A DNA stretch of 32,000 nt from Acaryochloris marina MBIC11017 (GTDB lineage: Bacteria > Cyanobacteriota > Cyanobacteriia > Thermosynechococcales > Thermosynechococcaceae). The DNA lies in the NCBI RefSeq assembly GCF_000018105.1, contig NC_009926.1, forward strand, positions 30,001 to 62,000, written 5' to 3'. Below the pieces are notes generated by a model. The model had not been told where the DNA came from, searched no databases, and worked only from the letters and a program-made list of their open reading frames with translations. Below, piece by piece: positions 1 through 32,000 of this stretch. The number at the start of each line of letters is the position of its first letter. Positions within the stretch are counted from its first letter, which is position 1. A program made the position numbers and the translations under genes.

Positions 1-226
1 GCACTTCCGTATAGGTAGACGTATCTAGAGGATTATCCTTGGCTATCGTCACATCCCCCGTGGGGATGGGAACATCAGGGAAGGTGGTGGGTGTAGTGGT
101 GGTCGGTAAGGTGATATCGGTGCTAATCACGGGGTCGTCGTAGGACACCTGAGCATAGGCGGGGACGGTGGTGATGGTAGCTTGAACTGACAGAACCAGA
201 GTTATCAGTAAAGGTTTAGGCTGCAT
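1..226 (-). CDS. Exported protein, N-terminal part only (gene runs off the left edge); probable member of the conjugation cluster
   Basis: Absent from the ORF track because it is open-ended. Minus-strand ATG at 226-224 reads MQPKPLLITLVLSVQATITTVPAYAQVSYDDPVISTDITLPTTTTPTTFPDVPIPTGDVTIAKDNPLDTSTYTEV with no stop to position 1. The N-terminus looks like a signal peptide with an AYA/Q site. The start overlaps the VirB4-like stop (216-218) by 11 nt, suggesting one operon. Confidence 0.55.
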   Translation of the reverse strand, partial: MQPKPLLITLVLSVQATITTVPAYAQVSYDDPVISTDITLPTTTTPTTFPDVPIPTGDVTIAKDNPLDTSTYTEV

Positions 227-3200
227 AGTCTTCCACTCCAATGGTTTCAACCTCAATCCCTTGTTTGTTGGCCTGGGAGAGCTGATCGCCAAAGTCCACT
301 AATCCGGCTACGGGGTCATCAGGATAGCGAGACATCACCCGGTTGCGGGCTTTGGTTTGCTCCCCTTGGTTGGCACCGACTCCCAAGGTGAAGTTGCTGG
401 GGTTATGGGTGACGATCAGTTGCCGAGACCCTCGCTGCCAGCACCAATGGGACTGCTGGAGGGACTTGGAGGCGCGAAAGGATTCATGCTCAAATTTCTC
501 AAGGATCTTGGACTGGATCCCAAATTCTGAGACCAATAGCTTACGGGCATATTCATTGACGTGACTGACAAATTTGTTCTGGAGGTTGGAGATGACCTTG
601 GATGCACAGCTTGAATCCAGTAGGGTTTTTACCTCTGTCATTCCAATCAGGATGTTGCACTGCCATTTACGGCCTGAGTTGGCGAGAGACCCCACCATCT
701 CTGCAAAGATGGTACGGGTTAATAGCTCTGACCCTTCATCAACCGGTAACAGGGTCCGCTTGCCGTTCATGGCTTTGCGGATCAGCAAGTCAAACCCCGC
801 CACCCCATAGACGAGGGAGTCACTGTCGTTGTCCACGTTGGTCAGTCCCAAGATCAGGGCATCCACGTTGGCGTCAAAGGAGCTGATGCCATTGATAGAA
901 TCTCCTAATGCCGTGGGGATGACGCCCTCTAATAGGAGCTGTAGGTGCTCAAAGGTTCGCTGTAAGTCGGGACCACAGTCGTTCACTTGGATATACTGCT
1001 TCAGCCAGACTTTGGCAAAGGCGACAAACTCCTCATAAATGGGCATCTGTGCCGCTTCATCGGAACCGAAAGGCGCATTTGACGCGAGGGTGTAGCGCTC
1101 AAGGTGGGCCTCGTGAAAGGATTCAAAGCATAAGCCCAAAGCCCGCTCAATCAGGAGGTTCTCCATCGGGTTAGACTGGCCCGCATCCCCCATCGCAATC
1201 GCTTTAAGGATCCTCAACTTGTTGCGCTTGATAAATTTCCACGCTTCCTCACGGGTGGGCTGTTGGGAGTCATAGCCCGGATCACCCGGTTTGGGCAGAT
1301 CATCAATCCAGGAGACATCGGGAATCTCCATGACGTTGATGGTGGCTTTGTCTACGGGTTTGTAATTGGAGGACACCCCTAATTGCTCTTGGGTTGCCAT
1401 ATAAGGTTCATAGCTGGATTTACCCGTGGGGGGCGGGAAGTCAAACCCCACGACGTTCATCCCTTCCCGCTGGCAATAGCTCGTCATCTCCAGCATCAGC
1501 ATGGTTTTACCTGCCCCCGTTTCCCCCGTGACGAGGGTGTGATTCGGGAAGGTATGGGCTAGATCGAGGTAAAAGGAAATCGGAAGGTCATAACCTATGA
1601 GCAACACCCCCCGACAATCCATCGGGGCGGGATGGATTTGGGGCAGGGTGGGCAGCACTCTCGGGGACATGGTTTTATACAGGTGATTCCCCCCGCCCGG
1701 TAAGGTGAGCATGGGGGCGGCACTGATGGCGAGGCTCGTACACCAGTGATGCTCAAATTTCTGGGTAATCTTGACGGCTTTGGTCCCCTCTAGCTTTTGG
1801 GCTAAGGCGTCCAGGTCAAGGTTGAGTTGGTCTACGGAATCCCGATAGAGGAAGATGGCGAAGGCGACCCAAAAGGGACGATTGCCGTTGTTCATCCACT
1901 CTAGGTTTTTCTTCGTTTCTTCAAGGCGTTCTAAGGCAATGGGGTTCAGTTCTTTACGCTGGGCGGCATCCCCCATTTTGCGGATAGAGTTCCGCCCCGT
2001 CTGCTCCAGGATGGCTCGGGTCAGCCCGGATTTGATGGGCAGCAGTTCGGTGACCACACGAGCATCCAAGAACAGTTCTCCAGGGGTGGCGAGGGTGTCA
2101 AACAGGAATTTGATAAATCCCAGTTCCGTGGAGTCTTGGACCTCGGGGATGGTCCTGAGTCCTTCAAACCGCAGTGCGCCCACATATTTTCCTTTATTCG
2201 GCAGGTAGGCGAGGCTTTCACCGAATTGGGGAACAGCAGGTTTCCCTTTCTCGGGTTCAAACAGGACCCCCAGGCTATGGAGGTGATGCTCACTGACTAC
2301 TGGATTGGGATCTAAGCCCAGGTCGTCATAGCGAGTGTATTGGGGGATGGGGATGCTCTCTTCATGCAGTTCGGCGTAATCCCAATCAAATAGCTCTTGG
2401 GCCGTGAGGGGCTGAATTTTATGACCTAAGCCTTCTGCGCCCGTGAGCATCCTCGTCATTCGCTTATAGGAGTTGGTATAGGCGGCAAAGATGGCTTTCT
2501 CCCACTGCTCTTTAGATTGGTAGGCTTCCCCCATGACCTTTTGGGCGACGGTGTCATTCCAAAAGCCCGATACCCACTCGAACACTACATCAGCGGGAGA
2601 GTCCGGGGTGTCATAGTCTCCACCGAGACGCATCCGGCATTTAGCTTGGTAGAGCAGGCGGGATTTGACGATACGACCCTCAGCTTCTAGAGATTGCAGG
2701 TTCTCAGCATCGGATTGCAGTTGAGCGGTGGTCAGGGCATCCGTGGCCTTCCCTAGGGCAGTGGCCGTGGCAATCAAAGGGTCTGAGCAGTCTGCTCGGA
2801 TATCCATAATTGCTTTGAGGTCGGTGCCACCGAGATGACAGATCTTCTGGTTGCTTTTATTGAGCTGCTGTTTGGATTGGGCGGGGGTGACGGTCGGGTC
2901 CAAACCCAGCACGTCAAACATAAACGCAATTTTGATCTCTCGACTATTCCAGTGATGGAGATGGAACCCAATCGTCACCCCCTCAAATTCAAACTGTCCA
3001 TAGGTCTTGAGGCAGAAGTTATCTTGAATCCGTCTCAGGGGGTCTGTTTTCTTGGCCTTTGCCATGACGGGCATCCCCACGTTGTCGAACCTTAGGGACG
3101 GGCGACCGTCCATGTACGTCGTGGGCTTACCCACCCGCTCCATCTGCTGGGAGGGATTGCGGCCAAATATAAGAATGATGCCGACGCTCGTCAAAGCGAT

Positions 3201-3362
3201 AAAGAGGACGGCCAGTAAAAACCCAAATTTGATTAAGACGGCAAAACCCACCCCCAAAACGGCGATGGATGCTCCAAGGTAAAAGACGGGTATACCGTCT
3301 AGCATCGTGTTTACAGAGAGGATATCTCGTGTTTGACCTTCGTTTACGGTTTCAAAATCCAT
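216..3362 (-). CDS. VirB4/TrbE-family type IV secretion (conjugative transfer) ATPase, apparently with a fused VirB3-like N-terminal membrane module
   Basis: 1048-aa ORF. Walker A is GETGAGKT (VTGETGAGKTMLMLEM) and a Walker B-like LLPVDEGSEL is present. The N-terminal ~70 aa carry two hydrophobic helices, and GIPVFYLG...GRNP resembles VirB3. Size and layout are typical of VirB4/TrbE/TraC. Confidence 0.85.
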   Translation of the reverse strand: MDFETVNEGQTRDILSVNTMLDGIPVFYLGASIAVLGVGFAVLIKFGFLLAVLFIALTSVGIILIFGRNPSQQMERVGKPTTYMDGRPSLRFDNVGMPVMAKAKKTDPLRRIQDNFCLKTYGQFEFEGVTIGFHLHHWNSREIKIAFMFDVLGLDPTVTPAQSKQQLNKSNQKICHLGGTDLKAIMDIRADCSDPLIATATALGKATDALTTAQLQSDAENLQSLEAEGRIVKSRLLYQAKCRMRLGGDYDTPDSPADVVFEWVSGFWNDTVAQKVMGEAYQSKEQWEKAIFAAYTNSYKRMTRMLTGAEGLGHKIQPLTAQELFDWDYAELHEESIPIPQYTRYDDLGLDPNPVVSEHHLHSLGVLFEPEKGKPAVPQFGESLAYLPNKGKYVGALRFEGLRTIPEVQDSTELGFIKFLFDTLATPGELFLDARVVTELLPIKSGLTRAILEQTGRNSIRKMGDAAQRKELNPIALERLEETKKNLEWMNNGNRPFWVAFAIFLYRDSVDQLNLDLDALAQKLEGTKAVKITQKFEHHWCTSLAISAAPMLTLPGGGNHLYKTMSPRVLPTLPQIHPAPMDCRGVLLIGYDLPISFYLDLAHTFPNHTLVTGETGAGKTMLMLEMTSYCQREGMNVVGFDFPPPTGKSSYEPYMATQEQLGVSSNYKPVDKATINVMEIPDVSWIDDLPKPGDPGYDSQQPTREEAWKFIKRNKLRILKAIAMGDAGQSNPMENLLIERALGLCFESFHEAHLERYTLASNAPFGSDEAAQMPIYEEFVAFAKVWLKQYIQVNDCGPDLQRTFEHLQLLLEGVIPTALGDSINGISSFDANVDALILGLTNVDNDSDSLVYGVAGFDLLIRKAMNGKRTLLPVDEGSELLTRTIFAEMVGSLANSGRKWQCNILIGMTEVKTLLDSSCASKVISNLQNKFVSHVNEYARKLLVSEFGIQSKILEKFEHESFRASKSLQQSHWCWQRGSRQLIVTHNPSNFTLGVGANQGEQTKARNRVMSRYPDDPVAGLVDFGDQLSQANKQGIEVETIGVEDYAA

Positions 3363-3374
3363 AATTGACCTCCT

Positions 3375-3926
3375 TTATCGGGTTGTCGCGAAGATCAGGG
3401 CACCAATCATGATCATGACGATGATGAAGTAGAGGAGTCCCACCACGGGGCGGGACATCTCTTGAATATCTCCCCCATGATGGGAGTGACCCAAGCTGTT
3501 CTTACCTGCAAAGCCAATGGCACCGAGAACAACACCCGCGAGGATCAGCCAGCCAATCCCACAGACGGCTCCCGCTAAGGAGAACCCTTGAACATTCAGC
3601 CAACCCAAGCCCCCAATCATGCGCTCCCCAAAGCCGGGGATAACATCAAAGCCATTACAGACGGAATCGGGGACGCTCAGTTGAGCTTGGGCATATTGCT
3701 GATAGCCGGTGGTGATGCTCACGGTTTGCAGGCCCGCGAGGACATGGGGTGATCTGCGGATAATTCTGCGCCAAGCGACGGCTGATGCTGTGATGGCGAG
3801 ACAGGCGAGAGAAGTCGCTTGTAGCCAGGGGAGATTGTAGATCAGGCCGATGATGAGAAAGCCACTATAGCCAAACCACCAGGGCTGTTTTGAGGTTTTT
3901 TCGTAAAGGATCTTGAGTCGTTTCAT
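3375..3926 (-). CDS. Polytopic integral membrane protein, conjugation-cluster associated, family unassigned
   Basis: 183-aa ORF with several hydrophobic helices (WWFGYSGFLIIGLIY, GIGWLILAGVVLGAIGFAG, LLYFIIVMIMIGALIFA). It sits 12 nt upstream of the VirB4-like start on the same strand. Confidence 0.6.
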   Translation of the reverse strand: MKRLKILYEKTSKQPWWFGYSGFLIIGLIYNLPWLQATSLACLAITASAVAWRRIIRRSPHVLAGLQTVSITTGYQQYAQAQLSVPDSVCNGFDVIPGFGERMIGGLGWLNVQGFSLAGAVCGIGWLILAGVVLGAIGFAGKNSLGHSHHGGDIQEMSRPVVGLLYFIIVMIMIGALIFATTR

Positions 3927-3958
3927 GGGAGGTTGCCTCTTATGGATCAGTAGTGCTG

Positions 3959-4783
3959 TTATTGCTGGGCGTAGTTGAGTAAGGTCTGGAGTTGGTCAGG
4001 AGAGATTTTGGCTAGCTTTGCTGCGTCTTCAGGAGACTTCCCCCAACGCATCTGGCGAATCATGCCGTTGACTCGCCAATGCATCTCTGAGCGATAGCGA
4101 TAGGTCTGGTTACCTGACGCTCTAGCGATATTCAGACCCCTTAAAAGAGTCGCTGGAGTGGTACGGCTATCGGACACGTTACGCTTAACCAGAGACAGGT
4201 TAGCCGTTGGGATAGGCTTTACCTTCTGAGGCAGGGAGATTCGTCGCACAGGAGGACGTTTGACGGTCTTAGGCTTGGGCAGGACTTTGGTTCTACGTTG
4301 AAGGGTCAGGGGTTGAACCGCTGTCGTAGCTTGATGAACGCGAGTCCTCTCAGGTGGTTGACCCAGGCGACCTGTGAAGACTCGCGATTGCTCAGGGGTA
4401 TGAGCAATGGGGGTGGGCGTTCCAATCCGAGTGATGGCAGTACTGGGGGCACTGTCAGACCGATTGATCGTTAACTCCATTGAGGAGCGGTTGCAGCCCA
4501 CTAAATCTAGGATTAAGTTGGTCGATTTCACCTGGGTATTGGGTTTCCAAGTCAGGTAAATTTTCTGGGTCTGGGGTTGGGGCTGATCTAAGCTCAAGTC
4601 AAAGATTCCCCTCGTGCCCATATAGGCTTTGGAGACCCGGCACCAACTGGAGGTAAGGTCAATCAGGTGACCATGACCCGGTGCTATCTTGATGGTTTCC
4701 GCTGTGGCTGGGGAAATGAACAGCCCCAACCAGGCCGCTATAAATGCGGCAATGGTTTTGTACATGGCGTTTTTCCTTGGCAA
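3959..4783 (-). CDS. Secreted protein, possibly with a VirB9/TrbG-like N-domain
   Basis: 274 aa with a signal peptide (MYKTIAAFIAAWLGLFISPATA/ET). The pattern IKIAPGHGHLIDL...KIYLTWKPNTQVKSTNLILDL recalls VirB9/TrbG N-domains, a weak by-eye call. A Pro/Arg/Thr-rich linker follows. Confidence 0.55.
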   Translation of the reverse strand: MPRKNAMYKTIAAFIAAWLGLFISPATAETIKIAPGHGHLIDLTSSWCRVSKAYMGTRGIFDLSLDQPQPQTQKIYLTWKPNTQVKSTNLILDLVGCNRSSMELTINRSDSAPSTAITRIGTPTPIAHTPEQSRVFTGRLGQPPERTRVHQATTAVQPLTLQRRTKVLPKPKTVKRPPVRRISLPQKVKPIPTANLSLVKRNVSDSRTTPATLLRGLNIARASGNQTYRYRSEMHWRVNGMIRQMRWGKSPEDAAKLAKISPDQLQTLLNYAQQ

Positions 4784-4847
4784 GTGCGTCTGTTCGGGAG
4801 GAGGGTTGCTATCAAAGACAGCCCCTCCCTGTGGTTGTTGGCTGGTG

Positions 4848-6065
4848 TCAGGGCCAGCCCCCTCTAAGGCAATCAGATATTGCTGCTAATGGTCTGTGGA
4901 TAAATCGGGTTACTGCTGGGCCGAATCCCAGATGTCCTCGCCCAATCGTTCCAGGCTCTCCCAGTCCACGGCATCGCTGATCCGCTGGGGAAGGTTGATA
5001 CCCCGGTCGATCAGTAGGCCCGTCACTGCGACCTCCACAAAGAACCAAAAGAGATTCCTGAGCATGGGTAATCACTCCTTTGACTAATGCAATAGCTTTG
5101 GTAGGAAGGGACTTTGTAGCGATGGAGGGAGTCTGGCGGGGATTGTGAGAATAAGCAGAAGGATTAGTACTGTTTTCGTAGCAGAAGGAAAGAGAAGCAG
5201 GCCAAGTGCTGAGGTTTACTCGCTCCTGACCTACTTCTGGCTTTGAGGAATATCTACTGAAACTTTGGGAAAATCCCAGTCGAACGGCTTTGACTTGACC
5301 TTGGGCTGCACTGACAAGCTGGGCCAAGCCAACCCGGAACCACTGCTTGAGGAGATGAACGGGGATTTGATACTTCGGTGGAATGAAAGGTGGAGGTGCT
5401 TTGATTAGGACGAGATTTGTCTTTGTCTCAGATACAACCTCGAAATCAAAGTACTCATCGTATTCTTCATCATCCGTGTAGAATGACTCGTCATTAATCG
5501 TAAATTCATGCCAGTCTGGGATTTCTTGGAACGAACGGCCCCAATAGAGTAAATCTTCGATATATTCCAGCTTTAGATTTGCTTTTTGAGCAATCTCTTC
5601 GAGGTTGGCATCAGGAAACTGGTTTTGGAGTCTATAAACCCTATCAAGATGGACTTGTTTTTTCTCGGGCAATCTCAGTTGCTTGGGTCTGTTCTTATAG
5701 CAAAATCTGCGGATATACCCTCTAATCCAACCTCTTGCATAGGTGGAGAACTTGCAGCCTTTCGTAGAGTCGAATTTCCTAACGGCATGACGGATGCCTA
5801 ACATTCCCTCTTGGATCAGGTCTTGAGCATCATCCAAAGTCCAGGCATATTGCTTGGCGAGTTTGGATACTAGACGGACATGCCCAATCATCAACCAGGA
5901 TAAAGAGGTTTCATGTCCTAGCTTGGCTTTGCGAATCAAGTCCAACTCTTCCTCTGGGTTGGGAACCGGGAAGCGGTGTAAGAGCTGGGTTAAATAGTCG
6001 GGTAAACGGATGCCCTCAGAAAAAGGGCTAGAAATCGAAGCGGCAGTCATAAGCTTGCCCTCCAC
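4848..6065 (-). CDS. Sigma-70-family-like protein with regions 2 and 3 only and a non-canonical C-terminal half
   Basis: LVSKLAKQYAWTLDDAQDLIQEGMLGIRHAVRKFDSTKGCKFSTYARGWIRGYIRRF matches sigma-70 regions 2.1-2.4. RLPEKKQVHLDRVYRLQNQFPDANLEEIAQKANL fits region 3. No region 4 HTH is recognisable. The last ~120 codons are Arg/Gly/Pro-rich and may not be genuinely coding. Confidence 0.65.
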   Translation of the reverse strand: MEGKLMTAASISSPFSEGIRLPDYLTQLLHRFPVPNPEEELDLIRKAKLGHETSLSWLMIGHVRLVSKLAKQYAWTLDDAQDLIQEGMLGIRHAVRKFDSTKGCKFSTYARGWIRGYIRRFCYKNRPKQLRLPEKKQVHLDRVYRLQNQFPDANLEEIAQKANLKLEYIEDLLYWGRSFQEIPDWHEFTINDESFYTDDEEYDEYFDFEVVSETKTNLVLIKAPPPFIPPKYQIPVHLLKQWFRVGLAQLVSAAQGQVKAVRLGFSQSFSRYSSKPEVGQERVNLSTWPASLSFCYENSTNPSAYSHNPRQTPSIATKSLPTKAIALVKGVITHAQESLLVLCGGRSDGPTDRPGYQPSPADQRCRGLGEPGTIGRGHLGFGPAVTRFIHRPLAAISDCLRGGWP

Positions 6066-6164
6066 AAATGGAAGAGAGAGAACTTAATATAGATAATTTG
6101 TTGATTACGATTATTCGATTTGCACTAAACTCTCTGAAGCCAGATGTCCCAGTTGCCTAGCGAA

Positions 6165-6746
6165 CTAGGCAGCAGTTGTGGGAGTAGCTTGAGCTTGGCC
6201 CAGCTCCAAGGGTACGGGTGGGGCGATAGCAAGCCGCTGACGGATATAGTGTCTTGCACCACGCTCAGATAGATGGTGGTGGAGCATCTGGGACTGGATA
6301 TAGGGGCCGTGAAATAGAATATTGACCTGATCGTCTTTGGAATAGCCACAAAGACGAAGCTCATAGCTCACCATGAGGTCAATTCGATAACTCAAGGGTG
6401 GGTGTTCGCAACCTAAGTTATAAAGTTTGTCGTAGGTGTAGGCGACACCCATAGACATCAAATTTTGAACTTTTACAGCAATCTGGAGATAAATTTCTCG
6501 AAATTCTTGAATCACCTGTGGATCAAGCTGATCAGAGCTTTGGAGGTCATTGTTGCCTCCACGGGATTTCCCGGAATCAGTATTTATAGTTAGCATGAAA
6601 ACATCTCCTGTCGCGGAGGTATAGATCACGGCTTGTGCGTTGTGGTAGATGGGCAGGCCGTGGTTTGCAAATTTAACTAGAGAATATTCCTGTGCAAGAC
6701 AGAAACAGGCAGGACTCCTGTCAGGGATTCCCGATAGAAATGGCAT
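6165..6746 (-). CDS. Hypothetical protein
   Basis: 193-aa ORF co-directional with its neighbours, with no motif I recognise. A 7-bp-stem hairpin (6761-6779) lies just upstream of its ATG. Confidence 0.45.
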   Translation of the reverse strand: MPFLSGIPDRSPACFCLAQEYSLVKFANHGLPIYHNAQAVIYTSATGDVFMLTINTDSGKSRGGNNDLQSSDQLDPQVIQEFREIYLQIAVKVQNLMSMGVAYTYDKLYNLGCEHPPLSYRIDLMVSYELRLCGYSKDDQVNILFHGPYIQSQMLHHHLSERGARHYIRQRLAIAPPVPLELGQAQATPTTAA

Positions 6747-6931
6747 TTAAAACAGTCTGAGCAAAGGCTAGACCTTTGCTGTTTCTTGTGGGTGGTAGTA
6801 GAAATACAAAAAAGAAAAAGTTGGGTGCGAAAACATTCGCTTAAATCACTTGGCTGTACTTTAGCGCCAACCCAGGAGTGGAGTCAAAGCGAAAGAAACA
6901 CTTAGTTACAATTGCAAAAATTTATCAACAA

Positions 6932-7144
6932 CTACCACAACCTATTGACCCCCTCAAATCCTTTCACCACAAGCCTTTTTGATGCCAGAGACCCCAAGCG
7001 CTCAACAACTTCAAGAGCCTCCAACAATGTAAGAGACTGCGCCTCAGTCTGGTCTTTGGTCATAGTGAGTTTCTGTTGGTTAAGGTCAAAATCTTTCACA
7101 AATGAGCCATCGTCATGCAGGACAAATCTTTTAGGGAAAGCCAT
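6932..7144 (-). CDS. Small hypothetical protein (70 aa), translationally coupled to rep
   Basis: Internal ATG of the 6932..7288 track ORF, preceded on the minus strand by AAGGAGATACTG. It reads MAFPKRFVLHDDGSFVKDFDL... and overlaps the rep stop region (7131-7144) by 14 nt. Confidence 0.45.
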   Translation of the reverse strand: MAFPKRFVLHDDGSFVKDFDLNQQKLTMTKDQTEAQSLTLLEALEVVERLGSLASKRLVVKGFEGVNRLW

Positions 7145-9212
7145 CAGTATCTCCTTTAAGATCCAAACAAACGCCAAACATTCGTTCCATTGCCCGCAGG
7201 GTAAACACGGCTGATAATTCTGTGTAAGGTTGCCACTGTTCCTCGGCCAACACCCAATACTCTCCGTCCCTCCAAGAGTAATCTGCAACTAACTTGCACT
7301 GCATCGCTAACTGATACCAATGGTCAAACTCCTCTCGTTCACTAAGTCGAGCTTCTCGTTCAATCGGCTGTTCACCATTAGTGATGAGTTGAAGGGGAAG
7401 CTGTTCCTGATTTTGCGGCCGCAATTCTGCGTTTGCTTCACTAAGCGCTTTTCGCTGTGACTTCCTCGCTTTCACTCGTTGCCGCCGACGCTGCTCATAC
7501 TCAAGTTCACGCTGTTGTTGTCGCTTGGCTTTAGAGATTTTCTGCTGCAGGCCCGGAGGTAGGGAGAGGTGCAGCTGATCCCAATTTTGGATTGGAATAA
7601 CCTTGGAGTTCCCCCCCAAACCCCCCCGATCTAGGTCTTCAGAATTCACAAGCGCCGCTTTCGCCGCCCTTTGGCCTTTGAGGGCCAGGGCGACGGCGGC
7701 TTGTATTCTCATCGTCATGATTACAAACCCTACATAAATATAGAGTTGTAAAAGATCCTTTAATAGATAAAGTTCCAGCTTTCGCTGGTTTAAAAAGTGA
7801 GTATTATTTGAACAGAGTTGTGTAATAGTTCCTTCCTGCAAGGGGTCTAGGGCTTTCTGAGGGGGTTCTGGGGGTAAATGATGGGGGTGCCAGAGTTCTA
7901 GGTTTGACTTGCGGTATAAGGTTTTCTGGCTAGTGTGAGCTAGTTTTGCAATCGCACTGGCACGAGCTGTGATACCAGGGGGAAGCTTGCTGACTCTTCT
8001 TAATTCAAAGACGGCTTTTTTGATCCGGTTCTGGGCGGCTTCACGCTTGGATTGGTGATAGCCAAAGTCGGCAGGAGCGACTTGTTTGTCGTTGTATTTG
8101 GCGTCTCGGGCAGGGGCTGAACCAGCGGGCCAGTAGTAGCGCATAGTCCAGGTTGCCACTTCATAACTACGGCGCTCGATTTCATGCTGGTGGCGGCAAT
8201 GTTCGTTAAAGCCTGGGGTGTTCTGAGCAGTTTGACAAACGTATTCTGCGATCTGCTCTGAACTATCCATTCCCAAAAATACGCGGGCTTCGCAGGCGAT
8301 GATCTTCAGCTTCTCGTTGGTTTGGCCGGGGCCGGTCCAGCCTTGGGATTTCTCTTCATGAATGCGCTCCTGCCAGGTGGCGAGGGAGGAAGCGTTACCG
8401 GATTTACGGACTTTGAAGTTTTGCTGCGCGTCTGCGATCGCATGGTGAAGACGACCCATGTCCTGGCCATCGGCACATAGCTCAAAACAATCTAGCCAGT
8501 CTTCCAGGAACCAGGGGAGAGGGTTTAGATCGGTGTCGAGTGGATGGAAGCCGCTACCCGGCTGCATAGGGAGACGGAATGCAGCAAAGAGACTGTAGCC
8601 CTTACCTTTGGGCACATACCGCTTGGGGTTGGGGTAGAGTTCGCATTGACCTCCACAAAATTTGACGCCTTCAGCTTCCAGGTTGAGTTTGATGCACACA
8701 CTCAACCAAAAACTACTGACGGATTCGGGCAGGGGGAGGTAGAGGTGTAAGCCGCCGCTATGGCTACTTTGACAAAGGAGTGAGCGGCAGATACCGATTT
8801 CTTCCAGGGCATGTCGGATCTTTGGAAGCCAATGTGGAGCGCTGGTTGGATGATAGCGAGAGTCCTTGTCTATATCGAGGACCAGCCAACGGGTCTGGGC
8901 ATTGGGCCTCACTCCGATCAGACAGTCTGGGTCTTGATGAAGTGACCACAACTCCACGGGGGAGAGAGGGAATTTCTTCACCGTTTCCCAGTCAACGGGA
9001 TTACCTTGTTCCGGGACTGACGCAAAGATCCAATCCCAGCCATTGGGGAAAAGTAAGGCCAATCTTTGACCCAATGGATCTGCTGGTAATGGGTCATGCT
9101 TAGGGCGTCTGGGATGCTGAAATACATAATCTGGGACATGGGAAGGCGAGCCATGTTGACGCTGAAGCATGTCTTGGAAATACTCCCAAATTTTAGATTG
9201 GGGTATTTTCAC
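7131..9212 (-). CDS. Plasmid replication protein with an N-terminal primase-polymerase (prim-pol) domain
   Basis: 693 aa. It has the DxD motif in WLVLDIDKDSRYH and the sGGLHLY motif in SSHSGGLHLYLPLP, typical of bifunctional prim-pol domains. No P-loop helicase motif is seen. There is a basic coiled region (KAKRQQQRELEYEQRRRQRVKARK). An iteron field lies immediately upstream. Confidence 0.75.
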   Translation of the reverse strand: MKIPQSKIWEYFQDMLQRQHGSPSHVPDYVFQHPRRPKHDPLPADPLGQRLALLFPNGWDWIFASVPEQGNPVDWETVKKFPLSPVELWSLHQDPDCLIGVRPNAQTRWLVLDIDKDSRYHPTSAPHWLPKIRHALEEIGICRSLLCQSSHSGGLHLYLPLPESVSSFWLSVCIKLNLEAEGVKFCGGQCELYPNPKRYVPKGKGYSLFAAFRLPMQPGSGFHPLDTDLNPLPWFLEDWLDCFELCADGQDMGRLHHAIADAQQNFKVRKSGNASSLATWQERIHEEKSQGWTGPGQTNEKLKIIACEARVFLGMDSSEQIAEYVCQTAQNTPGFNEHCRHQHEIERRSYEVATWTMRYYWPAGSAPARDAKYNDKQVAPADFGYHQSKREAAQNRIKKAVFELRRVSKLPPGITARASAIAKLAHTSQKTLYRKSNLELWHPHHLPPEPPQKALDPLQEGTITQLCSNNTHFLNQRKLELYLLKDLLQLYIYVGFVIMTMRIQAAVALALKGQRAAKAALVNSEDLDRGGLGGNSKVIPIQNWDQLHLSLPPGLQQKISKAKRQQQRELEYEQRRRQRVKARKSQRKALSEANAELRPQNQEQLPLQLITNGEQPIEREARLSEREEFDHWYQLAMQCKLVADYSWRDGEYWVLAEEQWQPYTELSAVFTLRAMERMFGVCLDLKGDTDGFP
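7611..7627 (-). repeat. C7-A3-C7 tract (G7TTTG7 on the coding strand) inside rep
   Basis: Read directly: cccccccaaaccccccc, encoding GGLGG. It fits the G3N1G3N3G3N1G3 quadruplex pattern on the minus strand and comprises two slippage-prone homopolymers. Confidence 0.9.
8434..8441. repeat. HIP1 octamer GCGATCGC (cyanobacterial highly iterated palindrome)
   Basis: Exact GCGATCGC. Further copies are at 18301-18308 and 23671-23678. Confidence 0.9.
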
Positions 9213-9314
9213 AGAATAATTTTTGTCTTGTTTACATTTGCATTTAAATTACTTTAAATAATTGGGTTGTCTTATAAGGCTACAAACCAGTCACAGAAAG
9301 GGATTTTACAAAAC

Positions 9315-9378
9315 TTAGTGCATACATACGGAGATTTTAGTGTAGGCATACGGATAACTTAGTGCATAGAAACGGAGA
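9315..9378 (+). repeat. Three 20-bp direct repeats (iterons) at 22-bp phasing, upstream of rep
   Basis: TTAGTGCATACATACGGAGA (9315), TTAGTGTAGGCATACGGATA (9337), TTAGTGCATAGAAACGGAGA (9359). Consensus is TTAGTGnnnnnAtACGGAgA. Confidence 0.85.
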
Positions 9379-9461
9379 ATATTGTCTCTTCCTTAAAGGG
9401 ACACCCAGCTTAGGTTAAGTGCCGATAAATGAAGTTGATTTTATTAAGACAAAAAAAATAT

Positions 9462-9481
9462 TAAGTGTAGGGATACGGATA
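9462..9481 (+). repeat. Isolated iteron copy
   Basis: TAAGTGTAGGGATACGGATA, followed by TTGAGACAAT. That sequence is the inverted partner of ATTGTCTCA at 9520-9528. Confidence 0.75.
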
Positions 9482-9497
9482 TTGAGACAATCTATTT

Positions 9498-9927
9498 TTA
9501 GTGCTAGGATACGGAGAAAATTGTCTCATCCTGTCTTACACCTTGCTCGGTACCCAATAATTTAGGTCTTGATACTAAGTGCTAGGATACGGAGAAATTT
9601 GTCTCATCCTGTCTTACATCTTGCTCGGTACCCAATAATTTAGGTCTTGATACTAAGTGCTAGGATACGGAGAAATTTGTCTCATCCTGTCTTACATCTT
9701 GCTCGGTACCCAATAATTTAGGTCTTGATACTAAGTGCTAGGATACGGAGAAATTTGTCTCATCCTGTCTTACACCTTGCTCGGTACCCAATAATTTAGG
9801 TCTTGATACTAAGTGCTAGGATACGGAGAAATTTGTCTCATCCTGTCTTACATCTTGTTCGGTATCCAATAATTTAGGTCTTGATACTAAGTGCTAGGAT
9901 ACGGAGAAATTTGTCTCATCCTGTCTT
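9498..9927 (+). repeat. 78-bp tandem direct repeat, ~5.5 near-identical copies, each carrying the iteron core AGTGCTAGGATACGGAGA
   Basis: The core starts at 9500, 9578, 9656, 9734, 9812 and 9890, an exact 78-bp period. The unit is AAGTGCTAGGATACGGAGAAATTTGTCTCATCCTGTCTTACA[C/T]CTTGCTCGGTACCCAATAATTTAGGTCTTGATACT. The last copy is truncated near 9927. Confidence 0.95.
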
Positions 9928-9943
9928 CCTCAAATAATGCACT

Positions 9944-12067
9944 TCAAAATACCAAGATACGCTTAAGCTTCTCAGCAATCTCCAGAGTAATTGGACGATC
10001 TCCTCTCTCCATCTTGCCAATATAATCAGAACTCACATCAATAAACCCTGCAAGCTGCTTCCGACTTAATCCCTTAACCTTTCTGGCTTTAAGTAAGCTA
10101 CTTGGTTCGATATCAACTGCCTGGGCACGGTCAATCACAAGAGCCATTTTCTTGGGTGAGCCAATTTTGGTTAAAAGCTCAGGGATAGGATTTGGTGGGC
10201 TTATTGTCAACTTTGCATCAAGCAATCGATCTATTAATTTAACCTTTCGCCAATTCTTGGGTTTCGGGGACTCACTATCAGGTTGCAGCCAGCTTGGGTA
10301 CGTTTCGGGATCAAACTGTAAAAGCCATCCTAATTTATTGAGCATTTTCAAGGATTTATCCCACCGTTTTCTCAAATCTCTGGCCTTGCCCTTTTGATTT
10401 CGTGCTGTTTCTATTTCCGAAAGTGGAATTACTTCCTCAAGGAGTTTCCCCACAGTATAGTCATAAGGATTCTCATTTCTAGCTCTAATTCGAGAATCAA
10501 GCGTGAGTTGGATGGCTAATCGTAAAGCCATTTCATTATGGTAAGGATCGATTTGTAAAATATCTTTAGCAAGGTAGCCAAATTGGTACAGAGCTTCTTG
10601 TGCCTTAAGACCAGCTCGGTTTAGAAAATTCATTGTCCATAAGCCTGGAGAAACGGTTATGTAAACTTCTTCTGGCTTTTCAATTTTTTTCGTCACAAAA
10701 TCAAACTGTCCAGTAGGCTCTATCAATACATCCCACATCCGACCAGTGGGAGTACTAGCATCGATTTTACTTTTGCCCCTACCTGCTATCCATACTGACC
10801 TTACCAATAAGCAAGAAAGAGCATAGGCTGTGCTAGCAACAGCAAGTCTCTTTTCTGGTAAAGCAGTATTATGGTTTTTATCCCATCCGAGAAGCTTAAT
10901 TATATCGGTCGCATTAAGGGTAAATGAGCTATTCCAGGGCTCCTCTTGTTCCATTGTTTTCGCAGCGAAGATGAGCTGAAGTTTGACAGTATCAAACCCA
11001 AAGATATCAATGATCTGTTCAGCAGCTTCCCAGGGTAAAAGGGCAATGTCTCCTGGGGAGGTAATGTAGTGTTCGATAAAGTTACCTGGATTAGATTTGC
11101 TACGATACTTAAATTTCGCATTCGAATTTTCATCTTGCTGCCATAGATCGGGGCGAAGCTGTGCCTTTATGCTGCTAGCAATAGGGATAGATGTAGGTAA
11201 AGCAGTTACAGCAGGTAGTTCTATTCTGGCTTTGTTTTTAGGTAGTGGCGAACGTCGAAGCCCTAATAAAGCATGCATATCTTCAAGAGAGCAGCTAGGT
11301 AGACTCAACTGCTCAATTAAAATTAGAGCAATTTCCCGACTATGGAAAGAAGCCCTTACTTTTATCTGATCACAAATAGGGCCAGTTTTATTAGTTTTGA
11401 GAAATTTGATAACTATTTGTTGTAGTTGTGATGCAGACATTTCTCGTAAAGCCTTACTTCCAAGTTCAGACTCTAGTTCCTGCAAAGCTAAATTCAATAA
11501 TTCTCTGCAAAAGGTATTTGAGATGGTCCCCTTAAATGACTCATGGCAGAAAAAGTCAGAAAGTGATTCATTCAAGTACTTTTTAACGGTTATTTCATCA
11601 ATATTAAATTGTAGTACTTGAGATTCACGAGATATATCAGTATTTATCTGAATGTGTGGAAGAAAGGTATCTAAGGCACTCTTACCTTTTTCTTTAATAA
11701 CTTCTTCAACCTTGAACTTATATACCTTGAGCAAATGCAAGTAAAGATGTTGAATTATTAATCTAGATAGATCAGTCCTTTCAAGCAGAAAGTCGATCAT
11801 CTGATCCAGAAAATCTAAAGAGATAACTTGGTCAATAGCAACATCAAGCGGTAAGGTAACGAAGAATATTTGATCTTCTGAGTTAACACTTGCTAAATGA
11901 TGAGATTCCGGCGAGATGTTTTCTCCTGACTTATCAGCAGCTAATATATCATCATGACAATCTAGATTCATAGTCAACTTAGAACGTGTAACCAGCTCAT
12001 CAGAGTTAAAGCCATTCACTCTAATGTCCACTTTTCGTGTTGATCGATGTCTATCAGAAGCAGACAC
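9944..12067 (-). CDS. Large (707 aa) protein with a C-terminal XRE-family HTH; remainder unassigned (possible initiator-like winged-helix region)
   Basis: The C-terminus KVKGLSRKQLAGFIDVSSDYIGKMERGDRPITLEIAEKLKRIL is a typical HTH_XRE. The gene is AT-rich, and its 3' end abuts the 78-bp repeat array. Confidence 0.7.
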   Translation of the reverse strand: MSASDRHRSTRKVDIRVNGFNSDELVTRSKLTMNLDCHDDILAADKSGENISPESHHLASVNSEDQIFFVTLPLDVAIDQVISLDFLDQMIDFLLERTDLSRLIIQHLYLHLLKVYKFKVEEVIKEKGKSALDTFLPHIQINTDISRESQVLQFNIDEITVKKYLNESLSDFFCHESFKGTISNTFCRELLNLALQELESELGSKALREMSASQLQQIVIKFLKTNKTGPICDQIKVRASFHSREIALILIEQLSLPSCSLEDMHALLGLRRSPLPKNKARIELPAVTALPTSIPIASSIKAQLRPDLWQQDENSNAKFKYRSKSNPGNFIEHYITSPGDIALLPWEAAEQIIDIFGFDTVKLQLIFAAKTMEQEEPWNSSFTLNATDIIKLLGWDKNHNTALPEKRLAVASTAYALSCLLVRSVWIAGRGKSKIDASTPTGRMWDVLIEPTGQFDFVTKKIEKPEEVYITVSPGLWTMNFLNRAGLKAQEALYQFGYLAKDILQIDPYHNEMALRLAIQLTLDSRIRARNENPYDYTVGKLLEEVIPLSEIETARNQKGKARDLRKRWDKSLKMLNKLGWLLQFDPETYPSWLQPDSESPKPKNWRKVKLIDRLLDAKLTISPPNPIPELLTKIGSPKKMALVIDRAQAVDIEPSSLLKARKVKGLSRKQLAGFIDVSSDYIGKMERGDRPITLEIAEKLKRILVF

Positions 12068-12129
12068 TAAAATTAACCCTCCTCAAGCGAAATATAAATA
12101 GCCAGATACAATAATCATTATTTTGAAGC

Positions 12130-12142
12130 ACACCTAAGGTGT
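12130..12142. promoter_or_regulatory. 13-bp palindrome ACACCTAAGGTGT upstream of the 707-aa gene (candidate operator)
   Basis: Perfect 6-bp arms around one central base, 63-75 nt upstream of the ATG at 12067. Confidence 0.35.
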
Positions 12143-12273
12143 TTGAAAAGGAAAGACTAATGATTTTAATTAAAAGTGATTTAAAATCAGTATTTTCCAT
12201 AAACAAAGACCTATTATTTCAAATGAATAGGAATGTGACCTTGAATTTGTAAGATTTATAGATTTCAATCGAT

Positions 12274-13341
12274 TCATAGTTTTTTTAATGGCTGAGAGAT
12301 TGCTGACCAGGCAGTCAGAGCATCAGTGCAACGCTGAGGGTCAGACTCAGCACAATAGCAGAGGCAATATAGACTCTCCATCAAAATAAACAAGGAAGGA
12401 TCTGGAAGGTTAAGCATAACGACAGTATCATCAGCCTCTGTTGTTGTAGCGAGGCAATTTTCAATTATTTCTCGTAGATTTCTAAGATCAATATCCTCGC
12501 CATAAGAAGAATAAAAAGACAATGCATTCTTTGTATTTTCTGGTAGAGATTGCGGCCAATACTCTTGTGTGTCCAGAAAGATCATAAACAAGCCAATCTC
12601 AGAAGGTAAGAGCTTCTGGAATTTTTTAGAAGATGAATCACCACAAAATAAATAATGAGATTTTCCCAGCCTCCATATATCGCCATTCACAACCTTCTTG
12701 GGTTCAACGGTAAGCTGCTTTAAGTCAAGTTCACTAACTTGCTTTCTTTTTCGTTGCCTTTTTGTAGTATCTTTTTCATCTTGAAAAGATTTACCACCTA
12801 TTCTAGAGGTATCAATTAATCGGTTGTCCATGCCCCTTCGAAGCTTAGCGGGGCTGTCATTGCTATTTAGCTGCAGTTCGTTTCGAATTTTTCCTACAAA
12901 TGTGTTACTAACGCCACATCTCTTAGAGATTGCATTATCACTCCATAAACTCCACTCATGATCACGTATTAGTCTTTCTACGGATCGACGTTTATCCGCA
13001 TTGGTACGCCTTAAACCATGTACAGCGTTAGCTCCAACAGCAAATAATACAGCATCCCTCTGTGTTCCTAGTCGAACCTCAGCAACTATTTCCTTCGTGC
13101 CAAGACTTTCTCTTGCACGCACTCTATGAAAACCGTCAGCTAGCCAATATTCTTTACCATCATAATAAACAGTAACAGGTGGAAATTTTGCACCTTGTTG
13201 CATATCATCGGCATATTCAGCTACAACTTCTTCGTATAACTGGGAGCGAGGTTGAGTACCTCCATCCATACGTATTTTAGCTATCTCAACAGACTGGACA
13301 TTCGATTCAGTAGATATGCTAGTGGTTTGTTTGGAAGGCAT
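12274..13341 (-). CDS. ParB/Srx-fold (ParB-like nuclease N-domain) protein with an HTH and a degenerate DNA-methyltransferase-like C-terminal tail
   Basis: KFPPVTVYYDGKEYWLADGFHRVRARESLG is ParB-N box-like, followed by SKRCGVSNTFVGKIR (HTH-like). In the C-terminus, GDIWRLGKSHYLFCGDSSSKKFQKLL...LFMIFLDTQEYW mirrors the N-terminus of ParB-methylase fusions, but the DPPY motif is replaced by DTQEY and the tail is too short. Confidence 0.75.
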   Translation of the reverse strand: MPSKQTTSISTESNVQSVEIAKIRMDGGTQPRSQLYEEVVAEYADDMQQGAKFPPVTVYYDGKEYWLADGFHRVRARESLGTKEIVAEVRLGTQRDAVLFAVGANAVHGLRRTNADKRRSVERLIRDHEWSLWSDNAISKRCGVSNTFVGKIRNELQLNSNDSPAKLRRGMDNRLIDTSRIGGKSFQDEKDTTKRQRKRKQVSELDLKQLTVEPKKVVNGDIWRLGKSHYLFCGDSSSKKFQKLLPSEIGLFMIFLDTQEYWPQSLPENTKNALSFYSSYGEDIDLRNLREIIENCLATTTEADDTVVMLNLPDPSLFILMESLYCLCYCAESDPQRCTDALTAWSAISQPLKKL

Positions 13342-13471
13342 TCAGAACTAGCAGTAGACAACAACATAAAGACATGAAAGCATCTAAACTCATAAGCAAC
13401 TAATAATTCAAGGAATTAAAAGCCTACTGTTAAGTTGTGTTAAGTATGACTTTTGTGCCTCAGTAACTTGA

Positions 13472-14029
13472 TTACATCCTTGAGGAGTTCCTCTTTTGCC
13501 CAATTTTGTGTGTATTGATGACTCTTCCATCTATCCCTCTTCGAGTTTTTGACTTCCAACCGTTGAAAGTGGGCGACAGTTGATGCCTGAGCTTTCCAAC
13601 GAAAGTATTGCTAACTCCACATTTCTTGGCAATTGCATTGTCACTCCATTGATTCCACTCAGAATCTTTTAATAGTCGCTCGACGACTCTTCGCTTGTCT
13701 TCGTTAGTACGTTGAAATCCATGAATTGTATTAGCTCCTGCTGAAAAAAGTATTGCATCACGACGAGAACCAAGCCAAACCTCTGCACAAATTATTGGTT
13801 GACCAATGCTCTCTTTAGCTCGAACACGGTGAAAACCATCAGCTAACCAATATTCAGCACCATCATAGAAAACAGTAACAGGGGGAAACTTAGCTCCCAG
13901 TTTCATGGCACCTGTATACTCCTGTACAACTGCCTGGTTGGTCTGCTTTCGAGGTTGAACCTCTTCGTCAAGGTTGATTTCCGATAAATCTAGATTAGTT
14001 ATAGAGCTATCAGACCTTATTAAGTACAT
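13472..14029 (-). CDS. ParB/Srx-fold protein, short paralog of 12274-13341
   Basis: 185 aa. KFPPVTVFYDGAEYWLADGFHRVRAKESIG...GANTIHGFQRTNEDKRRVVERLLKDSEWNQWSDNAIAKKCGVSNTFVGKLR is collinear with the neighbouring gene. Confidence 0.8.
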   Translation of the reverse strand: MYLIRSDSSITNLDLSEINLDEEVQPRKQTNQAVVQEYTGAMKLGAKFPPVTVFYDGAEYWLADGFHRVRAKESIGQPIICAEVWLGSRRDAILFSAGANTIHGFQRTNEDKRRVVERLLKDSEWNQWSDNAIAKKCGVSNTFVGKLRHQLSPTFNGWKSKTRRGIDGRVINTHKIGQKRNSSRM

Positions 14030-14399
14030 TTTCTTAGACTCCAGTCTAATATTTCAGTTTACATATTTTTTCCTACTAAAAGGAAAACAAAGCCAATAAT
14101 GATTGCTCATACTTAAGTTAATTTATCTAGAGCCATACACCAGAAGAACTAGTTTTAAGTGTCATACAAAGAATTAATATTTAACTCTAGTAAATGTATA
14201 AGCAAAAGACTAATTTATAAAACAATGAATAACTGAATTGATTACAGAATACATCTAGAAAACTACCCTTATGTCAAAAAAATTAAAACACCTTAAATCT
14301 TCCAGGATAATGTGTATGACCTCTTGTATTCTTTAAACTTCGGGGACCCCAAAGTTCACTATAGAGTTTTTTCTGATATATTCCTCCGATTTATATTAA

Positions 14400-16973
14400 A
14401 TGAAATTATCGTTTGGAGAAGTACCAAAGAAACGTACTAAGCGGATTCTGAGAGCTATACTTACATTTGCCAATGGGAACAAACAGGTTAATTCTTACCG
14501 CTACTGTTTGAGCAATATTCAGATAGACAGGAGTGGTCCCAAGCAAGTGACGATAAAGGCTACTCTTAAGCAATTGGCAGAGTTAGTAAGCTACTCAGAT
14601 AAGTTGCATGTGGAGAGTAGCCCTGATCCACTTACTCAATGGAGTTTGCAGGAAGCTTTAGAGCATCTAAGACTTACACTCGGGGTATTTTCTGATATCC
14701 GCCAGAAACGTCAAGGCTCAAAGTACTGGGTATTCCGACTTGACTTATGGTTTGTCATTGAAGACCAAGTAGGTAATTTAGCAGAATTCGATCGTAAATG
14801 GGAACGTAAAAAAAACTTAGTATCATCCAAAAAGACTTCTACTTCTCAACTAGAAAATCATATTCCCTTTCAAGTTCTTGTTGATATACAAAACTTTGTC
14901 GGTCGTGAAGCAGAGCTAAAAAGTCTTGAAAATTTCTTAGTTTTCAACAAATCAGGAATAGCAATTGTTGGTATCTACGGTATGGGAGGAGTTGGTAAAA
15001 GTACTCTTGCTAAGCACTTTGCCCATCAATATCGAAAATCATTTCCTGATGGGGTTCTGTTTGCCGATCTCCGTATTCAAGAGCCTTCCGCACTCTTAGA
15101 GAGTTTTGCTAGAGCCTATAGTTGTGATCTCAACTCAACAATGAATATTTTGGATAAGGCAGAGCGTGTTCGTACAATCTTGTCTCAGAAGCGTTCTCTG
15201 TTGATACTTGATAATGCCAATGATTCAGAAATTCTTAATTATCTATTGCCAACATTTGGACAATGTTCAGTAATAGTTACTGCGCGTGACAAAGATATTG
15301 CTCCCCTCCAAGGGTTTCAAGAGTTAATTCTGGAACCATTCAGTAAGTCCGAGTCAATGGAGTTGCTAACTAAGTTAGTAGGTAGGGATAGAATTAAATC
15401 AGAAAACAATGAAGCAGTAAAAATCACCGAGATGTGTGGAAATCTGCCATTAGCGATTAATATATCTGGAAGTTTAATAAAATTTTCTTGCTGTAGTTTA
15501 AGTGATTATAGATTTAGTTTTGAAAATGAGCAACAAAAGCTAGATATTTTTGAGTGGCGTTCTCGCTCATTAAGATCTTCGTTTAATATCACATGGGATT
15601 TATTGGGTGAGACATTAAAGAGACTATTATCAACAACTTCAATTTTTGGAGGTTCTAGTATTGACATTGATGCACTATCAGTAATGTTAGATAAGAAACC
15701 GATTAAATTGCAATTGGAGATGGGAGGCTTAATCGCGGTATCCTTAGTTTATACTAATAAATCAAAACACTATAAGTTGCACCCACTAGTTAAAGAATTT
15801 GCAACTGAGAAGCTATTTGAAAGAGAATCAAATGAAGTAAATACTTTACATCTATGCCTGGCTAGATATTATCTAAGTTCTATTAAATCCGGTAAACTAA
15901 ACTATGATCATATCAACGATAATTATGGAAATATTATTGAAATAGTTTATTGGACATTTAAGAATTGCTACTTCAAGGAAGTTGTAGAGTTTGGTAATAT
16001 CATTGGAGACTTCCTTCTGTTTAAAGGGTATTGGAATGATGGTAATAACATACTAAGGAACACAATCTTTGCTTGCCAGCAGTTAGGGTACGCTCAAACT
16101 GAGTTCGAAATTCGCTTAAAGCTGAGTGAACTTGCTAGGGAACAGGCTGATTATGATCAAGCTCAGGAACAATACGAAGCTTGTAAGACTTTTTTTGAAG
16201 AGACGGATCAAAAATCGCAATTGGCAATTGTATTTCGTGAATTAGGCGAGCTTACACGAGTCCGGCGCAATTATTTACAAGCTCGCAAATTACATCAGAA
16301 AAGCCTCTTATTAAATATCGAACTGGACAATAAGAAAGGGGAAGCACAAAGCCTCCATGACTTAGGACTAATTGAACGTATATTTGGTGATTATAATCGA
16401 GCTATACAGCTTTTTGAACGTAGTTTAAAAATCCGTGAATCTCTTGGTGATTTATTAGGCATATCATATAATTATTTGGAACTTGGGATTATTGCTCGTC
16501 TAAAAAAGGATAAAAAGGCTATAGAGTTTCTAAGAAGTAGTTGTTTCGAGTTTGAAAGATTTGGAGATAAGCGTGGTCTAGCATATGTATTTCGTGAACT
16601 TGGAGAATTAGCTGTTGATGAAATGGATTATGTTGAAGCAGATAAGTTTCATAAGAAAAGCCTTCAATTGAGACAAGAACTTGGAGATCAACGGGGTAAA
16701 GCTATAAGCCTTTATAGAATAGGACGGCTCAATCAGCTTCAGAAAAATTATGAATTATCAAAGCAATACTTTTTAGATAGTATTGCTATTGCTAAAAAAC
16801 TAGACGATAAGCTACATAAAGCCTTTAACCTTGTTCGATTGGGTGAGCTTGCCAACCTTTCAGGGCAAAAGTCTTCAGCAATAGCTAATTGGAGACAAAG
16901 TCTAGAACTGTTTAATGAGATGCATGTTGCAGATCCTGAAGCAATTGAAGTTAAAGAGCTATTAATGAGTTAA
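14400..16973 (+). CDS. STAND NTPase: unassigned N-terminal domain (~170 aa) + NB-ARC + C-terminal TPR array
   Basis: P-loop GIYGMGGVGKSTLA, Walker B LLILDNANDSE, and GNLPLAI (the GxP/GLPL motif of NB-ARC). More than 6 TPR-like units are present (e.g. FRELGELTRVRRNYLQARKLHQKSLLLNIELDNKKGEAQSLHDLG). Confidence 0.85.
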   Translation: MKLSFGEVPKKRTKRILRAILTFANGNKQVNSYRYCLSNIQIDRSGPKQVTIKATLKQLAELVSYSDKLHVESSPDPLTQWSLQEALEHLRLTLGVFSDIRQKRQGSKYWVFRLDLWFVIEDQVGNLAEFDRKWERKKNLVSSKKTSTSQLENHIPFQVLVDIQNFVGREAELKSLENFLVFNKSGIAIVGIYGMGGVGKSTLAKHFAHQYRKSFPDGVLFADLRIQEPSALLESFARAYSCDLNSTMNILDKAERVRTILSQKRSLLILDNANDSEILNYLLPTFGQCSVIVTARDKDIAPLQGFQELILEPFSKSESMELLTKLVGRDRIKSENNEAVKITEMCGNLPLAINISGSLIKFSCCSLSDYRFSFENEQQKLDIFEWRSRSLRSSFNITWDLLGETLKRLLSTTSIFGGSSIDIDALSVMLDKKPIKLQLEMGGLIAVSLVYTNKSKHYKLHPLVKEFATEKLFERESNEVNTLHLCLARYYLSSIKSGKLNYDHINDNYGNIIEIVYWTFKNCYFKEVVEFGNIIGDFLLFKGYWNDGNNILRNTIFACQQLGYAQTEFEIRLKLSELAREQADYDQAQEQYEACKTFFEETDQKSQLAIVFRELGELTRVRRNYLQARKLHQKSLLLNIELDNKKGEAQSLHDLGLIERIFGDYNRAIQLFERSLKIRESLGDLLGISYNYLELGIIARLKKDKKAIEFLRSSCFEFERFGDKRGLAYVFRELGELAVDEMDYVEADKFHKKSLQLRQELGDQRGKAISLYRIGRLNQLQKNYELSKQYFLDSIAIAKKLDDKLHKAFNLVRLGELANLSGQKSSAIANWRQSLELFNEMHVADPEAIEVKELLMS

Positions 16974-17080
16974 TCTAGATTTCAAAACAATCTTATTTTT
17001 CGAAGAATTAGAAAATCATTAAATAAAGGATACAATAATATTTTATCCAGAAGTAGGTATATTATTTCTAATATAGATTA

Positions 17081-17809
17081 TTATTTTTTAGCTGCTACAA
17101 GTATTCGATTCTGAGTGGTTATGATTCCTCTATCAGTCATATATGTTTCTACTATTTTTTCTAGAACATGACTGTCTTCTATCCGATCAAAACCTCTTAT
17201 TGTAGGAGTTTGCTCTAATAGTAGAATAAGACCTTCAAAGGAGTAGTACGTTTTCCAAAACCCATTCTTTGTTGAGACTTCTGTAAATAAATGAGAAAAC
17301 TCCTCTCTAAATTCAATCTCTCGTTCACCTTCATCATAATCACAAAATTGCCCTCGCAAACCTTTACTATCTCGACCGAACAAAGCTTTCAAGTTCCATT
17401 TATCCCTATCTCCAATTTTTTCAATAATTGTATGACCGCCTGGCTTAAGTACTCTGTGAACTTCACTTGTATTGTGAGGAGCAACCATTGCAGTAACAAC
17501 ATCAAACACGTGATCTTCAAAAGGAAGATCTTCTGCTGATCCACTAACAATAGAAATATTATCCAAATTTGCGAGCTTAATATTCTCTTCAGCCTTGAAG
17601 CGCATTCTTTCGTTCGGCTCGATCCCTATTATCTCTTGATAGTTAGTAATTGAAGCTAACTGAATTAACTTTGTTGCAGTCCCACAACCAATATCCAAGA
17701 GTCTATGCTGAGTTTTCACTACTTTTCTAATTTCATAAATCAAATCCCATGGACGATTTTCATTAATACCTCTTAATATATCCATTTCGTATGATTCAGT
17801 GTAAGGCAT
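17081..17809 (-). CDS. Class I SAM-dependent methyltransferase (Methyltransf_11/25-like, small-molecule type)
   Basis: Motif I LLDIGCGTATKL, post-I IIGIEPN, and VLKPGGHTII. There is no DPPY/NPPY DNA-methylase motif. Confidence 0.8.
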   Translation of the reverse strand: MPYTESYEMDILRGINENRPWDLIYEIRKVVKTQHRLLDIGCGTATKLIQLASITNYQEIIGIEPNERMRFKAEENIKLANLDNISIVSGSAEDLPFEDHVFDVVTAMVAPHNTSEVHRVLKPGGHTIIEKIGDRDKWNLKALFGRDSKGLRGQFCDYDEGEREIEFREEFSHLFTEVSTKNGFWKTYYSFEGLILLLEQTPTIRGFDRIEDSHVLEKIVETYMTDRGIITTQNRILVAAKK

Positions 17810-17863
17810 AAGTATTATTAATTTGGTAAAGTGAATTCTGCAATGAAATTGGGTCTAGTACTA

Positions 17864-17914
17864 TATACGAGTAGACTAATTATCTTGTATTAAGTAAATA
17901 ATGCTACTCGTATA
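17864..17914. repeat. 11-bp perfect inverted repeat TATACGAGTAG / CTACTCGTATA with a 29-nt spacer
   Basis: Read directly. It lies 55-105 nt upstream of the methyltransferase start in an AT-rich spacer. Confidence 0.8.
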
Positions 17915-18257
17915 CAAGACACTAGTAATTTGAATCGCTTAAATACACTCTTGTCATCGACATATCAAATTTCAATAGAATCATAAAAATAATATATATC
18001 TAGTAAGCAATTGACTCTAACTAATGATAAAAAATAAAATCAGTCTCAGAAAAGCCATGTATGTCAGGCTCGAGTTAAGTTTTTATATTTGAATGCAATT
18101 GCTTACTATATTCTTATTAGGATTATTTTTTAATGAATAACTTATTTTGTTTATATTAATATGGGATGCCTATAGCTAAATCTTAACAAAGCCTTTTACT
18201 ATCAACAATTGGTTTTCTCTTATTACTCTAACATAGGAATTTTCTGCAATATTATTC

Positions 18258-18374
18258 TTAATGTCTTTCCAAAAAAATTACCATCTCAGCAACAAAACAA
18301 GCGATCGCACGTTTCTCCTGGGTATATCGCAGAGATTTCTCTAAGAGGATTCCTTGTATAGCGAAGTGATTCAT
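18258..18374 (-). pseudogene. ssb: Truncated ssb-like gene (first ~28 codons homologous to 23424-23744, then divergent and stopped)
   Basis: MNHFAIQGILLEKSLRYTQEKRAIACFV compares with MNTCAFQGILLEKSLRYTQERRAIAEFV. DNA similarity, including HIP1 GCGATCGCACG, ends near 18290, where AT-rich sequence begins. Confidence 0.7.
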
Positions 18375-18460
18375 AATTTCTGATTTTAAGGCTAGATTAA
18401 AGGCCCAGTAACGATTCGTGGAAAAAACTTTTACTTTCCCCAAAACCCAATTCTCTACAC

Positions 18461-18476
18461 TAGAATGGCCGCAAGT
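18461..18476 (+). promoter_or_regulatory. Conserved -10-like box plus leader TAGAATGGCCGCAAGT (cassette copy A)
   Basis: The same 16-mer with R/R variation recurs at 23832 and 29483, each 20-23 nt upstream of an ATG preceded by a GAGG/GGAG Shine-Dalgarno. Confidence 0.6.
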
Positions 18477-18496
18477 CCGATCCCAGGGAGGTTCTC

Positions 18497-19573
18497 ATGC
18501 CCTCTGCATCTATCGATAAGCTGAACCAGCTTAAAAGGCAGCTTCAGGATTGTATTAACCCCACTGCTGCCAAGCTACTCAAGAGTACGATTGCAAAGCT
18601 TGAAGCCCAGCTCAACTTAGGCCAGGACCAGATCGAGGTATCTAAGATAGACCAGATAAAGACAACTAACACGAATTCTTCCAAGGTAGCTCAACGGAAA
18701 GCTGCACACAAGAAATCAGAGAGGAAATCTAGGCAGAAGGCATCTCAAAAACAAAGAACAACGTTGAAAGCCCCTTCACTCAACAAAGTAGAGACAAAAC
18801 CATCAGTAATCTCTCAGAACAAGAAGCTCCCAATTCCAGCCCAGGAAAAGCCGCATGTTAAGACTGTAGACACTCCTAACAGTAAGAATTCAAATTCAAA
18901 AAATCAAAAACAAGCAAAGACAACATCAAAGTCAAAATCAGGTGAACTTTCCGAGAAACCTCCACTGCTCCCTGGAAATGGCACTCATCGGGCTTGGTGC
19001 CGTATTCCCGGAATTATTCGAGTACGAGAGAAGGAGTTTGAAGACGGGAGAACAAAGTCTCTGTATTTTGTGGAAGTTGATGGACAACCCATCAAACTCT
19101 TCCTATCGAAGAAGAGCTTTAAGAAAGTCAAGTCAGTTTTAGACAAACCAGTCATAGTGTTTGGTTATCCCAATATCATGAATGGTCAGATTACATCTTT
19201 GCAGTTAACAGGTACCTCGCAACGGGCATCAGCAAAGACAGAGAACTGGGTATTGATCGGAGTATGGAGAGCAGATAAGCAAAGGGTTTTGATACAGCGG
19301 GATCAGGAGCGCGACCCAGAGATTCATATCCGCCAGCATTCCCCGCTCGTGAGAGAGGACTGCCTGGAGAAGCTCAAGGATGGAAAGCTCTATGAGTTCA
19401 CCTGCCATAGAGATGGCGTTACCATCAAGGTTGTGGCTGTTGGAGAACGTTCAACGCAGAAGAGTAACGCTACTGAATCAACTGACCATGAAATCACTGA
19501 TCCAGAAATCAAAGATCAGGAAATCATTGACCAAGTCTTTTCTAAATTGGAGTCTTCCACTCTCCAGGTATGA
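18497..19573 (+). CDS. OrfX: uncharacterised protein (coiled-coil N-terminus, basic low-complexity linker, conserved ~190-aa C-domain)
   Basis: 358 aa, a paralog of 23870-24691. Shared blocks are MPSA[ST]IDKLNQLK, LLPGNGTHRAWCRIPGIIRV, W[VM][LM]IGVW, QR[VL]L[IV]QRDQ, QHSPLV[RK]E.CLEKL..GKLY. I recognise no known family. Confidence 0.75.
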   Translation: MPSASIDKLNQLKRQLQDCINPTAAKLLKSTIAKLEAQLNLGQDQIEVSKIDQIKTTNTNSSKVAQRKAAHKKSERKSRQKASQKQRTTLKAPSLNKVETKPSVISQNKKLPIPAQEKPHVKTVDTPNSKNSNSKNQKQAKTTSKSKSGELSEKPPLLPGNGTHRAWCRIPGIIRVREKEFEDGRTKSLYFVEVDGQPIKLFLSKKSFKKVKSVLDKPVIVFGYPNIMNGQITSLQLTGTSQRASAKTENWVLIGVWRADKQRVLIQRDQERDPEIHIRQHSPLVREDCLEKLKDGKLYEFTCHRDGVTIKVVAVGERSTQKSNATESTDHEITDPEIKDQEIIDQVFSKLESSTLQV

Positions 19574-20043
19574 TTGAATCTCGACCTTCCCTCAGCCTAA
19601 ACGTTCGACTAACCGAAGAGCAGCTTGGATTTCTCGACTATTTGTACCCCAATATTGATCCAGAAGATGCTTTGATCAGGATTCTTGAACGGGCTAGGAA
19701 CCGAGCTATCCGCAAGGCCGAACAGCAGGTACATATCTTACATCCACGCCAGGAAGAAGCCGAGCAACCTGAGACCTCCCCTGATCAGCCCATCAGCCAG
19801 GTTGATGAACAGGTGAAGAATCCGATTGGACAATTGCAAGAGCTTTGCCAGAAACAGCAAATATCGTTGCCCAGGTACGAGTTTTCAGAGATATCAGAAG
19901 GGTTTCGTTGTTTAGTACAGTCGATGGGATTACAGGGAGTAGGCGAGGGAGCATCGAAGAAGAAAGCGAAGATGGGGGCTGCGGAGATGTTGTTGAAGAG
20001 AGCAGAGGAAGGTCTATGTCACATTTCACCCTCTAAAGGCTAA
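19570..20043 (+). CDS. RHH (CopG-like) + dsRBD-like fusion protein
   Basis: The N-terminus SLNVRLTEEQLGFLDYLY..PEDALIRILERARNRAIRKAE has a strand-helix-helix pattern. An acidic linker follows. The C-terminus NPIGQLQELCQKQQISLPRYEF..FRCLVQSMGLQGVGEGASKKKAKMGAAEMLL fits the dsRBD consensus. The start overlaps the OrfX stop (ATGA). Confidence 0.75.
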   Translation: MIESRPSLSLNVRLTEEQLGFLDYLYPNIDPEDALIRILERARNRAIRKAEQQVHILHPRQEEAEQPETSPDQPISQVDEQVKNPIGQLQELCQKQQISLPRYEFSEISEGFRCLVQSMGLQGVGEGASKKKAKMGAAEMLLKRAEEGLCHISPSKG

Positions 20044-20155
20044 GGATGCGATTTTGAAGTGATGTGAACATTAAATTTATTTTTCGATTAAAGAAAAGCA
20101 AATTTCTTCATGGAAGAATTAAGACATACCTCTGAGCAAGTAATAGCATCATTCT

Positions 20156-20434
20156 GTGAACAATTTAGTCATATTCCCAGGACAATCTTCATCTGAAATA
20201 TATTTGTCGAATCCGAGTTCTTTTAGGGAGGCTAAAGAAGCGGCACATTGCTTGAAGAACGGACAACTGCTACTCGTCAATTTAGAAAATCTATCTCCAA
20301 AGTCGGCCCAGAGAATAAGTGATTATCTTGCAGGTTGTACTAACTCTTTATGTGGTGAATATACAGAAGTAGGAAATGGTGTTCATCTGTTTGCTCCTCA
20401 AACTTTTCCAATTGTGAAACAATCCAAGTATTGA
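20156..20434 (+). CDS. sepF: SepF-like (DUF552 core domain only) protein
   Basis: IYLSNPSSFREAKEAAHCLKNGQLLLVNLENLSPKSAQRISDYLAGCTNSLCGEYTEVGNGVHLFAPQTFPI is collinear with the SepF core as I recall it ([62 protein letters not shown]). It has a GTG start, no membrane-targeting N-helix, and the start is uncertain. Confidence 0.7.
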   Translation: MNNLVIFPGQSSSEIYLSNPSSFREAKEAAHCLKNGQLLLVNLENLSPKSAQRISDYLAGCTNSLCGEYTEVGNGVHLFAPQTFPIVKQSKY

Positions 20435-20461
20435 GACTTTAGTGCATTTGAGGATTCCCCA

Positions 20462-21013
20462 ATGACTCCCCCAATCGTCGCCCTCAACCCCAAGCCCGTA
20501 CCCAAGACCATCCCACAACTACCTAAGTCCGTCCCTTCCGCACCCAAACTGGTTAGTAGGACAGCATTTCCTAAGAAAACACCGGAAGGAACCCGGCCAG
20601 CAAAGCTAGAACAAGGGCATGAGGAGCTGGGAGGACTACGCCGGAGTTTTAGGCGTCCTTCTCAATCAACTAAACCTGAGTTCACTCCTAAGACACGATC
20701 CTCAGAAGCTCCCCAGGTCAATCAACCGAGAACCCCTAGAGTGTCGGCAGAGCTGGAGAGGCGATTCAGGAATCTGGAGCTGAAGCAGAAGAATCTGGTG
20801 GAGCAGACCAGGACGCGAGGGGAGCTGGAGTATCTGGCTGTTTCCAAAAATAGCTCAGGGAGATACTGGATTACAGTGGCGGGAACGGGGAAGCCCTTTG
20901 TGAGGAATACGTTTGCTTCGGCTGAGTTCAGTTGGGGAATCGATGTTGAGATTGAAGGCAAATTTGAGAATGGATATATGATTGAGCTCTGCCCATTGAA
21001 GACAATGAACTAG
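20462..21013 (+). CDS. OrfY: hypothetical protein with a Pro/Lys/Arg-rich disordered N-half and a compact C-domain
   Basis: 183-aa ORF with no recognised motif. A frameshifted paralog fragment lies at 27642-27879. Confidence 0.6.
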   Translation: MTPPIVALNPKPVPKTIPQLPKSVPSAPKLVSRTAFPKKTPEGTRPAKLEQGHEELGGLRRSFRRPSQSTKPEFTPKTRSSEAPQVNQPRTPRVSAELERRFRNLELKQKNLVEQTRTRGELEYLAVSKNSSGRYWITVAGTGKPFVRNTFASAEFSWGIDVEIEGKFENGYMIELCPLKTMN

Positions 21014-21041
21014 GTTCAGTAGATAATATAAAATTTCCAAC

Positions 21042-22799
21042 TTATGTATCCACTGAATAGCCTTCAAACCAAATGGAACGTTGTGGAAAAGGTATTGTAA
21101 TATTCGCCTGATCAAAGGCTTGTTTCAAACGACGTCGGTACTCTCGCCCCACATCCCAATGTTTCATTGGTTGGGTCTTAATGAGTATACGGATTGTTAT
21201 ACTGCTTTCCCCAAAGGCATCTACCCCTAAGATAGTTGGAGTTTCATTGATCAAAACTCCCCAAATAGGATCATGTTGTAGTTTAATTGCAACTTCTTCA
21301 ATCACTGCCATTGCTTGATCTAAGTCAGTGGAATAGGCTACCTCAATCCCTAGATTAATCCGGGACCATTGGTGAGTCAGGTTGATAGCAGTGGAAAAAC
21401 TACCATTGGCAATCGTGACAAGTTCACCTTCTAAAGTCCTCAACTGAGTAACTCGAAGGTTGAGATACTCAACTAATCCGACAATGCCATTGATTTTGAC
21501 TACATCATTCTTCGTGTATTGATCCTCCCAGAGAATCAGAAAACCATTGATAAAGTCCTTAATCAGATTCTGAGCACTTAACCCTACAATTCCTATGCCT
21601 GTTAGGACCAGTGCTAGTGGTGCTTGAATTGCATCCAGAAACATTAGAATGCCAATAATGATTACGACATAGCGTGTAACTTCCTGCAATACATTGGTTA
21701 TGGTGGGAGTTCTAAGAGTAATACGTTGGTTAGGTGTATGGTTAAAGGCATCATTCTCAGACCATCGATGCAACCCATAAACAATCAGAATATCAATGAT
21801 TTTTTTTGAAATACTTAGAACTAAGAGAATGCCAATAAAGCTGACAGGTACACCTACTAACCAAAGACCTGCTTGACGAGTTTGAGGAAATAACAGTAAT
21901 GCAAATATTGCAAAGCTCAACCAAATAGCTACTTGACTCCACCACAATAGAGATCGTAACGTTAGATTGATATTTTTTTGTTGCGGCAATGAAAGCTTTG
22001 GCAAGTGTTTTCTAATTGGGTGACCAATTGTTGTCTCCTGATAAGACTCAATGGAAGTCTGTCCATCAGGAAAATCATTATTTTGTGTTGTTGATGGATT
22101 TTTGATGTTTTTGGAATTAAGTTGTGTCCATTGGTGCTTGAGCAGAATTTGCAGATACCTCAGAATTAGGCTAATGATAATTACCGCTACCAAAATAATC
22201 AAAAGGTAAAAAAGTTGTTGCTTTAAATGCTCAGGCTGACGCTCTCTGTTCGCTTCTAAAAGTGCAGATTTGATCTTACTGGCCTTTACTTTTGCAATTT
22301 CAGAAATTGAGTAAGATGTACTATCAATTTGACGGTCTAGCTCTGTGATGGTCATAAGGGGTAGTTTCCAGTCTTTCCCCTGAGCGATTATCACTTCTTG
22401 GTTATTTAAGGTACTGGCTGTAACTCTAAGGGCATTAGGGTCAATACCACTATTTACGATTTTTTCTAAGTGGGTTTCAATTTCATTTACTCGCCATTCA
22501 ATGGGCAAGATATTGCTTTGACTGTCGGGATCATCAATCGCTGTGGGTGCAGCGACTTGAAATAGTGACACACCATCAAGGCGCACATTAGCAATGTGCA
22601 TATTGCCACGCTGGATGTAGTGAATATTAGGTTGCCGATTTGAACTCGTGTCAAGATGAGAGAAGCTGGGAAACTGGGCATGGGCTAATGACGGCCAGAA
22701 GTAGCTCATTCCGCAAATAAGGCAGCCGACGATTCCTGTAAGAAAGAATCTTGATAAACGCTGTAACTTTCTAGGATACATAGCTATGGTCAGTACCAC
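21042..22799 (-). CDS. MscS-family mechanosensitive ion channel
   Basis: 585 aa with multiple TM helices. The MscS core is IKDFINGFLILWEDQYTKNDVVKINGIVGLVEYLNLRVTQLRTLEGELVTIANGSF. Confidence 0.85.
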   Translation of the reverse strand: MVLTIAMYPRKLQRLSRFFLTGIVGCLICGMSYFWPSLAHAQFPSFSHLDTSSNRQPNIHYIQRGNMHIANVRLDGVSLFQVAAPTAIDDPDSQSNILPIEWRVNEIETHLEKIVNSGIDPNALRVTASTLNNQEVIIAQGKDWKLPLMTITELDRQIDSTSYSISEIAKVKASKIKSALLEANRERQPEHLKQQLFYLLIILVAVIIISLILRYLQILLKHQWTQLNSKNIKNPSTTQNNDFPDGQTSIESYQETTIGHPIRKHLPKLSLPQQKNINLTLRSLLWWSQVAIWLSFAIFALLLFPQTRQAGLWLVGVPVSFIGILLVLSISKKIIDILIVYGLHRWSENDAFNHTPNQRITLRTPTITNVLQEVTRYVVIIIGILMFLDAIQAPLALVLTGIGIVGLSAQNLIKDFINGFLILWEDQYTKNDVVKINGIVGLVEYLNLRVTQLRTLEGELVTIANGSFSTAINLTHQWSRINLGIEVAYSTDLDQAMAVIEEVAIKLQHDPIWGVLINETPTILGVDAFGESSITIRILIKTQPMKHWDVGREYRRRLKQAFDQANITIPFPQRSIWFEGYSVDT

Positions 22800-23011
22800 A
22801 TTCTCCTGCTTCTACTTATCCTTAGGTTACAGTCTCATATATGCTCAACATCCCCACTTTTCAGCCATCTTCCAGACTGACCATCCGCCTCGCTTCGGAC
22901 TTTGCAGCAAGATTTCTTGAGTTCTCCTAGAATCCAGGCCATAGCTTGGATTAGCTCTTTTTTATGGGTAGAATTTAATACAGAGACCTATCTTTTGTAG
23001 GCTTTGCAGAA

Positions 23012-23401
23012 ATGCTTAACTATGTTTCTGTAGGAGTGACAGACATTGATCAAGCCACATCATTTTATGATGTGATTCTGGGGATCATGGGATATGTCCG
23101 ATTGTATGAAGATCCGGGTCAATTCGTTGGTTATGGGGAAACGTGGCCAGAGTTTTGGATTACACAAAGATCAGATTTAAGCCAAGATTCCGAGGTTAGT
23201 AAAGAAACATATATTTCCATTTCAGCACCTTCCTTTGAAGCAGTCGATGCATTTTATAAAACTGGCCTTGAAGTGGGTGCGGAATCATCCGACTCACCAG
23301 GATACCGACCAACTTATGGTCAGGAATTTTATAGTGCTTCAATCTATGACCTTGATGGGAATCACATAGAGGCGTCTTACTATGAGCTTTCTAGCTTTTA
23401 A
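23012..23401 (+). CDS. VOC/glyoxalase-bleomycin resistance-dioxygenase superfamily protein
   Basis: 129 aa, with MLNYVSVGVTDIDQATSFYD... and a C-terminal DLDGNHIEA typical of VOC domains. Confidence 0.75.
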   Translation: MLNYVSVGVTDIDQATSFYDVILGIMGYVRLYEDPGQFVGYGETWPEFWITQRSDLSQDSEVSKETYISISAPSFEAVDAFYKTGLEVGAESSDSPGYRPTYGQEFYSASIYDLDGNHIEASYYELSSF

Positions 23402-23423
23402 AACAGAGTGGAAACCTTGATGA

Positions 23424-23744
23424 TTACTGATTAATCTGGACCGTGGAGTCGGTTGATCTTATCAACGACAAGGCTAGCCTGCTGCTCCACATATTCCTCG
23501 TTGCCGTCTTATGAGTGACTTTGTTTATCCTCAGTTGACCTTGCAAAATGAGTTGGTCGCCAGCTTGTAATGCATTGTGTGCTTTCTCCCCATTTTCTCC
23601 CCAATAGATGGCCTTGAGATTTTCCCTGGGGTCTTCTTCCCTCAGAGGGTTAATTTCAACGACGAATTCCGCGATCGCACGTCTTTCCTGGGTATATCGC
23701 AGGGATTTCTCCAGGAGTATTCCTTGGAAAGCACAAGTGTTCAT
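23424..23744 (-). CDS. ssb: SSB-like OB-fold protein (no acidic C-terminal tip)
   Basis: MNTCAFQGILLEKSLRYTQERRAIAEFVVEI...LKAIYWGENGEKAHNALQAGDQLILQGQLRINKV follows the cyanobacterial SSB N-terminal OB pattern. The C-terminus is atypical. Confidence 0.65.
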   Translation of the reverse strand: MNTCAFQGILLEKSLRYTQERRAIAEFVVEINPLREEDPRENLKAIYWGENGEKAHNALQAGDQLILQGQLRINKVTHKTATRNMWSSRLALSLIRSTDSTVQINQ

Positions 23745-23831
23745 AATTCATTGATTATTAGCCTGGGCATGCACTGTGTGACGTTTTCTGGCGATAATCC
23801 CGAATTTAACCCAAAGACCAACTTCATATCT

Positions 23832-23847
23832 TAGAATAGCCGCAAGT
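23832..23847 (+). promoter_or_regulatory. Conserved -10-like box plus leader TAGAATAGCCGCAAGT (cassette copy B)
   Basis: See 18461-18476. It lies 22 nt upstream of the ATG at 23870. Confidence 0.6.
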
Positions 23848-23869
23848 TTGCTCCTAGCGAGGTTCTCCC

Positions 23870-24691
23870 ATGCCCTCAGCAACTATCGACAAGCTCAACC
23901 AACTCAAAGTTCAGCTTGAGCAGTGCAACAATGACACTGCTGCTCTACTCCTAAAACGGACGATTGCAAAACTCGAATCTCAACTCCAGAGAGAGCAGCT
24001 TACAACACAGTCTGCCAAGTTGACTCCACAAGAACCGCCAAAAACCTCCCAGACTATTTTCAAACAACAATCTTCAGTCCAGGATAAGAAAGTAGTACCT
24101 CAACAACAGCAGACCACAAAAAATCTTCAGGCAAAATCCAAGCAGCGAAACCATCGCAAAAAGAGACGGCCTCTGCTCCCTGGCAATGGCACCCATCGTG
24201 CCTGGTGCAGGATTCCAGGAATCATCCGAGTTCAGGAAGCGGAAGCGGAGGCAGAACAGCCAGTATATTTCATAGAAATGGATGGTCATCAGCTCTCTTT
24301 GAGAGTAAAGAAGCGCTTCAGAAAATTGATAGGAGCGTCATTGGATACTCCTTTGATGGTGAAATGCTACCCTCAAATCATTGAAGGTCAAATTGTTTTC
24401 TTGCAGTTTTGTGGTGCTGCTGAATCGGCCCCTGAGACCCCAGAAGACTGGGTGATGATTGGGGTGTGGAATTCAGAGAATCAGAGAGTCTTAGTACAGC
24501 GTGATCAGAGATGCGATCAGAGCAGGCGCATCCTTCAACATTCTCCGCTAGTGAAAGAGGCATGTTTGGAGAAACTGGAGGGTGGAAAGCTTTATCGGTA
24601 TCAATGTCAGAGAGAGGGATTCACCGTGACGATCGTGGGTGTGGAGGTTGTTGAGGGTGAGGAAGGGGAAATTGTTCAGAAAGCCTCATAG
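23870..24691 (+). CDS. OrfX paralog (273 aa)
   Basis: Collinear with 18497-19573 but with a shorter Gln-rich linker. The conserved C-domain blocks are as listed for copy A. Confidence 0.75.
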   Translation: MPSATIDKLNQLKVQLEQCNNDTAALLLKRTIAKLESQLQREQLTTQSAKLTPQEPPKTSQTIFKQQSSVQDKKVVPQQQQTTKNLQAKSKQRNHRKKRRPLLPGNGTHRAWCRIPGIIRVQEAEAEAEQPVYFIEMDGHQLSLRVKKRFRKLIGASLDTPLMVKCYPQIIEGQIVFLQFCGAAESAPETPEDWVMIGVWNSENQRVLVQRDQRCDQSRRILQHSPLVKEACLEKLEGGKLYRYQCQREGFTVTIVGVEVVEGEEGEIVQKAS

Positions 24692-24742
24692 CTCTGAAAA
24701 ACCATTGAGCTATGAGATCAGATTCCATTATTCAAATTAGCT

Positions 24743-25012
24743 CTACCAACGATTTCCACCTCCTCTGTTCTCACGGGGTCTGGCTTTATTCACTTTCAGA
24801 GTGCGTCCCATCCATTCAGCACCCTCTAGCTCATCGATAGCTTTAGCTTCTTCAGCATCATTACCCATTTCGACAAAGGCGAATCCACGCTTGCGTCCTG
24901 TTTCTCGATCAGTAGGCATCTTGACCTGTTTGACAGTTCCATATTCAGCAAAAACGGCGTTTAGGTCTTGTTCTGTAGCATCAAAGGAGAGGTTACCAAC
25001 GTAAATCGACAT
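24743..25012 (-). CDS. rbp: RRM-type RNA-binding protein (cyanobacterial Rbp family)
   Basis: MSIYVGNLSF (RNP2) and KRGFAFVEM (RNP1), with a Gly-rich tail RENRGGGNRW. I chose the start at the internal Met (MSIYVGNL) of the track ORF. Confidence 0.9.
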   Translation of the reverse strand: MSIYVGNLSFDATEQDLNAVFAEYGTVKQVKMPTDRETGRKRGFAFVEMGNDAEEAKAIDELEGAEWMGRTLKVNKARPRENRGGGNRW

Positions 25013-25255
25013 GAAGTAATATCCAAGATTAATCATGCTCATGCTACCCGATCTCTATTTCCCCTTTAGGAGTAGAAAGCAATCTTTATGGAGATCATAG
25101 AATCGGAGAGGCAGTTTATGAATAGGACATGATTAAGGGACTTCAGTTAAATGTTGGGAGCTTAGCATCCATCAACCCCAATGCGTGACCCAAATTTTTT
25201 TGGTGATAGTGCTTTATCGCAAATCTTAGCTAAACACGTTTCATTTGGAGGTTCT

Positions 25256-25555
25256 ATGTCATCTTCTATCAATCAAGGTATATTGGTCACTGTCATTTGC
25301 GAAGCGGTTTTACAGCATCGTATCGTTCAATTACTAGATACTGTGGGTGCTTCAGGGTACACCATTATTCCAGCTCAAGGTGCTGGGAGTTATGGTCAGC
25401 GGATGGGAGATATTGAAGGGTTTAATACCAATATTCAAGTGAAAACAATTGTCTCACTAGAGGCATCTGATCAGATACTTGAGGATCTGCAGCAATACCG
25501 TGAATCACATGCACTGATCGCATTTCGACAACAAGTGGATGGATTATTTGATTAG
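25256..25555 (+). CDS. PII-like (GlnB-superfamily fold) small signalling-type protein
   Basis: ILVTVICEAVLQHRIVQLLDTVGASGYTIIPAQGAGSYGQRMGD...NIQVKTIVS fits the PII-like pattern. The start is at the internal ATG preceded by GGAGG. Confidence 0.55.
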   Translation: MSSSINQGILVTVICEAVLQHRIVQLLDTVGASGYTIIPAQGAGSYGQRMGDIEGFNTNIQVKTIVSLEASDQILEDLQQYRESHALIAFRQQVDGLFD

Positions 25556-25562
25556 GTTATTA

Positions 25563-25606
25563 ACATCCTCTCCTACTAACCTTTCAGGTACAGAGGGAGA
25601 GGATGT
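25563..25606 (+). terminator. Stem-loop with an 11-bp perfect stem (ACATCCTCTCC / GGAGAGGATGT), 8 nt after the PII-like stop
   Basis: Read directly. The loop is 22 nt and no U-tract follows, so intrinsic-terminator function is uncertain. Confidence 0.45.
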
Positions 25607-25727
25607 CAACTATACCCCAACGAAGATCTAGAAGACTGCCTGATCAAGCTTCTAGAGTGAGCCAAGAGACAATCCATCCGACGAGCAGAACAACAAACGA
25701 GGGTCTTTTATCTTGGTCATTTAAAAA

Positions 25728-26300
25728 ATGCTGAACGCTTCAATCTCACATGAAGATATCGATAATCAACAGGTCACGGCTATAATTTCACACTTGGTTC
25801 GGCTTGGTCGGGAGCAAGATTATGAAGAATGGATCCGTGGCTTCAGTGCTGTTGCTCAGCAGTTTCGTGGTTATGGGGGATTAAATATCCTTCGAACTAG
25901 TGAACAAGTTCATCCTGAATATGTCTTAGTGCTTCGCTTTGACTGCTCAAGCAATTTCAAAGATTGGCTAGAATCGGATACTCGAAGTGAATGGATTGAG
26001 CGTCTGCAGCCTTTGATAGCAAGACCAGAAGATATTCAAGCGATGACCGGATTAGAAACCTGGTTTGTGTTGCCTCAAAAGCTGCATAAGCCATCAATTC
26101 CTCGCTACAAAATGGTGTTAGTAACCTGGCTTGGAGTATTTATTGTTCTAGCGATCCTGACGCGGATTTTGGCTCCTCTTCTATCGATGTTACCTCTGTT
26201 GCTCAATCAGTTGGTTACAACTGGGTTAGTTGCATTACTACTCACCTATGTCGTGATGCCACAGCTAATGAAGCTCTTTCGTCGATGGCTATCGTCTTGA
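25728..26300 (+). CDS. ABM (antibiotic biosynthesis monooxygenase-like) domain protein with C-terminal TM helices
   Basis: There is a ferredoxin-like Dabb pattern (VTAIISHLVRLGREQDYEEWIRGF...YVLVLRFDCSSNFKDWLESD), then two hydrophobic helices (MVLVTWLGVFIVLAIL, LVTTGLVALLLTYVVM). Confidence 0.6.
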   Translation: MLNASISHEDIDNQQVTAIISHLVRLGREQDYEEWIRGFSAVAQQFRGYGGLNILRTSEQVHPEYVLVLRFDCSSNFKDWLESDTRSEWIERLQPLIARPEDIQAMTGLETWFVLPQKLHKPSIPRYKMVLVTWLGVFIVLAILTRILAPLLSMLPLLLNQLVTTGLVALLLTYVVMPQLMKLFRRWLSS

Positions 26301-26391
26301 CGATCACTCCATTCAATCAAATCCTCCATAAGTTTTCAATCGGTTCAAATCCCTTCACCGTATTCTCAAACATGGCTTCCACTCGTTCAAA

Positions 26392-26958
26392 TCAACCTGC
26401 TTCAATTAGCACCGATAAAGTGTTTCTAGCAAACCCTGCGCCATCTGATTTACCTTCAATAGTGGCCATCAAGCTAGCACCTCCAATCAACAGTAAATAT
26501 TGCTGTGAAAATGCTTCAGGCTCCCGAACACCTGCTTCAGTCGCTAACCGCATAACATACTGTCGAATCGATTCTCTCACACTCATCGAGATGTGATGGG
26601 CCGGATGAGAGGCATCTGCAATTTCCAAGACAACGTTGATGAACGGACATCCTCGGAAGCTTGGGTCAGCATACCACTCTTCAAGTACATCAAAGGTTGC
26701 TAGTAAACGGTCCTTCGCAGTATTACCCCGGTCTTCTACAGCCACTTCAAACCACTCTAGCCACTGCATGGCGCGATGCTTCATGACTGCTTCAATCAGT
26801 TCATCTTTAGAGGCAAACCAACGATAAAGCGTACGCTTGGCAACACCAGAGGTAGCAATAACTTCATTGATACCAACATGCTGAGTCCCTTTCTGATAGA
26901 ACAAATCAGAAGCTGTATTCAGAATCTTTCGCTGAGTTTCATTGAGTTTTTGATTCAT
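26392..26958 (-). CDS. TetR-family transcriptional regulator
   Basis: N-terminal HTH ILNTASDLFYQKGTQHVGINEVIATSGVAKRTLYRWFASKDELI. Confidence 0.9.
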   Translation of the reverse strand: MNQKLNETQRKILNTASDLFYQKGTQHVGINEVIATSGVAKRTLYRWFASKDELIEAVMKHRAMQWLEWFEVAVEDRGNTAKDRLLATFDVLEEWYADPSFRGCPFINVVLEIADASHPAHHISMSVRESIRQYVMRLATEAGVREPEAFSQQYLLLIGGASLMATIEGKSDGAGFARNTLSVLIEAG

Positions 26959-26970
26959 TTCTGATTAAGT

Positions 26971-27030
26971 AGACAAGTTTGTCTCCATAGAGTTACGATA
27001 TCACCAACCGCAGGGAGACAGACTTGTCTC
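26971..27030. promoter_or_regulatory. Two related palindromes in the TetR/CMD divergent intergenic region (candidate TetR operators)
   Basis: AGACAAgtTTGTCT at 26971-26984 and GAGACAgactTGTCTC at 27015-27030. Confidence 0.55.
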
Positions 27031-27059
27031 TCAATAGATATAGTTATGAAACTGAACTT

Positions 27060-27617
27060 ATGGACTTCAAAATTTACACCCTTGAGACAGCTCCAGATGA
27101 GTCTAAGGGAGCACTCCAACAGGCTGAACAAACGTTCAAATTTATCCCAAATCTGGAAGGAATCCTTGCAGAATCTCCAGCTACCTTAAAAAGTGGTATG
27201 GCACTTTGGGATCTATTCGAGACAACCAGTTTTACTCCCATTGAGCAACAAGTTATTTATCTCACTGCTAACTATGAGCACGAATGTAGTTATTGCGTGG
27301 CTGCACACTCTGGTTTAGCCAAGATGGTTGGAATGTCTGCAGAAGATATTGAGGCAATTCGCAATGGCAAACCCCTAATAGACCAAAAGTTGCAGGCACT
27401 ACGACATTTCACCAAAAGAATGATTTCAGAAAGAGGTTGGGTAGGTGATGAGGAGATTGAAGAATTTTTGGCAGCAGGGTATACCCGGCAACAAATTTTA
27501 GAAGTGATTTTAGGTATTGCCGTAAAAGTCATTCACAATTACACAAATCATATTGCTAAAACTCCTTTAGATAAGGCTTTTCAGCCCTATACATGGTCAA
27601 AGCCTTCTGTCCCTTAG
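27060..27617 (+). CDS. Carboxymuconolactone decarboxylase / AhpD-like family protein
   Basis: CxxC-His motif EHECSYCVAAHS. The gene is divergent from the TetR gene. I preferred the ATG at 27060 over the TTG at 27024 given in the track. Confidence 0.8.
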   Translation: MDFKIYTLETAPDESKGALQQAEQTFKFIPNLEGILAESPATLKSGMALWDLFETTSFTPIEQQVIYLTANYEHECSYCVAAHSGLAKMVGMSAEDIEAIRNGKPLIDQKLQALRHFTKRMISERGWVGDEEIEEFLAAGYTRQQILEVILGIAVKVIHNYTNHIAKTPLDKAFQPYTWSKPSVP

Positions 27618-27641
27618 AAAGCCATCAACATAACATGCTAT

Positions 27642-27879
27642 ATGATGCAGTTTGTTGAATTAGAAACCCCAATCTTTAGCCTCAACCCCAGCCCCCCGAC
27701 TGCCCAATCCTGACACTCCAATTCCCAAGCTCTCAGATCAGACAGCATTTCCCGAAAAGTACCTGAAAGCACATGGCAAAATGAGCGGGAGCCAGGATCT
27801 GCAAAGTGGAAAAGAACCATCGAAATTCACGGCTATCTTCCAGACCACTCCAAAATTATTTATACAATGTCCCTTTTAA
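27642..27879 (+). pseudogene. Frameshifted, truncated paralog of OrfY (20462-21013)
   Basis: Frame 1 reads MMQFVELETPIFSLNPSPPTAQS*, compared with OrfY MTPPIVALNPKPVPKT. From 27721 the +1 frame reads IPKLSDQTAFPEKYLKAHGK..., compared with OrfY PKLVSRTAFPKKTPEGT, and stops at 27877-27879. Confidence 0.6.
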
Positions 27880-27961
27880 TGAACGCATGCTGGTCAGGGT
27901 ATCTTTGAATTCAGTTCAGATTTGTCCACCTCTTATAAAAGTCTGATTAATCGATTTTTTG

Positions 27962-28771
27962 CTACCTTAGTTCAAAGTAACGGTTCCAAATCTGATTCAA
28001 GGCAAGATGGATAAATATTGAAGTGGTCTTAACATGTTTTTTCCAAAACTTTGTCGGTTCTTGAAAGAACCTATAGATCCACTCAAAACCTATTTCCTTC
28101 ATCCAAGTGGGTACGCTGGAATTCAAACCTGCATAAGCTGGAAAGGCTCCACCAACACCGATCATGACTGCCTCAATCTGATTCTTATGTTCAGCCATCC
28201 AATATTCTTGTTTAGGAGAGCTATAGGCAATCATCACCAGCCCTGCACCACTGTGTTTAATCCGCTGTATCAGCTTTTGCCTTTGATCTAGTGTTAAGGG
28301 TCGAATAGGTAAAGGTTCCATTCCTGCAATCAGCAGCTCTGGAAAATCTTGTGCAAGTCGATGTCTCATCTTTTGCAGTATCAGGCACTGTGAACCTAGA
28401 AAGAAAATGCTGACCTTCTGCTGAGAAGCTTTCTGACAAAGGCATTGCATTAAATTTAAGCTCGTTACTATTTCTTGTGTTTTCACTCCCATTCTCTTCA
28501 GCAGCCACACCAATGGCATAGCATTTGGTGTGACTATGTCAGAATCGTTCAGCACTTCACCAAAGCTAGGTTTTTGATGAGCATCAACTAGCATATGAGT
28601 ATTTGCAATGCAGACCATTTTACTTTTGTGTTGCTTTGCCCAAACTAGGATTACATTAACCAGCACATCAATAGGGGCTGCAGTGATGAGAGAGCCAATG
28701 ACATCTATTCGAAGCGGTTCCATATCAGTTGAGAATAGCTCTGAATTAGGATCTTTGGCTAGCATTTCCAT
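27962..28771 (-). CDS. WecG/TagA/CpsF-family (GT26) glycosyltransferase
   Basis: GVGGAFPAYAGLNSSVPTWMKEIGFEWIYRFFQEPTKFWKKH matches the family C-terminal signature. The start is placed at the internal Met(s) after GAAGGAG; the track ORF extends to 28861. Confidence 0.8.
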   Translation of the reverse strand: MEMLAKDPNSELFSTDMEPLRIDVIGSLITAAPIDVLVNVILVWAKQHKSKMVCIANTHMLVDAHQKPSFGEVLNDSDIVTPNAMPLVWLLKRMGVKTQEIVTSLNLMQCLCQKASQQKVSIFFLGSQCLILQKMRHRLAQDFPELLIAGMEPLPIRPLTLDQRQKLIQRIKHSGAGLVMIAYSSPKQEYWMAEHKNQIEAVMIGVGGAFPAYAGLNSSVPTWMKEIGFEWIYRFFQEPTKFWKKHVKTTSIFIHLALNQIWNRYFELR

Positions 28772-29482
28772 AGACTCCTTCAAATAAAAAGTAGGCAAAA
28801 AAGCTACTTGGGAGGAAGGGATAAAAGCTGTAACACTTTCTACTAATAGAGCAATAAGCATAATTGAGGATTAAAGCTTGGCTCTATTTCCAGTGATATT
28901 AGCGACCTCAAGAAGAAGAATATTTTTAAATGCTTAGCATGTCAGTCTAAAACGGCAAGGAAAAAGTGAAAATTATGTAGAAGACAGTGATACGCTATAT
29001 GGAAAAATATGTAATTAAGTAGAATAGAAAGATATAAGATTTATTCTCTCAATATACGTAAATAATTTTAAATCATATTCTTATGAATAAGCTTATTCAG
29101 CTAGTGATCTAAATATAGACACCAGTTAGAATTCTTGCTAGATTGAGATTTATCCCAATAGAGTAGTCAGTAGCTAAGTTAATTTACGTTTTTTACTTCA
29201 TGATTTTAGCCTTTTCATTCTGTTATAAAAATAGATAAATGGAGAATTGTTAAAAAGATTTGTAGACTTTTTAGATAGTCAGTATTTAGCAAGTATAAAG
29301 ACAGATAACTAGGGATTGATTAAAGTCGGTTTAACTAAGAAATTATCTCATAGACTTTATCTTATAGAATTGCTTAAAAGGTACAGTAGCTCATAATAAT
29401 CCCAATCTTAAACCTTGGTTAAAGAGTAAGTGATGTTTATTAGTAAAGACCTCGTTCTTTCTCAACTTTGAAGTCTCTGCAT

Positions 29483-29498
29483 TAGAATAACCGCAAGT
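29483..29498 (+). promoter_or_regulatory. Conserved -10-like box plus leader TAGAATAACCGCAAGT (cassette copy C)
   Basis: See 18461-18476. It lies 22 nt upstream of the ATG at 29521. Confidence 0.55.
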
Positions 29499-29520
29499 CT
29501 GCATCTATGGAGCTTCCTCC

Positions 29521-29559
29521 ATGCTCTCTGTGACTATCGAAAAGCTCAAAATAGATTTG
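29521..29559 (+). pseudogene. Remnant of the OrfX N-terminus (13 codons), read through into unrelated sequence
   Basis: MLSVTIEKLKIDL compares with MPSATIDKLNQLK, and similarity ends after about 13 codons. The 148-aa track ORF 29521..29967 is therefore probably chimeric. Confidence 0.4.
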
Positions 29560-29742
29560 ACATTCTCGCGTGTTGACCGCAAGATAGGATACCCAGCCTT
29601 AAGTGCATGCGCTCAATATCGAGCAAACTATAGGGTCGAAGAAAGTTGTTCGACACTAACTGGTTTGATCAAAGAGGGCGTCAATTTTCGTGCTTATTTT
29701 TTGTATATAGACCATCGATACCGACCTCACTGTTGTTCAAGG

Positions 29743-29967
29743 ATGACCGAATTTATGTCTACGACGATTAGCATTCTGGCTGGTATCCCTGAGGAGCTTC
29801 ATGAGACGTTGATAAATTACTTGGAAGACCATCCTGATTGGGATCAAGATCGGGTTTTCTCAGCGGCACTATCATTATTTCTGATGCAGTACGGTCAATC
29901 AGACCGTAGGACAGCTCGTGTTTATCTGGATAGTCTATTTAAGAAAGATTTGCCAACCGCTTGTTAA
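29743..29967 (+). CDS. Small conserved cyanobacterial protein (DUF2811-like, identified from memory)
   Basis: MTEFMSTTISILAGIPEELHETLINYLEDHPDWDQDRVFSAALSLFLMQYG. The internal ATG is at 29743 (or 29755). The stop TAA overlaps the next ATG (TAATG). Confidence 0.5.
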   Translation: MTEFMSTTISILAGIPEELHETLINYLEDHPDWDQDRVFSAALSLFLMQYGQSDRRTARVYLDSLFKKDLPTAC

Positions 29968-30440
29968 TGCCGACCCCCCAGCCAATCTCCAGTCTAACCA
30001 TCCACCTCACCTCTGAACACCTTGGCTTCCTCGCCTATCTCTACCCCAAAGAAGATCCAGAAGACGCACTGATCAAGCTCCTCGATAGTGCCCGAACCCG
30101 AGCCATTCGCAGAGCAGAACAGCAAGTGAGAGTCCTTCATCTAGACCAGGAAGAACCCGAGGCCCCCGAGGAAGACCCCGAGGAACCCGTGAACTTGTCT
30201 GGTGATGTGGTGGAGAATCCGATTGGGACATTGCAGGAGTTGTGTCAACGGCAGCAAATCTCTATGCCCAGCTATGAGTTTGAGACAATACCAGAAGGAT
30301 TTCGCTGTTCAGTGCAGGCGATGGGCTTGCGGGGAGTTGGTGAGGGGGTGTCGAAGAAGAAAGCGAAGATGGGGGCTGCGAGGAAATTGTTGGGAAGGGG
30401 TTGTTTTGGGATGGATAGAGAATCCCAGCAATCAGAATAA
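29967..30440 (+). CDS. RHH + dsRBD-like fusion protein, paralog of 19570-20043
   Basis: SLTIHLTSEHLGFLAYLYPKEDPEDALIKLLDSARTRAIRRAEQQV, then an acidic linker, then NPIGTLQELCQRQQISMPSYEF..FRCSVQAMGLRGVGEGVSKKKAKMGAARKLL. Confidence 0.75.
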   Translation: MPTPQPISSLTIHLTSEHLGFLAYLYPKEDPEDALIKLLDSARTRAIRRAEQQVRVLHLDQEEPEAPEEDPEEPVNLSGDVVENPIGTLQELCQRQQISMPSYEFETIPEGFRCSVQAMGLRGVGEGVSKKKAKMGAARKLLGRGCFGMDRESQQSE

Positions 30441-31205
30441 ATTAGGATTCATAAAGTCGTCGAGAGACCAATCTTTATGGGAATTATCTAGTACCCGAAC
30501 ACTATTTTTATCCATTCCCTCATTGACCACCTTAGAACGAACTCTTTTAGGCTTTACTTGAATCCCAAATTGATTAAGCCAAGAAATATCTAGCTCCCAT
30601 TCATACTTGCTTCTTTTGATCCAAACCTGAAACTGGTCATCGACATATTTTTGGGTTTTAGGCATCGTCCAGTGGTTGACTTTAGCGAGATGCTGATCAG
30701 CAATCTCTCCTCTACCCTTTACATTAGCTAAACCCCTGTGTTTGACCTCATGACAGGATGGGCAAAGAGCGATTAACCCTTCCAACTTTTGGATATGCTG
30801 GTCATCATCGTAGTGCCAAATTTCGTGACATTCAACAGGGTGCTTGGGTCCACGCCCACCACAAACCTCACAGCGATTATTAGCCTTCTCATATGTCATT
30901 TTCCTTAGCTCATTCCAATCCTCTTTACTCACTTCAGAACGAACATTAGAGAACCAGCAGGATCGAGGGACTAATTCAATAGTCAATAATTGGCGTGGCT
31001 TAGCTTTCCCTTCTTTAGTGTTCTTCGCTTCAATCAGCCCTTGGCTTCTAAGGGATTCCATCACATCAACTAAGCCCAGTGGTTTGCATTGATAATATAA
31101 CCACCCTGGTTGATACCCCTTTGCTTTACGCTTAGCTTCCAACTCCAAAACCCGGTCGGTATCCAGAGTAGAAAATTTAGATAAATTAGGTTTTTCTGAT
31201 TGCAT
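30432..31205 (-). CDS. HNH-motif endonuclease-like protein
   Basis: CEVCGG...ECHEIWHY...LIALCPSCHEVKH is a Cys4/His HNH zinc-finger pattern. Its 3' end overlaps the convergent dsRBD gene by 9 nt. Confidence 0.7.
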   Translation of the reverse strand: MQSEKPNLSKFSTLDTDRVLELEAKRKAKGYQPGWLYYQCKPLGLVDVMESLRSQGLIEAKNTKEGKAKPRQLLTIELVPRSCWFSNVRSEVSKEDWNELRKMTYEKANNRCEVCGGRGPKHPVECHEIWHYDDDQHIQKLEGLIALCPSCHEVKHRGLANVKGRGEIADQHLAKVNHWTMPKTQKYVDDQFQVWIKRSKYEWELDISWLNQFGIQVKPKRVRSKVVNEGMDKNSVRVLDNSHKDWSLDDFMNPNLF

Positions 31206-31469
31206 TTTCGATTATTTCAACTCTTCATGTTTAGCGTCAGCGATTGCATTAGTTTTGAGTAATCTAATGAAATTTTTAATTCAGAAAAGTATAAAAGCAA
31301 TATTCCGATTGAATAAGAAGAATTTGCTCTAGATCATAAATATATTTCAAGATTTAAGCTGTTTTAGGAATTTAAATAAAATTAAAATCGAGGTTATAGG
31401 AAAGGAAGTACTCTTTATTGGGGCTTTCAGCGAGTATTCTAGAAATCGTTCTCTTGGACAGGATTAATC

Positions 31470-32000
31470 GTGCCTTCGCCAACAGCCAATGATCATCAAG
31501 GACCGACCTCAGAGCCGATCAACCATTTGATTGACGAGCAGATGGATCAGATTACTGATCCCAATCTCCCGTTCATGGAGAAATTTGGTAGGGCGGCGCT
31601 TCAGGTTGCAATCGCTGTCCACGAAACAGAAGGCAGAGGCATGATATTGGGATTGCAGAGTCCCAGTTCCAAAAAGTTTGTCTACGTTCAGGAGGAGAAA
31701 ACTGCCATCGCATTGTGGATGACCGCCGTCTCCATTAAGCGCAAGGTCGCTCAACTGATTGAGCAATATGACCCTGATCGAGAAGCTGTGGTAGTCATGG
31801 TCGTTTCCCCGACCGTTCAGTTGTATCGAGCATCAGCAGGCAAGATGGACCTGGTTGAAATTCAAGAGGTGGAGCAAACCTCCATCAAACTACCCGCTGG
31901 TGTGAAGATTAAATCTGAACAACAGGGGCAGGTTTTTACCTACAACTTCACCCATCAGAAGTTAGGGAAACTGGGTCGAATTGTCGTCAAACCTCATCGT
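31470..32000 (+). CDS. Hypothetical protein, 5' part (frame open to the right edge of the window)
   Basis: Absent from the ORF track because no stop is reached. The frame opens after TAG at 31440-31442 and starts at GTG 31470 (or ATG 31542). It reads VPSPTANDHQGPTSEPINHLIDEQMDQITDPNLPFMEKFGRAALQVAIAVHETEGRG... for 177 codons without a stop. Composition is higher-GC, coding-like. Confidence 0.55.
   Translation, partial: MPSPTANDHQGPTSEPINHLIDEQMDQITDPNLPFMEKFGRAALQVAIAVHETEGRGMILGLQSPSSKKFVYVQEEKTAIALWMTAVSIKRKVAQLIEQYDPDREAVVVMVVSPTVQLYRASAGKMDLVEIQEVEQTSIKLPAGVKIKSEQQGQVFTYNFTHQKLGKLGRIVVKPHR

What the first reader, a model, noticed from the sequence alone, without database searches (positions are those of the whole stretch)
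9944..18290. AT-rich ~8.3-kb island between the iteron field and a truncated ssb-like gene
Composition drops visibly. Hand counts of single 60-nt lines give 35/60 GC at 1501-1560 versus 18/60 at 12601-12660. The island carries five genes: a 707-aa XRE-HTH protein, two ParB/Srx-fold paralogs, an NB-ARC/TPR STAND NTPase and a SAM methyltransferase. Long AT-rich spacers lie at 14030-14399 and 17810-18257. Its right edge coincides with the point (~18290) where homology between the ssb-like remnant and the intact copy at 23424-23744 ends, so the island seems to have replaced the 3' part of that gene. The content is reminiscent of two things. STAND NTPases are typical of defence islands. ParB-like nuclease-domain genes, methyltransferases and ssb are typical of plasmid leading-region or anti-defence clusters. 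I see no integrase or transposase.
Basis: partly seen in the sequence, partly recalled or inferred. Interest (0 to 1): 0.65.

Follow-up and report, generated by a model that had tools for sequence, protein, structure and literature searches.

The report
AT-rich maintenance sector of cyanobacterial megaplasmid
The AT-rich stretch is real, but it is not one inserted island: it is the old, origin-adjacent maintenance sector of an Acaryochloris megaplasmid, and it holds a conserved, uncharacterised pair of an NLR-like ATPase and a methyltransferase.

Summary
GC falls from 0.51 to 0.36 and recovers to 0.43. The five genes are as described, and a 36-codon ssb remnant ends at about 18280.

The "single inserted island" reading does not hold.
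- The low-GC tract starts at about 9177 and includes the iterons.
- It has three units of different evolutionary range.
  1. The 707-aa HTH protein belongs to a family found on 47 cyanobacterial plasmids. In the six looked at it lies beside the replication gene.
  2. The two ParB-like genes are tandem paralogs. They flank the replication gene in six related Acaryochloris plasmids.
  3. The EAD4–NB-ARC–TPR STAND ATPase and a 242-aa class-I SAM methyltransferase form a convergent pair. The pair is kept in at least nine loci at 50–99% identity, is under purifying selection and is AT-rich everywhere. A conserved 160-bp upstream leader with a palindrome travels with it.
- No integrase, flanking repeats or known defence-system match was found.

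The ssb breakpoint is a true rearrangement junction. It is shared by plasmids only 79% identical, so it is old.

The pair's function is unknown. I lean towards an NLR-like conflict sensor. A STAND transcription regulator is a close rival.

The parts
7131..9212 (-). 693-aa putative replication protein. It is context only and marks the GC-rich left edge.
   Evidence: Homologs lie next to the ParB pair in pMB01, pMB02, pMB03, pREC3 and the S15 plasmids. It is 53% identical to the gene beside the STAND pair in L009 and 33% identical to the gene downstream of the HTH homolog in L. boryana p1. pMB02 and the S15 plasmid are typed rep_cluster_1522. It has no Pfam hit. The motifs 'LVLDID' and 'SGGLHLY' look primase-like; that is my reading and was not tested.
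9213..9943 (.). Iteron field, which is the true start of the AT-rich tract
   Evidence: There are five to six copies of a 78-bp repeat at 9422-10005 and three 22-bp repeats at 9312-9385 that share the core ..TAGTGC....ACGGAGA. GC is 0.367. The composition change point is at 9177.
9944..12067 (-). 707-aa protein with a C-terminal XRE helix-turn-helix; a partner of the replication module
   Evidence: HTH_3 matches residues 660-701. Residues about 288-704 are conserved on 47 cyanobacterial plasmids. In five contexts the homolog lies directly upstream of, and co-directional with, a replication or candidate replication gene: CyRepA1 in Geminocystis, PriCT-2 in Nostoc, a Rep693 homolog in L. boryana p1, and a hypothetical gene plus DnaB in Oscillatoria. 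In L. boryana p2 it is adjacent to CyRepA1 but divergent.
12274..13341 (-). 355-aa ParB-like protein: ParB-N domain, HTH and an alpha/beta C-terminal domain
   Evidence: ParB_N, Noc and Spo0J give sequence hits. In the AlphaFold model (pLDDT 78) the N-domain plus HTH match Noc, ParB and KorB at E 4e-9 to 2e-5. It carries a 'DGFHRVRA' motif. More than 100 close relatives are almost all from Acaryochloris plasmids. dN/dS is 0.10-0.15.
13472..14029 (-). 185-aa short ParB-like paralog (ParB-N domain and HTH only)
   Evidence: It is 58% identical to residues 9-184 of the 355-aa protein. A profile of its orthologs hits Spo0J and ParB. It is present beside the long paralog in pMB03, pREC3, pMB02, S15, L010, L012 and L013.
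14238..14399 (+). Conserved non-coding block upstream of the STAND gene, a putative promoter plus leader. It holds a palindrome/hairpin AACTTCGGGG-N-CCCCAAAGTT at 14336-14356.
   Evidence: It is 69-75% identical to L002, L010, L012 and L013, against 52-56% at four-fold sites of the adjacent gene and 30-40% for the neighbouring ParB spacer. The stem is kept through changes on both sides in L007 and L009 and through G-U pairs in L012. It is unique in the window, with 0 matches expected by chance. The window's own copy has one C-A mismatch. There is no Rfam match.
14400..16973 (+). 857-aa STAND NTPase: EAD4 (6-136), NB-ARC (170-361) and TPR
   Evidence: Pfam gives EAD4 3.5e-27, NB-ARC 2e-21 and TPR_12 1e-24. 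The motifs GMGGVGKST, LLILDNA, GNLPLAI and LHPLVKEF are intact in the sequence. Full-length orthologs are 50-99% identical. dN/dS is 0.11-0.18.
17081..17809 (-). 242-aa class I SAM-dependent methyltransferase, the convergent partner of the STAND gene
   Evidence: Methyltransf_25/11/31 hits at 1e-15 to 1e-16. It lies next to the STAND ortholog in every locus examined. Mean column identity is 79%, including the C-terminal half. dN/dS is 0.06-0.19.
17810..18280 (.). AT-rich spacer between the methyltransferase gene and the ssb remnant
   Evidence: GC is 0.27. The last 100 bp or so before the breakpoint align with pREC2 and pMB03 but not with pREC3 or the intact ssb.
18267..18374 (-). 5' remnant of a duplicated ssb gene; homology ends at about 18280
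   Evidence: tblastn gives 69% identity over 36 codons. Window 18301-18600 aligns with 23671-23973 at 71%. The five-way alignment shows that pREC2 and pMB03 share the truncation. pREC3 keeps the full length, with a stop after codon 35.
23424..23744 (-). Intact 106-aa ssb paralog, used as the reference for the remnant
   Evidence: Pfam SSB 9.4e-08.

Best explanation
The AT-rich tract (about 9180-18300) is the origin-proximal maintenance and accessory sector of an Acaryochloris marina megaplasmid. The window's own ParB protein is on record on a contig of 374,161 bp, which I recall as the size of pREB1 of strain MBIC11017. The tract is not one horizontally inserted island. It is made of three units.

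1. Iterons plus the 707-aa HTH protein. These belong to the replication module. The likely role is a DNA-binding control or accessory factor of the neighbouring replication gene (inferred).

2. A tandem-duplicated ParB/Noc/KorB-like pair. The likely role is plasmid-specific centromere binding or KorB-like silencing, possibly as a long/short hetero-pair (inferred). No ParA is nearby.

3. An old two-gene cassette: an EAD4-NB-ARC-TPR STAND NTPase and a convergent class I SAM methyltransferase, with its own conserved promoter/leader carrying a palindrome. It is AT-rich wherever it is found. The DNA to its right truncated one copy of a duplicated ssb<->hyp unit, long before pREB1/pREC2 and pMB03 diverged.

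How the cassette most likely works (inferred). The TPR arm binds a trigger protein or ligand. Nucleotide exchange then lets the NB-ARC module oligomerise and cluster the N-terminal EAD4 domains, which pass on the signal. I put about 0.35 on an NLR-like conflict or defence sensor that recruits an EAD4-tagged effector encoded elsewhere, or acts through the methyltransferase. I put about 0.30 on a STAND-type transcription regulator whose EAD4 is a winged-helix domain bound to the palindrome.
For: Identity and collinearity:
- The window is collinear with pREC2 over 7053-21007 at 91-98% and with pREC3 over 18303-24972 at 98%.
- The 374,161-bp contig figure comes.

The HTH protein belongs with replication genes.

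The ParB pair:
- The two genes are paralogs.
- The N-domain has a ParB/Noc/KorB fold.
- The pair lies beside the replication gene in six related plasmids.

The STAND-methyltransferase pair:
- It is kept in the window, pREC2, pMB03, L007/L008, L009, L010, L011, L012 and L013.
- GC of the pair is 0.33-0.36 against 0.39-0.485 for the flanks in the five loci measured.
- dN/dS is 0.06-0.19 with dS above 1.
- The upstream leader and palindrome are conserved, with compensatory changes.

The ssb junction is shared with pMB03, while a full-length copy survives in pREC3.

No mobility genes were found and no repeats flank the tract.

For the sensor reading:
- The EAD4 match is strong, and Kaur et al. predict it to be an effector-recruiting adaptor of conflict systems (PMC7159879, PMC8195603).
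- EAD4 relatives are N-terminal domains of NB-ARC or NACHT proteins with TPR or WD40 arms.
- Sister plasmids carry another NB-ARC gene, a Ser/Thr kinase-TPR gene and a CHAT protease gene in the same slot.
- The STAND gene is decayed in pMB03 and frameshifted in L009.
Against: - No function was tested for any gene.
- There is no second EAD4 in the window, nor in the methyltransferase or the short ParB. This goes against a local EAD-effector pairing.
- The STAND has no effector domain of its own.
- PADLOC finds no known system.
- The TPR arm is no more variable than the rest of the protein.
- No ParA or parS was found, so a partition role for the ParB pair is only inferred.
- Several genes to the right are equally AT-rich, so composition alone does not define a unit.
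- The 98% identity with pREC3 to the right of 18303 shows recent exchange between plasmids. The order of events at the junction is therefore not fully resolved.
Confidence: 0.6

Rival explanations
1. The STAND protein is a signal-transducing transcription regulator of the AfsR or HTH-NB-ARC-TPR type, not an immune sensor. Its EAD4 domain would be a winged-helix DNA-binding module that binds the conserved palindrome in its own leader. On sensing a ligand it would switch its own expression and that of neighbouring genes such as the methyltransferase or the ParB pair. The methyltransferase would be an ordinary small-molecule or sugar methylase.
For: - The closest non-orthologous NB-ARC-TPR relatives carry XRE-HTH or BTAD/SARP DNA-binding N-termini.
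- The best NCBIfam matches are HaaT and AfsR.
- In the EAD4 model (pLDDT 81) the top Foldseek hits are mostly winged-helix DNA binders: PadR/LmrR, replication terminator protein and ORC/Cdc6 winged-helix domains.
- The palindrome is conserved with symmetric changes and travels with the cassette even where the ParB pair is absent, as in L007 and L009.
- The sensor arm is not hypervariable.
- The conserved partner is an enzyme. A relative of it in a Pacearchaeota MAG sits in a glycosyltransferase/DegT cluster.
Against: - The Foldseek hits are weak (best E 0.04, TM 0.3-0.5; none at E <= 0.001).
- EAD4 is fused to many different STAND types with WD40 or TPR arms, which is typical of predicted conflict systems.
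- The methyltransferase is convergent, not in an operon, and its own upstream region is not conserved.
- The palindrome occurs only once in the window.
Confidence: 0.3
2. One reading: one horizontally acquired 8.3-kb defence or anti-defence island inserted between the iterons and ssb, replacing the 3' part of ssb.
For: - The composition steps are sharp.
- The ssb copy is truncated exactly at the right edge.
- pREC3 has other genes in place of the STAND-methyltransferase pair and a full-length ssb copy.
- STAND NTPases are common in defence islands.
Against: - The left edge is not a junction. The HTH and ParB genes are syntenic with the replication gene in other plasmids.
- Subsets of the five genes occur separately: HTH plus ParB in pMB01, and ParB plus STAND plus methyltransferase in pMB03.
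- No integrase, transposase or flanking repeats were found.
- The junction is shared at 79% DNA identity and dS is above 1.
- There is no PADLOC system.
Confidence: 0.07
3. A conjugative leading-region cluster (ParB-like nuclease, methyltransferase, ssb) that is expressed early in the recipient to counter host defences.
For: - pREC2 and pREC3 are typed as conjugative, with MOBF and MPF_T.
- ParB-like, methyltransferase and ssb genes are all present.
- The C-terminal domain of the 355-aa ParB begins with 'GDIWRLGKSHYLFCGDSS'. This resembles the start of ParB-fused DNA methylases, and there is a weak PADLOC MTase_II hit at E 0.0045.
Against: - In pREC2 the MobF relaxase lies 25-30 kb away on the other side of the replication gene and T4SS.
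- The genes point in mixed directions.
- The methyltransferase is of the UbiE/YcgJ-like class I type, not a DNA methylase family.
- The ParB C-terminal domain has no Pfam match even at E <= 10, and the catalytic DPPY motif is absent.
- The ssb next to the tract is a dead remnant.
Confidence: 0.03

Closest known systems
EAD-bearing STAND NTPases of predicted prokaryotic conflict systems (Kaur, Burroughs, Iyer, Aravind 2020/2021; Pfam PF19959 EAD4)
   Same: The protein has an N-terminal EAD4, a central NB-ARC (AP-ATPase clade) NTPase and C-terminal TPR repeats. It is from a cyanobacterium and the domain is at the N-terminus, as in the family.
   Different: No second EAD4 copy on an effector was found in the neighbourhood. 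Instead there is a conserved convergent SAM methyltransferase and a fixed place beside a plasmid ParB or replication module. The main texts of the two papers do not mention either feature.
AfsR/SARP-type and XRE-HTH-NB-ARC-TPR signal-transduction ATPases (transcription regulators)
   Same: The NB-ARC-TPR core is the closest in sequence outside the orthologs: 25-29% identity over 80% of the length, E 1e-80 to 1e-60. An output domain sits at the N-terminus.
   Different: The N-terminal domain is EAD4, not BTAD/SARP or XRE-HTH. DNA binding by EAD4 is suggested only by weak fold matches.
Avs and other experimentally shown anti-phage STAND systems (as modelled in PADLOC-DB 2.0)
   Same: Both have the tripartite STAND layout with a repeat sensor.
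   Different: There is no match to the Avs, bNACHT or other STAND models of PADLOC, only to generic TPR profiles. There is also no fused nuclease, protease or TIR effector.
ParB/Noc/KorB CTP-switch DNA-binding proteins (ParABS partition; KorB of RK2)
   Same: The ParB-N fold plus HTH is supported by sequence and by the model. The GxxRxxA-type motif 'DGFHRVRA' is present. The genes lie next to the replication origin.
   Different: No ParA gene lies within 32 kb and no parS was identified. The genes are a tandem long/short paralog pair. The long one carries an extra alpha/beta C-terminal domain of unknown family in place of the usual dimerisation domain.
Cyanobacterial plasmid replication modules (CyRepA1 / PriCT-2 type; Sakamaki et al., PMC10899382)
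   Same: Homologs of the 707-aa HTH protein lie directly upstream of CyRepA1 or PriCT-2 replication genes in Geminocystis and Nostoc plasmids.
   Different: Here the downstream gene is an unrelated 693-aa protein with no BLAST similarity to the Nostoc PriCT-2 protein. A 78-bp iteron array lies between the two genes. The paper's main text does not mention HTH, helix-turn-helix or ParB.

Membership tests
Horizontally inserted genomic island | Composition differs from the flanks, with sharp boundaries | tested here: met
   GC is 0.511 | 0.364 | 0.427 with change points at 9177 and 18437. The left boundary is 770 bp left of the one proposed.
Horizontally inserted genomic island | Integrase, transposase or other mobility gene | tested here: not met
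   None of the ORFs submitted to Pfam matched such a family.
Horizontally inserted genomic island | Flanking direct repeats or target-site duplication | tested here: not met
   The repeat finder on 9100-18500 gives no repeat pair that brackets the tract.
Horizontally inserted genomic island | Related replicons lack the whole tract and have both junctions empty | tested here: not met
   Only the right junction behaves this way (pREC3). The HTH and ParB genes are syntenic with the replication gene in other plasmids.
STAND NTPase, NB-ARC/AP-ATPase clade | Walker A, Walker B, GLPL-like and MHD-like motifs, followed by a repeat sensor | tested here: met
   NB-ARC 2e-21 and TPR_12 1e-24. GMGGVGKST, LLILDNA, GNLPLAI and LHPLVKEF can be read in the sequence.
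EAD-coupled conflict system (Kaur et al.) | EAD domain at a terminus of the core NTPase | tested here: met
   EAD4 matches residues 6-136 at E 3.5e-27.
EAD-coupled conflict system (Kaur et al.) | A second copy of the same EAD fused to an effector, in the same operon or genome | tested here: inconclusive
   None was found in the 32-kb window or in the methyltransferase or short ParB profiles. The rest of the genome could not be searched. On the plasmids in the database, the EAD4 hits fall under NB-ARC, NACHT or WD40 genes, or under genes annotated hypothetical or regulatory; no effector fusion was seen.
Known anti-phage defence systems (PADLOC-DB 2.0) | HMM match to the system's signature proteins | tested here: not met
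   The STAND matches only generic TPR models. The methyltransferase matches mad2 only over the SAM-binding core (residues 34-131). No other mad gene match was found among the eight ORFs scanned.
ParABS partition system | ParB with the N-terminal CTP-binding fold and an HTH | tested here: met
   Sequence hits to Spo0J, ParB and Noc. The model matches Noc, ParB and KorB at E 4e-9 to 2e-5. CTP binding itself was not tested.
ParABS partition system | Adjacent ParA ATPase and parS sites | tested here: not met
   No ParA-type hit in any ORF of the window that was scanned. No repeated palindromes typical of parS were found. A ParA elsewhere on the plasmid is not excluded.
Conjugative leading-region anti-defence cluster | Directly downstream of oriT or the relaxase, genes co-oriented, with an intact ssb, ardA or psiB | tested here: not met
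   In pREC2, MobF lies 25-30 kb away beyond the T4SS. Gene orientation is mixed. The adjacent ssb is a remnant. oriT itself was not mapped.
DNA methyltransferase (restriction-modification or anti-restriction) | N6/N4 or C5 DNA methylase domain with its catalytic motif | tested here: not met
   The 242-aa enzyme matches the Methyltransf_25/11, UbiE and YcgJ types. The C-terminal domain of the 355-aa ParB has no Pfam hit at E <= 10 and lacks DPPY.
AfsR/HTH-type STAND transcription regulator | Recognised DNA-binding domain at the N-terminus | tested here: inconclusive
   Pfam finds no HTH, BTAD or Trans_reg_C there. The EAD4 model resembles winged-helix proteins only weakly, with best E 0.04.

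The most novel reading that the evidence does not exclude
EAD4-type STAND NTPases may be a previously unrecognised accessory of cyanobacterial plasmid replication and partition modules. Here that would take the form of a self-contained cassette: sensor ATPase, SAM methyltransferase and a palindromic leader. Possible roles are monitoring plasmid status, or sensing incoming rival plasmids or phages, with the signal passed on through a winged-helix-like EAD4 domain. The cassette would then be a new kind of plasmid maintenance, exclusion or immunity device rather than a generic defence gene.
Probability: 0.2. Interest if true: 0.7.

Novelty: new variant of a known kind. Interest (0 to 1): 0.45.

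Why it matters
Acaryochloris carries up to nine megaplasmids that coexist and recombine, and how they are kept apart and maintained is unknown. This analysis sets out the origin-proximal layout shared by the Acaryochloris plasmids compared here: HTH protein, iterons, replication gene, a long/short ParB pair and a variable slot.

It also singles out one old cassette, an EAD4-STAND gene plus a methyltransferase gene with a conserved leader. The cassette has no assigned function, matches no system in PADLOC-DB, and can be tested directly.

If the link between EAD4-STAND proteins and plasmid replication or partition modules is general, it would connect NLR-like sensors with plasmid biology. If it is not, the result is still a useful caution. 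A sharp GC drop next to a truncated gene looked like a fresh island, but here it is old, selectively maintained plasmid backbone.

Tried and rejected
- Second EAD4 copy. A phmmer search of the EAD4 domain against all six-frame ORFs of at least 30 aa in the window found none. hhalign of the EAD4 profile against the methyltransferase, short-ParB and pMB02 NB-ARC N-terminal profiles gave probabilities below 1%.
- EAD4 profile in the word-indexed protein search. Only 9 short hits came back, which was uninformative. The exhaustive representative search was used instead.
- Rfam scan of 9000-19000 at E <= 0.1 found nothing.
- The promoter and terminator consensus scan was no better than shuffles: 32 promoter-like sites against 29.5 expected.
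- RNAalifold on the leader block picked a different long-range pairing because MAFFT misaligned the 3' arm, so it was no help. The hairpin was checked sequence by sequence instead. It cannot tell an RNA hairpin from a DNA palindrome: the G-U cases favour the plus strand, while the window's own mismatch favours the minus strand.
Its fold was therefore not compared.
- The idea that the ParB355 C-terminal domain is a decayed N6/N4 DNA methylase rests on a motif resemblance and one weak PADLOC hit. Pfam at E <= 10 gives nothing, and the whole-model Foldseek hits are dominated by the N-domain. It stays unproven.
- BLASTP of the 693-aa protein against the Nostoc PriCT-2 replication protein shows no significant similarity.
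- The region upstream of the methyltransferase gene shows no conserved block across loci.
- Methyltransferase relatives outside cyanobacteria (43-54% identity, in AT-rich MAGs) have no STAND neighbour. They did not clarify the pairing.

Full report
**1. Where the window comes from**

The window matches only Acaryochloris plasmids.
- It is collinear with pREC2 of A. marina MBIC10699 over 7053-21007, at 91% left of the record start and 98% right of it.
- It is collinear with pREC3 over 18303-24972 at 98%.
- The window's own ParB-like protein is on record on a contig of 374,161 bp. From memory, that is the size of pREB1 of the type strain MBIC11017.
- To the left of the finding lie a VirB4/DUF87-like ATPase, a sigma-70 factor and a 693-aa protein. 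That protein is conserved next to the ParB genes in all related plasmids. Two of those plasmids are typed rep_cluster_1522.
- In pREC2 the T4SS genes and the MobF relaxase continue on that same side.

**2. The observation**

- The two hand counts are exact.
- A three-segment likelihood split gives GC 0.511 | 0.364 | 0.427, with change points at 9177 and 18437.
- The right step is abrupt and coincides with the ssb breakpoint.
- The left step falls at the 5' end of the 693-aa gene. The iteron field therefore belongs to the AT-rich tract. It consists of 78-bp repeats (five to six copies) and 22-bp repeats (three copies).
- The five genes have GC3 of 0.25-0.34. A few genes further right are equally low.
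- Gene identities are confirmed.
- The ssb remnant is 36 codons long. Its similarity to the intact copy ends near codon 31, at about 18280.

**3. Is it one island?**

No. Comparison with related replicons splits it into units.
- pMB01 has replication gene - HTH - ParB - short ORF, then IS elements.
- pMB03 has replication gene - ParB - short ParB <-> fragmented STAND - methyltransferase, with no HTH gene.
- pREC3 has replication gene - ParB - short ParB, then three unrelated genes (a hypothetical, DUF296, a nitrilase).
- pMB02 and an S15 plasmid have replication gene - ParB - short ParB <-> a different NB-ARC gene. After it come a Ser/Thr-kinase-TPR gene, a short TPR-type gene and, further on, a CHAT protease gene.

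No integrase, transposase or bracketing repeat was found.

**4. The HTH protein**

- Its C-terminal 420 residues are conserved on 47 cyanobacterial plasmids, from Nostoc, Calothrix, Tolypothrix, Leptolyngbya, Oscillatoria, Geminocystis and others.
- I opened six contexts. In five, the gene lies immediately upstream of, and co-directional with, a replication or candidate replication gene. These are CyRepA1 in Geminocystis, a PriCT-2 protein in two Nostoc plasmids, and a hypothetical gene followed by DnaB in Oscillatoria. In L. boryana p1 it is a 33%-identical homolog of the window's 693-aa protein.
- In the sixth, L. boryana p2, it lies beside CyRepA1 but in divergent orientation.
- In the window the order is the same, HTH -> iterons -> 693-aa gene. 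The gene therefore belongs to the replicon, not to cargo.

**5. The ParB pair**

- The short protein is 58% identical to residues 9-184 of the long one.
- Both have the ParB-N fold with a 'DGFHRVRA' motif and an HTH.
- The AlphaFold model of the long one (pLDDT 78) matches Noc, ParB and KorB structures at E 4e-9 to 2e-5.
- Its extra C-terminal alpha/beta domain has no family match. A resemblance of its first motif to ParB-fused DNA methylases is unproven.
- More than a hundred close relatives were listed, and almost all named ones are from Acaryochloris.
- No ParA gene lies in the 32 kb.

**6. The STAND-methyltransferase cassette**

Full-length orthologs of the STAND (50-99% identity) were found in eight further contexts, and the 242-aa methyltransferase lies convergent to it in each.

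| Loci | What lies upstream of the STAND gene |
|---|---|
| L010, L012, L013 | the ParB pair, as in the window |
| L007, L008 | a 125-aa HTH-like gene |
| L009 | a 124-aa HTH-like gene, two genes from a 53%-identical homolog of the 693-aa protein |
| L011 | an M23 peptidase gene |

- In the five loci measured, the cassette has GC 0.33-0.36 against 0.39-0.485 for its surroundings.
- All four genes of the block are under purifying selection (dN/dS 0.06-0.19), with dS above 1.
- The low GC is therefore a long-standing property, not an un-ameliorated recent import.
- The NTPase motifs are intact in the window. The gene is broken in pMB03 and frameshifted in L009.

**7. A conserved non-coding element**

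- The 160 bp or so upstream of the STAND start (14238-14399) are 69-75% identical across loci. Four-fold sites of the gene are only 52-56% identical there, and the neighbouring spacer 30-40%.
- The block contains a 10-bp-stem palindrome at 14336-14356.
- The stem is kept through double changes in L007 and L009 and through G-U pairs elsewhere. It folds far better than shuffles in six of eight sequences.
- The window's own copy has one mismatch.
- The element occurs once in the window and matches no Rfam family.
- It travels with the cassette even where the ParB pair is missing.
- It may be an operator or a 5'-leader hairpin. The data do not decide between them.

**8. What the STAND does**

EAD4 is defined in the literature as a predicted adaptor that recruits effectors by homotypic contact (PMC7159879, PMC8195603).
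- In an exhaustive profile search it is almost always N-terminal. It is fused to NB-ARC (22 of 58 sampled) or NACHT (10 of 58), with TPR or WD40 arms.
- No second EAD4 was found here.

Other evidence points towards a regulator.
- The nearest NB-ARC-TPR relatives carry XRE-HTH or SARP DNA-binding N-termini.
- The EAD4 model (pLDDT 81) resembles winged-helix proteins, though only weakly, with best E 0.04.
- The TPR arm is not hypervariable.

I therefore keep two mechanisms open: conflict sensor at about 0.35 and transcription regulator at about 0.30. PADLOC recognises no known system.

The methyltransferase is a UbiE/YcgJ-like class I enzyme with a strongly conserved C-terminal half. Relatives at 43-54% identity occur in AT-rich MAGs without a STAND neighbour, one of them in a glycosyltransferase cluster.

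**9. The ssb junction**

- Window 18301-18600 is a 71%-identical copy of the divergent ssb<->hyp unit at 23671-23973.
- pREC3 keeps the full-length first copy, interrupted by a stop after codon 35.
- The window, pREC2 and pMB03 share the same truncation and the same AT-rich sequence to its left.
- The junction therefore predates the divergence of these plasmids, which are 79% identical in DNA.
- The 98% identity with pREC3 to the right of 18303 shows more recent exchange between co-resident plasmids.

**10. A lead**

EAD4-STAND genes on other cyanobacterial plasmids also sit beside replication or partition genes.
- In L. boryana p2 the gene is next to CyRepA1 and an HTH707-like gene.
- In a 37-kb Tolypothrix plasmid it is next to ParA.
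- In pMB06 it is next to CyRepA1 and a sigma factor, and the gene is decayed.
- This was not seen in pAQ7, pREC1, the Gloeothece plasmid or Nostoc N6 pNPM2.

Four of eight lineages is suggestive but anecdotal.

**Verdict**

The tract is old plasmid backbone plus an old, uncharacterised STAND-methyltransferase cassette. That makes it a new variant of a known kind, of moderate interest.

Noticed in passing
window 9312-10005: The iteron field holds five to six tandem 78-bp repeats (9422-10005) and three 22-bp repeats (9312-9385) that share a core ..TAGTGC....ACGGAGA. The last 78-bp copy runs into the 3' end of the HTH gene.
   Followed up: partly
window 14238-14399 (palindrome 14336-14356): This non-coding block upstream of the STAND gene is more conserved than synonymous sites. 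Its palindrome/hairpin shows compensatory changes in distant loci. The window's own copy has one mismatch and folds weakly.
   Followed up: yes
window 7131-9212 (-): The 693-aa putative replication protein has no Pfam or NCBIfam hit. It does contain 'WLVLDID' and 'SGGLHLY', which look like primase-polymerase (AEP) motifs I and II. This is my reading and was not tested.
   Followed up: no
window 18497-20043 and 29521-30440; 18301-18600 and 23671-23973: The right half of the window contains internal duplications. There are two dsRBD-domain genes (19570-20043 and 29961-30440) and two copies of the divergent ssb<->hyp unit. These fit frequent recombination among co-resident plasmids.
   Followed up: partly
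L005 16301-20323; L006 15350-23230: In pMB02 and an S15 plasmid the slot after the short ParB holds an unrelated NB-ARC gene without EAD4. A Ser/Thr-kinase-TPR gene and a CHAT protease gene follow. Two different STAND lineages therefore occupy the same position.
   Followed up: partly
L026, L028, L030 (other cyanobacterial plasmids): EAD4-STAND genes lie next to CyRepA1 plus an HTH707-like gene (L. boryana p2), next to ParA (Tolypothrix 37-kb plasmid), and next to CyRepA1 plus a sigma factor (pMB06, gene decayed). This makes four of the eight plasmid lineages checked.
   Followed up: partly
L020, L022, L023: The closest methyltransferase relatives outside cyanobacteria (43-54% identity) are in very AT-rich MAGs with GC 0.28-0.30 (Pacearchaeota, Gracilibacteria, a gammaproteobacterium). 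None has a STAND neighbour. The Pacearchaeota copy follows a GT4 glycosyltransferase gene and split DegT-type aminotransferase ORFs.
   Followed up: partly
window 12274-13341 (-), residues 214-355: The long ParB paralog has an extra alpha/beta C-terminal domain. It starts with 'GDIWRLGKSHYLFCGDSS', which resembles the start of ParB-fused DNA methylases, but the catalytic DPPY motif is missing and there is no family match.
   Followed up: partly
window 216-6065 (-): The GC-rich left part carries a 1048-aa VirB4/DUF87-like ATPase and a sigma-70 factor gene between the T4SS genes and the replication gene. A sigma factor gene recurs near the replication gene in other Acaryochloris plasmids (pMB01, pMB03, pMB06, an S15 plasmid) and near the cassette in L007.
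   Followed up: no
L004 7756-8141: The ssb copy of pREC3 next to the 358-aa gene is full length but has a stop after codon 35. No CDS is listed there in the PLSDB table. It is an intermediate stage of decay relative to the truncated copy in the window.
   Followed up: yes

What the first reader, a model, noticed from the sequence alone, without database searches (positions are those of the whole stretch)
18258..30440. Uncharacterised cassette present in three mosaic copies: conserved promoter/leader, OrfX, RHH-dsRBD protein, divergent SSB-like gene
Copy A (18258-21013) runs: ssb-like remnant (-), TAGAATGGCCGCAAGT, OrfX 358 aa, RHH-dsRBD 157 aa (ATGA overlap at 19570-19573), SepF-like, OrfY. 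Copy B (23424-24691) runs: intact ssb-like (-), TAGAATAGCCGCAAGT, OrfX paralog 273 aa, and then stops. Copy C is split. It has an OrfY pseudogene at 27642-27879. At 29483-30440 it has TAGAATAACCGCAAGT, a 13-codon OrfX remnant, a DUF2811-like gene and an RHH-dsRBD paralog (TAATG overlap). Every recognisable domain binds nucleic acid (OB-fold, RHH, dsRBD), yet I know of no described system with this composition. Repeated retention on one replicon next to T4SS and rep genes suggests a functional plasmid module rather than junk. Possible roles include establishment after transfer, copy or partition control, a TA-like function, or anti-defence.
Basis: partly seen in the sequence, partly recalled or inferred. 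Interest (0 to 1): 0.8.

Follow-up and report, generated by a model that had tools for sequence, protein, structure and literature searches.

The report
Shuffled nucleic-acid-binding gene block, Acaryochloris plasmids
Three half-decayed copies of a gene block found only on Acaryochloris megaplasmids encode proteins that bind single- or double-stranded nucleic acid, including a new protein family with two OB folds like a two-domain SSB; the block is real and under selection, but it is a shuffled piece of plasmid backbone, not a proven new system.

Summary
TAGAATNNCCGCAAGT occurs exactly three times (0 expected), each before an OrfX start, and the ORFs and domain calls (SSB, dsRBD, SepF, DUF2811) are confirmed. 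The RHH call is not.

Corrections:
- Copy B does not stop after OrfX. It continues with an RRM gene, a PII-like gene and a remnant of the dsRBD gene.
- Copy C is a clean ~1.55-kb deletion of an OrfX–RRM–DUF2811–dsRBD block seen intact on other plasmids.
- The OrfY "pseudogene" is only weakly supported.

The window is an Acaryochloris marina megaplasmid. In PLSDB the block's genes occur only on Acaryochloris plasmids, in many mosaic orders, and all intact copies are under purifying selection (dN/dS 0.07–0.46).

OrfX belongs to a family with no Pfam, NCBIfam or PDB sequence match. It has a helical hairpin, a basic linker and two OB folds (pLDDT 92). Its best structural matches are two-OB SSBs. 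Distant homologues are lone chromosomal genes in other cyanobacteria.

OrfX's promoter and N-terminal "head" also front a plasmid RNB–dsRBD ribonuclease.

Function is inferred only: single-strand and duplex binders, acting on either RNA or ssDNA. There is no evidence for toxin–antitoxin, partition or defence roles.

The parts
18267..18374 (-). Copy A: remnant of the ssb-like gene (first 36 codons only; the ORF lies at 18258-18443)
   Evidence: tblastn with the intact copy-B Ssb matches residues 1-36 at 69% identity. DNA repeat D7.
18437..18496 (+). Copy A: conserved OrfX promoter/leader (CCCAAA box, TAGAAT at 18461-18466, GGAGG before the ATG)
   Evidence: Motif search. Conserved in all 9 OrfX loci aligned. 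Its promoter function is inferred, not shown.
18497..19573 (+). OrfX_A, 358 aa: N-terminal helical hairpin (aa 3-51), basic disordered linker (aa ~52-155), two-OB-fold domain (aa ~152-320, about 18950-19456), acidic tail
   Evidence: ORF; family alignment; AF2 models; Foldseek; dN/dS 0.14-0.17.
19570..20043 (+). dsRBD_A, 157 aa: conserved N-terminal 55-aa domain (RHH unproven), acidic linker, dsRBD (aa ~82-145). Its start overlaps the OrfX_A stop (ATGA).
   Evidence: Pfam dsrm 25.5 bits; profile against PDB 1e-13; family alignment.
20156..20434 (+). SepF-like protein, 92 aa (SepF core domain only)
   Evidence: Pfam SepF 67.5 bits. SepF paralogues recur near ssb/OrfX in L004, L015 and L001.
20462..21013 (+). 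OrfY, 183 aa, family of unknown function. The usual form is ~206 aa and lies directly after the dsRBD gene.
   Evidence: tblastn finds 33 places on 17 Acaryochloris plasmids. Adjacent to the dsRBD gene in L012-L015. No Pfam match. dN/dS 0.14-0.46.
23424..23744 (-). Copy B: intact ssb-like gene, 106 aa, a single OB fold with no acidic C-terminal tail
   Evidence: Pfam SSB 32.5 bits against a cut-off of 26. Below the NCBIfam SSB cut-offs. PHROG SSB E 5.5e-5.
23808..23869 (+). Copy B: conserved OrfX promoter/leader (TAGAAT at 23832-23837)
23870..24691 (+). OrfX_B, 273 aa: hairpin, short basic linker, two OB folds (aa 97-263, about 24158-24658), acidic tail
   Evidence: AF2 domain model with pLDDT 91.8 and pTM 0.85. 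Foldseek top hits are two-OB SSBs. Exact hit on a 374,161-bp contig.
24743..25042 (-). Copy B: RRM-type RNA-binding protein (Rbp). The true start is probably the internal ATG near 25012.
   Evidence: Pfam RRM_1 75.9 bits. Lies directly downstream of OrfX, convergent, in 6 of the 9 aligned OrfX loci. dN/dS 0.04-0.14.
25181..25555 (+). Copy B: PII/DUF3240-like protein lying between Rbp and the dsRBD remnant
   Evidence: Pfam P-II 51.8 bits. The same arrangement is seen in pMB02, L004.
25610..25714 (+). Copy B: remnant of the N-terminal part of the dsRBD gene.
   Evidence: Repeat D6 at 74% identity to 30039-30142; alignment; tblastn covers residues 27-61 at 66% identity. The same remnant is present in L004.
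27673..27775 (+). Possible remnant of the 5' end of an OrfY gene (weak)
   Evidence: tblastn pairwise E 4e-4 to 5e-3 over 22-38 residues of the proline-rich N-terminus.
29459..29549 (+). Copy C: OrfX promoter/leader (TAGAAT at 29483-29488) plus the first ~10 OrfX codons, ending at the deletion junction 29545-29549
   Evidence: blastn: 29480-29549 matches L005 4961-5029 and 29545-30380 matches L005 6581-7388. About 1.55 kb (the OrfX body plus Rbp) is missing.
29755..29967 (+). Copy C: DUF2811 protein, 70 aa
   Evidence: Pfam DUF2811 95 bits. Precedes the dsRBD gene in L005, L006, L016 and L001. dN/dS 0.07.
29967..30440 (+). dsRBD_C, about 157 aa from the ATG at 29967. Its start overlaps the DUF2811 stop (TAATG).
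   Evidence: Pfam dsrm 25.5 bits; 61% identical to dsRBD_A.

Best explanation
WHAT IT IS (well supported)
The region holds three paralogous, differently decayed copies of a gene block that belongs to the shared backbone of Acaryochloris megaplasmids.
- The fullest version of the block reads: ssb-like (-) | conserved promoter/leader -> OrfX | RRM protein (-) | DUF2811 -> dsRBD protein -> OrfY, with SepF nearby.
- Copies spread by inter-plasmid recombination and then lose parts. Copy A lost most of ssb and has OrfX joined directly to the dsRBD gene. Copy B lost nearly all of its dsRBD gene. Copy C lost the OrfX body and the RRM gene in one 1.55-kb deletion.
- Across the three copies, the window still keeps at least one intact copy of every gene.
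- None of the block's proteins matches an enzyme family. Their recognisable domains bind nucleic acid (OrfY and DUF2811 have no recognisable function).
- OrfX is a new sequence family. It has an N-terminal helical hairpin, a basic disordered linker and two OB folds packed as in two-OB SSBs.

HOW IT MOST LIKELY WORKS (inferred)
- OrfX pairs through its hairpin, giving a four-OB binder of single-stranded nucleic acid.
- It works with the dsRBD protein. The two genes are translationally coupled in copy A.
- It is co-regulated with a plasmid RNB-dsRBD exoribonuclease that carries the same promoter and the same N-terminal 'head'.
- I therefore favour a trans-acting, plasmid-encoded set that handles partly duplex RNA, such as plasmid transcripts or antisense pairs (about 0.4), over a purely ssDNA role (about 0.3).
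For: IDENTITY AND DISTRIBUTION
- The window is 98% identical to A. marina pREC3.
- In PLSDB, OrfX occurs on 10 plasmids, dsRBD on 12 and OrfY on 17, all of them Acaryochloris.
- None of the OrfX or dsRBD hits in the 5.8-billion-protein search lies on a chromosome-sized contig.

MOSAIC ORDERS AND DECAY
- tblastn map of 16 loci.
- Copy C deletion junction, and collinearity of copy B with pMB02 including the same dsRBD remnant.
- Frequent inter-plasmid recombination and loss of duplicates is documented for this genus (PMC3156569).

SELECTION
- dN/dS is 0.07-0.46 for all intact genes.

ORFX FOLD
- Domain model with pLDDT 91.8 and pTM 0.85, and beta1-3/helix/beta4-5 topology twice.
- Best PDB match is the two-OB Deinococcus SSB 3UDG: E 1.9e-3, prob 1.0, TMq 0.49.
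- Best viral matches are phage two-OB SSBs with TMq 0.50-0.54.
- Hairpin helices at residues 3-17 and 22-51.

LINKS TO RNA
- The dsRBD call is firm.
- An RRM gene lies next to OrfX in 6 of 9 loci.
- OrfX_A and dsRBD_A overlap by ATGA.
- A 772-779-aa RNB + dsrm ribonuclease carries the OrfX head (50% identity over 119 aa) and the same TAGAAT..GCAAGT leader in two strains.
- Seven Acaryochloris plasmids carry this head + RNB form.
- The head is under purifying selection, dN/dS 0.21.

PROMOTER/LEADER
- Conserved in all 9 OrfX loci, even where ssb has been replaced.
Against: - No experiment or expression data were examined. The promoter, dimerisation, binding specificity and every protein-protein contact are inferred.
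- The Foldseek E-values are marginal (about 2e-3), and OB folds do not distinguish RNA from DNA binding.
- The top structural matches and the divergent ssb-like neighbour point to ssDNA rather than RNA.
- Synteny is seen only within one genus and among recent paralogues, so it may reflect shared descent and not shared function.
- Remote OrfX homologues have none of these neighbours.
- RNB ribonucleases without CSD domains exist without any OrfX on 172 plasmids of many phyla, and in head-less form on 3 Acaryochloris plasmids. The nuclease therefore does not need OrfX.
- ssb is intact in only 4 of 9 OrfX loci.
- OrfY and DUF2811 remain without any functional clue.
Confidence: 0.5

Rival explanations
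1. ssDNA-centred reading. OrfX and the tail-less Ssb-like protein form a plasmid-specific SSB pair (two OB folds plus one, or an OrfX dimer with four). It coats plasmid ssDNA during replication, RecA-mediated inter-plasmid recombination, or entry by conjugation. The RRM, dsRBD, DUF2811 and OrfY genes are unrelated passengers in the same backbone block.
For: - The top structural matches in two independent libraries are two-OB SSBs.
- OrfX shares a conserved divergent intergenic region with a gene that passes the Pfam SSB cut-off.
- The block lies 4-6 kb from ParB-like genes on several plasmids and about 8 kb from iteron-like repeats here.
- OrfX has an acidic C-terminal tail, as SSBs do.
- Plasmid recA and RecD-like genes sit beside the head-bearing RNB gene.
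- ssb is a typical plasmid leading-region gene (PMC11541004).
Against: - There is no sequence homology between OrfX and SSB families.
- ssb is decayed or replaced in 5 of 9 OrfX loci while OrfX stays intact.
- OrfX's own links are to RNA-binding parts: translational coupling to a dsRBD protein, an N-terminal head shared with an exoribonuclease, and an RRM neighbour.
Confidence: 0.3
2. Conjugative leading-region (establishment or anti-defence) genes. The block would be expressed early in a recipient cell to protect and establish the incoming single strand.
For: - It contains an ssb-like gene.
- It lies on plasmids of which some are typed conjugative (MOBF/MPF_T).
- ParB-N-domain genes and a VirB4-like ATPase lie upstream in the window.
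Against: - 6 of 10 OrfX plasmids and 7 of 12 dsRBD plasmids are typed non-mobilizable.
- The genes lie on both strands, unlike the co-oriented genes of leading regions.
- There are no PADLOC or anti-defence family hits.
- No oriT or relaxase was located near the block.
- Several copies occur per plasmid, scattered.
Confidence: 0.1
3. No joint function. The block is a hitch-hiking set of independently useful (or dosage-buffering) paralogues of host nucleic-acid-binding proteins (Ssb, Rbp, SepF, PII, DUF2811) plus orphan genes. They are kept together only because whole segments are copied between plasmids.
For: - The copies are recent (dS 0.03-0.9 between many plasmids).
- Gene order is highly variable.
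- Genus-wide duplication by inter-plasmid and plasmid-chromosome recombination is documented (PMC3156569, PMC11086944).
- Remote OrfX homologues stand alone.
Against: - OrfX/dsRBD and DUF2811/dsRBD have overlapping stop and start codons.
- The OrfX head and a dsRBD occur together in one RNB polypeptide.
- dsRBD-OrfY adjacency holds in at least 5 loci (window copy A has SepF between them), and OrfX-Rbp adjacency holds in 6.
- OrfX, the dsRBD protein and OrfY have no chromosomal paralogue detected.
Confidence: 0.1

Closest known systems
Two-OB-fold SSBs (Deinococcus-Thermus SSB, PDB 3UDG; phage two-OB SSBs)
   Same: Two OB folds in one chain with a similar relative arrangement (TMq 0.49-0.54, prob 1.0). 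Likely dimer giving four OB folds. Short acidic C-terminal tail.
   Different: No detectable sequence homology to PF00436 or any PDB chain. It carries an extra N-terminal helical hairpin and a long basic disordered linker. It lacks the canonical DDDIPF-type tip. Its substrate is unknown.
Plasmid-borne and naturally truncated SSB-like proteins (F-plasmid Ssb; the tail-less cyanobacterial Ssb-like proteins are cited from my own knowledge)
   Same: The ssb-like gene has a single OB fold that passes the Pfam SSB cut-off, is plasmid-encoded, and has no acidic tail.
   Different: It scores far below the NCBIfam SSB cut-offs (18 against 54 bits). It is often decayed in the block.
dsRBD proteins (RNase III C-terminal domain; Loquacious/R2D2/TRBP cofactors)
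   Same: A clear dsRBD in a small protein with no match to any enzyme family, like the eukaryotic cofactors.
   Different: It is bacterial and plasmid-encoded, and carries a unique conserved 55-aa N-terminal domain. It scores much better against animal cofactors (1e-13) than against bacterial RNase III (0.02). No partner nuclease has been shown.
RNase II/R family (CSD1-CSD2-RNB-S1)
   Same: The related plasmid protein has an RNB catalytic domain (239 bits). OrfX's two OB folds also align, weakly, with the RNase II/R cold-shock domains (E 0.08-0.3).
   Different: The plasmid enzyme has no CSD or S1 domains, but has the OrfX head and a dsRBD instead. OrfX has no nuclease domain. A complex of the two is only a hypothesis.
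Plasmid 'stealth' homologues of host nucleic-acid-binding proteins (H-NS-like Sfh of R27, Pmr of pCAR1; cited from my own knowledge)
   Same: Large low-copy plasmids carrying their own copies of abundant host DNA- or RNA-binding proteins (here Ssb, Rbp, SepF, PII).
   Different: OrfX, the dsRBD protein and OrfY have no host paralogue. No fitness-cost data exist.

Membership tests
SSB family (PF00436), for the ssb-like gene at 23424-23744 | OB-fold sequence match above the curated cut-off | tested here: met
   Pfam SSB 32.5 bits against a cut-off of 26. PHROG SSB E 5.5e-5.
SSB family (PF00436), for the ssb-like gene at 23424-23744 | Match to a curated bacterial SSB model at its cut-off, and an acidic C-terminal interaction tail | tested here: not met
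   TIGR00621 scores 18.3 against 53.95 and PRK07459 scores 14.9 against 161. The protein ends ...STDSTVQINQ with no acidic tip.
Two-OB-fold SSB (Deinococcus-Thermus type), for OrfX | Two OB folds in one polypeptide | tested here: met
   AF2 model with pLDDT 91.8. The best Foldseek hits in PDB and BFVD are two-OB SSBs.
Two-OB-fold SSB (Deinococcus-Thermus type), for OrfX | Sequence membership in the SSB family | tested here: not met
   No Pfam, NCBIfam or PDB sequence hit. hhalign against the neighbouring Ssb-like protein gives probability 0.9%.
Two-OB-fold SSB (Deinococcus-Thermus type), for OrfX | Binds ssDNA cooperatively | not testable with these tools
   Needs EMSA or fluorescence titration with ssDNA and ssRNA.
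dsRBD (PF00035), for 19570-20043 and 29967-30440 | Match to the dsrm model above its cut-off | tested here: met
   25.5 bits against a cut-off of 23 for both. The family profile hits Loqs, R2D2 and TRBP at 1e-13 to 1e-9.
Ribbon-helix-helix (CopG/Arc/MetJ) domain, for the N-terminus of the dsRBD proteins | Sequence or profile match to an RHH family or to a solved RHH structure | tested here: inconclusive
   No RHH hit in Pfam at E<=10 or in PDB with the N-terminal profile or the whole profile. The strand-helix-helix pattern is visible only by eye.
SepF (PF04472), for 20156-20434 | Match to the SepF core domain | tested here: met
   67.5 bits against a cut-off of 27. At 92 aa it is barely longer than the 72-residue SepF core model, leaving little room for an N-terminal membrane-binding segment (read from the sequence).
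DUF2811 (PF10929), for 29755-29967 | Match above the cut-off | tested here: met
   95 bits against a cut-off of 26.6.
Plasmid leading-region gene set | Lies next to oriT on the first-transferred side, with co-oriented genes, on conjugative plasmids | tested here: not met
   The genes lie on both strands. 6 of 10 OrfX plasmids are typed non-mobilizable. oriT itself was not located, so its position relative to the block is untested.
Toxin-antitoxin, partition or anti-phage defence systems | A toxin or antitoxin domain, a ParA/ParB-type NTPase-adaptor pair, or a match to a known defence protein | tested here: not met
   The cassette proteins have no such Pfam or NCBIfam hits. PADLOC gives 0 hits for 10 proteins.
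RNase II/R family, for the related head-bearing protein L002:6001-8319 | RNB catalytic domain, flanked by CSD and S1 domains | tested here: inconclusive
   The RNB domain is clearly present, 238.7 bits. No CSD or S1 domains were detected; it has the OrfX head and a dsrm domain instead. This gene is not inside the window.

The most novel reading that the evidence does not exclude
OrfX and the CSD-less plasmid RNB-dsRBD exoribonuclease are two halves of one machine. They share a promoter, and they share an N-terminal coiled-coil 'head' through which they pair. OrfX then supplies in trans the two OB folds that RNase II/R enzymes normally carry as CSD1 and CSD2. The small dsRBD protein and the RRM protein feed it partly duplex RNA or R-loop substrates. 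This would be a plasmid-encoded RNA surveillance or antisense-control system specific to megaplasmids, built around a new OB-fold family and a dsRBD that resembles animal RNAi cofactors more than bacterial RNase III.
Probability: 0.15. Interest if true: 0.7.

Novelty: new variant of a known kind. Interest (0 to 1): 0.45.

Why it matters
- It defines a new protein family, the OrfX domain. There are 41 representatives among 1.8 billion clusters, and the members that could be traced to a named organism or genome bin are cyanobacterial. It has no Pfam, NCBIfam or PDB relative, and a confident model places it among two-OB single-strand binders.
- It shows that a promoter plus an N-terminal 'head' is reused on two different proteins: OrfX and an RNB-dsRBD ribonuclease.
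- It gives a concrete example of how Acaryochloris megaplasmids copy, shuffle and erode backbone segments while keeping one working copy of each gene in this stretch of the plasmid.
- If the RNA-handling reading is right, it would point to plasmid-encoded post-transcriptional control in cyanobacteria, where stand-alone bacterial dsRBD proteins are almost unstudied.
- If it is only an SSB-like accessory, it is a modest addition to known plasmid biology.

Tried and rejected
- A genome-contig scan with the Acaryochloris OrfX alignment found nothing. Acaryochloris seems absent or masked in that collection. A scan with a subfamily alignment worked.
- The full-length OrfX_A AF2 model was poor (pLDDT 51) because of the disordered linker. 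Only the trimmed domain with remote homologues gave a usable model.
- Rfam gave no hit in the whole window.
- The sigma-70 and terminator scan was uninformative: counts equalled shuffled expectation, and only copy C pairs TAGAAT with a -35-like hexamer.
- PADLOC gave nothing, and PHROGs gave only an SSB match for the ssb-like gene and one weak hit to a family of unknown function.
- RHH searches for the dsRBD N-terminus failed.
- BLASTP of DUF2811 against the dsRBD protein, to test whether they share an RHH-like domain, gave no alignment.
- Literature: 'DUF2811' appears in no paper in the library. Two Acaryochloris duplication papers do not mention ssb, dsRNA-binding or RNA-binding genes. A search for plasmid RNB ribonucleases found nothing relevant.
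- The neighbourhoods of remote OrfX homologues (ABC transporter, Ycf66, PfkB, DAO, psbQ, DNA ligase) gave no functional clue.
- The contexts of CSD-less RNB genes on Pseudomonas and Rhodococcus megaplasmids lie near dnaB, dnaG and mIHF but showed no OrfX-like partner.
- Rejected: 'OrfX supplies CSDs that the RNB enzyme needs' as the main explanation. Head-less and OrfX-less RNB-dsRBD enzymes are common.

Full report
**1. What is in the sequence**

The 16-nt motif TAGAATNNCCGCAAGT occurs exactly three times in the 32-kb window, at 18461, 23832 and 29483, all on the + strand. None is expected in shuffled sequence, and relaxing to two mismatches adds no further site. Each motif lies about 20 nt before an ATG that opens an OrfX-type reading frame.

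The four-base ATGA overlap between OrfX_A and the dsRBD gene follows from those coordinates. So does the TAATG overlap between DUF2811 and the second dsRBD gene, and both agree with the annotation of a near-identical plasmid.

- SSB for the 106-aa protein: 32.5 bits, cut-off 26.
- dsrm for both 157-159-aa proteins: 25.5 bits, cut-off 23.
- SepF: 67.5 bits.
- DUF2811: 93 bits.

A profile of the dsRBD family hits Loquacious, R2D2 and TRBP at 1e-13 to 1e-9, so that call is firm.

The RHH label for the N-terminal 55 residues is not supported by any search.

**2. Corrections to the anatomy**

Copy B does not stop after OrfX_B. It continues with three further elements:
- a convergent RRM-type RNA-binding gene (24743-25042, Pfam RRM_1 76 bits);
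- a PII/DUF3240-like gene (25181-25555);
- a 105-bp remnant of the N-terminal part of the dsRBD gene (25610-25714).

The whole stretch 23449-25561, plus the remnant, is collinear with plasmid pMB02 of Acaryochloris sp. 'Moss Beach'.

Copy C is a deletion product. Window 29480-29549 aligns with the promoter and first ~10 OrfX codons of three other plasmids. Window 29545-30380 aligns with the region upstream of DUF2811 through the dsRBD gene of the same plasmids. The 1.55 kb in between, which holds the OrfX body and the RRM gene, is missing.

The proposed OrfY pseudogene at about 27650-27880 has only a short, weak match to the proline-rich N-terminus of OrfY relatives.

**3. Where it comes from and how widespread it is**

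The window is 98% identical to A. marina MBIC10699 plasmid pREC3. OrfX_B matches exactly a protein on a 374,161-bp contig.

In PLSDB, all matches are on Acaryochloris plasmids:
- OrfX: 10 plasmids, 18 places.
- dsRBD protein: 12 plasmids, 19 places.
- OrfY: 17 plasmids, 33 places.

In the 5.8-billion-protein search every hit for OrfX and for the dsRBD protein was Acaryochloris or Acaryochloridaceae, and none lay on a chromosome-sized contig.

A tblastn map of 16 loci shows recurring pieces in varying order:
- [ssb(-)] OrfX Rbp(-) DUF2811 dsRBD: L005, L006, L016.
- SepF x(-) ssb(-) OrfX: L004, L015.
- dsRBD followed directly by OrfY: L012-L015.
- OrfX-dsRBD-SepF-OrfY: the window and L001 (pREC3), and by hit coordinates also pREC2.

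ssb is intact in 4 of 9 OrfX loci, a remnant in 3, and replaced in 2.

The promoter/leader (CCCAAA... TAGAAT.GCYGCAAGT ... GAGG.. ATG) is conserved in all nine, even where ssb is gone.

All intact genes evolve under purifying selection, with dN/dS 0.07-0.46. Many copies are recent (dS 0.03-0.9).

Published work shows that most Acaryochloris duplicates arise by recombination between plasmids and that most are later lost (PMC3156569). The three copies here fit that picture. They decay in a complementary way, so the window still holds at least one intact ssb, OrfX, Rbp, DUF2811, dsRBD, SepF and OrfY.

**4. What OrfX is**

OrfX has three regions:
- a conserved ~45-residue N-terminal helical hairpin (helices 3-17 and 22-51);
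- a variable lysine/glutamine/serine-rich linker;
- a conserved ~170-residue C-terminal domain.

An exhaustive profile search of 1.8 billion cluster representatives found only 41 proteins. The remote ones share only the C-terminal domain, with the motifs GNGxH, YP, W..IG.W, VQRD and Y...C.R.G. Some of them carry an Ada-like zinc-finger N-terminus instead of the hairpin.

No Pfam, NCBIfam or PDB sequence relative exists.

With the remote homologues in the alignment, AlphaFold2 gives a confident model (pLDDT 91.8, pTM 0.85) made of two beta1-3/helix/beta4-5 units, that is, two OB folds.

Foldseek results:
- PDB: first is the two-OB Deinococcus SSB bound to ssDNA (E 1.9e-3, prob 1.0, TMq 0.49). 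It is followed by Teb1 AB, IF1/eIF1A and the cold-shock domains of RNase II/R.
- Viral library: first are phage two-OB SSBs (TMq 0.50-0.54), followed by baculovirus LEF-3.

OrfX is therefore a new sequence family with an SSB-like two-OB architecture. There is no sequence similarity to the neighbouring Ssb-like protein.

Remote homologues sit singly in ordinary chromosomal contexts in Gomphosphaeria, Geminocystis, Cyanobacterium and related genome bins. None of the cassette genes lies nearby.

**5. An unexpected link: the OrfX 'head' on a ribonuclease**

tblastn with OrfX also hit the first 119 residues of a 772-aa plasmid protein. That protein consists of:
- the OrfX hairpin and basic linker, 50% identical;
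- an RNB exoribonuclease domain, 239 bits;
- a C-terminal dsRBD.

It has no cold-shock or S1 domains.

The orthologue in strain S15 has the same head. It also has the same upstream leader, CCCAAA... TAGAATGACTGCAAGT.

Seven Acaryochloris plasmids carry head + RNB, and three carry a head-less RNB. Six of the seven head + RNB plasmids also carry OrfX. The head is under purifying selection in the ribonuclease (dN/dS 0.21).

CSD-less RNB ribonucleases are widespread on large plasmids of many phyla: 172 PLSDB records.

So a promoter plus leader plus head unit is used on two different proteins. The head is associated with a dsRBD twice: once by fusion in the RNB enzyme, and once by translational coupling of OrfX_A and dsRBD_A.

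**6. How it most likely works**

Shown:
- the gene content and the folds;
- the decay history;
- the selection on intact genes;
- the restriction to Acaryochloris plasmids.

Inferred:
- OrfX pairs through its hairpin and binds single-stranded nucleic acid with four OB folds.
- It acts with the dsRBD protein.
- It is co-regulated with the RNB-dsRBD ribonuclease.

Three observations favour RNA as the target: the dsRBD, the RRM neighbour and the ribonuclease link. Three favour ssDNA: the SSB-like fold matches, the divergent ssb-like gene, and the position near ParB-like genes and iterons. I put RNA handling at about 0.4 and an ssDNA role at about 0.3. The rest is split between leading-region establishment and 'no joint function'.

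An important caveat applies. Synteny within one genus, among recently copied segments, is weak evidence for functional coupling.

There is no support for a toxin-antitoxin, partition or defence role:
- no matching domains;
- no PADLOC hits;
- most carrier plasmids are typed non-mobilizable.

**7. Comparison with known systems, and verdict**

The closest known things are:
- two-OB SSBs: same fold plan, no sequence relation, extra head and linker;
- tail-less and plasmid SSBs, for the ssb-like gene;
- dsRBD cofactors and RNase III;
- RNase II/R, for the related nuclease;
- plasmid-borne copies of host nucleic-acid-binding proteins.

The cassette as a fixed 'system' is not established.

The real novelty has three parts:
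- the OrfX family itself;
- the reused promoter/head unit;
- a bacterial stand-alone dsRBD family with a unique N-terminal domain.

I rate this as a new variant of a known kind, with interest 0.45. It is not negligible, because it yields a new fold-assigned family and a testable link to plasmid RNA metabolism.

Noticed in passing
window 9312-10005: Iteron-like repeats: six 78-bp tandem units (98-99% identical in the core) preceded by three 22-bp units that share the motif TAGTGC..ACGGAGA. They lie between two large ORFs with no confident family (7131-9212, and 9944-12067 with a C-terminal HTH_3). Probably the plasmid's replication origin and Rep genes.
   Followed up: partly
L002:6001-8319 and L028:1750-4089 (-); not in the window: A plasmid RNB exoribonuclease without cold-shock or S1 domains. 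It carries the OrfX N-terminal hairpin, basic linker and promoter/leader, plus a C-terminal dsRBD. Related CSD-less RNB genes occur on 172 PLSDB plasmids from Rhodococcus, Pseudomonas, Streptomyces and others, near dnaB, dnaG or mIHF in the two loci examined.
   Followed up: partly
window 19813-20010 and 30210-30404 (dsRBD parts): The family profile of the Acaryochloris dsRBD scores far better against animal RNAi cofactors (Loquacious, R2D2, TRBP; 1e-13 to 1e-9) than against bacterial RNase III (0.02). Some A. marina strains, such as MBIC10699, come from ascidians. A eukaryote-like origin is conceivable but untested, and PDB is biased towards eukaryotic dsRBDs.
   Followed up: no
window 29521-29967: The deletion that made copy C left one open frame of 148 codons. 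It runs from the OrfX start codon through former intergenic sequence into DUF2811. DUF2811 may therefore be made as an N-terminally extended fusion driven by the OrfX promoter, or from its own ATG at 29755.
   Followed up: no
window 12274-13341 and 13472-14029 (-): Two tandem paralogous genes with a ParB N-terminal domain (DNA repeat D4, 72% identity). The longer one has a ~200-aa C-terminal extension of unknown function. The same ParB pair lies upstream of the cassette in L001 and L005.
   Followed up: no
window 30432-31205 (-): A 257-aa ORF with weak HNH (E 0.008) and IscB-like (E 1.5e-4) matches. Its 3' end overlaps the end of dsRBD_C by 9 bases. In pREC3 an IS630 element is inserted between the two genes.
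   Followed up: no
window 14400-16973 (+) and 17081-17809 (-): A large ORF and a 242-aa ORF lie directly upstream of copy A. Their counterparts in the same order in pMB03 (L016) are annotated NB-ARC/TPR proteins and a class I SAM-dependent methyltransferase. Synteny around the cassette therefore extends beyond it.
   Followed up: no
L027:2501-2746; L004:9230-9418: OrfY-like fragments lie at or just past the 3' end of plasmid rpaB (ycf27-type response regulator) paralogues. In S15 this rpaB directly follows the head-bearing RNB gene. RpaB paralogues recur near the cassette.
   Followed up: partly
P0059, P0061, P0074, P0076 (remote OrfX-domain proteins); L017-L026: In Geminocystis and Cyanobacterium relatives, the two-OB domain is preceded by a Cys-rich Ada-like zinc-finger domain (the Pfam hit is weak and seen in only one member) and a very long lysine/glutamate-rich linker, not by the helical hairpin. 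The OB module has therefore been combined with different N-terminal modules.
   Followed up: partly

Follow-up and report, generated by a model that had tools for sequence, protein, structure and literature searches.

A plasmid-borne cyanobacterial protein family joining a predicted ribbon-helix-helix-like module to a double-stranded-RNA-binding domain

What might a small plasmid protein do with a putative DNA-binding module at one end and a double-stranded-RNA-binding domain (dsRBD) at the other, and is each end what it appears to be? The question is raised by a gene in a 32,000-nucleotide stretch of DNA (the window), which is most likely Acaryochloris marina plasmid DNA. A first-pass annotation, made from the sequence letters, proposed that the gene product joins an N-terminal CopG-type ribbon-helix-helix (RHH) module to a dsRBD through an acidic linker and lacks an RNase III catalytic domain. 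The gene (copy 1; 19570..20043, + strand) reads exactly as quoted there, encodes 157 aa and is already annotated in RefSeq as a dsRBD protein. Its ATG start overlaps the stop codon of a 358-aa ORF, up358 (18497..19573, +), its upstream operon partner, to which it is translationally coupled through the resulting ATGA.

A second intact gene (copy 2; 29967..30440, +) has the same architecture and encodes 157 aa from its ATG, or 159 aa from an alternative TTG at 29961. Here too the start codon overlaps an upstream stop codon (TAATG), and its final 9 nt are shared with a convergent HNH gene. The two proteins are 64% identical over 144 ungapped aa (E 3e-59), bearing out the claim of a paralog in this stretch. 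A third copy is dead: only the second half of the N-terminal domain remains (25610..25717, +), with an in-frame stop.

We found more than 40 homologs of the protein. Among intact copies, two in the window and five others, dN/dS was well under 1 in the N-terminal domain (0.07-0.28) and in the dsRBD (0.07-0.36) and relaxed in the linker (0.2-1.2), with dS often saturated. Copies 1 and 2 are real genes under purifying selection, not chance ORFs. The linker (residues 58-83; 19741..19818, +) is also real; it is acidic and Pro/Gln-rich, and was predicted to be disordered, with pLDDT of 35-37 in the AF2 model. A decaying, functionless duplicate riding on a repeated plasmid cassette would account for the dead fragment in the window and for the many copies elsewhere that are truncated, stop-interrupted, frameshifted or intron-interrupted. 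This damage indicates that the gene can be done without, at least where several copies are present. However, the constraint on both domains of the intact copies, not shared by the linker, and the retention of the two-domain architecture by members from other cyanobacterial families with as little as 35% identity make functionless decay highly improbable.

The C-terminal half (residues 84-151; 19819..20022, +) is very probably a true dsRBD. Both window copies match Pfam dsrm (PF00035) at 25.5 bits, over the gathering cut-off of 23, and a distant family member (locus L015) matches at 26.9 bits. The AF2 model shows the alpha-beta-beta-beta-alpha fold (alpha1 85-95; beta 102-108, 111-118 and 121-127; alpha2 130-151) with pLDDT of 88-95 across residues 85-145. 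In Foldseek this model superposed on solved dsRBDs with TM 0.84-0.88 and rmsd 1.0-1.7 A, with matches to R2D2 dsRBD1 (TM 0.88, rmsd 1.0 A), Xlrbpa and Aquifex RNase III, each at probability 1.00. The initial alignment by eye of the last ~65 aa with the RNase III dsRBD was thus well founded. The absence of a catalytic domain was confirmed too: the NCBIfam RNase III model TIGR02191, whose cut-off is 166 bits, scored 26 bits and matched only over its positions 148-218, which form its dsRBD part, and copies 1 and 2 gave no Pfam Ribonuclease_3 match. In sequence comparisons the R2D2 domain scored best (E 5.6e-12), followed by Loqs, TRBP and RDE-4. On these scores the family dsRBD apparently resembles animal Dicer-partner dsRBDs more than that of bacterial RNase III. 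A word-indexed search with the dsRBD alone returned family members as its sole matches, and a search of a viral structure library returned only eukaryotic-virus dsRBDs and no two-domain relative.

Two of the RNA-contact motifs of this domain, LQE in helix alpha1 and KKxAK at the start of alpha2, are invariant. Q90, E91, K130, A133 and K134 are unchanged family-wide, including in members of just 35-40% identity. The beta1-beta2 loop (GPxH) is one of the three canonical dsRBD RNA-contact regions. In the family this loop, whose shortening the first-pass annotation had noticed, lacks about 5 residues relative to Loqs/TRBP-type dsRBDs and R2D2 dsRBD2 and has no His; it resembles the short loop of R2D2 dsRBD1. 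A short loop without the minor-groove His might mark a type-B, protein-interaction dsRBD, in which case the protein would be a DNA-bound partition or replication adaptor with no role in RNA. The position of the gene immediately upstream of parA-parB in six loci (L012, L015, L016, L021, L022 and L023) would suit such an adaptor. However, the alpha1 Q/E and KKxAK residues, which are usually lost in non-RNA-binding dsRBDs, are invariant here. R2D2 dsRBD1, with the same short loop, sits in a small-RNA-duplex complex according to the title of entry 7v6c. The par loci beside the family gene also already encode ParB, and an extra centromere-binding protein would therefore be unneeded. We consider the adaptor quite improbable; the family dsRBD is canonical and probably of type A (RNA-binding).

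The N-terminal domain (residues 8-57; 19591..19740, +) is predicted to have RHH-like elements: a strand (8-14), a helix (16-25), a P-N-x-D-P turn and a long helix (31-57). It is predicted to dimerise and may be a DNA-binding module. The AF2 monomer placed coil at 1-15 and helices at 16-25 and 31-57, with pLDDT of 84-90. In a tandem-fusion model, strands formed at 8-14 and 91-97 (pLDDT 81-86, pTM 0.58); they are the only strands of the model and therefore pair with each other, although the artificial fusion and the two-sequence alignment of window sequences may bias towards pairing. The best PDB matches of this model in Foldseek were F-relaxosome chains of 110-118 residues, probably TraY, and VirC2, all non-significant (E 0.7-2.8, TM 0.35-0.52, rmsd ~10 A). 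TraY is an RHH dimer within one chain (10.1101/2024.12.19.629322). Along the predicted strand, positions 9, 11, 13 and 15 are polar and variable and those between them hydrophobic (L10, I/V12 and L14), the pattern expected of a DNA-facing ribbon. The turn between the helices, P27-N28-x-D30-P31, is nearly invariant and does not match the usual RHH turn, G-x-S/T/N, which caps helix B toward the DNA backbone.

Profile searches gave the RHH assignment no support. Pfam RHH families were not matched at E<=10 by any of 27 members (17 close members and 10 divergent N-terminal domains), and PDB sequence and profile searches with the domain returned no match, solved RHH proteins included. Against CopG, whose sequence was verified against 1b01, hhalign gave a probability of 2.6-3.9%, and its alignment covered no more than the strand and the beginning of helix A. 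The refuting condition proposed at first pass included the lack of a significant RHH profile match, and on this side the CopG/RHH assignment failed it. Structure prediction, with the strand-helix-helix order and the modelled inter-subunit beta-ribbon, speaks for it in part. An RHH fold is plausible, and on balance we think an RHH-like dimer somewhat more probable than not. A separate candidate, kinship with DUF2811, which shows a similar pattern and occurs in neighbouring genes, was rejected because hhalign gave a probability of 0.6%. No operator-like direct or inverted repeats were found in three homologous upstream regions. The earlier suggestion that the protein links transcription control to the sensing of sense/antisense duplexes gained no direct support.

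The domain is very rare. When 1.84 billion representative proteins were searched exhaustively by HMM, only 28 proved to carry the N-terminal domain, essentially all of this family, and every complete match also has the dsRBD. The architecture is thus as unusual as had been supposed, and the domain represents a small and very rare fold family. Members occur in Acaryochloridaceae, Thermosynechococcaceae and Kovacikia only. Every family gene whose replicon is known lies on a plasmid: PLSDB yielded 12 matching records, each of them an Acaryochloris plasmid with one to three copies, and the longest contigs that bear the family are plasmid-sized. Literature searches on RHH plus dsRBD, DUF2811, Acaryochloris plasmid dsRNA and cyanobacterial dsRBDs returned no description of the family. 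The fusion and its gene context appear not to have been described before.

In relatives, the family gene is linked to genes for plasmid partition and RNA metabolism. Besides the six loci in which it directly precedes parA-parB, it adjoins a convergent par locus in two more (L014 and L018). A gene for an RNB+dsRBD exoribonuclease (RNase II-dsRBD), which carries the same short-loop dsRBD, abuts or lies near it in five loci (L014, L015, L016, L020 and L021), and genes for RRM proteins are also close to family genes. Neighbours differ between the Acaryochloris and Thermosynechococcaceae branches, and thus no single conserved partner indicates a pathway.

If the N-terminal domain were a dimerisation handle only, with no DNA-binding activity, the protein would act purely on dsRNA, as a cofactor or competitor. 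In the manner of the catalytically inert dsRNA-binding proteins that partner Dicer, it could bring the nearby RNB-dsRBD exoribonuclease to duplex RNA or guide it there; another possibility is that it protects RNA duplexes of the plasmid from the RNase III of the host. The best scores of the dsRBD against Dicer-partner domains, the proximity of the exoribonuclease gene in five loci, the failure to find operator-like repeats upstream and the failure to find a sequence signature of DNA-binding RHH families all point in this direction. However, the RNB+dsRBD gene is missing from the window and from most of the Acaryochloris loci examined. L015, L016 and L021 are closely related, so the linkage represents few independent events, and the polar, variable positions along the predicted ribbon look like a DNA-specificity surface. 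We regard the cofactor role as rather unlikely.

Within the window, the dsRBD gene is part of a repeated cassette of a single-stranded-DNA-binding (SSB) gene, a gene of unknown function and the dsRBD gene. A promoter-like leader motif, TAGAATnnCCGCAAGTC, precedes cassette 1 (18461..18477, +) and recurs at 23832-23848 and 29483-29499; none of 100 shuffles reached three sites. The second cassette, whose dsRBD gene has decayed, is headed by o273 (23870..24691, +), a paralog of up358 (43% identical). Searches with o273 returned Acaryochloris hypothetical proteins only, and up358 is likewise an Acaryochloris-only protein. The upstream partner of copy 2 is a chimeric ORF (29521..29967, +) in which a remnant of an o273-type N-terminus (MLSVTIEKLK) is joined to a DUF2811 domain. 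The SSB gene (23424..23744, - strand) is divergent from o273. At the equivalent site, cassette 1 retains SSB remnants (18267-18374) and cassette 3 a conserved start region. Downstream of copy 1 lie a gene for a SepF-like small protein (20156..20434, +; PF04472, 67.5 bits) and dn183 (20462..21013, +), which recurs downstream of family genes on other Acaryochloris plasmids and is conserved in its C-terminal ~95 aa. A ParB-like partition gene (12274..13341, -) lies ~6 kb upstream of copy 1, and plasmid pREC3 has a ParB-like gene in the same relative placement, ~6 kb off. Defence-system (PADLOC), phage-family and NCBIfam searches found no match for up358, o273 or dn183, and no structured RNAs or tRNAs were found in the window.

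The fold of HicA toxins resembles a dsRBD, and an RHH domain is common among HicB antitoxins. The protein could therefore be imagined as a HicAB-type toxin-antitoxin, the dsRBD-like fold being a HicA-type mRNA interferase and the RHH an autoregulatory DNA binder, with both parts fused in one chain or acting with the downstream dn183 protein. Besides the parallel in folds, the gene resembles addiction modules in its plasmid location, its multiple copies and its frequent decay, and a small downstream gene recurs. However, dn183 is missing beside copy 2 and in the Thermosynechococcaceae branch, and the PADLOC search was negative for the dsRBD-fusion gene and its neighbours. The domain itself also argues against a toxin: HicA_toxin was not matched in Pfam at E<=1 whilst dsrm was over its cut-off, no invariant His was found anywhere in the dsRBD in family alignments, the LQE and KKxAK RNA-backbone motifs are intact, and the nearest solved structures are true dsRBDs at 30-35% identity. 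A HicAB-type system is accordingly very unlikely.

We tentatively favour a plasmid-borne dimeric dsRNA binder, possibly also an operator binder, that acts in plasmid RNA control, and hold this combined reading with slightly less than even confidence. The N-terminal 60 residues would form a strand-helix-helix module that dimerises via an intermolecular beta-ribbon in the manner of RHH proteins, and a flexible acidic tether of ~25 residues would connect it to the dsRBD. In this working model the homodimer would present two dsRBDs and would therefore bind RNA duplexes in the A form, whatever their sequence, provided that they span at least about two helical turns. The sense/antisense RNA pairs through which plasmids control replication, partition or addiction genes are candidate targets. 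We infer that the protein dimerises and binds dsRNA; any binding to DNA and the choice of biological target are likewise inferred. Taken separately, a role in plasmid RNA control is similarly tentative, narrowly short of evenly balanced. The beta-ribbon may additionally bind a plasmid operator, a possibility that we find doubtful. An improbable extension is a repressor, in which a DNA-bound RHH dimer with two dsRBDs reads sense/antisense duplexes, or R-loop-like A-form hybrids, at a plasmid control region. Were this true, antisense copy-number or partition control would be coupled to promoter occupancy in one 157-aa protein. A bolder rider would trace the acquisition of the dsRBD to transfer between eukaryotes and the Acaryochloris lineage, which is associated with ascidians.

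To our knowledge, bacterial proteins with a true dsRBD outside RNase III are almost unstudied. Large cyanobacterial plasmids have been suggested to be under antisense-RNA control (discussion in PMC10899382). If the family does bind RNA duplexes, it would provide a protein player in such control and a bacterial counterpart of eukaryotic Dicer-partner proteins, and it could be relevant to the engineering of cyanobacterial hosts that stably maintain several plasmids.

Compared with the PF00035 domains of RNase III, R2D2, Loquacious, TRBP and Xlrbpa, the family dsRBD has the same fold and the same LQE and KKxAK motifs. Its short beta1-beta2 loop (loop 2), ~5 residues shorter than in most dsRBDs, is shared with R2D2 dsRBD1. 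Like the eukaryotic dsRNA-binding partners, the protein has no nuclease domain; unlike the PF00035 proteins, it is bacterial and plasmid-encoded, and its single dsRBD is preceded by a private strand-helix-helix module rather than an RNase III domain or further dsRBDs.

Like RHH proteins of the MetJ/Arc/CopG superfamily, which includes the plasmid proteins CopG, ParG, omega, TraY and VirC2, the N-terminal domain is predicted to have a strand-helix-helix order, with similar lengths and an alternating strand, and occurs in a plasmid setting beside par genes; its tandem model forms a two-stranded ribbon. It differs from them in lacking profile similarity, in its P-N-x-D-P turn, in a helix B of ~27 residues and in that no operator was found. 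We found no description in the literature of an RHH protein with a dsRBD as its C-terminal effector. HicA/HicB pairs also combine a dsRBD-like fold with an RHH module, here predicted, on mobile DNA. Their folds lie on separate proteins, whereas the family protein is one chain, and the HicA fold is a His-dependent RNase, whereas the family carries the dsrm signature with no conserved His and no HicA match.

The closest functional analogy may be to Rop/Rom of ColE1 and FinO of F, small plasmid proteins whose ligands are RNA-RNA complexes or structured antisense RNAs and which thereby tune copy number or transfer; Rop is dimeric. The role proposed here is alike, although the antisense role of the family is a proposal and the folds are unrelated, Rop being a four-helix bundle and FinO a FinO/ProQ domain.

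Both genes reported by the first-pass annotation were recovered: the 157-aa ORF of copy 1 (19570-20043, + strand), whose sequence is identical to that quoted there, and a paralog of the same architecture, copy 2 (29967-30440). Copy 2 begins at an ATG, with an alternative TTG two codons upstream, and the two proteins are 64% identical over 144 aa aligned without gaps. The start of each copy overlaps the stop of the preceding ORF (ATGA at 19570; TAATG at 29965-29969), suggesting translational coupling to those ORFs. A third-copy fragment at 25610-25717 encodes no more than the latter half of the N-terminal domain, with an in-frame stop. Over positions 18304-23000 the window shares 98% identity with plasmid pREC3 (strain MBIC10699), and it is most likely Acaryochloris marina plasmid DNA. 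A convergent gene for a 257-aa HNH endonuclease (30432-31205, - strand) shares the final 9 nt of copy 2; it matched phrog_5200 (E 5.8e-55) and, weakly, the HNH regions of IscB and ZorE.

The assignment of the C-terminal half to the double-stranded-RNA-binding domain (dsRBD) fold was confirmed. Pfam dsrm (PF00035) matched residues 85-143 of copy 1 and 87-144 of copy 2, at 25.5 bits against a gathering cut-off of 23. An AlphaFold2 model made from a family alignment of 19 sequences gave the dsRBD fold, with a helix at 85-95, strands at 102-108, 111-118 and 121-127 and a helix at 130-151 (pLDDT 88-95; copy 1 numbering). Only dsRBDs were retrieved from the PDB by Foldseek at probability 1.00 (R2D2 dsRBD1, Xlrbpa-dsRNA, Aquifex and E. 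coli RNase III), the best superposition being R2D2 dsRBD1 (TM 0.88, rmsd 1.0 Å). The RNA-contact motifs, Q90/E91 in helix alpha1 and K130-K-x-A133-K134, are invariant even in members at 35-40% identity. That these proteins are instead HicA-like toxins is very unlikely, as no HicA profile matched, a conserved His is lacking and the dsRBD keeps its canonical motifs. Two finer points also stood: in HMM alignments the beta1-beta2 loop, which lacks a His, falls about 5 residues short of that in Loqs or R2D2 dsRBD2, and no RNase III catalytic domain was found, the NCBIfam RNase III model aligning via its last 70 positions alone. The dsRBD assignment is thus correct, yet RefSeq already annotates these proteins as 'double-stranded RNA binding motif domain-containing protein' or 'putative dsRNA-binding protein'.

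The N-terminal half had been likened to a CopG/ribbon-helix-helix (RHH) module. Here structure models predict a strand-helix-helix order, whilst membership of the superfamily was not demonstrated. Pfam searches at E ≤ 10 with 17 close and 10 divergent members matched no family, RHH families included, and a PDB sequence search gave no match. The hhalign alignment with CopG was in the register expected of it but limited to the strand and the beginning of helix A, and its probability was below 4%. At L014, a locus from the sister lineages, a ParA gene is directly followed by a 107-aa ORF (1889-2212, - strand) whose end looks like a textbook RHH segment (TTVYLPKDLHKKFKVTAMNEETEMSDIMIALIEQWL), pointing to a ParG-type centromere-binding protein. 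This ORF likewise had no Pfam match, indicating that RHH modules easily escape profile searches.

The AlphaFold2 model of the N-terminal half comprises coil (1-15), a helix (16-25), a P-N-x-D-P turn that is nearly invariant across the family, and a long helix (31-57). Because a monomer model cannot display an intermolecular ribbon, we folded a tandem construct of N-domain, native linker and N-domain from the two window copies (two sequences). Residues 8-14 and 91-97 were its only strands (pLDDT 81-86, pTM 0.58) and are therefore predicted to pair with each other. The PDB folds closest to this model were F-plasmid relaxosome chains of 110-118 residues and VirC2 (E 0.7-2.8, rmsd about 10 Å). The relaxosome chains are probably TraY, which their lengths fit; F TraY holds an entire RHH dimer within a single polypeptide (10.1101/2024.12.19.629322). 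Within the strand, conserved hydrophobics at 10, 12 and 14 alternate with variable polar residues at 9, 11, 13 and 15, a pattern that would fit a DNA-facing ribbon differing in specificity between paralogs. No operator-like repeats were seen in the upstream regions, and the domain is a possible DNA binder. On these models an RHH-like dimer is the most likely fold, a view we hold with moderate confidence.

The N-terminal domain is rare and essentially exclusive to the family. An exhaustive HMMER search of 1.84 billion representative proteins found it in 28, essentially all of them family members or truncated calls of these; the weakest match has a different, repeated architecture. Every complete match carries a dsRBD. 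The linker joining the halves is acidic, as first described, as well as Pro/Gln-rich and predicted to be disordered. Nei-Gojobori dN/dS across seven intact copies, approximate since dS was often saturated, ranged over 0.07-0.28 in the N-terminal domain and 0.07-0.36 in the dsRBD, with 0.2-1.2 in the linker, suggesting that both domains are functional units. This pattern contradicts a pseudogene or functionless duplicate, as does an architecture conserved down to 35% identity, and we regard that explanation as highly improbable.

Individual copies have nevertheless decayed. One Acaryochloris copy is frameshifted, and two in Acaryochloris sp. 'Moss Beach' (L003 3440-6020, plasmid pMB07; L006 1-2520, plasmid pMB01) are split by an antisense group II intron at the same codon. 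The split comes after 'LTIHLTP' and before 'LGFLAYLY', within the predicted strand/helix A junction. In L003 the intron lies on the opposite strand (Rfam RF00029 at 3491-3569; reverse transcriptase ORF at 3605-5332; both -). Either the intron homed into this conserved site, or a copy that was disrupted beforehand has been duplicated. Several par-adjacent copies (L016 7202-7636; L021 5358-5813; L022 2272-2625; L023 1188-1541) have an N-terminal domain truncated or interrupted in frame by TAG and an open linker and dsRBD, so dsRBD-only products may also arise or these copies may be decaying. The gene can therefore be dispensed with, at least under some circumstances.

A single cassette occurs three times in the window, each time decayed to a different degree, and is ordered as an SSB gene (minus strand), an intergenic region of about 120 bp, a gene of the family of up358 (the 358-aa ORF 5' of copy 1) and its 273-aa paralog o273, and the dsRBD gene. 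The three intergenic regions align over about 160 bp and share TAGAATnnCCGCAAGTC just upstream of the first ATG (18461, 23832 and 29483); none of 100 shuffles reached three sites. Cassette 1 (18267-21013) is complete except for a decayed SSB gene and continues into a SepF-like gene and dn183 (20462-21013), whose homolog is the commonest downstream neighbour of the family gene on other plasmids. Small SepF-like proteins, homologs of a cell-division adaptor, are encoded near the dsRBD gene on Acaryochloris plasmids (window 20156-20434, +, PF04472, 67.5 bits; L007 8756-9037). Cassette 2 (23424-25717) keeps its SSB gene and o273 and has a dead dsRBD gene. In cassette 3 (29390-30440) a DUF2811 domain has taken the place of nearly the whole o273-type gene apart from an N-terminal remnant; the ORF that joins the two (29521-29967) is translationally coupled to copy 2. 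DUF2811 genes recur near family members (also L008 279-491 and L020 5884-6096), and hhalign found no relationship between DUF2811 and the family N-terminal domain. The up358/o273 and dn183 proteins had no match in Pfam, NCBIfam, PHROGs or PADLOC, and o273 homologs are Acaryochloris-only hypothetical proteins.

About 6 kb upstream of the dsRBD gene, in the window and on pREC3, lies a ParB-like gene (window 12274-13341, -). Beside it in the window is a 185-aa paralog of its N-terminal half (13472-14029, -; 57% identical); the window ORFs scanned included none for a ParA-type ATPase. Between the ParB-like gene and the cassette is a STAND-type NTPase (14400-16973, +) with EAD4 (an N-terminal effector-associated domain), NB-ARC and TPR repeats, likely a conflict or defence protein.

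The family was found in Acaryochloris, other Acaryochloridaceae, Thermosynechococcaceae and one Kovacikia genome bin, and nowhere else. All 12 matching PLSDB records are Acaryochloris plasmids, with 1-3 places each, and the longest contigs carrying members are of plasmid size. In Thermosynechococcaceae and Kovacikia contigs a gene for a ParA-type ATPase directly follows the family gene, in most cases with ParB next in line (L012, L015, L016, L021, L022 and L023), or else the family gene adjoins a convergent par locus (L014 and L018). A gene whose product, of about 640 aa, joins an RNB (RNase II-type) domain (246 bits) to a C-terminal dsRBD (34.8 bits) with the family's short beta1-beta2 loop abuts the family gene in L014 (102-1358) and lies 1-3 kb upstream in L015 (1699-3636), L016 (2588-4519), L020 (3122-4904) and L021 (2734-4650). 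The pairing of an RNB exoribonuclease with a dsRBD is unusual in its own right.

The main rival to a role that includes DNA is a pure dsRNA cofactor or competitor, possibly working with this nuclease or against RNase III; we think it possible but rather unlikely. The best-supported reading, still tentative, is a homodimeric dsRNA binder in plasmid RNA control. The homodimer would present two flexibly tethered dsRBDs that bind A-form RNA duplexes, the protein would act in RNA-level control of plasmid functions, and its beta-ribbon may bind plasmid DNA as well. Precedents are established among plasmid proteins: Rop binds RNA-RNA complexes and FinO binds antisense RNAs. For large cyanobacterial plasmids, the use of overlapping sense and antisense transcripts at their rep genes has been proposed (discussed in PMC10899382).

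The dsRBD annotation was already known, and each of the two folds belongs to a known kind. Several features seem to be new: the joining of these folds in one protein, the scarcity of the N-terminal domain and its near restriction to the family, the siting of the gene on a plasmid in every case with a known replicon, and its association with par loci and with the RNB-dsRBD nuclease. No paper describing the family or an RHH-like and dsRBD fusion was found. The family is real, unusual and cheaply testable; its RHH half is unproven.

Acaryochloris strains are often ascidian-associated. Searched against the PDB, the family profile ranked the R2D2 dsRBD1 domain first (E 5.6e-12), then Loquacious, TRBP and RDE-4, with E. 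coli RNase III at 6e-5. Animal Dicer-partner dsRBDs thus score much better than E. coli RNase III against the family dsRBD (19819-20022), and R2D2 dsRBD1 has the same short beta1-beta2 loop. An old transfer could explain this closeness, and so could convergence on a shortened loop.
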